DNA of 64,000 nt from Chlorokybus atmophyticus (taxonomy: Eukaryota > Plantae > Mesostigma and Chlorokybus algae). The notes beneath the pieces were generated by a model that saw only the letters and a list, made by a program, of their open reading frames with translations, was not told the DNA's origin and did no database searches. The position numbers and the translations under genes are program-made. The stretch is from NCBI GenBank assembly GCA_009103225.1, contig RHPI01000446.1, positions 1-64,000 on the forward strand. The letters run 5' to 3'. Of the stretch, positions 1 through 64,000 are shown piece after piece (position 1 is the stretch's first letter; every line of letters starts with the position of its first letter).

Positions 1-3000
1 GTAGGTGCGACTGTGGCAGTGCCCACTCGTGGAAGATCCTGCCATCAAGACAGCAGCACCGGCAGCGCTGACTGCGTCTCCACCCACCAATCGCAGCGAG
101 CCTCCAAGACCCTCAACATCATCTCCACTACCAGCGGCCACCAGTACATGCCCTGCTCCGCTTTCCGAATCGCCTGCACGCACGGTGACGTTGCCGCTGG
201 TACCTGCTACGGACTTGCCGCTGCTGATGAGGACGTTGCCAGAGCTGCTGCCGTCATGCACGCGCTCTGTGGCAAGCAGCAGCTGGCTGCCACCAATGAT
301 GGAGGCGCTTTGCGATGACNAGCTCGACAAGTCCAACTTGCCAATGCTTGAAACAGAAAGACGCACACCTTGCGCATCAGCGATGCCAAATGCCTCCGAG
401 GCTGCAGAAGCGATGGTGTGTGTTTGATTGGCCATCAACACCGATTGCCCGTAAGCACTCAACGTCAGAGCACCGCCAGCCGCGACATCCACGCCCTCAG
501 TCCCAGAGCTGCTCAAGGACACTGCACCTTCCGCGGACACCTTCACAGCAGCAGTGCCTGTGCTGTCCGCGATCGCCGCGTAACTTGCTGCCCCTGAAGG
601 GCTACTCATCACTGTTGTGAGAGCGGTGGCCACCATGCTGCTCGCACCGCCCACCGAGAGGTCAAAGCGTGTAGGGCCTAGGCTGATGCCGCTGTACGAG
701 GGATCGCCAGCGCCCACCACAAGCGTGATGTCGCCAGGCGTGCCGGTTGTTGCGCCGGTGCTAATGACCACATCGCCGCTGTCACCGCTGCACGATGCGC
801 CGCTAGCAATCTCGACAGCACCACTATTGCTGCCCATAGCCGCGCTACCCGAGCGAATGGAGACGTCGCCGCTGCTCATGCCTTCACCGCTGGCCACGAG
901 CACGCCGCCTCCAGCGCCCGCCAGCGCTGACCCGCCCAACAGCTGCACCGAGCCGCCATCACCGCCCAAGGAACCCGCTGAGCTTCCACCGCGGAGCATA
1001 GCCGGACCAGCTGCACCCATGGCTGAAGCTCCACCAGCCAGCTCCAGCATGCCACCGAGGCACGCTTGCGAGCAGCCCTGCTGTATGGCAGTGTAGACAT
1101 CATCATCGATAGTCGCGCCAGCGCAAGTCCTTTGGACTGCTCCGTAGAATGTGCACGCATCGACGCTGCAGCCCCGCTGCACGGCAAGGTATGTTGCCTC
1201 AGGGACAACGAGACCACCGCAAACGTATGGTGCTCCCGTGCAAGTGTTGGAGTTATTGGAAGCACCAGCTGCAACCAAAGCTTTGCCGCCTGATCCGCTA
1301 GTGCCCACACCACCAGCCACGACCACAGCGCCAGCGGCTGCACCGGCGCGCGCGCTTGCGCCTGCTCTGAGGGTAACGCCGCCAGCTAGGGCGCCATCAC
1401 TACCAACCACATGCACGCTGCCAGCAGCTCCCTCATACGCCAGCCCTGATGCGATAACAACATCACCAGAGTCACCTCTGGAAGCTTCACCGCTGCTGAG
1501 CAGAAGACGGCCGGAGCTGCCGCTGTCGGCACTCGTGAAGGTGATGTCGCCGCTGCTGCCGTGCGCATCGCTTGCTGCGCCGCTTGATAGGACAGCAGAC
1601 CCTCCTTTGTCGTAACCTTGACCACCTGTAACGACTACATCACCACCAGTTCCAGCTTGGGATCTGCCTGCGACAAACAAGAGCGCCCCTCCCGTGCCAT
1701 TAGTTGCAGCTGCACCACCAGATACGGACACGCTCCCGCCACTATCCGCAGCTGCATCGCCTGCAGTTATTGCAATGGCGCCACCTATGCCAATTCCGCT
1801 TGTGCCGGCTTCAAGTGCAACTGTGCCAGCTTGCGCTGTAGCAGCACCAGAGCCCACGAAGACCGCCCCACTGCTGCCATGAGTGCTGGCAGCTGAAGCC
1901 ACTGCAATAGACCCGCTGTCACCATGCGATGCGGCACCGCTTTGCACGAGGACAGAACCGCCCGTCTCCTCCATGGCAGCACCACCACGCACGAGTACAT
2001 CGCCTCCAGTGCCATCCACATTGCGTGTTGCTCCTGCAGTCACCACCACTGAACCGCCGTGGCTTGTGTCTCCGGATCCCACAGCCAACAATATGTCACC
2101 TCCTGCCCCGCCGCTGGCACGGCCTGTAGACAATTGCAATGCTCCTGTCGAACCAGCACAAGATGAACCGGTTGTGAGGTCAATGGAGCCACTAACACCA
2201 GCCGGACCGCTATTCTCTGAGCGTATCAGCACAGGGCCGCTCCAGCTGCCGTCATCGCCTTCGCCACTGGAGATCAGAACTGCGCCACCAGGGCCTGAGC
2301 TTGATCTGCCTCCTACGACTGAGACTGCCCCACCCAGGCCATGAGCGTCCCCGATGCCATGCCCACCCCTCAGCAAAATAGAGCCTCCCGCACCAGAGTC
2401 TGAATCGCCGCCAGCAATCTGTGCATGACCGCCCATGCAGCTCTGCGTGCACCCTGCCATGACTGCATCGTACATGCCGCCATCAACAACTTCCTCGCCA
2501 CATGTGTACATTGCCGTGCCGTAGAAGGAGCAGTCTTTTTCACATCCAAGGCTTATAAACCTATACACAGCAGCTGGCACCATCAAACCGCCACAGTTGT
2601 ACTCGGCAAGGTTGCAGTCGCCTTCGCCGCTGCTATGGCCTCCTTGCACAACTACTCGACCTGCATGCCCTGTACTGCTTCCACCAGCCATGAGATGCAC
2701 AGCTCCACCAGGTAAGGTTCCGAAACTACTGCCCGCAGAAACATGGACGTCTCCACCTGCACCCATCTCGCTGCTCCCAGCAGAAACCTCAACATCACCA
2801 GCTCGCGCATTCATGGAGGCGCCAGTCTGCAGTACCAAAGAGCCAGTCCTGCCGTGCTGCTGTGGCGTAGCCACAGTTATGTTGGCGCCCTCGATTGAAC
2901 CACTGCGCCCGCTGCTGAGAAAGACAGCACCGCCGACACCATGGGTGGCATTGCCGGCAGCAATGGAAACCGCTCCACCAGCACCATGCAAGGATTCACT

Positions 3001-6000
3001 AGTGCCGGCTGTGATGGTGACATTACCGCTGTCCCCAGCATCGCTGCTCCCTGTAGCGATGTGGATGCTACCGGAGCTGGCTTGGGAGTCTCCCGTGCGC
3101 ATGTCAAGGGCGCCACTAGGCGTGTCCGCAGCTACAACGGTGGCGGAGGCGATGGACACGTTACCGCTGCCGGCTGTGCCCCGCCCTTGACCGCTGAGGA
3201 TACGCACAGCACCACCGCTGCCAGAGCCCGTGCCCACAAATGCACCGCCCCTGACAAGCGTGTCACCGCCTTGGCCGCTCATGGCGGAGCCGCCACTGAC
3301 TTCGACTGCTCCGCCACCGCACGCGCTTGTGCAGCCGCTGGCGACGGCGTCAAAGGCTTCGCGATCGAGCATCACTCCATCTCCGCACATGATGTCATCA
3401 CCACCAGCACCGTAGAAGGCGTAGTCCACGCTGCAGCCGCTGTGGAAGGCAGCCATGACCTCCTCGGACACTACCATCCCGGAGCAATTGTACGTAAGCG
3501 TGGCACAAGGTGTCGCACTGCTTCGAGCACCTCCAGTGAGAGAAACAGTGCCTGCTGTGCCGGATGGAGTGGTGCCGCCGAGCAATGCAACCGTGCCACC
3601 GATTGATTCAAGTACAGCCATCCCGTCAGCGGACATGCGCAATTGCGGGGTGCTCACGTCAACCTCGCCTTCACCACCAACGCGTACGCGCGTGCTCCCC
3701 TGCGCATCCTTCACAGCAACATACCCGCTGTGTTCGGCAGTGGCAAGGGTGATGTTGCCACCGCTGCGCATGCCGATGTTGCGCTCGGTGGCCGTCGTGA
3801 CAAAGACGGTGCCATTGCCATGCACTTGCACAGGTATGCCGCCACTGTAGTCCTCAATGCCAGCAATACTCATGGTAGACGCCGTGCGCAGCGCTGTGCG
3901 CGTGTGCGACACACTGAGCGCAAGGTTGTCCTCCAAAGAGTAAGCCAGACCACCAGCCGTGAGTTGTAGCCTGCTAGGGCTAGCGCTGAATGCAGAGCCC
4001 GCACCAACTTGTAGGCTGATGCTGCCAGGCGCACCCTCAGTGCCACCCGTTTGTAGTGCGATGTTGCCGCTTTCACCCGAGCATGATGCACCAGTCTCAA
4101 GAAGTACGTCTCCAGAGCGACCGCTTGACGGGCTTGAGCCAGATCGCACGATGACTGCGCCAGATATGTCTCCATCTCCGCTAGCAACCAACACGCTGCC
4201 GCCAGCACCTGACTTGGAGCTGCCAGCTCGCAGCATGGCAAGTCCGCCAGCTGCATGCAAAGCATCACCACCAGTGATGGCCACGGCACCGCCGCCACAC
4301 CTAGACGTGCAGCCAGCAAGAGCAGCAGCGTACATGGCTTCGTCAACAACATGATCGCCACAATGCCGCTGTGTGACGCCGTAGAACTCGCAACTGCTCT
4401 CGCACCCTGCCATGATGGCCTGGTGCACAGCATGAGACATGATAATGCCAGAGCAGTTGTACTCCAGCGTGCAATCGTCAGCGGTTGCTTCGCCTGCCGA
4501 GATAAGTACAGAACTTCCCGCAAGAGTGCCATGCATGCCGGTGATCTCAACCAAGGAAGCACTGAGAGTTGCACCGTCAGAAGCCAGGCGCAACCAAGCA
4601 TTCTCGTCGGTGCTGCTTGCCATGACCAAGCCAGCTGTCACGTTCACTTGGGAAGTTCCCGCAAGAACGGTGGTAGTGGCTGAAGCTGTGAACATATCAT
4701 CACTGACAAGCTGCATGTGACTAGAGGCATCCAAGCCAACAGTGCCGTTGCCACCCACTCGTACGCGTGTGATGCCCGAAGCGTCGGCTACAGCGACGTA
4801 GCCACTCTGTTGAGCAACAGCAAGCGCCATATTCCTGCCACTGTTGATGGAAATGTCGCGCTCCCCGCTGGTTGAGACTGAGACTGTGCCATTGCTGTAC
4901 ACCTTGATCGGCATGTTGCCATTAACATCCTCAATGCCAGCCAAACCAGACACGGAGGGAGTGCGGAGCGCTGCACGCGAAGACGATGCGTGGAGAGCAA
5001 TGCCGTTGTCCACAGTGTAGACAAGTTCTTCCTCAGCCAGCTGAAGCTTGCTGCGGCCTGCAACAGACATAGACGCCGAGCCCTCAGACAGCTCCAGATC
5101 CGTTGCTGAGGTGCCCACCACCAAGCTTATGTTGCCGGCAGCACCGCTACTGGCACCAGTTTGAAGGGAGATGTGCCCTGTATCTCCTGAGCATGACGAG
5201 CCAGTGCTCAATGCGAGAGAGCCGCTCGCAGCATCAAGGGCGCCGCTCGCCGATCTCAGCACCACATCACCGCTGCTCAGGCCTGCGCCGCCACCACCGC
5301 TTGTGATAATCACCTCACCTCCCAACCCGAGAGCTGAGCTGCCGCCTGAAACGAGGGCTACGCCGCCATTGCCAGCCATTGCATGACCACCACCGACTGA
5401 AACAGCACCACCCGCACAGCGCGGCGTGCAACCCAATGAGACAGCATGTACTATATCGGCATCAACAAGCATGGACGCTGTGCCACACAGGTGCTGGTCA
5501 GCACCATAGAACGAGCAGCCGCCGTCGCACCCCTCGATAACAGCTCTGTACACATCAGGCTCCACGTCCATGCCACCGCACAAGTAGGTGCGACTGTGGC
5601 AGTGCCCACTCGTGGAAGATCCTGCCATCAAGACAGCAGCACCGGCAGCGCTGACTGCGTCTCCACCCGTCAAGTGCAGCGAGCCTCCGAGACCCTCAAC
5701 ATCATCTCCACTACCAGCGGCCACCAGTACATGCCCTGCTCCGCTTTCCGAATCGCCTGCACGCACGGTGACGTTGCCGCTGGTACCTGCTACGGACTTG
5801 CCGCTGCTGATGAGGACGTTGCCAGAGCTGCTGCCGTCATGCACGCGCTCTGTGGCAAGCAGCAGCTGGCTGCCACCAATGATGGAGGCGCTTTGCGATG
5901 ACGCGCTCGACAAGTCCAACTTGCCAGTGCTTGAAACAGAAAGACGCACACCTTGCGCATCAGCGATGCCAAACGCCTCCGAGGCTGCAGAAGCGATGGT

Positions 6001-9000
6001 GTGTGTCTGATTGGCCATCAACACCGATTGCCCGTAAGCACTCAACGTCAGAGCACCGCCAGCCGCGACATCCACGCCCTCAGTCCCAGAGCTGCTCAAG
6101 GACACTGCACCTTCCGCGGACACCTTCACAGCAGCAGTGCCTGTGCTGTCCGCGATCGCCGCGTAACTTGCTGCCCCTGAAGGGCTACTCATCACTGTTG
6201 TGAGAGCGGTGGCCACCATGCTGCTCGCACCGCCCACCGAGAGGTCAAAGCGTGTAGGGCCTAGACTGATGCCGCTGTACGAGGGATCGCCAGCGCCCAC
6301 CACAAGCGTGATGTCGCCAGGCGTGCCGGTTGTTGCACCGGTGCTAATGACAACATCGCCGCTGTCACCGCTGCACGATGCGCCGCTAGCAATCTCGACA
6401 GCACCACTATTGCTGCCCATAGCCGCGCTACCCGAGCGAATGGAGACGTCGCCGCTGCTCACGCCTTCACCGCTGGCCACGAGCACGCCGCCTCCAGCGC
6501 CCGCCAGCGCTGACCCGCCCAACAGCTGCACCGAGCCGCCATCACCGCCCAAGGAACCCGCTGAGCTTCCACCGCGGAGCACAGCCGGACCAGCTGCACC
6601 CATGGCTGAAGCTCCACCAGCCAGCTCCAGCATGCCACCGAGGCACGCTTGCGAGCAGCCCTGCTGTATGGCAGTGTAGACATCATCATCGATAGTCACG
6701 CCAGCGCAAGTCCTTTGGACTGCTCCGTAGAATGTGCACGCATCGACGCTGCAGCCCCGCTGCACGGCAAGGTATGTTGCCTCAGGGACAACAAGACCAC
6801 CGCAAACGTACGGTGCTCCCATGCAAGTGTTGGAGTTGTTGGAAGCACCAGCTGCAACCAAAGCTTTGCCACCTGATCCGCTAGTGCCCACACCACCAGC
6901 CACGACCACAGCGCCAGCGGCTGCACCGGCGCGCGCGCTTGCGCCTGCTCTGAGGGTAACGCCGCCAGCTAGGGCGCCATCACTACCGACCACATGCACG
7001 CTGCCAGCAGCTCCCTCATACGCCAGCCCTGATGCGATAACAACATCACCAGAGTCACCGCTGGAAGCTTCACCGCTGCTGAGCAGAAGACGGCCGGAGC
7101 TGCCGCTGTCGGCACTCGTGAAGGTGATGTCGCCGCTGCTGCCGTGCACATCGCTTGCTGCTCCGCTCGACACCACGACGGCTCCTCCATGGTTGACTGA
7201 AGAGCCGGCCTTGATTGCCACTGTTCCACCATGACCGCTTGACGAAGTCGTGTTTCCTGCCTGCAATAGCAGCGCCCCTCCGCTGCCAGTGTCTCCTGTG
7301 CCTGCCGATATGGACACGGGCCCGCCCGCGCCGCCCACAGCAGCACCCGATGCGATAGACACAAGTCCTGATGAAGCACTAAGGCTTGAGCCCGTTTGCA
7401 GCAAGATTGCTCCCGTGCTGGAGCCTGTACCAGCCGTTGTTGTGCTCACGATGATGCTGCCAGAAGCACCATGTGAGCTGCTGCCACTGCTCAGTGTGAT
7501 GCTGCCTCCTTCCAGACTGGCCGCACCCACCGACGAGGCTTGCATCGAGTCACCTGCCGCCACGAGAACATCACCACCGTCGGCACCGTTCCCAGCCAGC
7601 AGCTGCAAGGCACCACNGTTGCCGTCCACTTGCTGCGCCGCTTGATAGGACAGCAGACCCTCCTTTGTCGTAACCTTGACCACCTGTAACGACTACATCA
7701 CCACCAGTTCCAGCTTGGGATCTGCCTGCGACAAACAAGAGCGCCCCTCCCGTGCCATTAGTTGCAGCTGCACCACCAGATACGGACACGCTCCCGCCAC
7801 TATCCGCAGCTGCATCGCCTGCAGTTATTGCAATGGCGCCACCTATGCCAATTCCGCTTGTGCCGGCTTCAAGTGCAACTGTGCCAGCTTGCGCTGTAGC
7901 AGCACCAGAGCCCACGAAGACCGCCCCACTGCTGCCATGAGTGCTGGCAGCTGAAGCCACTGCAATAGACCCGCTGTCACCATGCGATGCGGCACCGCTT
8001 TGCACGAGGACAGAACCGCCCGTCTCCTCCATGGCAGCACCACCACGCACGAGTACATCGCCTCCAGTGCCATCCACATTGCGTGTTGCTCCTGCAGTCA
8101 CCACCACTGAACCGCCGTGGCTTGTGTCTCCGGATCCCACAGCCAACAATATGTCACCTCCTGCCCCGCCGCTGGCACGGCCTGTAGACAATTGCAATGC
8201 TCCTGTCGAACCAGCACAAGATGAACCGGTTGTGAGGTCAATGGAGCCACTAACACCAGCCGGACCGCTATTCTCTGAGCGTATCAGCACAGGGCCGCTC
8301 CAGCTGCCGTCATCGCCTTCGCCACTGGAGATCAGAACTGCGCCACCAGGGCCTGAGCTTGATCTGCCTCCTACGACTGAGACTGCCCCACCCAGGCCAT
8401 GAGCGTCCCCGATGCCATGCCCACCCCTCAGCAAAATAGAGCCTCCCGCACCAGAGTCTGAATCGCCGCCAGCAATCTGTGCATGACCGCCCATGCAGCT
8501 CTGCGTGCACCCTGCCATGACTGCATCGTACATGCCGCCATCAACAACTTCCTCGCCACATGTGTACATTGCCGTGCCGTAGAAGGAGCAGTCTTTTTCA
8601 CATCCAAGGCTTATAAACCTATACACAGCAGCTGGCACCATCAAACCGCCACAGTTGTACTCGGCAAGGTTGCAGTCGCCTTCGCCGCTGCTATGGCCTC
8701 CTTGCACAACTACTCGACCTGCATGCCCTGTACTGCTTCCACCAGCCATGAGATGCACAGCTCCACCAGGTAAGGTTCCGAAACTACTGCCCGCAGAAAC
8801 ATGGACGTCTCCACCTGCACCCATCTCGCTGCTCCCAGCAGAAACCTCAACATCACCAGCTCGCGCATTCATGGAGGCGCCAGTCTGCAGTACCAAAGAG
8901 CCAGTCCTGCCGTGCTGCTGTGGCGTAGCCACAGTTATGTTGGCGCCCTCGATTGAACCACTGCGCCCGCTGCTGAGAAAGACAGCACCGCCGACACCAT

Positions 9001-12000
9001 GGGTGGCATTGCCGGCAGCAATGGAAACCGCTCCACCAGCACCATGCAAGGATTCACTAGTGCCGGCTGTGATGGTGACATTACCGCTGTCCCCAGCATC
9101 GCTGCTCCCTGTAGCGATGTGGATGCTACCGGAGCTGGCTTGGGAGTCTCCCGTGCGCATGTCAAGGGCGCCACTAGGCGTGTCCGCAGCTACAACGGTG
9201 GCGGAGGCGATGGACACGTTACCGCTGCCGGCTGTGCCCCGCCCTTGACCGCTGAGGATACGCACAGCACCACCGCTGCCAGAGCCCGTGCCCACAAATG
9301 CACCGCCCCTGACAAGCGTGTCACCGCCTTGGCCGCTCATGGCGGAGCCGCCACTGACTTCGACTGCTCCGCCACCGCACGCGCTTGTGCAGCCGCTGGC
9401 GACGGCGTCAAAGGCTTCGCGATCGAGCATCACTCCATCTCCGCACATGATGTCATCACCACCAGCACCGTAGAAGGCGTAGTCCACGCTGCAGCCGCTG
9501 TGGAAGGCAGCCATGACCTCCTCGGACACTACCATCCCGGAGCAATTGTACGTAAGCGTGGCACAAGGTGTCGCACTGCTTCGAGCACCTCCAGTGAGAG
9601 AAACAGTGCCTGCTGTGCCGGATGGAGTGGTGCCGCCGAGCAATGCAACCGTGCCACCGATTGATTCAAGTACAGCCATCCCGTCAGCGGACATGCGCAA
9701 TTGCGGGGTGCTCACGTCAACCTCGCCTTCACCACCAACGCGTACGCGCGTGCTCCCCTGCGCATCCTTCACAGCAACATACCCGCTGTGTTCGGCAGTG
9801 GCAAGGGTGATGTTGCCACCGCTGCGCATGCCGATGTTGCGCTCGGTGGCCGTCGTGACAAAGACGGTGCCATTGCCATGCACTTGCACAGGTATGCCGC
9901 CACTGTAGTCCTCAATGCCAGCAATACTCATGGTAGACGCCGTGCGCAGCGCTGTGCGCGTGTGCGACACACTGAGCGCAAGGTTGTCCTCCAAAGAGTA
10001 AGCCAGACCACCAGCCGTGAGTTGTAGCCTGCTAGGGCTAGCGCTGAATGCAGAGCCCGCACCAACTTGTAGGCTGATGCTGCCAGGCGCACCCTCAGTG
10101 CCACCCGTTTGTAGTGCGATGTTGCCGCTTTCACCCGAGCATGATGCACCAGTCTCAAGAAGTACGTCTCCAGAGCGACCGCTTGACGGGCTTGAGCCAG
10201 ATCGCACGATGACTGCGCCAGATATGTCTCCATCTCCGCTAGCAACCAACACGCTGCCGCCAGCACCTGACTTGGAGCTGCCAGCTCGCAGCATGGCAAG
10301 TCCGCCAGCTGCATGCAAAGCATCACCACCAGTGATGGCCACGGCACCGCCGCCACACCTAGACGTGCAGCCAGCAAGAGCAGCAGCGTACATGGCTTCG
10401 TCAACAACATGATCGCCACAATGCCGCTGTGTGACGCCGTAGAACTCGCAACTGCTCTCGCACCCTGCCATGATGGCCTGGTGCACAGCATGAGACATGA
10501 TAATGCCAGAGCAGTTGTACTCCAGCGTGCAATCGTCAGCGGTTGCTTCGCCTGCCGAGATAAGTACAGAACTTCCCGCAAGAGTGCCATGCATGCCGGT
10601 GATCTCAACCAAGGAAGCACTGAGAGTTGCACCGTCAGAAGCCAGGCGCAACCAAGCATTCTCGTCGGTGCTGCTTGCCATGACCAAGCCAGCTGTCACG
10701 TTCACTTGGGAAGTTCCCGCAAGAACGGTGGTAGTGGCTGAAGCTGTGAACATATCATCACTGACAAGCTGCATGTGACTAGAGGCATCCAAGCCAACAG
10801 TGCCGTTGCCACCCACTCGTACGCGTGTGATGCCCGAAGCGTCGGCTACAGCGACGTAGCCACTCTGTTGAGCAACAGCAAGCGCCATATTCCTGCCACT
10901 GTTGATGGAAATGTCGCGCTCCCCGCTGGTTGAGACTGAGACTGTGCCATTGCTGTACACCTTGATCGGCATGTTGCCATTAACATCCTCAATGCCAGCC
11001 AAACCAGACACGGAGGGAGTGCGGAGCGCTGCACGCGAAGACGATGCGTGGAGAGCAATGCCGTTGTCCACAGTGTAGACAAGTTCTTCCTCAGCCAGCT
11101 GAAGCTTGCTGCGGCCTGCAACAGACATAGACGCCGAGCCCTCAGACAGCTCCAGATCCGTTGCTGAGGTGCCCACCACCAAGCTTATGTTGCCGGCAGC
11201 ACCGCTACTGGCACCAGTTTGAAGGGAGATGTGCCCTGTATCTCCTGAGCATGACGAGCCAGTGCTCAATGCGAGAGAGCCGCTCGCAGCATCAAGGGCG
11301 CCGCTCGCCGATCTCAGCACCACATCACCGCTGCTCAGGCCTGCGCCGCCACCACCGCTTGTGATAATCACCTCACCTCCCAACCCGAGGGCTGAGCTGC
11401 CGCCTGAAACGAACGCTACACCGCCATTGCCAGCCATTGCATGACCACCACCGACTGAAACAGCACCACCCGCACAGCGCGGCGTGCAACCCAATGAGAC
11501 AGCATGTACTATATCGGCATCAACAAGCATGGACGCTGTGCCACACAGGTGCTGGTCAGCACCATAGAACGAGCAGCCGCCGTCGCACCCCTCGATAACA
11601 GCTCTGTACACATCAGGCTCCACGTCCATGCCACCGCACAAGTAGGTGCGACTGTGGCAGTGCCCACTCGTGGAAGATCCTGCCATCAAGACAGCAGCAC
11701 CGGCAGCGCTGACTGCGTCTCCACCCGTCAAGTGCAGCGAGCCTCCGAGACCCTCAACATCATCTCCACTACCAGCGGCCACCAGTACATGCCCTGCTCC
11801 GCTTTCCGAATCGCCTGCACGCACGGTGACGTTGCCGCTGGTACCTGCTACGGACTTGCCGCTGCTGATGAGGACGTTGCCAGAGCTGCTGCCGTCATGC
11901 ACGCGCTCTGTGGCAAGCAGCAGCTGGCTGCCACCAATGATGGAGGCGCTTTGCGATGACGCGCTCGACAAGTCCAACTTGCCAGTGCTTGAAACAGAAA

Positions 12001-13460
12001 GACGCACACCTTGCGCATCAGCGATGCCAAACGCCTCCGAGGCTGCAGAAGCGATGGTGTGTGTCTGATTGGCCATCAACACCGATTGCCCGTAAGCACT
12101 CAACGTCAGAGCACCGCCAGCCGCGACATCCACGCCCTCAGTCCCAGAGCTGCTCAAGGACACTGCACCTTCCGCGGACACCTTCACAGCAGCAGTGCCT
12201 GTGCTGTCCGCGATCGCCGCGTAACTTGCTGCCCCTGAAGGGCTACTCATCACTGTTGTGAGAGCGGTGGCCACCATGCTGCTCGCACCGCCCACCGAGA
12301 GGTCAAAGCGTGTAGGGCCTAGACTGATGCCGCTGTACGAGGGATCGCCAGCGCCCACCACAAGCGTGATGTCGCCAGGCGTGCCGGTTGTTGCACCGGT
12401 GCTAATGACAACATCGCCGCTGTCACCGCTGCACGATGCGCCGCTAGCAATCTCGACAGCACCACTATTGCTGCCCATAGCCGCGCTACCCGAGCGAATG
12501 GAGACGTCGCCGCTGCTCACGCCTTCACCGCTGGCCACGAGCACGCCGCCTCCAGCGCCCGCCAGCGCTGACCCGCCCAACAGCTGCACCGAGCCGCCAT
12601 CACCGCCCAAGGAACCCGCTGAGCTTCCACCGCGGAGCACAGCCGGACCAGCTGCACCCATGGCTGAAGCTCCACCAGCCAGCTCCAGCATGCCACCGAG
12701 GCACGCTTGCGAGCAGCCCTGCTGTATGGCAGTGTAGACATCATCATCGATAGTCACGCCAGCGCAAGTCCTTTGGACTGCTCCGTAGAATGTGCACGCA
12801 TCGACGCTGCAGCCCCGCTGCACGGCAAGGTATGTTGCCTCAGGGACAACAAGACCACCGCAAACGTACGGTGCTCCCATGCAAGTGTTGGAGTTGTTGG
12901 AAGCACCAGCTGCAACCAAAGCTTTGCCACCTGATCCGCTAGTGCCCACACCACCAGCCACNCCCACATCCAAGGCTTATAAACCTATACACAGCAGCTG
13001 GCACCATCAAACCGCCACAGTTGTACTCAGCAAGGTTACAGTCGCCCTGGCCGCTGCTATGGCCTCCTTGCACAACTACTTGACCTGCATGCCCCGTGCT
13101 GCTTCCACCAGCCATGAGATGCACAGCTCCACCAGGTAAGGTTCCGAAACTACTGCCTGCAGAAACATGGACGTCTCCACCTGCACCCATCTCGCTGCTC
13201 CCAGCAGAAACCTCAACATCACCAGCTCGTGCATTCAAGGAGGCGCCAGTCTGCAGTACCAAAGAGCCAGTCTTGCCATGCTGCTGTGGTGTAGCCACAG
13301 TTATGTTGGCGCCCTCGATTGAACCACTGCGCCCGCTGCTGAGAAAGACAGCACCGCCGACACCGTGGGTGGCATTGCCGGCAGCAATGGAAACCGCTCC
13401 ACCAGCACCATGCAAGCATTCACTAGTGCCGGCTGTGATGGTGACATTACCGCCGTCCCC
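1..13460. repeat. Intragenic multi-kb tandem duplication (periods 5583 and 6058 bp)
   Basis: Sequence at 1 recurs at 5584 and 11642. About 1574-6900 matches 7632-12960 with essentially identical six-frame ORFs. 12963-13460 is a diverged copy of ~2542-3040. Confidence 0.95.
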
Positions 13461-16400
13461 AGCATCGCTGGAACCTGACTTCATCCGGATGGAACCGGAA
13501 TCTGAGTGGCTGTCACCAGTTTGGAGAAGAATGTCGCCGCTCAATCCCGCAGTGCCTGATGCTGAAGTAGATAAGGTAATGCTCCCGCTTCCACCGGACA
13601 CGCTTCCACCACTAAGCAGCAGGAGATCACCGCCCATTAGCGATGACATCATGCTACTTGCTTGTGTAGACGCACCAGCTGTCAGCACAACAGCTCCACC
13701 AACAGCACCATCACCAGCATTAAGGTGAAGTGCGCCACCGGTTGCGTCCAATGCTGATGTGCTGCCAGCTTGCAGCTCCGCTAGCGCACCAGTACCCACA
13801 GCTGACTGCCCAGCCTGGATGCTCACATCTCCAGCCGCACCGGTTGCTGCGTTGCCAGAGCCAATTATGGTTTCACCTGAATTGCCAGTAGACACGTCGG
13901 CAGTTCTGAGAGTGAGGACACCAAATGGGCTCAGACCTAAGTCAACACTGTTGATCAGCACATTGCCAGCAGCATCCACCTTCACTCTGGGTACTCCCAT
14001 CAGGTCAGCAAGAGCTGCATATCCAACTGACGATGGCGGCCGCACAGATGTTTGCTCAGCAGTTGCCAAGAATGCTGGTACTCCATTTGCAGAAAGCTGT
14101 GCCAGCTGATCTGCCAATGTTAATCTGGTGGATCTCAAGTCATCGGCCTCAGCTCCAACTGACAACACAATGCTTCCCGTTGCACCGCTGCCGGAACTTC
14201 CTGTATGCATTGCAATGCTACCAGAGACTCCTGAACATGACGGTCCTGTAGCAATGCTGATTGAGCCACTGTTGCTCGTGACGCTGCTTCCTGAAGTAAG
14301 CAAAGACAGGCTGCCGCTTTCAACCAGCCCAGCGCCAGTGGCAAGGGTGACAGAGCCTCCAATATCTGCAACAGACATCCCGCCATGCAGTTCAACAGAG
14401 CCACCAACACCACCCATAGCATAAGAGTCCCCACCGCGCATTGTGGTGAGGCCACCTGCACCAATGGTTGACGTCCCACCTGCCAGAATAACTGTGCCTC
14501 CTGTGCACTGCACCTGACAGCCGTGCTGTATGGCTAGGAAAAGAGCATCGTCAACAAGCACTCCATTGCCACAGACCTTGGTGCCAGTGGAAACACCATA
14601 AAATTGGCATTCGTCAGAGCAGCCTTGCTTGACAGCTTCATAGATTGCATCTGGCACTAGCAGTGAGCCGCATTGCATTGTTCCCGATCGCTCACAAGTG
14701 TCAACGCCAGATGCAAGCCCACCAGCAATAGAAACTCCACCAGCAGCACCCTGAATGCTGCTACCTCCAGTTAAAGATATAGCTCCCCCTGAGTTTCCAG
14801 ATGTTGTTGTGTTTCCGCCGCTGACATGCACGGCGGCACTATTCACGCCGGTACCGGCAGCTATAAACACACTGCCAGCAGAGCCACTGGTTGAGCCTCC
14901 ACTCGTTACACTGACATCTCCTGCGGACCCACTGGTTGCTTGCCCTGTGCTGATGACCAGGTCACCTGTTGATGCAGACGACCCAGTTGCTACATATGCA
15001 CTCCCGCTAACTCCGGCAGGTGCAGCACCGGTCATCACAGACAATGTACCACCAGCACCAGAGTTTGAGCTGCCAGTGGCAATCACCACAGATCCGCCCA
15101 GTGCATCCGGTGAACCACCAGCAGCAATACGGACATCACCTCCAGACAAGCTGCTATCAAGCGTGTCCCCTGCTGTAACAGTGACTCCACCACCCTTACC
15201 TGCAGAACCCTGGCCAACAGTCACACGAATTGCACCTCCGGAGCCCCCACTGGAAGAACCAGTAGCCAGCGTGAGCTCACCGCTTGCACCGGCACATGCT
15301 GAACCAGAGCGCACCATAATGTCACCGCTTACGCCATCCCGTCCACTATTCTCTGAAGCAAGCACAAGAGTACCACTGCGACTAGCATCATTGCCTTTGC
15401 CACTGACAATCCGCACTCCACCTCCTGCGCCAGATGCAGAAAAACCACCAATGACCTCAACTGTCCCTCCCATGCCGTGCTCGGCACCCGTCCCTTGACC
15501 TCCCGTGATGGAGATAGAGCCACCAGTGCCTGCCGTTGATTCTCCTCCTATTATCTCCACGTGGCCTCCAAGGCACTGCTGTGTGCAGCCGCTTTGGACT
15601 GCGGCAAACACTGCTGCATCAACTTGCTCAGTCCATCCCGTGCACGCGTAGAACGGAGCACCATACAGTGAGCAATCTTGCTCGCATCCTGACATGACAG
15701 CGTTGTACACCTCAGCCGTAACAATCAGCCCACCACAATCCCAGATTTGCAAGTCACAATGCTCCTGCCCTTTGGCTTGGCCTCCTGTAATGGAGATGGC
15801 TCCACCACGACCACCATCTGTCCCACTTCCATCACCTCCGTGCAAGTTTATGTTGCCTCCCTCATGGGGCCCATCTAATGTTTCTCCAGCAACAACTGTG
15901 ACACCCCCGCCGTTGCCAGTGCCGGTGTCACCAACCATCAGGGAGATTGCACCAGCAGAACCACTGCTGGCATTCCCTGTTCTGAACTGCAGATCACCAC
16001 TAGCGCCAAGACTGGCCGCACCGGTCTCAAGCATCACTGGTCCGCTGCTGGCGGCACTAACAGTAGATATGTTGATGTGCCCGCTCTGGCCAAAGGTGCT
16101 GTATCCACTGCGCACAACTACTGGTCCACCTGGACCAGTTGCAGAAGAGCCTGCCGACAACTGTACAGCACCTCCAGTGTGTGATGCAGAAGATGAAGTG
16201 CTTGGCAATGAGTTACCAGCTTGCATAGTGATGCCGGCACCGAACATTGTTCCAGAACCTGCGCGTAGCTCAATTCCACCAGCTGCTGCCGCTGAGTTTC
16301 CAGTTTGAAGCACCATACCACCTGAGAACCCAGTTTGTCCTTGACCAGTCTGCAGACGCATGCTACCAGACCAACTTGACTGCACCGTTGCAAGTGTCAA

Positions 16401-19400
16401 AGACCCACTACCACTCGCGTGACTTTGACCACTTGCTATCTGCACATCACCACCTGTACCCATAGACGCTTCACCACCAGATATTGTGACTGCACCACCT
16501 GCATCAGTTGCATGATTGCCCAAAGCTAGCCCTCCAGAAATAAGCACAGCGCCTCCATCACCTCCATCAACACTGTCAGTACTGCGCCCTGTGCCACCTG
16601 TTATGCGTACCAGGCCGCCTTGTTGGGCTGTACCAACAGAGTGACCGCCAGCGAGGACAACATTGCCACCAGTGGCAGCAGTGCTTTGTCCCGCATGAAT
16701 ATGCACAGCGCCTCCAGTGCCATGTGTGTTGTCACCTGCTCGCATCCAGATAGATCCTGTTTCTGTGCTTGCTGATGTGCCCGTTCTCAGCATGATGCCT
16801 CCACTTACACCACGCAAACCAGTGGCAGCTGTCTGAATGACAACAGCTCCACTGTTTGCATCGCTGCTCTCGCCTCCCTGAAGAAGCAGGTTGCCACCGG
16901 TTCCCGTCACAGATGAGCCGGCTATCAATGAGGCATCTCCACCTGCGTTACCAGATGAGGATGTGTTTCCAGCTGTCAGCAGTAAGGCACTGCCATTCTG
17001 CATTGCACTGGAGCCCACCGCCATGTGAATGCCACCGGCTGAACCAGCAGAGCCTGTGTGAAGGTGCATGCTTCCACTGGAGCCTGTGCACGTAGTGCCG
17101 GAGGACATGTCAACACTGCCGGTATCACCAACGGAGCTATCTGCTGTTTGGACGCTGATGTTACCAGAGCTTGGTCCATGCATAGAGACACCACTTGACA
17201 AAACCAAAGCTCCACCAATGCCTGAGTTGGAAAGACCTCCAGCCATGTTTAATAAACCACCATCAGCACCTCCATCAGCTTCGCCACCAAGAATAGAAAC
17301 GTCTCCACCCATTCCAGCAACAGATTTGCCACCCATAAGCTGCAGACTGCCTCCTTGGCACTGCTGAGTGCAGCCATTTTGAATTGCCTCGTACACAACA
17401 GGGTCCACTTCCAGTCCAGAGCAACTGTAAACAGACAGCCCATACATTGAATGCAAACAGTCTTGTTCACAACCGCTACGAACAGCCAAGTACACAGCGG
17501 CATCAACAATCAGGCCTTGGCAGTCCCAAGCAACACGGTTGCAGCTGTTGCCCAACGCTGCACCCGCTTGCAGAAGCATTGAACCTCCAGCACCGCCTGT
17601 CTGCTCTGATGCAGCACCGGCCTTGATGGCAACTACGCCACCAACAAGACCCCCACTTGAGGCGCCCGCCTGCAGCACAACTGCCCCTCCCATGCCAGCA
17701 GTGCTGCTCCCAGCAGCAACACTCACACTTCCAGCAACACCGTTTGCTGTGCCACCAACAGCTAAAGCGATGCTACCAGACTTGCCCATGGTTGTCGTTC
17801 CAGTGCCTACAAGAATGTCACCACTGTCGCCAGCTAGCTCTGCACCTGCTGTTGCCACAGTTACGTTGCCGCTTTGTGAAAGCGGTGCTGAACCGCCACT
17901 AATCCTCACTGAACCGCCAGATCCTGATTGTGATGAACCAGCTTGCAGCTGAAGATGTCCTCCGGTTGCATTCGTTGCCGATGCGCCCGAATTGATAGCA
18001 ACCAAAGCACCATCCCCAGCACCTGACGTGCCAGCTATAATGCTTACAGTGCCGCTCTGCCCATCTCGAGACGATCCCGTACGCAACACAACACCGCCAG
18101 CATCGTTTGCAAGGGTACTTCCAGTTGCGAGGGTTAGCAAACCAGATGATTGTCTGCCTGGACTGGATGCAATTGTGATGTCACCTGTTGCAACTGAACT
18201 GTCCCCACTCATGAGCACCACATCACCGCCGCGGCCAGCATGAGCCAATCCTCCTGCGATTGAAACTGCACCTCCTGCACTGAAGTCCGATCCAAGTGAG
18301 GACCCCCCTGAAATACTTACAGCGCCACCATTGTTGCTGTCACTGTCACTTGTACCAGCCCTGAGCTGGATGTTTCCTCCTGCGAACCCCTCAGCACTAG
18401 TGCCGCCTGCTGTGAGAAGTATGCTTCCCCCATCATACGCATCTCCAGCACCAACAGCTATACTGATGTTTCCACCAGCACCGTTGCGCGCTTGGCCAGT
18501 TGCTATTGAGATGGCACCGCTGTCACCAGCGCAAGCGGATCCCGTAGAAAGGCGAACATCACCACTGACGCCCTGGGAGCCGCTGTTCTCAGACCGGATT
18601 GCCACTGGACCACTGGTGGCCGCATCATTACCTTGGCCACTTGCAATAGCCACAGCCCCACCTGGCCCAGATGCAGAGAAGCCTGCTGTTAACTCTACAT
18701 TACCCCCCAGCCCATGGTTAACGCCCATGCCTGCGCCACCGCGAAGAACTATAGCACCACCTGTGCCTGCAGCAGACTGGCCTCCCATCAACTCAATGTT
18801 TCCACCCAAGCAGCGTTGTGTGCATCCGGCAAGCACAGCAACGTATGCATCCCTGTCCACTTGCACGGAGACGCAGTGGTAAACAGAGGCTCCATACAGT
18901 GAGCAATCGTGTTCGCAACCCTGACGGACTGCGGCATACACGTCAGCATCTACCAGCATGCCTCCACAGTCGTACATAGAAAGCTCGCAGTCTTCAAGTC
19001 CCATGCTTTCACCACCAGAAAGAATAACAGGCCCTCCGCGACCACCGCTTTCACTCAACCCCACACCGCCCACGAGATGCACAATACCACCAGCATGCGT
19101 TGCGTCCAATGTTGCACCTGCTGCAATCAGCACATCACCTCCTGCGCGACCTTTGCCAGCTTGCAACTGTATATCACCACTGGCTCCGTGTGTCGCATTG
19201 CCAGACAATAATGAAACGCCACCACTGTCAGCGATCGCCGACAACCCAGAAGACACGACAACTTCACCACTTGTAGCAGCCTCAGATGGTGCAGACTGAA
19301 TGGTTACCACACCGCTGTTGGAGGAAGCGCTTGTACCGCTCTGTACCACAACATCTCCTCCTGTTCCAGCATCAGAAGCACCAGCTGTCACTACCACCTG

Positions 19401-22400
19401 GCCGCCAGCACCTGGATGTTGCTCACTGTGACCTGCTGTGAGAATGATGCTGCCACCTGGTGCATGACTGCCGTGGCCAACAGTCAAAGTGATGTTACCA
19501 CCAGACCCATCAAGCGCAGTGCCAGTTTCAATGTTAATGTCGCCACTGTGTCCGCTTTGCGCCCTCCCGGAAAATACGTTGATAGCACCAGCAGAAGCTG
19601 CGGCTGACGAGCCCGTGCCAAGTGTGAGATTTCCAGAAACTCCAAGTGGACCTGAGTCGGCTGTATGAACCACTATTGCGCCACTATCCTTAGCTAGACT
19701 ACTGCCACTGGTAAGCGTGATGGAGCCGCCAACTCCGGTTGCAATTTCTCCGCCTTCAAGGACAACTGCACCACCAGCATCATTGCTAACATCGCTAGCG
19801 AAGCTTTTACCACCTGTGATGGTGACTGTGCCACCCTGTCCACCAACATTGCTCAACCCGCTGCCTGCCTCAACAACAACGTTCCCACCAGTTTGGAAAG
19901 AACCAACTGTGTTGCCCGCATGCAAGTTGATAGTGCCACCTGCTTCTTGGCCTGCACCAACAGCAATTGATACGCTGCCACCTGATCCCTCATGCGCAGT
20001 TCCAGTCCTCAAACTGATGTCTCCACTATCGCCTGCGCAGGACGACCCGGTAGTTACATGAACACCACCGCTCACACCCATTGAGCCACTGCTTTCAGTT
20101 CTGAGGGTAACATTTCCACTGCTGGAGCCGTCGTTGCCTTCGCCACCAGCTATAACAACAGCACCTCCCGGGCCAGATGCGGAATATCCTCCCAACACCT
20201 CCACAGTGCCACCCATCCCATGTGCATCACCAAGGCCAGCTCCACCTTTGAGGATGACATGTCCGCCAGTACCAGCTGAAGACAGACCACCTGACAGCTC
20301 CACATTGCCACCTAGACACTGCTGTGTACACCCTTGACGAACAGCATTGTATACCACTTCATCTACCATGACATTGTCATCGCATGTGTACATGGCGTCT
20401 CCGTAAAATGCGCAGTCTTTCTCACAGCCTGCCTGCACTGCTCTATGCACATCCGACGACACAACTAGGCCACCGCAATCGAAGGCTTCAAGACGGCAAG
20501 CTTCAAAGCCCGCTGCATGGCCACCAGTGAGCACGATGGCTCCTCCACGAGCACCATTGCTTTGACCTGTGCCGCCGACCAACTGTACTGTTCCACCTGC
20601 ACGCTGAGGGCCATTCGTCGCACCGGCGCCAAGCACCACATCCCCACCATCATGATGCTCAGCACACCCAACGTGCACAATGATGGACCCAGCTGACCCT
20701 GTCGCATTTCCAGTACTGATGTCAATTTGACCTGAGCTGGCTGCCGTTGACAGCCCAGTAGTCAGCGTGATGGGACCACTGCTGCCAATGGTCGAAGCAT
20801 CCGCAGTTGACAAGCTTACACTTCCAGTAGTGGCAGTGGCGCTGGTGCCGCTTCCAATGATTACATTACCACCACTGCCCGCAGCAGAGGTACCACCAGT
20901 CATAATGACCGATCCACCAAAGTGTCCAGCTGCTGTTGTGCTTCCGGCTTGCAGAACGACATCACTGCCATCCCCTGTGTCGCCAGCTCCGACAACCAAC
21001 GCGATCGGGCCTCCACGACCATGTGTGCCATCACCTGACACTATTGTGATGCTGCCGCCATCACCATCTGCTGAAAGACCGGTTTGCAGTACCATAGAGC
21101 CAGCTGTGCCAGCTGCTGATGAACCCGTTTGCAATGTAACGTGTCCACTAGAGCCCATGGTGCCTGATGGAGCCGTTTCTATGTTGACATCTCCACTGGA
21201 AGTGTGGCTGCCTCCACTAGTCAAATGCAAAGCACCACCGCTGCTGCTTGCAGCTTCTCCTCCAGATATTTGCACATCCCCTCCAGGTTGATCAACTCGA
21301 TGCTGACCCAACGACCGTCCTCCAAAGATGGACACACTGCCACCTTTCCCAAAACCGAATGGTGCGGTGTTCAAGCTGCTGCCAGCGCGTAACACAACCT
21401 CACCACCATCACCCTCGCCGGAGCTTGTGTGCCCAGCATTGATGCTGATGAAACCTCCATTACCAACAGTGCCATTGCCAACTGTCATAACCATATCGCC
21501 TGCAGCTCCATCGCGTGCAGCCCCTGTCCGCAACTCAAGACCACCACTTGTGCCTGCACACGCTGTTCCCGTAGCGATAGCTATGCTGCCACTCATGCCT
21601 TGAGACCCACTGTTTTCGGACCTGATGCTCACATGGCCACTGCGTACCGCGTTATTGCCCTCCCCGCTTGCAATCAATACAGCACCACCAGGGCCTGAGG
21701 CTGAATAACCGCCCAGCAGCTGCACATCACCGCCCATTCCATGGTCCGCACCGACACCATCACCTCCCTTCAACCAAATGGAGCCACCTAACACAAGCAT
21801 GCGCTTAGAAATAGTGCACATGCACGTTTGCACCACGGAAGCATAAGCACACACGTACGCACGGACGCGCATCATAACATGCACACCGAAAATGCACGTG
21901 CGCACACGCACACATGCATGCACGCTCGCGTACACAGTAACAACTACAGTTACCCACCTGTTCCTGCTGCAGACTCTCCGCCCAGAAGTTTGATGTCGCC
22001 TCCTAGGCATCTTTGCATGCAACCAGCACGAATGGCTGCATATGTTGTGGGATCCACAGCAATGTTGCTTGCGCACATGTAGCTGGATGTGCCATAAAAT
22101 GAACAATCCTGCTCGCAGCCAGCTCGGACAGCGGAGTATACCTCTGAGCTCACAATCAGCCCACCACAGTCATATTGTTCCAACTGACAGGTTCCATCCT
22201 TGCCATAGCTTTCTCCGCCTTGTAATACGATTGCTCCACCGCGACCTCCACGCTCATTTTCACCAGCACCACCAGCAAATGCAACACCACCACCACTAGC
22301 ACCTTCTTCCCTTGTTGCCCCGGCAACAACTGTGACATAGCCACCATCACCAACATCCCCCGTACCGATCAGCAAGGCTATGTCACCTGCAGCACCTGAT

Positions 22401-25400
22401 GTGGTGTTGCCAGTCGACACTACAACATTTCCGCTGTGACCTAATCTGGACGACCCAGTGTGCGTAGCGGAGCTTATACTCACATCGCCACTGCTGTGTT
22501 GAACGCCAACACCACTCATCAGCAACAGGCTACCACCACGTCCAGTGAGAGACTGTCCTCCTTGGAGCAGAATGGCACCCCCTGCATCATCAGCTCCAGA
22601 TGTGTGCCCTGCTTGCAAGAGTACACTCCCACCTGCTCCTGTGTCACCAGCCCCAACCGTCAGAGCAATGTCCCCTCCAGCACCCATCTGTGCAGAGCCA
22701 GTGGAAACGGTGAACGCCCCAGAATTGCCATTGCTAGAAGGACCTGTAAACATGTCAATGCCCCCACTTACACCTTGGGCACCTGATGCGGCAGTCTCAA
22801 AAATGATGCTGCCGCTGTTATGCTGTTGACTTGTACCAGAGGCGACAGCAATGTCGCCACCATTACCTCCTACAGCTACACCGCCCTGCAGCTGAATGCT
22901 GCCTGCATGATCTGTTGTTGCCGTACCCAAGGCATCTCCACCAGCGAGCACCACTTTGCCACCCGCTGGTGTACTAATTGCACCATTGTAAGATGTCCGA
23001 CCACCCGTAATGAGTACACTCCCTGCCGTATGTGCAGCATGTGAGGTTTCCCCAGCGGTGATGGATACACTGCCACCATCTCCCTGCGAGCTCATTCCAC
23101 TGGAGACCGCAATAGAGCCAGTGCCGCTTTGTGCTGCAGTTGGGGTTGCCAGAACAATGTTGCCACTCGGACCTTGGCCACTGACGCCGCTAAGCAACTG
23201 CAGGTCACCACCTGCTGCTGCATTAGCTGAGCCTGCACTCAAGTGAATGCCACCACCAATGTTGTTGCTGAACGAGTGCCCAGCCTGAACGAGCACAGAA
23301 CCTCCAGTTCCTCCAGTTACAGCATCAGCACTAACAGCATTGCCAGCTGCAAGCAAGACAGAGCCACCGATCTGAGTCACATCACCGTTGGAAGCACCAG
23401 CTGACAATGACAAATCTCCTCCTGAACCGGTTCCAGCAGCTCCTACTTTGATGTCGATAGTACCGCTGGAGCCAAGAGGAGAATTTCCAGTAGAAATAGA
23501 GAATTGGCCAGAATTGGCGTTTTGACACATACCTGTTGCTATGGAAACATCTCCACTGGCTGCATGTCCCGTACTGGTTGCTATAGATACAGGGCCACTC
23601 GACCCACTAACGCTAGCACCACTCAAGATCTGCACACCTCCACCTGCCGCAGCAGCTGCTGCACCACCAGCCAGCCGGATGTCACCACCTACGTCTGCAC
23701 TACCGGTACCTTGCGCATCTCCTCCAAGTACTTCAACGATGCCACCTGAACCTCCGTGACCAGAGCTGCTGGTGCTTGACCCTGTACCGGCTCTGAGAAA
23801 TATAGAGCCACCAGTGCTGGAGACAGCTGAGGCATGACCGGCTGCCAGATTGATGTTCCCACCATTGGATGTGCTTGATGCTCCAATTGTTAGATGCATG
23901 TTGCCCGCAGCTCCTCCAGAGCTCTGCCCGGTGACAAGAGCAATCCCACCGGAAGCACCTGTTGAGTCTCCAGTGTTTATTAAGATACTGCCGCTCGTGC
24001 CTGATGTACCCGAATTGCTGGTGCTCAGGTGAACATTGCCAGATGAAGTGGCAGTGCTGAAGCCACTGGCCAAGAGCAGGTTACCACCATGACCACTCGC
24101 AGCTAAGCCACCAACAATGACAACATCTCCTCCATAGTCAATGGAGGGATTGCCACCATCAGCAGTTCCGCCTGATATGAACACCAAGCCACCGTTACCT
24201 CCGTCAACCGCAGATGTGCTCAACCCTTCACCACCCATTATTGTCACCTTTCCACCAACACCACCAACTGCAGTAGCTGCGCCAGCAATGAAGTCCAGGT
24301 CGCTGCCAACCAGTGAACTAGACCCAAGTACAATGTTGAATTTACCAGCCTGCCCATTAGCAGCACTGCCCGTAATCACTGTGATGTCACCAGAAGGACC
24401 ACTGGCGGCCTTGCCAGTTCTCAACGTGATTGGCCCACTAGATCCTGCTGGCCCTGAATCTTCGGTTTGTATGGTCGCACTGCCGCTACTGCCTTGCACG
24501 CTTGTGCCACTGGACACAATCACATTGCCTCCTGATGCAGTTGCAGCACGACCTGCATACATTGTCAGGTTCCCTCCGGTGTTTCTGGTGTTCAAGCCCT
24601 TTGCTTCTCCTGCAATCACTGCAATCGACCCTCCAGCGCCACCATTTGAAGCATCGGAGCTGAAACCAGAGCCTGCAGCAATCAACACAGCTCCTCCAGC
24701 ACTGGCAGGACCAAGGGTATCACCAGCTGTAATCTGCACGGCGCCCCCTCGGCCTGTGTTACCTCTGCCAATAGCCAAGCTGATGTTACCAGAAAGCCCA
24801 GTGGTTGTCCCAGTGGACCCAGTGGTCATAAAAATAGTGCCAGAAGAACCAACTGCAGCGTCTGCCGTTTGAACCAGGACATCTCCACTAGAGCTTCCAG
24901 CACTTTGACCACTGATAACATGCACAACGCCTCCTGCAGCTGCCTGAGCAGAGCCTCCAAACAGGCGCAGCGCACCACCATTGTCATTGTCCGCTAAAAC
25001 AGGGTTGGATGATGTCCCACCAACCACTGTAACATTACCACCTGTTTTCAATGTGCTGATGCCCCCGGAGACAGTGACAGCACCTCCAGCGCCGCGATCC
25101 GAGGCCCCACCATATATATAAGCAGATCCACCGTCCTGCAAGGTGCTGGCATCCCGTGCTGTAGTTATACTTGTCGCAACTCGGGCGTCACCTCCACGAA
25201 CAGCAACATCACCTCCGACAACTTGTGAGGTGACGGCAGTCATCCAACCTTGGCCTCCAACAATGCTAACACGACCAGCCTTCTTCCCTGAGTCTGTTGC
25301 TGTTCCTGCATGCACAGAGATGTTCCCACCATGGCCAACTGTGCCATTGCCGACTGTCAGGCTGAGTTGACCGCCTGCTCCTCGAAGAGAACCACCTGTG

Positions 25401-28400
25401 GCAACTGTAACTGCGCCAGCATCGCCAGTGACAGCAAGACCTGAGCTGAGCAGTGCAGTTCCACTTCCACCCTGCAGGCTCGTTGAGTTGCCATCAGCGG
25501 TTTTCAAAACCAGGTTCCCTGAAGTTATGTTCGAGCTGGCACCTGTAATTATACGCACATTGCCTCCGGCATAGTTAATACCAGCTCCAGCTGATATTGC
25601 AACGTCACCACCTGCTGCACTGGATGACTTCCCGCCAGATACTACTATGCTTCCACCGGAATAACCTCTAGAGGTTCCGACATTGTCGGCGAGAGCATCA
25701 CCGCCATACAACTCCACAGCCAGTCCTCCGAATAGAGTCACATTCCGACCAGCTGCCATACTCACGCTGCCATAGGCAAGCCTGCGGTCCATGCTGGCGC
25801 CCGTTTCGCTCGGTCGAGCATAGCCAGCAGTGACGGTTACATTTGCACCATAACCAGCAGTAGATGTCCCTGTGCCAAAAAGCATGTTGCCTGCCTTGTT
25901 GCCAGCCAGTCCTGTTGAGATGACCAAATCGCCACTGATGTCTGCTGCGGAGCCAGTGGACAGAGACATACGACCACTGCTGCCAGCTGCCCCAAGAGTT
26001 GCTGCAGCTGTCGCAATATCAACTCGACCACTTGCAGCAGCAGCATTTGAGCCAGCTGCTCCGGAGGTTAACAGGATTGAGCCACCCCCATCGAGGAGTC
26101 CGGCACCACCTGACAGCACCACAGAACCACCCAGGCCATTAACTGCCCGCTGGCCAGCTCCACCAATTACCGAAACGCTGCCACCAGCACCACTAACTCC
26201 AACGCCGGCTGCCAGTGAGATTGCTCCACCGGTTGCAGCATCGCTCAGGGTTCTGCCAGCAGTAAGGGTGATGTCGCCGCCATCGGAAGCTGCATTATCA
26301 CCAACAGTCAGGCGTATCCTACCCCCAGGACAGTGGGATGCACCGGATGGACATCGCCAGTTGGTTAGAGATCCGCTGGAAGCACCTGTCTCAAGCAAAA
26401 TGGCTCCACTGCCACCAGCATTACCACTCGACGATGTGCGCACATACAGCATTCCACTGTGTGTAGCGTCACCAATGCCAGTTGTAATGTTGACGCTGCC
26501 ACCACCATCAAGACCTTTTGCTGACCTGCCACCTGTCAACTCCAGATCTCCGCCTTTTCGTCCTCCACTTCCACCAGACAAGCTCACATTGCCTCCCACA
26601 CCATTCGGATTCAGTACTAATCCTGAGGCGGAGTCAATATTCAATGCTGCCCCTGCAGTAATGGTGACGCTACCACCTCGTGCGACATTGGCAGCAGAAG
26701 CATCCGTTGCTGCACCAGCAGTTAGATGTACACCGCTGCCAGCAGATGTACTGTCTCCAACTAGCAAAGAGATAGAGCCAGCCTTTCCTCCTTGAGCATA
26801 GATGGCTTTTCCAGTCTGCAACACAAGACGACCACTAGTGCCTCCAGCTGCATCGCCGCTGGCAATGGCAACACTCCCCGTCGAAGCCGCGGCTGGTGCT
26901 GTCTGCATGACGATGCTACCACTGCCTCCCAAAGAACCAGCTTGCGCAGCACTATCTCCACTGCTGATGGTGACTGCGCCTCCTGTTGTGCCCTTTGATC
27001 GACCACCACTTATTGTTACAGACCCACCATCACCAATCCCGGTTCGTTTGGTGGGATCCGCTAAGCTGGACTCCAGTAAGCCCGAACCCTCGCCACCTGT
27101 GACAACCACACGTCCACCTACACCATACACAGTTGACAACCCTGCACCTGCACTGAATAGCAGAGCTCCACCGATGGCCGAGGTTGTGCCGCCAGCCTGA
27201 AGCGAGATTGGTGCACCAGCACCTGCACTGCTTTGCCCCACGCTCACTGTGATCGAACCTGCTTGACCACCTGATCCGCTGCCAAGCACAGCATTTGCTG
27301 TGCGAACAGTGATGCTGCCGCTTGCCGCATCTGTGCTGGTGCCTGTACTGATGCCGATTGAACCTGAGGAGCCACTGGTTGCTGGACCGCTGGCCAGCAC
27401 CACGCCCCCAGAAGACCCGGCCACGCCACCAGCAGCAGTTGTCAAAGACACACTTCCACTGTTGCCTGTCCAGCCGGCTGCACCAGAGCCTCCGCTTTGG
27501 ATGGTAACAGAACCAGCAGTTGCACCCGTCACAGCTGAGGATCCGCCCAGTAGCTCCAACAATCCACCTGTGCGCCCAGCAATAATATGCAGCTCCGAAT
27601 CGCCACGTATGGTATTCTTCACATCCCCCTGAGGTGTGTAGAAGAGATTCTGTGCACTTGCAGGAGGGTCTGAAGCTTGTTGCCCGTATCCATCAAAGAA
27701 AATACCACCAAGCTTCATGCGGCTTCGACTGTCGATGTTAATGTAGTTGGCGCTAGTCAGGAACAGCTCCTTGGCCTCCCCAGTACTGTACTTGCCAACA
27801 TCAAACCCAAAGGCAGTGTCTGTTGAAATGCCAAGACGGCTCACACACTCAGATCGACGCGTGGCTGCGTCACCTGTGGGTGTGGAACAGCCATCAAGCT
27901 CCACGTCTCGTGCAATGAGACGCGGCCTGCCTCTGCCACTGTACTGCCCTGGCAGCGACAAACTCTTGCTCAGGCCTATCTCCACAGCCAAATCGCTTCT
28001 AAGGTACAGGGACTTCGATGCAAGTGTCGTGGCAAGGCTGGGCTCATTGCCATCTGCAAGCAGTGACCCTACTCGCAAGCGGCTGGCCTCGTCAACACGC
28101 ACCTCGGAAGTGCTTCGCAGCACAAGGATGCCAGTGTGCAAACTTGTAGAACTTCCACTTCCAGTTGCTGGGGCAACGGTGAGCAATGTCGCTCTGTCTG
28201 TGCTTGTTGAGTTGATAGGGGCTCCATCCTGCAGCAGCGCAGAACCAATACGTAACCTGGCTTGGCCAAGAACGCCACCGCCATCCACATACACATCACC
28301 GGGGTCCGAGCCACGAGCAGCGGCTGTCAGTAGCAACGACCCGGACGACGCCAGCTTGCATGACCCGCCATCGCTGCTGTCATCGGCAAGGACTAAACCC

Positions 28401-29855
28401 CCTACTGTTAAGCTGAGTGCACCGTCAAGTGCCACACCTTCAGAGCTGCTCAGCAACAGGGGCTTTGATGTTGAAGTTTGTGTCACACCGCTACCACTGA
28501 GCTGCAAGGCATCAACGCCTTCTGCGCCAGCACCCACAAAAAAACTTGGCGCCTGAACCTTGACAGCACCAGTAGGGTTGGTCAAGTAGAGCGGCAGTGA
28601 CTCCGGACTTGAGACAGCAATCTCCATGACCGCGAGGGGTGCTCCATCAGAGTCTTGGTAAGAGTCGCTGCGCTGAAGCAGCATGTCTCCAACCTTCAGC
28701 CGCGTTCCCAAGAACTGTCGTGGGCCCGTGCCGTCATCCACAATGGAACCCACCTCCATGCTGTATGCAGGTAAAAGCTGCACAGTCGACTTGGAGGATG
28801 ACACCCGCAGAAATGGGCTGGACGCGTTGCTGAAAAGAATCTCGCTGCCTGTGATGCCTTGCTCAACGGACACCGAGAATGCACTGGATCCGCGAGTCAA
28901 GCCTAAATGCACACTCTCGCTGCTGGCAGGAGAAGACAGCACCAGAGAAACAGCACCAGTAGCTGTTACGTCGAGCGATGCCGCAGCGGTGGCAGCCCCG
29001 GGTGCTCTGCTATCTTGTGCTTGGAGGATTGTAGCTCCTGCACTGCCTTGAAGTTGCAGATAGTCTTCTGTAGCTACTATGTCGTACGTGTTGGTGGAGC
29101 CATCATCACTCTGGCGGTTGAAATGCAGAGTTGCGTCGCTGCCCTGGCCCCGCACTTCCAGCACGCTACTTGTGCCAGACAGCGTCAAGCGAGCATTGCC
29201 ATTCTTATCTGTTTGGATGGCGAACAGCTCACCCAGCCCAATGCTGTCATACCACTCCGTTTTTAAGGCAAGGGACTGACTTTGAGCACTAGCGTCTGTG
29301 GAAGCGGCCAAGTACAGTGAACTGGACTCCGACACTGCTGCAGTTGACAAAAAAGACCGGAAAACCAGCTCGGACGTCTGTTGAAACAGAACAACTAGTC
29401 AACACAAGTACAGACAGGAGGCACCCGTCAACCTTTGCAGAACAGCAATTCACCTCAATGCTTCCTTCCACGCTCAAGCTAGACACGTCATTCGGACGCA
29501 CAAGCAAGGCGTTGCCAACATACACGTCACCATGAATGTTAAGGTTGTATCGATCCATGGTGCCAAACGGTCCTGCACAAGAAAACAGATTGGCACGTGA
29601 AGCAGCCACAGCATTGCAGTGTGCAAAGCACGCAAGCATGCTTACCAATGTTGGTGTGCCCATGCAATGTTATGTTTTCGCCGCCGTCCACAGTGACCCA
29701 TGCTCTGTGGTATAGGCGCAACACAAGATCAAGCAAGTTCATGCTGTGATTGCGCATAGCATGTATAGCACGTCAAGGCAGCCAACGACTTACCGCGCAC
29801 TGTGAGCAAACACAGCTGCTAGCAGCAGCAGCAGCACAGGACGGGAAAAGCGCAT
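1..29855 (-). CDS. Giant secreted Gly/Ser/Ala-rich repeat protein with recurrent Cys-rich modules; spliced, at least ~9,800 aa, 3' end beyond the window
   Basis: Exons 29794-29855, 29646-29704, 29454-29572, 21958-29326 and 1-21787 join in frame. ORFs 21950-29350, 12939-22106 and 7571-12973 plus a frame from 7616 to position 1 (7616-6901 translated by hand with no stop; the rest is homologous to 7571-12973) all encode the same GG-x-V-x-I-x-(A/S/T)G repeat language. Confidence 0.85.
21788..21957 (-). other. Intron 4 of the giant gene (170 nt, phase 1)
   Basis: ACA G|GTGGGTAA ... CTTGTGTTAG|GT GGC TCC; the intron is (GT)n/(CA)n-rich. Splicing gives AGTGGSIWLKGGDG, matching paralogous repeats such as AGTGGHVILKGGAG. 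Confidence 0.9.
29327..29453 (-). other. Intron 3 of the giant gene (about 127 nt; acceptor uncertain)
   Basis: The donor GAG|GTGAAT is phase 0. The nearest phase-0 AG that enters the 2466-aa frame is GGAG|TCC at 29327. The better-looking acceptor TTTTTTGTCAACTGCAG is out of phase with this donor. Confidence 0.5.
29573..29645 (-). other. Intron 2 of the giant gene (73 nt, phase 1)
   Basis: ATT G|GTAAGC ... TTTTCTTGTGCAG|GA CCG; joins HTNI-G-PFGTMDRYNLNIHGD in frame. Confidence 0.85.
29705..29793 (-). other. Intron 1 of the giant gene (89 nt, phase 2)
   Basis: GCG CG|GTAAGT ... CTATACCACAG|A GCA TGG; splicing restores the frame HSAR-AWVTVDG. Confidence 0.8.
29794..29855 (-). CDS. Exon 1 of the giant gene, encoding an N-terminal signal peptide
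   Basis: ATG at 29855 gives MRFSRPVLLLLLAAVFAHSA(R), followed by a GTAAGT donor. It has a basic n-region, a hydrophobic h-region and A-R-A at -3/-1 after splicing. Confidence 0.8.
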
Positions 29856-29960
29856 GGTGCTGTTGCCCCTGCTGGTGAGGCACGGCTGGACAAGATGGGC
29901 GCCCTCTCATCTATTCCACCATACACAACTCTCATGCGCATGCAGCTCCTGAGCTCTAGG

Positions 29961-31700
29961 CTACAAGGCTACCCGCTGCAACATGTCGTCTGAGCTCACC
30001 CGCTCCGCCTTCCTGTGAGCCTCTACTTGTCCTTGCAGCCCACTTCTGCCCTCCTGCGGCCTCCGCCGCCGCCTGCAAGCTGCCCAGTCTCAGCGATGAT
30101 GCATGACGAACGCAAACATGCTTGCTCGTCTTTCTTACCTGTAGGGTGGTTATGGACTGAGTGCGCAGTGATCGGCGTGTGATAGACAGCGATGTCCTGC
30201 ACATACAAGCAGGGACAATCAATAACAACATGAACGTGTTGTGGTGCTATTACGCAGTATATTGCAGTTGAGCTATTCTGTGTAAGCAATGGTCATGAGC
30301 TTAGCTACCGCAAGAAGGAAAGTGCACCGTCGGGCCTCACCAAGCCCTCAACGCTACACACACATACACACAAACATGCACACGCCAACTCAGCCACAAA
30401 CAATAACAGCAGCAGCAGCAACAACAACAACAGCTACAGCTCACACCTTTGCAAGTTTGGCGACGTGCTAGAGGAGGATGGCCTACCAGCTGGCTCACCG
30501 GCTGCAGTGCATGGCAACAGGTGGTATGTTCGTATGCGTTCATAACCACTATATGGGGTATTTGAAGCATGCAATGGCAAATTGCAGGAGGCAGACCCAC
30601 ACAAACTGCTAACCACGTAAGCAATTGTAATTACAAACGCAAAACAACACAGGCTGCATCGCGTAGACCATGCAAAGTTCGTAATTCTTGACAACAGTAC
30701 TCAATAATGGAAAGATAAAGTCTATACTTGCTATATGGCAGGTTGGTATTCCAGCATGTCCTTGCAATACTGACAAGCATGCCCTGAACATGGTACATGA
30801 ACAGTCAAATACTACTACATGTACTTCCAGCACAACACTAGCACGAGATCAAGAAGCAAACCACGTTCACAAAGCGTGACAAAGACCGACATGTAAATAA
30901 TGCCATACCAGCTCCAAATGCCAACTGCCTCCGAGCCCTCCTTTCGTTGTCCTTGCGGGGCCGCCGCCACCGCCTGGAAGCTGCCCAGTCTTAGCGATGA
31001 TGATTGAATGTAATACAAGGCAATGCAAGCATGCTCAATTGGCCATTTAAGGCACGTTCCAGTTGGCAAGGCTGCAGTGCGTGGCCACCTAGTAACTTGT
31101 TATGCAGTGCAGGTGGTTTGCTATGCGTCAACAACCACACAGCAATACAGTTGAAGAATGCAACTTGCAGGTGGCAGACCCACACAGCTGCTAACCATTC
31201 TCAAACAAGCGTACTGACGACAGCAAGACAAATACACTCGCTTCGCTGTTTTCAAAGACCATGCAAAGTGCGTAGGTTTCGTTTGCAATAGCCAGAAGGA
31301 TAGTCTACGTTGCAATACGGCAGGTCGCTATTATACTATACCAGGGTGCTAAATTCAAGCGTATGCATGAAATGCTGACGAGCATGCCTTGACCATGCAG
31401 AAGTAACGTGCACAGCCAATAACAATCTCCAGTACACTAGCAAGATGAGAAGCACTGGCAAACCACATGCAGATAGAATGACGAACTACGACATGAAGAT
31501 CATGCCATACCAGCTCTAACTGCCAGAAACGCTCCTGGCTTTCCGCTCAACAGCCACAGCGGCGCCGTCCGGGCTAGCAAAGGGGTATTATCAACTACCC
31601 ATTGCGGGTATTCTATGACCTCAACGTGAACGTCCGCCTGTCTGTTGGCCTTGTCCACAACCCCCTTCACCGCCACCACCACCGCCGCTCAGCACTGCGG
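29961..31700 (-). other. Old exon/intron-like duplication; possible small multi-exon gene or pseudogene
   Basis: Two identical GAGCTG|GTATGGCAT donor contexts (31510, 30908), two homologous exon starts ACTGGGCAGCTT (30989, 30088), and diverged homologous segments ~30560-30900 and ~31150-31500. Confidence 0.25.
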
Positions 31701-32371
31701 CAGGCGGCTGCGACAAGTTACTGCCAACAACCAACCCGAATATCACGTGGGCGCGCGAAACCCTAATTTGTGTATGCACAGTGAGTCACTGTCAGTGACT
31801 GCTGCAAGTGCGACGTCCAGTTGAGCGCCGCTGGTATGCGGAATAGGCAGCGGCGTACGCTGTGACTTGACTTGTAGCCGCCCTGTCTGTGTTGTGCAAA
31901 TGAGTGTGACTGTTTGACGACCGTGTTAAAGAGTAACATTGCGGGCATTAACTGATTGCATTATATTGTCAAAGAGACATCAGCTGTTTACAAGAACCCA
32001 TCATGGTTAACCATTCAACATTGATAACGGGTAGGCTTCATTTGTAAGACACAATCAAATAATACTTGTAACTTCAATATGTTCAGCAAATGATATATTC
32101 TTTTTGTTTACGTATATAAAAACAATAAGTGCTCAACATGTCTTGCATTGTAATCGAGAGTGTCTGCAATGAAAATTGTGTGGTACAATGGTATGCTATG
32201 ACTGTTGTGACTGCTCGTTGAACTAGATATTGAAGGTTAAAAAGCACCTTCATTTCGAGAGAGGCACGTGCGGCGGCATTCTTGGCGGTGGTAGGTGGAC
32301 TGAGAGGGGAAGGCCGGGGGGTGCGTGTTTTCAGTTGGTTGGTTAGGTATGGGGTTCCGCCCTTGATCTAG

Positions 32372-32421
32372 CCCCCCACCCACCCACCCACCACCCACCC
32401 ACCCACCCCACCCCACCCCCC
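32372..32421. repeat. (CCCA)n C-rich tract with G-quadruplex potential on the minus strand
   Basis: CCCCCCACCCACCCACCCACCACCCACCCACCCACCCCACCCCACCCCCC seen directly. Confidence 0.7.
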
Positions 32422-34472
32422 TGCGCTGAGATGATTGTTTTTCGCGGGTATTTTGCTGCGATAGACGTTGACCAGGCCGATCCATGCCAGGGGGGACGGC
32501 GGAGGTGGGCGAGGCCATGGACTCTCAGCCTGTCCACACGGAGTCCCCCCCTGCAGTTTCCACCGACGCCCCCCTTGCTGGGGATGGCGTCTCTCTTCAT
32601 ACACAGGTCGCTGGCGTACCTGCAGCTAGCGGCCTGGCTTGTGCACACGACCAGCAATCTAAGGCATCCTGCTTATCGCCAGCCTACGAGCATTACCACC
32701 GCGCGAGCTGGGGCCTCCTCCGGGGGCCCCCCACCCATAGCTGAGTTCCTTTCTTTGCTTGTCACAAGCGAAACTTCAGCAACGGTTGCTGAAGTTTCTT
32801 CTAGCCTTGTTGTTTCGCCAATGCGAGGAGAGGAATCTGTTATGTATGCAGTAGTTCCTACTGCACACTATGAGGGTTGGCGCCACACTCTTAGCTCGTG
32901 CGCGCTTATCTTTTTCTTTGATTCCTCCAGCTTTGTCTTCAACTACCACTAGTGTTCCTGTTGCATGGTTGCAATCAGCATGTGTAGATGCAGCCAGCAG
33001 CGGGCTTTTGTCTCAAGTGTACCCCATCAGTTGTGGGGAGTTTTATTGTGTCTTCTCCTCCCAAGCTGGGGCGGCTCTGGTGTATCATTGTGCGCAAGAA
33101 CCTCCTCCCGCCCTGTGCGGGGAACAAGGTGACGGTCATGCGCTGGGGAGATGTGGCGTCCACCAGATTTGAATCTCATTCCTAAGCATGCGTCCGGTAC
33201 TGTTGCCCTCTGCTCGGGCGGCAGTGCAGAAGTTCGGGGTGTTGGGTCCGTCCTTGCCCAACCACCAAGCAGGCCTTCCTCCCCCGTTTGAGACATCGAA
33301 CACTAGGTACCGCATCCTCCCCGCACTTGCTGTGGTGGTGCCGAAGAAGCTCTCCATTTGGCTCCAACCGGACAGGCAATGGCACACGCACACGGTGGAC
33401 ATTGTCACTTCAGCCTCGCCCATGGTGTGTCACTTGTGCTCCCAGTCAAGACACACGCGCATGCGTTGTCCCAGGAATGTCTCCGTGCAGACACCTCCTG
33501 CAGGCCCGGGAGCATGGATGTTGACGAGCAATGGATCCGTTGCTCGTCAGCAGCATGCAAAGCCAGCACCTGACGCTCAGCTTTCGCCAGCGTTGGCAGC
33601 TGCACAGCTCCGCGGTCCCTCTCTTTCTGCCCATCAACCTCAACCTTCGGCACGCTAGGTTCTCTTATTTTCTGCAGCACCGGCGAGTGCTTCTGAGTGG
33701 CACACTGTGCCAAAAACAAGCAGAGTGTGGGGCCTTCGCACAACCAGAAGCTAGTGGACAAGGACCCTACTTACATTTCCTTGTTGTGATGGTTGTTGCC
33801 CTCGGCCCGGTCCTTGAGGAGCTCTCCCTCTGCTAAGCAGCTATGGAGTGATGTGGTGGAAGAAGAATAGCGGGAGACGGAGCAGGTTACTATGGAACTA
33901 TCTTAGTCGGCGCATATGGGTGCTGCGCCCAAGCCTTCCGAGGTGCGTTGGCTTTTATTCAGGCGCTGGAGGGGGTGGGGGTGGAGGTCGGGGACGTTCC
34001 CATTAACAATGTTTTCCTTGTGTCGGTGTTAGGGTCGCATCTCTTGGATGCCTCGCAGTTGGCGCAGGTGCTCCTAGCAGATGTTGAATAAGCGTCCGGC
34101 ATGAGAGTCTCGAAGCTGCTGGTTCCAACAGCCCCGCCAGCATCACCGCCTTCGTGGTTTCGGTAGCAAGTGCGAGAGGTGTTGGGATTGCTTACCGGGT
34201 TGGGCTTCCTACCAACACGAACACTAAAGAATTGGACGTCTCGCCATGTCCAACATACTTTCAATGCAGGGCACTTGCAAGCGCAAACGGAAACTTTACC
34301 TACTGCCAGTGTTAACTGTGACCTCCACTGCTCAATGTCAGCGAGTGAGGGCCAGCGCTGGGCGCAGCTGGCAGATTGTAAAGACTACCTGAAAGAGCGT
34401 GCAGCTGGGCGCACGGCGACGCTCAGTTTATCACTGTGGTAGGCCTTGAACAAGTGGAGTGTGCTGCGCAAA

Positions 34473-35144
34473 TGTGACGGTGCTCGTGCCTTATCACCTG
34501 TGAGTTGGTCCAATCCACAACCCTCTCACCAAGACACGGTATTCACACCGGAACCTTGCCCCCTCTGCCAAGCACACACGCGCGCCCCGCCACTCGCGTA
34601 CGCACGCGCATGCGCTCGAAGCAACACACCGACTTGTGTAGCGCCTTGGATCGTCACACAAGCAAGCACATACCGGTGGACACACGCTAGCAACCCCTGC
34701 TGGCCACCACCAAGCTTGCACACAAGAAACTAGGGAGCTAAAGGTTGTATTGCAAATTGTAGAATGTCACTTTTATACCTACCAGTCTGCACATGCTACT
34801 GTCTAGACGATTCTAGCGCTAGACGGAACTAGAAGCTAAGACATAATTGCAGAATCTTGTAGTACACTTCTAGACCTTTCCAACGCACCAAAGATCTCCT
34901 AATTTGCTGCTCATATGGTCAAGTTATACTACTTGGCGCCAGGCCCTTCCAGAAATCTGGTCGAGCCCTTCTCGACTGGCCCTCCGTTTTCTGGCACCTT
35001 CCGGACTGGTCTTGGGGCCCCGGTCGATATCCGCGGCAGACTCATAACTCGCCGATATCCGCCACAAGTCATTAAAAACATGTACCTTACAAATAAGGCC
35101 TAAAACGGCCATGAAAATCACAAAATTTGGCCTTGACTGTTACA
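34473..35144 (-). repeat. 3' LTR of chromovirus 1
   Basis: Direct repeat of 39831-40502 with ~11 substitutions by hand count; the PPT (GGGGGGGGAGGAG on minus) is adjacent at 35145-35157. Confidence 0.97.
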
Positions 35145-35193
35145 CTCCTCCCCCCCCAGGTGAGCTTCGTCCTCGAAGCTCGCGAGGTTGTCG

Positions 35194-38100
35194 TCAAGCA
35201 AGATAGGCACGCACAACGTCTTGAGCATTAGTTAAGTGTGCCTCTGGCTCCCAGGATGCTTCATGTAACGGATAGCCCTTCCATTTCACTAAGAACTTGC
35301 GTACGCCATGCACAAACTTCTCACCAAGGATGTCTTCTACCTCCCACTCTGGTTCACCGTCCGCGCCAACTTCGGGGGGCGGCCTTTCTGGCGGTTGTCC
35401 TCGATATGCTTTCAGAAGGGAGACGTGAAAAACGGGGTGCACACGCATGGTGTCGGGTAGCTCCAGCTTGTACGCCACGTCCGAGACAACTTTGCTGACC
35501 TTAAATGGTCCCAACCAGGGTTCATTCAGCTTGCGAACTCCCGTACGCACTTGTACGTGCTTCGCGGAGAGTAACACAATGTCGCCTTTCTGAAACGTGA
35601 GGTGTCGGCGATGCGCGTCCGCGTACTGCTTCTGCCGATTTTGTGCCACCAATAGCGCCTCCCTAGCTGCCTTAATGTCCGCGCACTTTGTAAGGAAGTC
35701 ATTGGTTGCCTCCACACGCACGTCATGTCGTCACGGTGTCCATGCCGTCAACGGTGTCAATGGATGTTGCCCGTAGTTCATAAGGAAGGGAGTGACACCT
35801 GTGCTTGCATTGTGGTGGTTGTTGATCGCAAACTCCACCAACTCAAGCAGCTCCGCCCAATTGTCTTGTTGCGCGTTAACGTAGCAACGCAGCATGTCCT
35901 CAATCACACGGTTGGCCCGCTCCGTTTGCCCATCAGTTTGCGGGTGGAATGCCGTGCTAAACTTTAGTGTGGTACCAAGTGCACCATGCAGCGCCTCCCA
36001 AAACTTACTTGTAAAGCGCGGGTTGCGATCACTCGCAATACTTCGTGGTAATCCATGAGAACGAAACACAGGCTTCACGAACAAGCGTGCTGCCTCCGGT
36101 GCCGTGCAAGACTCACTACACGGTGCCAAGCGTACCATTTTGCTGGTTTTGTCGACGAACACAAGTATAGCGTCGTACCCTTCTTTTGTCTTTGGTAGCC
36201 CCGTGATAAAGTCCATGGTAACTTGCTCCCACTTGGATAGTGGCACAGGGAGAGGTTGCAGCAACCCACCTGGCTTTTGGTTGCTTGCCTTTACCTTTTG
36301 GCATCGCACAACGCCACGTAGTCACGCACATCGCGATGCATCTCTCGCCAGTAAAAACGCTGCTTCAAGCTTGCCAAAGTCCTCTCCAACCCTTGGTGAC
36401 CAGCAATGGGCACGTCATGAGCTTCCTTCGGCAACTTCACACGGATATGCGCGACGTTGGGGATGTACAAGCGCCCGTGGTGCCAAAGCAGCCCGTCGCG
36501 CATTGACCAATGCCCACTTGTGTCCGTAGCTGCATTTTCCAGCTCTTGCAACACTTTCATACCCTCCGTGTCTTCACGAAGCACTTGCCGAATCTGGTCG
36601 GTCCACTCGGGCTGCACTTGAGCCAGGGCCTCAATTGCATTAAGCCGGCTCAGCTCGTCAGCAAAACCATGACGTACCGGGCTTGTACTTGATATCGAAG
36701 TCAAAAAGTTGAAAGAACTCAAGCCATCGAGCTTGTCTGCGACTTAGATGAGGTTGTGTTTGTAAGTACCTCAGTGGAGAGTGATCCGTCTCAAGCACGA
36801 ACTTTTTGCCTTCCGAAAAACAACGCCATTGTCATAGCGCCATGACTTGCGCTAAACGTTCCTTCTCGTGCACGGGGTAATTCAGCTCCGCACCACTCAT
36901 CTTCTTGCTGAAGAATGCTACTGGTTGAAGGCCGTTGCCATGGTCTTGCTGCAAAACAGCTCCTACGGCTGTGTCGGACGCGTCGCAAGCCAAAATAAAT
37001 CTTCTCTTCCATGTTGGGGTGAACCAGGACTGGTGCCTCCGTCAGCGCCTTTTTCAACGCAGCAAATGCATGTTTCTCTAAGGCTGACCAGCTCCAAGGC
37101 TTTCCCTTCTTGAGTAGGGCAGTCAAGGGAGCAGCTATGCGCGAAAACCCCATGATGAACTTGTGATAATACCCCGCAAGGCCTAAAAAGGACATCACCT
37201 CCTTTACGTTGATAGGGGAAGCCCACTCGCGCACCACCTGCACTTTGTTGGGGTCCGGCTTGATGCCTTCATGCGACACGATGTGGCCTAGGTACTCCAC
37301 CTCTCGAAGCAAGAATTTGCACTTTTGTAGCTGGGCGTACAACTTGTGTTCGCGCAAACGCTGCAACACGCGCCGTAAAAGTGCCACGTGCTCCTCCTTT
37401 GTTGTCGCGTACACCAANTATGTCGTCGAGGTACACGAGGATTCCCTTACCAATTAAGTCAGCAAAAACACTGTTCATAAGCGTTTGAAATGTTGCCGGT
37501 GCGTTCGTAAGTCCGAAGGACATGACCAACCACTCGTAGTGCCCATAACGTGTGTTAAAAGTTGTTTTCTCCACATCCTCGGGCGCGATGCGGATTTGGT
37601 GATAACCTCCAGCAAGATCAAGTGTGAAGTACTGCGCACCTTGCAATTGCTCCAGCAACTCGTCGATACATGGGAGTGGAAAGCAATTCCTCTTCGTGAT
37701 GTTGTTGAGAGCTCGGTAGTCAACGCACATGCGCAAGCTCCCGTTCTTCTTTCGTACAAACAAAATAGGTGCACCATAGGGGGACTTACTAGGCCTGATG
37801 TAGCCTCTTTTCAGCAAGTCTGCCACCTGCCTCTCGGCCTCTTCTAGCTCCAAAGGTGACAACTTGTGTACGGGTCGATACGGTGGCTTGTGCACGCCCT
37901 CAATCAGCTCCACACGGTAGTCCACGCTCCGTGGAGGTGGTAAATCAAATGGAAGTCCGTCCACCATGATATCTTGGTATTCTTTAACAAGTTTACACAC
38001 CTCGGGGTCCATCGTAGCCGTCTTAACATCGTCACTCACCTCTGGTGCTGACTTTGCAGTGCTTTCGCGCACCACGCACAACCATGCAGCCTTTGCCTTC

Positions 38101-38700
38101 CGTGGAGACAATAACTTCCTCAATTGCACATAACAGATCTGGGCAATTGTCGTACCACCTGATTGTGCGTGCCGCGCCTCGATGACGTCCGACGCAGCTT
38201 GAATGGATTCTCCACCACTTCGTTCGATGGTGAGCGCGCGCTTCCTGCAATTGATGGATTATGTTGCCATAGCCACGGTAGTTTCAATATCCCGTCAAAC
38301 CCGTTCCGTAGGGTGATGCAGCAAAATCGCATGTTCTCCTTCATCTTCCCAATGCGAACGCACAACTCTTTGGTCATAAACGCAGCGCCATCACCTCCAG
38401 AGGGTGGCTCATTATCAGCGAGCTTCACTTCACCTCCTCGTAATGACGAAAGCCAACCGTAACGCCGCGCGATATCAATACTCATGAAGTTGCTGTTGGC
38501 ACCGCTATCAATCATGAGCTTACACTCTCTCCATCGTCCTTGGTCATCGCAAATGTGTGCTCGAAGCCCAAAGTACTTTGTTGTCTCCTCGTTTGCATAA
38601 CTCACCACCATTGGCGCGCTGAAAGCCATCTCCTCTTGCTTCTTTAATGGAAAAGTCACAGCATCCGTCCGTGCATGAGGCTCCTTCCTATCCCCAGCAG
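35194..38700 (-). pseudogene. pol: pol of chromovirus 1, fragmented by several frameshifts
   Basis: Protease LMIDSGAN; RT SPYGAPILFV, MCVDYRALN, FGLTNAPATFQ, YLDD; integrase HDVPIAGH, MDFITGLP, STAFHPQTDGQTERANR; chromodomain EWEVEDIL...[18 protein letters not shown]. Confidence 0.93.
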
Positions 38701-38709
38701 TAGCCTCAC

Positions 38710-39736
38710 CTACTGGGGGAAGTCATTTTCCTGCTCTACGCCATTTTGCTCCATGGTGTTGACGCGACGATCACGGCGAGGGTTGCCATCCGGTGTTGGC
38801 CTTTGCGTGCTTCGTTTGGGGCATCCGTACGCCAAATGCTCCGTCGACCCACACGCATAACACTTGCGCACACCTTTACCTCTTTCACCACGTCCGCCGT
38901 ACTTCGCCTTACTTCCATGCGTGTGTATGGCACCCACCTCCATTGGTGCAAGCCCAGAGTCAGCTCCACCTCCATTAGCAAGTGCTAAACTTGGTTCTCC
39001 TCGTCTCCATGCATGTTGAAAGCCTCCCCGGGGCTGATCACCATGCCTTTGCCTCCAGTCAGTGTTTCTTGTGGTGGACTTGAAGTACAACGCGTCGAGA
39101 CGCTCCGCGATGCGTATAGCCTCCGAGTGTCTTCGGATCCCGTAGCTCCACTTCTTTACGCCCTAAAGGTTTTAACCCACGTGTATACCTGTCCAGCTGC
39201 TCCTCCTCGGTCATATTGCGTATGGACATCACCAATCGCTGAAACGCGGCCGTGTACGCCATCACCGACCCCATTTGCACAAGGGCTGCAAGTTTGTCGC
39301 GTGCGGCCTTTACGCTCTCAACGGGAACAAATTGATGCCTGACCTCCAGTGCCAACTCTTCTATGGTGGTCAATGGTAGCGCCAACCCGTTTGCAACACG
39401 CGTACATCGATGCCTCCACCACACAAGTGCTGCACCTTCAAGCAATGTCGCTGCAACCTCCACGTGCAGATGCGTGGGCACCTCCGTGAGCTTCAACCAA
39501 GACGATACTTGAAAAATCCATTCATCCACTGCATCTCCATCACGTTGACCCCTGAATGGCTTGGGCTTTGGCACCTTCACATGCACGCGCAAGCTTGATG
39601 CCATGGGAATTTGTATATGCGCCATCGCATGCTCATACGCCTCGCGTTGTGCTTGTGCCGCCGCTTGCGTGTGATGAAGCTCTTCTCTTAATGCTAAGAT
39701 GGCAGCTTGAAGCTCTTCCATGCGAGCATCCTCCAT
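38710..39736 (-). pseudogene. gag: gag of chromovirus 1 (one frameshift near 39075)
   Basis: PKPKPFRG, YTAAFQRL and QLDRYTRGLK retrotransposon-gag motifs; CCHC knuckle CYACGSTEHLAYGC. Confidence 0.9.
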
Positions 39737-39830
39737 CTCCACTAACACACTACACTCCGCTTCCGAATGAAAAGTGTAAACGCCCACACACTTCCTCTCT
39801 CACCTTCGTAAACCGTGCTCCGATACCAGT

Positions 39831-40502
39831 TGTAACGGTGCTCGTGCCTTGTCACCTGTGAGTTGGTCCAATCCACAACCCTCTCACCAAGACACGGTAT
39901 TCACACCGGAACCTTGCCCCCTTTGCCAAGCACACACGCGCGCCCCGCCACTCGCGTACGCACGCGCATGCGCTCGAAGCTACACACCGACTTGTGTAGC
40001 GCCTTGGATCGTCACACAAGCAAGCACACACCGGTGGACACACGCTAGCAACCCCTGCTAGCCACCACCAAGCTTGCACACAAGAAACTAGGGAGCTAAA
40101 GGTTGTATTGCAAATTGTAGAATGTCACTTTTATACCTACCAGTCTGCACATGCTACTGTCTAGACGATTCTAGCGCTAGACGGATCTAAAAGCTAAGAC
40201 ATAATTGCAGAATCTTGTAGTACACTTCTAGACCTTTCCAACGCACCAAAGATCTCCTAATTTGCTGCTCATATGGTCAAGTTATACTACTTGGCGCCAG
40301 GCCCTTCCAGAAATCTGGTCGAGCCCTTCTCGACTGGCCCTCCGTTTTCTGGCACCTTCCGGACTGGTCTTGGGGCCCCGGTCGATATCCGCGGCAGACT
40401 CATAACTCGCCGATATCCGCCACAAGTCATCAAAAACCTGTACCTTACAAATAAGGCCTAAAACGGCAATGAAAATCACAAAATTTGGCCTTGACTGTTA
40501 CA
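39831..40502 (-). repeat. 5' LTR of chromovirus 1
   Basis: Direct repeat of 34473-35144, followed on the minus strand by the PBS TGGTATCGGAGC (39817-39828). Confidence 0.97.
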
Positions 40503-41241
40503 GCAAAGTTTGCACACCACAGGCGCCAGCTCCACTCACAGAGACTGCACTTTCCTTGCAACACCAATCGCTGGCATAATGCCTTTTGCCGTCACCATCG
40601 TCGTCCTCAACGGTGGACCAAGTCTCGTCTGAGACTTCGCCCTCCTCTCCTCAGGCCCTTCCTCTCGCCGAGCAACCTCTCCAAAACCCTCTCAAGGTCT
40701 GTCTCATGGTGGTTCTTCACTGCCAAGACGGTAAACGGTGGTTGCGCATGGGGCGGTGCCATCAACCTTCTCCATTTCCGTTCGCTCTTGCAAGTACAAA
40801 TGATTGGCAGAAAGAGTAGAGTCCCGTCTTCAACCCGTGCTGCTGAAGTGCTGGAGCTTCCAAACTCCACCTCCTGGCATGAATGGGAGGCAGCGTCCAG
40901 CTCTCTCACACTCAGTCTCCAGGAGTAGGACGTGGGCGGCATAGTTTGGGTAGTTACCCCTCCTCACCCAATCTATGGCCAAGGCCATGACGAAGTAAGT
41001 ATCTGGGTCAAAGTGCTTAAGCTGCTCATAGTGGCGGGGGGGGTGCATGCGCTGGTGGGTGATGCAACAGCGCAGGCTCTCTATCACGTGAAGGACCATG
41101 TGCTGAAGTTGCTCCCCCCTTCCCCAGGGCTCGGATGTTTCAATGGTGGATGCGCTACGGTGGGTAACAACGGACCCCAACCAGGTCCACCTTCAGGAGT
41201 TGCTGGGTCTTTCGGGTGAAGGTCATTTTTTGCTTAAACTC

Positions 41242-41466
41242 ATGGAGCTCGTCATGCGTACGTGCATTGTGCGAGGTCTTGGTGGTGCAGCCACGCACCT
41301 TGGCGTTAGCAAACGCTCAGCGCTGTTGCATAGAGTAATGTGTTGGGGCTCGGCTATTCCTATGTTCCTCTTACTTCAAGAAACCAAGCTTGATGATTTC
41401 ACGGAGTCGGCGTGGCTGCGCAAGTTCTGGAAGGGGGGTTCCGTCTGGTCTTCCTCGCTTTGTTGA
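41242..41466 (+). pseudogene. N-terminal fragment of a LINE APE endonuclease
   Basis: VMRTCIVRGL ... KRSALL ... FLLLQETKL ... WKGGSVWSS matches the established APE pattern (T/S)xNVRGL...KR...LQET...W; truncated at ~41466. Confidence 0.7.
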
Positions 41467-41779
41467 GCCTGGCAGGGTCGTGTGCTCTACAGGGTCAATC
41501 TCAAATGTATTGCCCTGATAGAGGACTGTGATAGTTCTGAAGGTGTCTGGTAGTGTCGTTGTACAGCGAGGAAGGCAAAGAATACCCCCCGAACTGTACC
41601 TATATGCGTGTATCACACATGTGATGACGCCAACTGTGACACAGTAGCACGTAGCACAGTGTGTATTGCGTGCTAACAATGCAAACGCACGCAAGTCAAC
41701 AAGCCACTTCCCCTGTGAACTAGAGAAGTCTCTGCTCCAGTGAGCAGCCTTTAACGCGAGTGAGGGGGACATGGACGCG

Positions 41780-41914
41780 ACAATTCTCACACCAGTATGC
41801 CTCCAGTGAATCAGTGTCTCTCGGAGGGTTGAGACGGTAGCAGTGCATATCGTTGTTGCGACCGTCGCACAACATCATGAGTGCGTCGGCGGCGGCAATG
41901 CCGCACTTCTCACA
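41780..41914 (-). pseudogene. Degenerate PHD (C4HC3) finger of the Gypsy remnant
   Basis: CEKC...MMLCDG(R)NNDMHCY(R)LNPP...WCENC; the two missing Cys codons are CGC/CGT, each one change from TGC/TGT. Confidence 0.75.
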
Positions 41915-42422
41915 ACGCTTGCTAGGTCGGGGGTGCATAACGTCGAAGTCTGCAACGTGTGGAGGGTGACACGGAGCACAGTTTTCCATATTGTCTTTGA
42001 GTCCCTCACTGTCGTCGTCGAGTAGATCCAATACTCCAGAGTGAAGCACTTTCACAACCTTATAGACGACGCACTTGACGCTGATGTTGAGGGTGTCCTT
42101 GGGCTGCGTTATACGCTACACGTAATTGCCTGCTTCAAAGACTGCGCTGCTGATAGAAACCCACCGCGAACGCGCTCGTAGAGTAGCATTTCGCGGTGCT
42201 AGGCGGTGCGGAGGTTGCCCATGGCCATGGAAATGACGTGCGGATTATGTAGGCGCGCTGCTGCATGTCGTGCAACATGGCCACAGGGTTGTCAAGGTTG
42301 TCTAGCACACGCTCCACTTCATTCTATGCATGCGAAAGGGGAGTAACGGCTCTTTGCCGAACAGCAGCTGATACGGGTTGTACATGCGCAGAGAGGCTTG
42401 CTTTGACAGTTGGTACAATCTA

Positions 42423-42858
42423 CCCCCGCTAAAAGACTTCGCTCCAAGAGAATAACCCCGCTTATAGCATAGAATGTGAGATTACCAATAGTTACAGGCA
42501 AATGTTGGTGCCTAAGAGAATATGACTAACCGCGAAGAGCATATATTTTTTCCATGAAATTCTTGCAATTTTGAGTGTGCATATTCCCAACATCGAGGGA
42601 GGAGACGTGACGGGTGTGGCATAAGGCGTGATGAGTGTGACGATCAGGGCATGATGGGCAAGGTGTGACGCGCAACTAGCGTGATGGGTGTAATGGCGCG
42701 ACGGGCGTAACCTGATGCGCGTGACGCAATGAGCGTGACGGGCGTGATGAAACCGCGTTTATAGCATATTTATGCTCTTGACATCTAAGAGCATGTTATT
42801 CTCTTAAACGCCAAGAGCATACGATTGCTGGGGACAAACAGTATGCTCTTAGCGAGGG
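42423..42858. mobile_element. MITE-like non-autonomous DNA transposon (436 bp) inserted in the Gypsy integrase
   Basis: TA on both flanks; imperfect terminal inverted repeats (TIRs) CCCCCGCTAAAA / CCCTCGCTAAGA; repeated subterminal AAGAG(C/A)ATA motifs. Integrase-like sequence lies on both sides. Confidence 0.75.
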
Positions 42859-45539
42859 TAGACTGTAGCCAAGTGCTAGCCAGAGGAGGTAGTCATCCCA
42901 GGTACGCTTCTCGTGGTCGATGACGTACTTGCGCAACGCCTTCCTGACGGTCTGAACAATGCGCTCTGCCAAGTCATCTGCTTGCGGATGGTCGCGTGAA
43001 GTGCGATGGTGGTCAATGTAGGAGCAATCCAACAAGGCGTCGAACTCGCCGCAGAACTTTGTTCCCTCTCTGTGACGATTTCAGCACATGAGCCGACGCA
43101 ACTGAGCACATGGTCGAGGAAAGCCTGAGCGGTTCCTCTCTTGCTCTTGTCAAGAAGGGGAACCTGCTCGATCCATTAAGAGAAGTGCTCAATCATGACC
43201 AGGATGTACTTGTTGCCACAAGCTGAGGGTGCTAAATCTCCAAGGATGTCTAGTCCCCACCGGTGGAATGCCGGCGATGGGAAGGGGGTGTAAGGTGTTG
43301 ATGCGCGTGTTGAGGCTGGCACGCACGTTATCGCAATGCGAGCAGGGTGCGACAAAAGTGCAGACCTGTGTGTGCATGCCATGCCACCAATCTTGAGCAC
43401 TCACCAAGCTGACGTTGCGCTCGACACCGAAGTGTCGTAGCGCCGTGTGGAGTGCAGAGATGATGCCCTCGCGTCGGTGCGGAGTAGGCAACTTCTTGTC
43501 GTGGACGTGAACCCGTCGAAAGACAAGTCTATCATCCCAGCGGTAGTTCCGGGCAGCGCTGATCAACGCGCGCTTAGCCCCGCCGTGTGTTGCCCATGCT
43601 GCAAATAGGCCATGGAGTTCTGATCAAGTCAGATGTCTTGATATAAGTCTGCTGCTGGGAGTTGGCCATCATCTGGTGTGACCTGCTCAGGTGCATCAGC
43701 GTTGACGGGGATAAGAGCTGGCATCTCCTCTGCTTCTGGCGCTGTCGGAGTTGATCATGTGATAGTGTCTCGCCCGGAGTGTAGTGCAACTACAGCAAAC
43801 ATGGTGGCCACCTGTGGTAGTGGTACTGGTGGACCCAGGTTTTGTCGGGCACCGATGGCGTTGTTGGTGGAGAGGTGGGGATGACGATTGAGGCCGACGG
43901 CGTCCTGATTGGTTAGGCCCGCTCAATGTGTGATCTCGTAGTCGTACTCCTGTAGCAAGGCCCACCTGGCCAACTTGCCGGTCAGATGCTGGTAGGTCAT
44001 TAGCCAGCGCAGGGGCTAATGGTCGGTAATAAGTGAAAACTATCTCTCGAGCGAGAAAGGTCTGAAGAAGGAAATGGCCCATACCGCAGCAAGGCATTCA
44101 CCTTCGTATAGCAGCTGTAGCTGCTATAGTTGTCTTCGGCGCTGTTGTTGCTGCAGCTGGCGTAGAACACCACCCGTTCCTTCTTGTTGTCGTCGTGCTG
44201 CACCAGCACGGCACCCATGCCAAGCTTGCTCAAGTTAATGTGGAGTACAAACGGCTTGGTGTAGTCTAGTCGCTGCGGAACAGGGGCTGAAGTGAGCCTT
44301 TGCTTTAGCTTGTTAAACCTTGTTGCTAGGCTTCCTTCCAGCTCCACTCTGCCTCATTTTTGAGAAGCTTGTTGAGAGGGCGCGCAACCTTAGCGAAGTC
44401 CTTCACACCGCCTTACGTCAAGCGACCATGGATGGTCCGTGACGCAGGACCGGGATTTCCCCCGGCTAAGTGACATCGGTGGACCATGCATGCTCAGTTT
44501 TTCATCGACAGTCGGACCATGCATGGCGTTATAGCGTCATTACTATTTTTAAATGAGTGCAAACGTTGCTTATAACGACGCGTAGTACGATGTGTCGGAG
44601 GGCCCAATCATATCATTAATCAATGATGTCTTTCTCTACAAGGCAAGGATACTCGTTTACATGTTAAGCAACACAAACTATGGCCGTCAACCGTCATCGA
44701 TTTCTGTTGCACTATTTATGTATGATTTGCACTTCGAGATTGCAGCACTGTCAGCCGGTGGCAGTTTTATCAGCTCTGCAGTTTTCGTTGTTAAGCTTCA
44801 AGGACTTAAGCTTATTGAGACCTCAAATCCAAACAAAAAATTGTATTGGCTCCGAGTGCATATGTGCTGTGTGTAAAGCGGCACATACAACTTTACTGAC
44901 CGAACCTTGCTTGTAGGTCAGGTACTGTAATGTGCCATAGTGCGCGTAACAATAGTTCGACAAATTCAAAGTTTATCATATTTGCAATATCGCGATCATC
45001 AATTAAAAAAAAAAAAAAGAGTGCTAAATGTGCAATAAGCCAGAACAAGGATCTTTGCCTGCCCGGGGCTGAACAACGGGCAATAAGTCTCCAAATGCGA
45101 GGCCAAGGCAAGTTCGGATGAAGAAGCCTCCAGCGTTGAGGTCCTGGCGAGAGACTTGCCTTGCGGCTAGAAAGCAGATGATAACCCAACCGCGGGGAGT
45201 AGTCTCACAAAAAAGAAATGCTAACACCAGGCGAAGCATGTCATGCCAGCTTTTAGCATTTGGGTCATAGTGCAGATTAGCTAATGGAGCCCTGCCAACA
45301 GCCAACCACCCGTGGTGCTGCGGCAACGGCAAAGCAAGCCAGTCCGGGGAGAAGGGTCCGGGTTTTGCTCTCGCCCGAAGGGGTGGGGGTACAACACGCT
45401 CTCGACGAAAACAGAAAGGTAGAGTAATACCCGCGGGGTGCGTACTGGCAGGCTGGTGCCCTTCGAGCCTTCAAGCATAAATCTACCATGTGACTGAGGA
45501 GTTGCATCACTTCAAGCGCAAGGCATGAGAGGAGCCCCT

Positions 45540-46070
45540 GCGCACTTACACCCGCATGGTCAAGGTGAAGGACACAAACTACAAGATCCTCAGCGATGAA
45601 GCTGCCATCGTGATGCTCGACAGTCAACTGGAGCCTCTACTGAGCAGAACGGTGGACAACGCTCTTAACAACACCCGACCACAAGGGTATTCGCTGCTTC
45701 AGGCCTTTAAACAGCTTTTGCAATCCATGAACGAGGAGGAGTAAGATGCGCGCGGCGCGCATGCTGTGGAGGCTGACGTAGAACGCGGCGGCGACAGGTT
45801 GCCACAAACCTCGTGGTGACACGAGAAGGGGGCCTCGGCAATCACCCGACGAGCGCGCAGCACGTGCTCGACCAGCATTCAAAAGCTGCTTAAGCCAATG
45901 CATATTAAAAAGTCTTGATTGCGATGCTAGCAAATGCTGTAGCCTGGTTGGTGTTGTAAACTTGCATGAATCTCTCTGCTTGCTACATGGCACAAAAAAT
46001 TCCCCCTCGAGTGGGTTCAACAACAAAAGTTTGCTACGCCAAGCACCCTGAGTTGAGACCCTCAAGCAGC
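45540..46070 (+). pseudogene. Possible highly decayed Copia-type gag remnant
   Basis: CYAKHPELRP resembles the C-terminal end of Copia gag knuckles; the upstream helical fragment reads EEPLRTYTRMVKVKD. The support is weak. Confidence 0.3.
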
Positions 46071-46859
46071 TACAATGGCAACAGCAGTTTTAACAACAAC
46101 AAGGGCAACAAGGGCGAGGATCCAACAGCGGCTATAGAGGGAAGAACAACCCTCCAAAACAGAAACAGAAACCAACAAGGTGGACCCACGGCAGGCACGC
46201 CGCACACAAGACGCCTGTTGCGGAGGACATAGGGGTGGTTGCGGCTCTCACAGCACGGATGGATGAGCTTCATGCGATGAAGGGCAGGGATGATGAGTAC
46301 TGCGAGTGCTACACGACACGGTGGGCAGCAATGGGAGTGAAGCGTAAAGAAGTCACCCCGCCCACTCGCATACAACCACCACGACGTGCCCGAGGAGACG
46401 CCGGGCCATCCGCGACGGGTGGCAAAACAGGTTCTGTTGGTCAACAACAACAGCAGCAACGACAACAGCTTCGTCACCAGCTGCCATTGTTGGTGCCTCA
46501 GAGTCACCCTCTGCATCAGCTGAAGCCCTTGCCAACCCCGTGACAGGTGCTGTAACACAAGCAGCCACAGCAACCGTCAAGGAAAGTCTTGCAGCCACCG
46601 TCGCTGCGACCTTAGTTGTCCTCGCTGCCGAGTTTGCTGCAGCAACCTCTTCAGCAGCAACCATCGCCGCTGTTGACACTACACCTTAGCCATCAAGCGC
46701 TGTGGCTGCCACTCAAGCCAGCACCACTGCCTTGAAAACCACCATGGCCGGACCATCCACGTCCACCATAGCTGCCACAAGAGCAGGGCCTTTCACGTTC
46801 GCAACTGCGGAAGCCTGAAACTGCCGTGGCCAAGGTGCCAGCAGCATTGTTCCCGCTTA

Positions 46860-48155
46860 GGCATGAGCCGCTGCGTACAGCCATGGGCATGCCCATCACA
46901 CCCGCGTATATTGAAGGGGCCTGGTTTATGTGGCGCGTGGATGAAGATGCCATTTTATGGTGTGGATGATGCCCCTCTCCATCGCCAAGAGTTGAGCCAC
47001 GACTTCCGTACCCTTCGCATCACCGACGAGACCCTCACCACCTGACGTGTACAACCGTCATCAGTTGGCTCCAAAGCATCCAATGCTGCCCCCACCCAAT
47101 CAAGAGCCATCCAACCTAGATCACCTTGACGATCTGGATCCGCAAGTGGTTCAGCAGTTTCACGCGTTTGCAGCGCGTTGGGCAACTATCCAGAGTTGGC
47201 TACATGCTCATAACGTGAGCTGTATCGCCGCTTCTACGCGCCGGATAGGGCTCGCCAATTTCGTAAATAGCAAGAGCTAGTGGTCCGCCGTCGCGAGCGC
47301 AACCACTATGAGGATCTTCATCGGGACATCGACGAAGCCCCACCTGGTTTTGTCATTAACGACACCCACGCTGAAGCCCATGGCAACATTTGGGTGAACC
47401 GGCCGTAGCACCCGAACGACGAGGATCGGGAGCGCATCAGGCTCGCTCAAATGAGGGCGTTGAGCGGATTTTTCGGGAGGGAAGTCGCTGCCCTTATTGT
47501 CTACATGACCAACAACTGGCCAGCAAATCAACACCAGCTAGGGAAGGGGTATCTTCAACAAGAAGCACACCCTCATCGCGATGGTCAACAAACACACGGG
47601 GAGCAGCAGTTGCGCATACGCCTGCTGCAGGAAGCCATCTAGGGAAAGTTGCAACAATAACGTCCAGAAGGCGTCACACTCAGAAGGATGCTGCAACTAT
47701 AGCAAACCACGGGAGAACGGGCTGAGGTACTCACATGGTTGATCAACAACCACCCTGCAGTTCCACTGTTCGCATTCCCATCGAGACTGCAGTAGATGAA
47801 TGCGTTCATGCGCTCTGTAAGGCAAGCCGGTGACCAAGTGGTGGACCAGCTGCGTCCCTATGGCATTCGTCACAGGGTCACCATGGAGGTCGCCTTCATG
47901 CAACTACCAGGCATTGAGGCAGCACGACAACTTCGGCGCATTGCTCGGGCCCATGATAACCAGCGCCGACAGGACTCGCCCGACACACTGAGGGGGCGGG
48001 CCATGACTGTGATCGATGTATGGATCACAAGAGGCAGGTGGAACGCATACATGCGGAGCATCCTTGGCATACCCACCATTGGCGACACATTGAAAAGACA
48101 GCTGGTGCGAGCCGTCTACCTTACGCCCATGCCCAAGGTGGAGGGGTTCGACTAG
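46860..48155 (+). pseudogene. Decayed coding sequence of unknown family
   Basis: Long protein-like reading (ELYRRFYAPDRARQFRK*QELVVRRRERNHY...IWVNRP*HPNDEDRERIRLAQMRALSGFFGREV...) broken by isolated TAG stops and frameshifts. Confidence 0.35.
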
Positions 48156-48291
48156 CGCTATCACCTCTCAGCCACATGGGAGGGCAAACTAGTGCGCGAG
48201 GCCGCTTATGCAGTCTATCGGACAAACAGAGAGGCAGCGGCAGCAAGGGAACGCGTTCCTCCACCACCACCACCACCAGCTTTAATGTAAT

Positions 48292-49899
48292 GCCGGTCAA
48301 TGTGGTATAGGTAAAGAAGGGCTTATGAAGCATGAATAAGCAATACACAACCTCTTCTGGTAGCAACTTTCGCTACCACGGCCTAGTCGGCTAAGCCTCG
48401 CGTTACTTTGGTATCGGAGCTCTAAAGGTCGCGAGACCAAATGCCACCGGGCGCAAGATGCGCGCAATGTTGAAATGGACGATGACAAGCATACACATGC
48501 ACAAGTGCACGCCACAAAAACAGCGTCAGGAGATCATACAAGACCAACTATTGCCATCATGTCCACGGGTTTTATACCCGCCAACTACACATGCTTCTAC
48601 TCTTAAAGCTACTGCATCTAGCACATTCATCCCTAACTTGCGCTCTAGTTTGCTCCACGTATCCAACTTCAGGAGCTTTTCAACAAGCTATGGCACACGC
48701 CAAATAGTCAAGTAACCACCGAGATACAATCATCCTACGACAGCGCCTGGAAGTTTCCAGATTTTGGACTCGCCGATGCGCCTGGAACCTTCTCGCGGCT
48801 ATTCCTATGCAGAGGGCAAGCTGACCGGCTGACCTAGATGTAGGAATATCCTCAACACTCCCATGGGGGCAGCTTGGCCTTCACACCTTTGCCTTTGTAG
48901 CTCATCTGCCACCAGCTCTCGTGCTAGCCTTGCTCCTCTTCTTGTTCGCAATTGCCAAGAAGCCTTTTACCTTCTCTTCTTGCTCCACCTCTTCCACCAT
49001 GCTTCCCATAAGCGCTTGGAATCGGTTCGCCTTGAGGTACTTGTCCTCCACAACAACTTGAGCCTCCCAGTTGACCCTCAACCCCTTGCTCAATTGCTGC
49101 ACATGATCGCTGCCGCCCTGCGCCTGCTGCACCGTTGCAAAGGGAACGTCTACCTCAGGTGCAAGGTTGGTGATGTAGTTAAGAAGGTTGTGCTTATAGA
49201 TATGAGCACCTGGCATATACCATATACTGTATATGCCAGGTGCACCTGCTAGTTGGTTCTCAATACGTGTAGCCACGAGGGTTGGTGCTAGAGTTGTGTT
49301 CGATGCGGACAAGGCTAGGATAGTGCTTGGGGATGTCACACATGTAGTAGGCATCAGCAAGGGCGAACTCTACTATGTTGAGGAGGACAAGACGCACAAG
49401 GATGTTGCAGCGACAAAGGTGGTTGAGAAGGAAGTATTCAAGACACCACAAGGTCAAGGCTACAAGGAGGCGCTGGAGGTTGCTGTGAAGCGGACGAGCT
49501 CGGAGCCCGTGGGAGCTGCAAAGAGCTACAAGCAAGTGGTGGAAAGCAAGGTGGCTAAGGAAGAGCCAAGAGCTACTAGGGATGGAGTTGCTATCTTAGA
49601 ATGAGACCATGTTGCTCCAGGGTGCTAGATCTCAAAGCTACCATGGCTCCTCTGCCTGCAGCGAGAGCTGTGCCCCGTCTTTGTGCACTCCCTCGTCCTG
49701 CATCACCCCTGTGCCCTGGCCCTAATTCTGGTGGTGCCGGAGCCAACGGTGGATTGCGACGAGATGTTGGATCGGTGCAAGGATGTAACGCGGGGCTTAG
49801 CCGACTAGGCCATGGTAGCAAAAGTCGCTACCATAAGAGGTTGTGTATTGCTTATCAATGCTTCATAAGCCCTTCTTAGCCTATTCCACATTAACCGGC
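48292..49899. repeat. Pair of ~115-bp inverted repeats (48292-48407 and 49784-49899) resembling LTR 3' ends
   Basis: About 90% reverse-complement match by eye; both end in CGTTAC(A/T). The left copy is followed by the PBS TGGTATCGGAGC (48409-48420). Confidence 0.85.
48468..49600. mobile_element. Rearranged sibling of the gag-protease Copia family: 3' LTR 48468-48857 plus tail on minus, fused head-to-head to an internal fragment on plus
   Basis: 390-bp TGTTGA...TCAACA LTR sharing AGGGCAAGCTGACCGG with 61047-61451. NRFQALMGS (minus) and FDADKARI...LYYVEED (plus) match the ORF at 59315-60571. Confidence 0.75.
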
Positions 49900-51464
49900 G
49901 TTGTATTCAACCCGGCTTTAACCGCAGTTTTACCTGCACATCTTAATCCATTTTAACCGGCAGGGCTTGCTCGCATTCGGTCAGAAGCAGCCAATTACTG
50001 GTCATGCCGCATGGTTATCCGCGGTGACTTGCCACGTTGCCGCGCGCGGGAGCAATCCTGCGCGCCGACTAAAAACCGCCGTAACAACTGTTGCGCTTCA
50101 GCCTCCTCCTGCCTCTGCTTGGCCTCGGCCTCAGCCTCCTGCCGTAACAACTGTTGCACTTCAGCCTCCTCTTCCAGCTTGGCCCTGGCTTCAGCTTGCT
50201 GCTTGGCAGCAGCCACAATTTGTGGACCCATCCACTTTTGTGCCCTCTGGGCCTTGGCCGGTGCCTCAGCCTTGTGCTTGGGCTGGGGCTCAGCTTGCTG
50301 CTTGGCCTGGGCCTCGGCTTGCTGCTTGGGCTGTGCCTCGGCCTCTTCAGGGTAGAGGAAGCGCAAGACTTTGGGTGGCATGTTACCAAGCTCCCATGAA
50401 TGCTTCCCATCATGGTCAGCAAGGGACATGTAGTGCGCGCTCGCCTTGTGTGCATCTGTGTTGCCGATCATCACATGGCCAGCAGGTTGTGCGTTGTCGC
50501 CAATCAGGTACACAAGTTTGATGTACTTCTTTTCTTTGTCGGATGCGTTGAAGTACCTCCCATCTTCACCTTGAATGAGTTTGTCCTTTTTCTCCACATC
50601 CAAGCGGTACGTCTTAACTCTTTTGTTTTCCCAAAGCTGGACAATGCCGATGCAAATGGCGAGCGTCGTAGCCATGACTGTCATTTAAAGTTCATCCGCA
50701 TAAACACCCTCGTAAGCAAACAACTTGAACAGAGTGGCAACACCCTCTTCATTGTCTTGTGTCAGAGCTGACTCCCACCCTTGTTGTTCTGCATACTTTT
50801 TGTAGTCCTCGCCCATGTCAAAACCCTAAAAGGCGCGAAACTTCCCCAGCACATCCAGATGTACCTGTGCTGCACACATCTTGCGCAGCTTGACAGGTTG
50901 TTCCTTGTTGACAGCTCATTCTGATCATCGTCCAGCCTAGCGTGTCGTCAAAAATCTTCATAGCTGGTTGAGTTCTCACGTCGCAGGCATGCCGCACTTA
51001 CGCTTGGTCGCGACTGAGCGATGCAGTAGTAAAAGCAATTGCCATCGTCATAAGAATTGAAAAGCCGCAGGCGTGACTGGAGCAAGCAACTGGCCACTCA
51101 ACAGTGCCTTAGAACCCGTGCTTGCAGGGGGAAGACCAGTCGGCCAACGAACAACAGCAGAGGTACCGGCTTCATGTTCAAGGCCGTAATCCCCGAGGTT
51201 AATACCCCTAGCAGCTGCCTCCGGATCACATAACCTGAGCTGCGCATCCACGTATTTTCGTAGCTTGACCCTCCATTCTTTGTTAAGCGCAGCCGCATCA
51301 GGTTTTCACAGACCATCCTGAATCCAGATCAACAGCTTATCCCATGAAGGGAGTTTCTTGCTCTTTTCGTTTTTCAGACCCCTCCACTGAGATAGTTTCT
51401 TCACCCACTGTTCCTTCGCTTTTTTGAAAACGTCTTTATCGGTCAATGTTGCCTCGAGGACTTT

Positions 51465-52152
51465 TGTAACGATGCTCGTGCTCACATACACAGCACACAA
51501 GTCATACAACACATGTGTGCACACTGAGCACAGTCTTCACACCGGAACCTTGCCTTCCCTCGCGCATACGCATGCGTTGAGCGCGCACACGCACACGAAC
51601 ACTACTACTTCTCACACCAAGCAAGAACGCAGCAGTGTGCCTTGGATCACGCCTCTCTCAAGCATACACCAGTATACTCACAGCAGAGAGCAGAAAGCAA
51701 AGTTGGTTGTATTACACAGGATTTTTCTATTTATACCAGCACCAAAACTAAGCAGGTTAATAACCAGGCATTTTGTTCATGATTTATCAAATCTAAAGGA
51801 CTGTATAAGTGCAGGCTGCTGCCCCTCGCGTCGGGTACCTTTCACGCGGCAGCTGACTGTGCACTCCGCGTCGTAAGGTACTGCACAGCAGGTAGCTGAC
51901 TGCGAAGTCCGCGTCACCTGGCACAGTCTAGTCAGGTGTGACGTCACATGCCGCGGCAGTTACGACGCTATTGGCTCGGCGGCAAGCACGTCGCAGGTTG
52001 GCAGCTGCTGGCGAAGGCGAAGTCGCGCGCTGCAGTAGAGCCGGCGCCAGAAGGGCCCAATAAAGCCTTACAGAACCCTTTACTAAGCCAGAAAAGGGTA
52101 AAACACATATTATACATGCACTAAAATATGGAAAAGGGTCCAGGCTGTTACA
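51465..52152 (-). repeat. 3' LTR of chromovirus 2
   Basis: Direct repeat of 56992-57682 with ~15 substitutions and one 3-bp indel by hand count. Confidence 0.97.
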
Positions 52153-52210
52153 CCCCTTCCCCCCTGGGGAAGCTTCGCCCTTGAAGCTGACGAGTGCCTC
52201 CCTTGGCCTT

Positions 52211-55200
52211 TTACTCCTGCAAAATCTGTTCGGCGTTGATGAAACTCTCCTCGGGTTCGTACGTTGCCTCGTGCATGGGATAGCCGCGCCACTTTACCGA
52301 ATACTTGCGCACACCTCCCACCAGCTTATCCTTGACAATTGCCTCTACCTCCCACTCAGCTTGGCCCTCACGAACTAAAACGGAGGCGGGCGAAGTGGCG
52401 GCTCCCCTTTGTAAGCTTTAAGGAGCGAGACATGAAAAACGGGGTGCACGTGCATAGTACCGGGCAGCTCCAGCTTGTACGCTACCTCTGAGATGACCTT
52501 GATTACATTAAAAGGCCCCAACCATAGCTTACTCAGCTTGCACACACTTGTGACCAGCTGCACATGCTTCGTAGAGAGCATCACACGATCACCCTCCGAA
52601 AAGATAACATGCTTGCGATGTGCATCGGCGTATTGCTTTTGCCTATTTTGTGCCATAATTAGAGCCTCACAAGCTGCCTTGGTATTGTCTGCACACCTCA
52701 CAAGAAAGCCATCCACGGCCTCCACGTTGGAGCTTTGCATGCTAGTCACCCACGCCGTCAATGGCGTCAAAGGATGTTGCCCGTAGTTTATGAGGAAAGA
52801 TGTCACGCCCGTGCTTGCACTTATGTGGTTGTTGACGGTGAACTCGGTCAGCTCCAGCATGTCTCCCCAATTGTCTTGACGGCTGTTCACATAGTACCGT
52901 AACATGTCCTCGCTCACGCGGTTGGCGCGCTCAGTTTGGCCGTCTGTTTCGGGGTGGTACGCGGTGCTGAACTTTAAGCTCGTGCCTAGAGCTGAGTAGA
53001 GAGCTCTCCAAAAGTTGCTAGTAAACCGCGGTTCTCTGTCACTTACATTGCTCCTTGGAAGGCTATGACCGCACCACATGCTTGATGAACAACTTGGCAG
53101 CCTCAGGAGCCGTGCAAGTCTCCGTACTACGGAGTGTAGTACATGGCGCCAATCGCACCATTTTGCTGGTCTTGTCCACAAACACCAAGATAGCATCATG
53201 CCCTTCGCGTGTACGTGGCAGCCCCGTAATGAAGTCGAGAGTAACTTGCTCCCACTTCGTCAAAGGTATCGGCAATGGTTGGAGCAGCCCGCTGGTGCGT
53301 TGATTGCTCGCCTTCACCCTTTGACAAGTGTTGCACAATGCCACATAGTCTTTAACATCACGATGCATCTCCGACCAGAAAAATCTCTGTTTCAACAAGG
53401 CCAACGTCCGTTCCAGCCCTTGATGACCAGCCATTGGCATGTCATGCGCTTCTCGCATCAATGCTACGCGCATATGCGCAATGTTGGGTATGTACATGCA
53501 ATCGCCATGCCATAGCAGCCCCTCCTTCAATGCCTAAAGGCCACTATGCTCAGACCCAGTCTCCAGCGCCTTGATAGTCTTGTCACCTACCGCGTCCTCG
53601 TGCAACAAGGCTCGGATCTGATCCAACCACGCGGGCTGCACTAGCACCACCGTTTTGAGCGCATTGAGTTGGCAACTCAACGCGTCCGCCACCTTGTTTG
53701 AAGAGCCGGGCTTGGCGACTTCACTTCAAAGTCAAGGAGTTGGAAGAACTCAAGCCAACGAGCTTGACGACGCGAGAGATGAGGCTAGGTTTAAAGGTAC
53801 CTCAATGGCGAGTGGTCCGTTTCAAGTGTGAAGCGCTTGCCTTCAAGGAAACAACGCCATTGCCGTAGCGCTAGCACCTGCGCTAACAATTCCTTCTCAT
53901 GAACGGGGTAATTGAGCTCAAATCCGCTCATCTTCTTGCTGGAATAGGCCACCGGTTGCAAGCCGTTGCCGTGATCTTGCTGCAAAAACGCCCCAATGGC
54001 CTTGTCGGACGCATCGCACGCCACCACAAAGGGCAATTGCATGTTGCGATGCAGCAGCACGGGAGTCGTTGTTAGGGCCGCTTTCAAGTCAAAAAATGCC
54101 TTTGTTGCAGCCTCCGACCAGCTCCAAGCCACCCCCTTTCTTAGCAACGCCGTCAATGGTGCCGCCAAGTGCGAGAAGCCCTTCACAAACTTGCGATAGT
54201 AGCCGGCAAGCCCTAGGAACGACATGACCCCCTTCACGTCCTTTGGAGTAGCCCAATTGCGCATCGCGGCAATCTTGTTTGGGTCCGCCTTCCTTGCTTG
54301 GATACAATGTGGCCAAGGTACTCTACCTCCTCAAGCAAGAAGCGGCACTTGTTGAGCTGAGCAAACAACTTGTGTAGACGTAAACGCTGCATCACCTTGC
54401 ATAGCAACACCACGTGCTCCCTGTTGCTCTTCGTGTACACAAGGATGTCGTCGAGGTACACTAGCACACCCTTGCCGATCAGATCAGCAAAGACCTCAAT
54501 CATCAAGGTTTGAAAGGTTGCCGGAGCGTTTGTCATGCCAAAGGACATCACCAACCACTTGTAGTGGCGGTAGCGAGTGTTGAAAGCCGTCTTCTCAACG
54601 TCTTCAGGTGCAACACGGATCTGGTGGTAGCCACCAGCTAGGTCCAAGCTTGAGAAGAACTCGGCACCCTCGAGCTGCTCCAACAACTCATCAATGCGTG
54701 ACAAAGGGAACACATTCTTCTTGGTGATGTTGTTGAGTGGCCGATAGTCGATGCACATGCGCAAGGCTCCGCTCTTCTTGCGTACAAATAGGATAGGTGC
54801 ACCGTAAGGAGACTTGCTGTGCCTAATGTACCCATGTTGTAGAAGGTCCTCGACTTGGTCCTCGCCTCTTCGAGCTCAGCTGGAGACAATATGTACACCG
54901 GTCTGTACGGCGGCTTGTGCACGCCCTCTATCAGCTCCACACGGTGATCAACACTTCGCGTGGGTGGCAGACCAGCTGGTAGCCCATCCATCATGACGTC
55001 TTTGAACTCCTTAAGCAATTTCTGCACCTCGGGGTCCTCCGAACTCTCCGCAACAGTGCCGACCAGCTCCAAGTCCGACTTGGGAGGTGTCTCACGCACC
55101 ATGCACAGCCATGCATCCTTCACATCGTTCTCGGACCAGATCTGCTCCACCTCGGTCTTAGAAACTCGTGACACCAGCTCCGGAACCTCTCCCCTTGAGC

Positions 55201-55884
55201 TAGAAGCATGTTGTGGTGCAGCTTGCTGGCGCGCCTTCGTGTCGTGCGCGTCACGCGTATGCAGCACATTGCTAGCAGCATCGACGCAGCTGACACGCTC
55301 TTGAACCACACACTCGCCTTGCATTGAAGTATTAAAGCACACTAAAACCTCACCACCGGCTTCTGGGGCAGCGAGCACGCGCTTCCCCCAATCAATTGCG
55401 GGGTTATGTGTCCAAAGCCAAGGCAGCTTAAAAATGCCATTAAAGCCATTGTTCAGCTCGATGCAGCAAAAGCGTAGACATCTTTCATCATCCCCACGTG
55501 CATCTCAAGCTCTTTGCTTTGCTTAGAAGCTCCTCCTACTGGCGCATAGCCGTCCGCTAGAGCCACCGAGCCAGTATTTGCCCATGACAGCCACTTGTGC
55601 CGACGCGCAACCTCACGACTCATAAAGTTGCTATTCGCGCCGCAATCCACTAGCATCTTACACTCCATCCAAGGCCCATTGCCCTCCCGGATCTGAGCCA
55701 TGACTGCAAACAGCTGCCTCGCCTTGTCGGGCACACGAACCATACCGCTTTGCATTGCCGTTGCGCACATGCCGCCAATCGTCAACGATGCTTCCACGCC
55801 AGCCGCTGGACCTTCAACATCATAGTGAGGCTGCATCACCACCCCAGTAGGAGCCTCTTCAGCTACTGAGGTGAGCCGTTTCCC
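52211..55884 (-). pseudogene. pol: pol of chromovirus 2 (in the -1 frame relative to gag; frameshifted and with stops)
   Basis: Protease LVDCGAN; RT YLDD; RNase H CDASDKAIGA...EKELLA; integrase LDFITGLP, YHPETDGQTERAN; chromodomain EWEVEAIV...VKWRGYPMHEATYEPE. Confidence 0.93.
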
Positions 55885-56909
55885 GGCTGTAACATATCCT
55901 CCTCCACCATGTTCACGCGTCCACCGCCGCGAGCGTTGCGGGCATGTGCAGCAGACTTTGCTTTGAAGATGGGGCAGCTAGAGCGCACATGATCAGCGGA
56001 AGAGCACTCCCAACACTTCCGAACTGCCTTGGAATCTTCTCGACCCCTTGTCCCCTTCTTGGAGACATGGAGAGCACCCAACTCCATTGGAATTTGCCCT
56101 GAGCCAGCCCCATGAGCTGCTACAGCTCCCGAACCAGCCCCAACAGATGCGTACGAGCGATACGAACCTCCACGAGACTGATTGGAGTGTCCACGATCAG
56201 CGTATTTGGCAGTCCTCTTGAAGTACAACACGTCCGTACGCTCGGCGATGCGAATGGCCTCCGCGAGAGTCTTCGCGTCACGAAGCTCAACTTCCTTGCG
56301 ACAAAGAGTCTTCAACCCGCGCGTGTAGCGGTCTAGTTGCTCCTCCTCAGTCATGTTGGGTACGGAGAGCACAAGACGCTGAAACGCAGAGGTATAGGCC
56401 ATCACGGACTGTGATTGCACAAGCGTAGAGAGCTGGTCGCGTGCCGTCTTCACACTCTCCACCGGTACGAACTGTTTGTTCACCTCAGCAGCCAGCTCAG
56501 CCACGGTAGTGAAAGGAACCTCAAGACCAGCTTCCACACGAGCACAACGATAACGCCACCACACAAGTGCAGCTCCCTGAAAGAAAGTAGCAGCCACATC
56601 GACACGGAGATGTATGGGTACCTCGGTGAGCTTCAACCATGTCGAAATGGCAAACACCCACTCCTCAACACAATCACCGTCCCTTTGACCCTTGAATGAC
56701 TTTGGTTTTGGTAGCTTCGCATGATGAGAGGCTGATGGAGCAACCACCGGAGCTGTAACGGACGCAGACGCGCGAGCTTGCGCCATGGCTTGTTGAAATT
56801 GTGCCGCTTGAGCTTGGGCAGATGCTTGGACACGTTGCAGCTCCTCATGAGCAGCCACCAGCACTTGCTGAAGCTCCACAACACGTGCATCATCCATGGT
56901 AGCGTCCAT
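55863..56909 (-). CDS. gag: Intact gag of chromovirus 2
   Basis: Open frame with LPKPKSFKG, YTSAFQRL, QLDRYTRGLK and the knuckle CWECSSADHVRSSC; ends PGNGSPQ*. Confidence 0.9.
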   Translation of the reverse strand: MDATMDDARVVELQQVLVAAHEELQRVQASAQAQAAQFQQAMAQARASASVTAPVVAPSASHHAKLPKPKSFKGQRDGDCVEEWVFAISTWLKLTEVPIHLRVDVAATFFQGAALVWWRYRCARVEAGLEVPFTTVAELAAEVNKQFVPVESVKTARDQLSTLVQSQSVMAYTSAFQRLVLSVPNMTEEEQLDRYTRGLKTLCRKEVELRDAKTLAEAIRIAERTDVLYFKRTAKYADRGHSNQSRGGSYRSYASVGAGSGAVAAHGAGSGQIPMELGALHVSKKGTRGREDSKAVRKCWECSSADHVRSSCPIFKAKSAAHARNARGGGRVNMVEEDMLQPGNGSPQ

Positions 56910-56991
56910 AAATAAAAAATACCTCACACACCAAAGAGTTCATATCCCCTTAAAACAAGAAAGCCAACCACTCAAAGGGCTCCGATACCAC

Positions 56992-57682
56992 TGTAACGAT
57001 GCTCGTGCTGCTCACATACACAGCACACAAGTCATACAACACATGTGTGCACACTGAGCACAGTCTTCACACCGGAACCTTGCCTTCCCTCGCGCATACG
57101 CTTGCGTTGAGCGCGCACACGCACACGAACACTACTACTTCTCACACCAAGCAAGAACGCAGCAGTGTGCCTTGGATCACGCCTCTCTCAAGCATACACC
57201 AGTATACTCACAGCAGAGAGCAGAAAGCAAAGTTGGTTGTATTACACAGGATTTTTCTATCTATACCAGCACCAAAACTAAGCAGGTTAATAACCAGGCA
57301 TTTTGTTCATGATTTACCAACTCTAAAGGACTGTATAAGTGCAGGCTGCTGCCCCTGGCGTCGGGTACCTTTCACGTGGCAGCTGACTGTGCACTCCGCG
57401 TCGTAAGGTACTGCACAGCAGGTAGCTGACTGCGAAGTCCGCGTCACCTGGCACAGTCTAGTCAGGTGTGACGTCACATGCCGCGGCAGTCACGTCGCTA
57501 TTGGCTCGGCCGCAAGCACGTCGCAGGTTGGCAGCTGCTGGCGAAGGCGAAGTCGCGCGCTGCAGTAGAGCCGGCGCCTGAAGGGCCCAATAAAGCCTTA
57601 CAAAACCCTTTATTAAGTTAGAAAAGGGTAAAACACATATTATACATGCACTAAAATATGGAAAAGGGTCCAAGCTGTTACA
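56992..57682 (-). repeat. 5' LTR of chromovirus 2
   Basis: TGTAAC...GTTACA termini, adjacent to the PBS. Confidence 0.97.
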
Positions 57683-59289
57683 ACTTTCGTGACAGGTTCT
57701 TGCTTGATAGGTTCCTTTTGCTGCTCTTATTGATTCAGCTCGTTATCTGTTTGTAGTGATTAGTGTGAGCATGCGTTAGAACATGCGTTGAGATGCTCAG
57801 CTTTACCAACCCTTAATTACCTGCAGGCGGAGAGGTGCCGACTTCATGTTCAAGCCCGTAATCCCCGAGGACAATACCCCTAGCAGCTGCCTCCGGATCA
57901 CAAAGCCTGAGCTTGGCCTCCATAAACTTCCGTAGACTGACCCTCAAGTTCTTCGTAAGCCCAATCAAGTCCGGATTAGTGCTCAAGAACTCCTTCACTA
58001 AGTTTTGCAAGAAATCCCATCAATGAATTGGGGTTCCCTTGGGTTTGCCCGTCGTCTCCTCCTCCCTTCGCCTCCGCCATTTTGCGAAGATGCTTTCCCA
58101 ACAAGTCTTGTGCCGGCAAAAACATATGCACCTGTTAATGTGTTGCCGACATGTTGGCAACGAATAGAGTAAGCATGCATTAAAATGGTCAGGTTAAACA
58201 ATGCTAAGCTACCTGCAGTTTTCATCTTGCAGGGTTCCTGCCAGACAGGGTCCTTCTTAGCAGGTTTCTTCTTGTGCTCTGGTCCCTTCGGCTTCTTGTC
58301 TGTGTGCATGACCATTGTGAGCACGTATCAGCAATCGTCACGCTGAACATTGGTACATTACCTGTAGGCTGAAAGCAGCCATTGAGAACGAGCTTTCGCT
58401 TGGACATGATGAACACCTGAGGAAAGCCTTACAGGAAAAAACAAGCACACACAGTATAAGCAACATGAGCAACTGAGCCTGAGAAGGGCTTACGCCAGAG
58501 GCTGCCTTTCTGCTGATCTGCTCATAATTAACACACTGCAAGAAGTAGACATGCAAACACAAGGCTGCCTTTCTGCGCATTCTGAGCATGCAAACAAGCT
58601 GAAAATTGCATGCTAAAATGGAACAGCTCAAGAAGTTGAGCAAGAGGTGGACTTATGCACGAGGCCGCCCCTCTGGTCAGCATGCAGACAAGCTGAAATC
58701 TGCATGCTGACATGGAACACCTCAAGAAGCTGAGCAAGAGGTGGACTTACGCACGAGGCCGCCCCTCTGGTGAGCATGCAGTGGTAGCTAACAACATAGA
58801 CAACATGTGCGAAATGCTCAAACAGGCATGCATAATGAGCTAAGAATTAACACACTGCAAGAAGTAGACATGCAGACACACAAGGCTGCCTTTTTGCGCA
58901 TTTTGAGCAGGCAGACAAGCTGAAAACAGCATGTTGAAATGGAACAGCTCAAGAAGCTGAGCAAGAGGTGGACTTACGCACGAGGTCGCCCCGCTGGTTA
59001 GCATGCAGACAAGCTAAAAACTGCATGTTGAAATGGAACAGCTCAAGAAGCTGAGCAAGAGGTGGACTTACGCACGAGGCCGCCCCTCTGGTTAGCATGC
59101 AGTGGTAGCTAACAACATAGACAACATGTACGAAATGCTCAAACAGGCATGCATGATGAGCTGAGAATTAACACACCGCAAGAAGTAGACATGCAGACAC
59201 ACAAGGCTGCCTTTCTGCGCATTTTGAGCATGCAGACAAGTTGAAAACTGCATGCTGAAATGGAACAGCTCAAGAAGCTGAGCAAGAGG

Positions 59290-61451
59290 TGGGCAAGATG
59301 ACCGGATACAAGCATCACCCATGTGATACCTTTAACACTCCCACGCGGGCAGTTTGGTCTTCAACACCTCCAACACATTCGCAATCCTTTCTTCTCTTCT
59401 TCTTCCGAACGATGGCACAGAAGCTCTTTACCTCCTCTTGCTCCAGCTCCTCCACGCTTCCCACCAAAGCTTGAAACTTATTTGTAGAGAACACCTTGTC
59501 CTTCACAGCAACTCGGGCCCCTTGGTTGGCCTTCAACTTCTTGCCCATGTCTCTGTGATGCTCTTGATGCACATGCTCCTTGCTAACCTTCACTTGCTGC
59601 ACCTTGCTCACCAGCGCTTCCTTGTAGCTCTTTGCAGCTCCCACGGGCTTCGAGCTTCTTGTGACAGCAACCTTATGTGCCTCCTCCTTGTTGCCATGAC
59701 CTTGTGGTGTATTAAACGCTGTCTTCTCGACCACCCTTGTTTTTGCAACAACCTTGTGCGCACCGTCCTCCTCCACATAGTAGAGTCCATCCCTGTTGAT
59801 GCCTACTACATGCGTGACACCGCCAAGCTCTATACGAGCCTTGTCCGCATCAAACACAGCCCTTGCACCAACTATCGTGGCTCTACGTACTGAGAACATA
59901 CTAGCACATGCACCTGGCACATACAGTACATCCCTAAGCACAACCTCCTTCACCATACAACCAACCTTGAACCTCAGATTGGCATCTCCCTTTGCAACAG
60001 CTTCCAGCATCTGCCGGTTCCCAAAATCCACCGTAACTGGCTCAGGTAAAGGAGTGAGGTTGGTGAGCTTGCTCCTGTCGCTCGTAAGGTGTCTGTTTGC
60101 TCCCGTATCCAGCACCCACCCAAGATACTCCGCTTCCTCATCCGATGCATGGAAAGCAACCGCATGCTGCTCATGCTCACCATCAGCCTTCTTCACCTTA
60201 GGACAATACCACTGGATGTGACCACGCTCCCCGCAATGCCAACACTCCACGTTGCTGCTTCGTGTGCCCTTCTTCACATGCCTTGATGAAGTCGCGAAGG
60301 CCACATCACCTCCAGGTGCTCCCTCTTCATCATCGTCCTCCTTCCTCAAGCGTTGCTCTTCTTGAATAAGCATCGGTGTTACCCCATCCATTGACAAATC
60401 CTCCTTCCCAGACTCCAAGATAGTGACAACATCCCAAGATAGTGACAACAACCCTGTACTCTTTGGGCAAACCTGAGAGCACAGCCCACACCACCTCAAC
60501 TTCCTTGAGCTCGTGGCCAACACCCAGCAAGTCCCTCCACAACGCCTTCGCTCGCGCCATGAACTTGACAATGGGCTCCCCGCCCTCCTTGCGCAATGAG
60601 TTGAGCTCCTGCCTCAGCTGCAGTCTCCTCGCCATGTTGCGCGACTTGAAGTGGCTATCCAGCTTCATCCAAAGCTCCTGTGCACTCTTGCAATCCTTCA
60701 CCAGCACCAGGTAATGATCAGCCATGTGCAAGCCTATTCAAGATAATGCTTTTCTCCCTTGTGTTGCCCAAACACTCCCTTCGCCTACAGGGACTGCCTC
60801 CGCCGGATCCACATACTTCCACAACTCCTTGTGAGCTAGTAGTAGCTCCATCTTCACGCTCCATATGTTGTAGTTGTCAATGTCCAGTGGTTCAATTGTG
60901 AACTTTAAGCCGTCCATGCTTGTGGCCGTAGTTGCCCCTCTGCTACTTGCAGACCTTACAACCTACTTCACACCAAGCAACTACAGCTACTCACACAATC
61001 GTAATACACTCCATCAACCTACACAAGCATGTGTGGGCCCATAACGTGTTGACATACACACGTGCAAGTGACACGCCAACAAGATCAGCACAAGAGCATG
61101 GCTGCTACATAAATGCCATACAAGTCCAGGGTTTTATACCCCGCCAGTTTCTACACACGTCTACATTTGCAAGCACCGCGTGCACAATACTCAGCCTTTT
61201 AACGCGGAGTTGCGCTGTTTAGCTCACGACCAGAGCTTTCCAAGCTAAGCCACGCCTGCTAAGCTTACGTATTTACAAAGCTACGCGGTTTCTCCCAACG
61301 CTCTACTCAGCATCTGGTCCGGAGTCCGTCCTGGCTCGACTGTCTTGCTAAGTCCGAAGTCCACGTGCTCAGCCCATACCTTCGACTCTCGACTCCTGTG
61401 TGGAGGGCAAGCTGACCGGATACAAGCATCACCCATGTGATACCTTTAACA
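59290..61451 (-). mobile_element. Non-autonomous Ty1/Copia element (2162 bp): gag-knuckle-protease-tail, with no integrase core, RT or RNase H
   Basis: 5' LTR 61047-61451, PBS GTTATGGGCCC (61035-61045), internally deleted 3' LTR 59290-59337, TSD AGAGG (59285-59289 and 61452-61456). Confidence 0.9.
59315..60917 (-). pseudogene. gag: Copia gag-protease ORF with a charged C-terminal tail
   Basis: MDGLKFTIEPLDIDNYNIWSVKM, CWHCGERGHIQWYC, WVLDTGANRHLT, VLYVPG, GLYYV. It has one TGA and one frameshift caused by a 19-bp tandem duplication at ~60415-60450. Confidence 0.88.
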
Positions 61452-61949
61452 AGAGGTGGACTTACACACGAGGCCGCCCCTCTGGTTAGCATGCAGACAA
61501 GCTAAAAATTGCATGCAGAAATGGAACAGCTCAAGAAGCTGAGCAAGAGGTGAACTTACGCACGAGGCCGCCCCTCTGGTTAGCATGCAGTGGTAGCTAC
61601 CAACATAGACAACATGTAACGGCACATATAACGGCATGTGCAGCACCTTGTTGGGAGCAGTGTCAAAATCTTAAAGCAAGCCAACCTGAAGCTACAAGAG
61701 AGCGCCTCGTCAGGGGTGTCGGACCCATTAAAGGATCTACAACAACCTAACGAGAACACAACACTAGCACAGCAGCAACCCACCGCCGCCGCCGACCTCG
61801 CCAACCACATCGCCCTTGCCGCCCAGCCTTGCAATTCTGCTCAATCTTGAAATTTTCGGACTTACACCAAAACCTAATTCATAAGCGTAAAATGTCATAT
61901 TATACATCGCGCGCTGTAGATTGCGTCACGCTATCTATATACGAGTGTG

Positions 61950-62160
61950 CAAAACACGCTGACATGATGTCAGTGCCATCACAGATGGGCCATAAAATTT
62001 CTTAGTGTGCATCACGGATTGCAGCGCGCGTCACGCTTTCTATATACCGTATATAAACCATCACGTATATAATATACGTGATGGTTGAACTGTACCTGGA
62101 GTGTGCAGGACAGGCTGACATGATGTCAGTGTCATCAGTGATGGGCCATCATGGACCATC
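61950..62160. repeat. Cluster of perfect odd-length palindromes
   Basis: 15-1-15 hairpin at 62056-62086; CTGACAT-G-ATGTCAG at 61959-61973 and 62115-62129; TGATGG-G-CCATCA at 62139-62151. Confidence 0.85.
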
Positions 62161-62444
62161 ACCTTTAACGCAATACCGCCGGCATCCCTAACCCTAATGT
62201 TTTTGTTGTTGTAGTTTGCAAGGTTGTTGGCGGGGAGCTTGCTGTGGTCGGCGGCGAGGTTGTCGTGGTCGGCGGCGAAAGCGTTTTTAAAGTTAGAAGG
62301 TTGTGGGCGGCGTGGGCGGCGGCGAGGTTATTGAGGTCGGCGGCGACGGCGGCAGCAGCAATCCTGGGTTGCCACAGAGCTACTTAGGCATATATGTGCA
62401 AGCCTGCATGCATGCACGTTTGTGCGCGCGCGTGTGTATGTGTA

Positions 62445-62755
62445 TTGGTGGGTCGCTGAGGCAGGCTTGTAAGCCCTCAATGACCTGCCTTGTGGTTGTA
62501 ACTTATGGGAATGTGTGCTGGTGATTCACTGGGGCGGCATGTAAGCCCTTAATGTCCTGCCTTGTGGTTTTGTTCTTGCGAATGTGTTGGTGAGTCGCTG
62601 AAGCAGGCTTGTAAGCCCTCAATGACCTGCCTTGTGGTTTTTGCTTCTGGGAATGTGTGTTGGTGATTCACTGGGGCGGCATGTAAGACCTCAGTGTCCT
62701 GCCTTGTGGTTTTATTTCTTGAATGTGTGTGTGTAGCAAGAGGCCGTGGCCTGCT
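62445..62755. repeat. Tandem repeat of alternating 72/70-bp units (4 copies)
   Basis: GTAAG(C/A)CCT...CCTGCCTTGTGGTT starts at 62469, 62541, 62611 and 62683; degenerate copies occur near 63060-63175. Confidence 0.85.
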
Positions 62756-64000
62756 CTGTCACTCCGCTGTTGAACTCTTTATCTAAACAAGCTGACTACT
62801 GTTTGTGTCGTACAGGAGAACATGAGAGCCAAAGCCTACCATTGCAAGAATGGCAACGCTTTGGGGGCAACTTTCCTTGGCTTGGTAGGTTGAACACGAG
62901 GTCAGTTTGTGGACGCAATCGCTTTGGCATTCCATCACAGCATTTGTGCAAATCTGCCAATGCATGCCACTTGTTGTTGCAGGACAGCGCTGCCATCAAC
63001 GATGCCTCAATCCAATGCGACGCCGACCAGACAGATATGTGCCAGTCACATGAATGTGCGTGTGTATGAGTTGGTGAGGCACTGGGGCGACATGCAAGTC
63101 CTCAGTGTTCTGTGTGTGCTTTGTGTGTGAGTTGGTGAGCTGCTGGGGCAGTTGATTGCAAGCCCTCAGCGTCCTCCCTTGTGTGTGTGCGCGCGCGTGT
63201 ATGTTCTCCAAAACTTTGTGGACTGTTCCATTACACCGCAGCTTGACCACAGGATAAGTTCGTAGCAGCAGTCCGTTGTGTGGGTTTGCCAAAGTTAGCT
63301 GCATGCAAAATTATTTTGTGTTCCAACAGTTTGAAGAGCGCAAGCCGCTTTGCCTTGCAGGCTGTGCTATGGCCATGAGGCAATTTATACAGGGCTCTGA
63401 AAGGCATCCTTCCACACGGCCTGTAGTTTATGCTTGAATGCAGCAGCAGTAGATATGTAGTTGTATAGATGTGTAGTTGTTGTTGTGTAGTTATGTTTGT
63501 AGTATTTAAAGTTGTTAATGTGAATACGGTTGTGGCGGTTGCCTCTAAGCTGCCAATAATTCTACCATGTGGCCTTTGCGGTTGTTGTTTTTTATAATTA
63601 CCTTTTTATATAATTACCTTTGTACTATTGCACACGATTCGACGTTATCAGCAAAGGCAATTGCACAAGCAACTGCAACATGCACATTTGTAGAAGTAGC
63701 AGCAGCTGAAAGGCAACCAGAGTTTAAATGCCAAACAACGCTCGTGTAGCACAACGTTCATCAATGATCGCTAGGAGGGTCGCGCGAGTAGGGAAAACAC
63801 CATTGCATACCGGTGCCAGGCGCTGCAGAAGGTGCAGGGACTCTGGAGCCAGTGCCTACATTAAAACGTGCAGCAGTGTTGTTGTCGCACTCGATTACGA
63901 GGGGCACGGCAGCGGCGCCGTAGGTGCCCGCATCAATGACAGTGCGGGTAGGAAGAGGCGCATGAGAAGGCGACGGAGTAGGCTCGTGCACGGAGATCGC

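What the first reader, a model, noticed from the sequence alone, without database searches (positions are those of the whole stretch)
1..29855. A secreted protein of at least ~9,800 aa, encoded largely by one >21.8-kb exon and hidden from the ORF track
Seen in sequence: four GT-AG introns join exons of 62, 59, 119, 7369 and at least 21,785 nt in frame (80+2456+7262 codons). No stop appears before the window edge once two padding Ns are removed. The chain is mostly ~14-15-aa G-x-[VI]-x-[LIV]-x-[AST]-G repeats and carries a signal peptide. Inference: it is a very long beta-solenoid or fibre-like extracellular structure (adhesin, cell-covering or extrusome filament). I recognise no named eukaryotic family for it. 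This is the best candidate for an undescribed system in the window.
Basis: partly seen in the sequence, partly recalled or inferred. Interest (0 to 1): 0.85.

Follow-up and report, generated by a model that had tools for sequence, protein, structure and literature searches.

The report
Giant secreted glycine-rich fibre gene
A real alga-type gene encodes a secreted protein of at least about 8,000 residues, built from 15-residue glycine-rich repeats and an undescribed seven-cysteine knot; it belongs to an unstudied protist family whose relatives carry the phage tail-fibre folding domain, but its stated length rests on a doubtful assembly.

Summary
The gene is real and lies on the minus strand. 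Its ATG is at 29855, and a signal peptide and four GT-AG introns follow. The reading frame stays open to the window edge.

A transcript-derived Nephroselmis pyriformis protein of 3,798 aa is colinear with residues 7-2466. It crosses the first three splice junctions.

Contigs from a 90-97% identical relative differ mainly at third codon positions, so the frame is under purifying selection.

The 15-residue repeat is confirmed. Eighteen copies of a conserved 7-Cys module punctuate the chain. The module has no Pfam family and no fold match.

The two Ns are not padding. They are scaffold joins inside a 5,583-nt tandem array of 98-99.9% identical units.
- The block between the Ns is a 99.9% copy of 1571-6910.
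- The join at 12962 cuts a Cys module.

About 8,030 aa are non-redundant, and the true length is unknown.

About 600 clusters of relatives exist, in green algae, oomycetes and ocean plankton, and none is characterised. Thirteen of 194 fetched relatives carry Peptidase_S74, 30 carry the Cys module, and none carries both.

The best reading is an elongated extracellular fibre, probably trimeric and tail-fibre-like. A monomeric beta-solenoid is not excluded. Earlier first-reader notes of this scan had already flagged the Cys module on this same stretch and a possible paralogue on another piece of the genome.

The parts
29794..29855 (-). Exon 1 (62 nt): ATG and signal peptide
   Evidence: It aligns with the N-terminus of the Nephroselmis protein P0180.
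29646..29704 (-). Exon 2 (59 nt), between introns 29705-29793 and 29573-29645
   Evidence: Canonical GT..AG. The junctions are spanned by the alignment to P0180.
29454..29572 (-). Exon 3 (119 nt), followed by intron 3 (29378-29453)
21958..29377 (-).
   Evidence: Third-position bias in a related organism's contigs.
21788..21957 (-). Intron 4 (170 nt, GT..AG)
   Evidence: Paralogous modules confirm the join residue by residue.
12963..21787 (-). Exon 5, unique part: six super-repeats, each a 7-Cys module plus a 300-600 aa stalk. The last module (12963-13040) is cut by the join.
12962..12962 (.). Single N: a scaffold join that skips at least 406 codons of the repeat unit
7618..12961 (-). Block B (1,781 aa, five Cys modules): 99.9% identical to 1571-6910. 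Either a third unit of the array or an assembly duplicate.
7617..7617 (.). Single N: a second scaffold join at the repeat boundary
1..7616 (-). Block C (2,538 aa, six Cys modules). It contains a contiguous tandem repeat (1-1584 = 5584-7167, 98.4% identical, period 5,583 nt). The frame is still open at the window edge.
20286..20516 (-). Representative 7-Cys module (C-x6-C-x16-C-x3-C-x9-C-x17-C-x3-C, then LGG), used for the structure model. Other copies: 22007-22207, 18780-19007, 17328-17561, 15543-15776, 14475-14714, 12671-12901, 11444-11677, 10325-10549, 9347-9583 (a variant lacking one Cys), 8465-8692, 6613-6843, 5386-5619, 4267-4491, 3289-3525 (variant), 2407-2634, 1030-1260.

Best explanation
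This is a genuine nuclear gene under selection. It encodes a giant secreted protein that forms an elongated, beta-rich extracellular fibre. After signal-peptide removal, a short conserved cap leads into thousands of residues of 15-aa glycine/serine/alanine-rich repeats, each with one short strand of alternating hydrophobic residues followed by a glycine-rich turn. From about residue 2,480 the stalk is broken every 300-600 aa by a compact, disulfide-rich 7-Cys domain. Relatives with the same stalk repeats carry the Peptidase_S74 intramolecular chaperone at the same kind of interval. That domain folds trimeric phage tail fibres. I therefore infer that three chains assemble into a tail-fibre-like stalk a few hundred nanometres long, and that the Cys domains act as registration or cross-linking knots in place of S74. 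The likely role is structural or adhesive, in the cell covering (wall, sheath, scales or hairs). Shown: gene structure, selection, secretion signal, repeat anatomy, family membership, and the mutually exclusive S74 and Cys modules. Inferred: trimer, knot function, location and role.
For: Gene model and signal. Conservation: Nephroselmis pyriformis MMETSP protein P0180 scores E 1e-241 on one super-repeat. Its residues 16-2916 are colinear with ours 7-2466 (31% identity, 784 bits). Its N-terminus aligns across our three splice junctions (52% identity, E 1e-18). Selection: of 40 listed differences in contigs from a related organism, 25 lie at codon position 3 and 25 of 39 changed codons are synonymous (chi-square p 1.9e-4). 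Family size: 596 clusters at E<1e-3 and 122 at E<1e-10, with named members in Lagenidium, Aphanomyces and Nephroselmis and in Tara metatranscriptomes. Tail-fibre link: PF13884 occurs in P0004 (three copies), P0182, P0183, P0045, P0035 and P0056. A home-made S74 profile finds 13 of 194 relatives, the Cys profile finds 30, and none has both. S74 recurs every 365-390 aa in P0004. The weak fold neighbours are tail fibres, S74 proteins, collagen-like proteins and gp5/VgrG. The Cys module is modelled with confidence (pLDDT 78-94 in context, 76 alone) and is conserved outside this genome, with the signature GCTQxCLGG.
Against: No S74 domain occurs in the 9,814 aa encoded in the window, even with all filters off, and the C-terminus lies outside the window. 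The trimer could not be modelled. The monomer model is poor (pLDDT 59), and its non-glycine segment weakly resembles monomeric beta-helices and beta-rolls (Z at most 4.4). No spliced reads were obtained: run X1 holds unspliced, DNA-like contigs, and run X2 is only flagged 'RNA?' and comes from a relative. No localisation or proteomic data exist. Most relatives are fragments, so the 'none has both' count is soft.
Confidence: 0.55

Rival explanations
1. The stalk is a monomeric beta-solenoid or beta-roll adhesin. Each 15-aa unit makes one coil of a single-chain helix, as in the 14-aa YadA-head roll, 15-aa insect antifreeze helices or autotransporter passenger domains. The Cys domains would be spacers or ligand-binding beads.
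For: The repeat is strictly 15 aa with alternating inward-type hydrophobic residues. The model's residues 162-302 weakly match the CAP C-terminal beta-helix, antigen 43, RTX blocks, MpAFP and pectate-lyase-like adhesins (Z 2.2-4.4). A profile gave a marginal match to the FwdC beta-helix (E 0.74).
Against: All these matches are below the noise level stated by the tool. The best-modelled glycine-rich stretch (residues 100-180, pLDDT about 78) has no intrachain strands, as expected for a chain that needs partners. Each 15-aa unit has only one clear strand. Relatives carry the trimer-specific S74 chaperone. There are no Pfam hits to Pmp, Hep_Hag, YadA or autotransporter repeats.
Confidence: 0.3
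2. The gene is real, but the reported size is an assembly artefact. Block B (7618-12961) would be the same DNA as 1571-6910 placed twice, and the two N joins would be false. The true protein would then have a different length, shorter or, if the array is collapsed, longer.
For: The block is 99.9% identical and bounded exactly by the two Ns, whereas the contiguous neighbouring units are only 98.4% alike. The join at 12962 cuts a Cys module and skips at least 406 codons.
Against: A tandem array is present without any N (1-1584 = 5584-7167), so extra units are plausible. A patch of differences at 5332-5362 shows that B is not a perfect copy. This rival concerns length only, not the nature of the gene.
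Confidence: 0.5
3. The locus is a dead or foreign element, for example a fibre gene from an endogenous giant virus or from a bacterial transfer, sitting in a transposon-rich region. It would not be a functional host gene.
For: The upstream 34 kb is filled with LTR-retrotransposon genes. Tail-fibre-like relatives exist in an archaeal MAG and among tailed-phage clusters.
Against: The gene has four spliceosomal introns and a eukaryotic signal peptide. More than 29 kb is free of stops. A related organism shows a synonymous-site bias. The gene is colinear with a Nephroselmis transcript protein. tblastn found no match in 50,697 phage records.
Confidence: 0.04

Closest known systems
Nephroselmis pyriformis MMETSP0034 protein CAMPEP_0182854040 (P0180, uncharacterised, 3,798 aa, C-terminally incomplete)
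   Same: Signal peptide, conserved N-terminal cap, about 2,500-3,000 aa of 15-aa glycine-rich repeats, then the 7-Cys module. It is colinear over 2,460 residues.
   Different: Only 31-39% identical. Just one Cys module is seen before the transcript ends. It has no function, name or literature.
Proteins with the Peptidase_S74 (PF13884) intramolecular chaperone: phage endosialidase and tail spikes or fibres, 'tail fiber domain-containing' proteins, and MYRF (PMC3742443, PMC8326128)
   Same: The glycine-rich stalk repeats are homologous to those flanking S74 in eukaryotic and archaeal relatives (E 1e-11 to 1e-38). Both have an elongated repeat stalk punctuated by a small folding or oligomerisation domain.
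   Different: No S74 domain in the 9,814 aa of the window. A 7-Cys module occupies the punctuating position. The protein is secreted by a eukaryote and is 10-20 times longer than phage fibres. There is no sequence match to GenBank phages.
Trimeric autotransporter adhesin head repeats (YadA-type 14-residue left-handed beta-roll) and chlamydial Pmp or autotransporter beta-helices
   Same: Short 14-15-aa repeats with a G/S/A-rich turn and alternating hydrophobic residues; GGA[IV]-like motifs; an adhesin-like, very long surface protein. This comparison is from my own knowledge.
   Different: No Pfam match to Hep_Hag, YadA_head or Chlam_PMP. There is no membrane anchor or beta-barrel in view. The lineage and secretion route differ.
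Giant relatives in unnamed eukaryotic assemblies (L001, NCBI GCA_024449685.1; L002, ENA ERZ28548066)
   Same: Continuous glycine-rich coding of at least 13 kb and at least 18 kb. L002 carries the same Cys module (P0174).
   Different: L001 uses S74 modules instead of Cys modules. L002 begins with a PPC-domain segment. Neither is characterised.

Membership tests
Uncharacterised protist family typified by Nephroselmis CAMPEP_0182854040 (cap + 15-aa stalk + 7-Cys module) | Conserved N-terminal cap directly after the signal peptide | tested here: met
   Residues 7-87 align with P0180 16-92 at 52% identity, E 1e-18.
Uncharacterised protist family typified by Nephroselmis CAMPEP_0182854040 (cap + 15-aa stalk + 7-Cys module) | Long colinear glycine-rich 15-aa repeat stalk | tested here: met
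   A 2,958-column alignment scoring 784 bits; E 1e-241 on one super-repeat; period 15.
Uncharacterised protist family typified by Nephroselmis CAMPEP_0182854040 (cap + 15-aa stalk + 7-Cys module) | 7-Cys module ending in GCTQxCLGG | tested here: met
   Eighteen copies here. The HMM finds it in 30 external proteins, including P0180.
Peptidase_S74 tail-fibre / tailspike-like proteins | Presence of the S74 intramolecular chaperone domain (PF13884) | tested here: not met
   No Pfam hit on any tile. An S74 profile built from relatives finds nothing at E<=10 with filters off. The C-terminus beyond the window edge could not be examined.
Peptidase_S74 tail-fibre / tailspike-like proteins | Stalk homologous to stalks that precede or follow S74 | tested here: met
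   phmmer hits to P0004, P0182, P0183, P0045, P0035 and P0056, all carrying PF13884.
Peptidase_S74 tail-fibre / tailspike-like proteins | Homotrimeric assembly | not testable with these tools
   Only monomer prediction is available. The monomer model has pLDDT 59.
Chlamydial Pmp / autotransporter beta-helix and YadA-type repeats | Match to Chlam_PMP, Hep_Hag, YadA_head or autotransporter profiles | tested here: not met
   No such family at E<=0.1 on any tile.
Secreted (classical pathway) protein | N-terminal signal peptide and no other membrane span | tested here: met
   The only hydrophobic 19-mer is at residues 6-25, followed by an A-x-A site. The homologue has the same layout. SignalP was not available.

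The most novel reading that the evidence does not exclude
Many protists would build giant extracellular filaments from a phage-tail-fibre-like trimeric stalk. In one branch, including this alga and Nephroselmis, a previously undescribed seven-cysteine knot would have replaced the S74 chaperone as the periodic trimerisation or cross-linking node. The result would be covalently stabilised fibres hundreds of nanometres long that form part of the wall, sheath, scales or hairs. That would be a new class of eukaryotic matrix fibre and a new protein domain.
Probability: 0.3. Interest if true: 0.8.

Novelty: new variant of a known kind. Interest (0 to 1): 0.6.

Why it matters
The protein parts of the coverings of early-diverging green and streptophyte algae (sheaths, scales, hairs) are almost unknown; a 2023 review states that the chemistry of Chlorokybus scales is unknown (PMC10762512). 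This gene belongs to a large, widespread family with no Pfam family and no literature that I could find. The family links eukaryotic extracellular fibres to the phage tail-fibre/S74 folding system, which in eukaryotes is so far known mainly from MYRF. It also offers a compact, conserved, disulfide-rich domain with no structural match. The locus is a caution as well: giant genes made of near-identical 5.6-kb units are where assemblies break, so published lengths for such proteins need long-read confirmation.

Tried and rejected
- Pfam on every tile of the protein gave only chance hits (DUF2917, ThiI).
- Pfam on the Cys modules gave nothing.
- PDB sequence searches with one super-repeat and with a profile gave nothing significant.
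- Foldseek and VIA searches of both models against PDB, AFDB clusters and the ESM Atlas gave no significant match.
- The search for homologous proteins with the N-terminal 600 aa of exon 4 found nothing. With the 531-aa super-repeat it also found nothing; the word filter was probably swamped by low-complexity words.
- tblastn against GenBank phages found no match.
- Read laying gave no spliced joints. The same-organism run holds unspliced, low-depth contigs, so RNA support for the introns could not be obtained, and the two N joins could not be tested with reads.
- Paper searches for the family and for assembly GCA_024449685 found nothing relevant.
- Extrusome and antifreeze readings were considered, but no evidence bears on them.
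Full report
**1. What is in the sequence**

The feature lies on the minus strand. Four long open stretches cover it: 29398-21953, 22169-12942, 12976-7574 and 7692-1. The window holds single Ns at 320, 7617, 12962 and 37418.

An ATG at 29855 opens a typical signal peptide. It is the only strongly hydrophobic 19-mer in all 9,814 residues.

Exons of 62, 59 and 119 nt are separated by canonical GT..AG introns (29793-29705, 29645-29573, 29453-29378). They add up to exactly 80 codons.

The fourth intron (21957-21788, GT..AG) joins the two long frames. The residues on either side of this join match, one for one, the sequence that follows the Cys module in the paralogous repeats. The junction is therefore confirmed internally.

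**2. Correction to exon 4**

An acceptor at 29379-29378 makes the exon start at 29377, giving 7,420 nt. This acceptor has a pyrimidine tract and CAG, and it is also in frame.

The seven residues it adds first align with a transcript-derived homologue, so I prefer it. The two models differ by 17 residues.

**3. The Ns and the length**

A self-comparison shows three things:
- 1571-6910 equals 7629-12968 at 99.9% identity.
- 1-1584 equals 5584-7167 at 98.4%, which is a contiguous tandem repeat with a period of 5,583 nt, or 1,861 codons.
- 12965-13470 equals 2541-3046 at 96.8%.

The block between the two Ns is therefore a near-perfect copy of sequence further down, and the Ns sit at its ends.

At 12962 the chain passes from the third cysteine of a Cys module straight into sequence that normally lies about 26 residues before a different module. 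By the repeat's own register, at least 406 codons are skipped.

The frame survives removal of the N because all units share a period divisible by three. It does not survive because the join is exact. These Ns are scaffold joins in a tandem array that the assembler could not resolve.

The non-redundant sequence is 5,495 + 2,538 = 8,033 aa. The extra 1,781 aa may be a real third unit or an assembly duplicate. The array also runs off the window, so the true length may be lower or higher than 9,800 aa.

The N at 320 aligns with a single base in the sister unit and is just an ambiguous base.

**4. Is it a real gene?**

One super-repeat finds a Nephroselmis pyriformis MMETSP transcript protein (P0180, 3,798 aa) at E 1e-241. 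Our spliced residues 7-2466 are colinear with its residues 16-2916 (784 bits).

Its N-terminus aligns at 52% identity across all three of our first splice junctions.

Public run X2 is flagged 'RNA?' and comes from a different but related organism. It holds contigs 90-97% identical over 24.2-29.0 kb. Of the 40 differences listed, 25 lie at third codon positions and 25 of 39 changed codons are synonymous (p 1.9e-4). The frame is under purifying selection.

Run X1 holds identical but unspliced low-depth contigs that cover introns, so it behaves as DNA. No spliced reads were obtained, so direct RNA proof of the junctions in this organism is still missing.

**5. Anatomy of the protein**

The composition is G 21%, S 14.5% and A 13%. 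Hydrophobic residues autocorrelate at lag 15.

The order along the chain is:
- signal peptide;
- a conserved cap of about 65 aa;
- about 550 aa of less regular sequence;
- about 1,870 aa of repeats;
- then, from residue 2,477, super-repeats of 297-595 aa.

Each super-repeat begins with a module of about 62 aa carrying seven cysteines. The module shows an internal two-fold pattern and ends in GCTQxCLGG. Eighteen copies are present, one of them cut at the join and two lacking one Cys.

No transmembrane segment is seen.

**6. Relatives**

An exhaustive phmmer search found 596 cluster representatives at E<1e-3 and 122 at E<1e-10. Nearly all are unnamed fragments from ocean metagenomes and metatranscriptomes.

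Named members come from the oomycetes Lagenidium giganteum and Aphanomyces euteiches, from Nephroselmis, and from an archaeal MAG annotated as 'tail fiber domain-containing'.

Two genomic loci hold relatives with at least 13 kb and at least 18 kb of continuous glycine-rich coding.

Partner domains in long relatives are:
- Peptidase_S74 in six of 17 scanned;
- Kringle in two;
- teneurin-type EGF in two.

Home-made profiles run over the 194 fetched relatives give 13 with S74, 30 with the Cys module and none with both. In P0004, S74 recurs every 365-390 aa, an interval similar to that of our Cys modules.

Our 9,814 residues contain no S74-like segment, even with all filters off.

**7. Structure**

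An AlphaFold monomer model of one super-repeat has pLDDT 59. The Cys module is confident (78-94). About 80 residues of glycine-rich stalk are modelled at about 78 but without intrachain strands. The non-glycine segment forms a low-confidence strand ladder.

The module alone gives pLDDT 76 and a two-fold strand-strand-helix layout. It has no match in PDB (Foldseek best E 0.77; VIA best Z 2.2) or in AFDB clusters.

Fold neighbours of the larger model are all weak. They include tail fibres, Peptidase_S74 proteins, collagen-like proteins and gp5/VgrG, uncharacterised chlorophyte and tailed-phage clusters, and, for residues 162-302, monomeric beta-helices and beta-rolls at Z at most 4.4. The fold is not settled.

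**8. Interpretation**

The shown facts fit a secreted, elongated fibre. The S74 chaperone is known to fold homotrimeric beta-helical fibres, both in phage endosialidase and in MYRF (PMC3742443, PMC8326128). Our stalk is homologous to stalks that carry that domain.

I therefore favour a trimeric, tail-fibre-like stalk in which the Cys module takes the place of S74 as a periodic registration or cross-linking knot (confidence about 0.45-0.55). A single-chain solenoid remains possible (about 0.3).

A structural or adhesive role in the cell covering is inferred from three things: secretion, size, and the adhesive partner domains of relatives.

I did not test that. If it is true, the sheath, the thin wall and the scaly zoospores are candidate locations; their protein parts are unknown (PMC10762512).

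**9. Surroundings**

The 34 kb upstream (30-64 kb) holds Ty3-type and copia-type retrotransposon genes and no partner gene.

**10. Verdict**

The gene is a new variant of a known kind: a tail-fibre-like repeat fibre with an undescribed cysteine domain, in an uncharacterised protist-wide family.

Noticed in passing
window 35194-39787 and 52375-56927: Two Ty3/gypsy-type retrotransposon copies on the minus strand, with gag, reverse transcriptase, RNase H, integrase and an SH3_Tf2-1 domain. The two gag ORFs (39059-39787 and 55863-56927) hit the same profile positions. A single N at 37418 lies inside the reverse-transcriptase region.
   Followed up: partly
window 59315-60571: A minus-strand ORF with a Pol polyprotein beta-barrel domain (PF22936), suggesting a copia-type element next to the gypsy copies.
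   Followed up: no
L001:5179-18413 (NCBI GCA_024449685.1): Three abutting ORFs in frames 0, 1 and 2 give at least 13 kb of the same glycine-rich repeats, with three internal Peptidase_S74 domains about 370 aa apart. If S74 self-cleaves here, the product would be cut into several fibre segments.
   Followed up: partly
L002:5208-23546 (ENA ERZ28548066, 1.07-Mb contig): A relative of at least 18 kb with many frame changes (introns or polishing errors). It starts with a PPC-domain segment, carries the same 7-Cys module, and lies next to a BRR2 helicase gene, so the contig is eukaryotic.
   Followed up: partly
P0001 and P0181 (relatives): Some relatives combine the stalk repeats with three Kringle domains, and others (P0183, P0060) with teneurin-type EGF domains. 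The stalk thus serves as a carrier for different binding heads.
   Followed up: no
window 5332-5362 versus 11390-11420: The only cluster of differences between the otherwise identical blocks B and C is a patch of about 30 nt. It could be a polishing artefact or a real difference between units.
   Followed up: no
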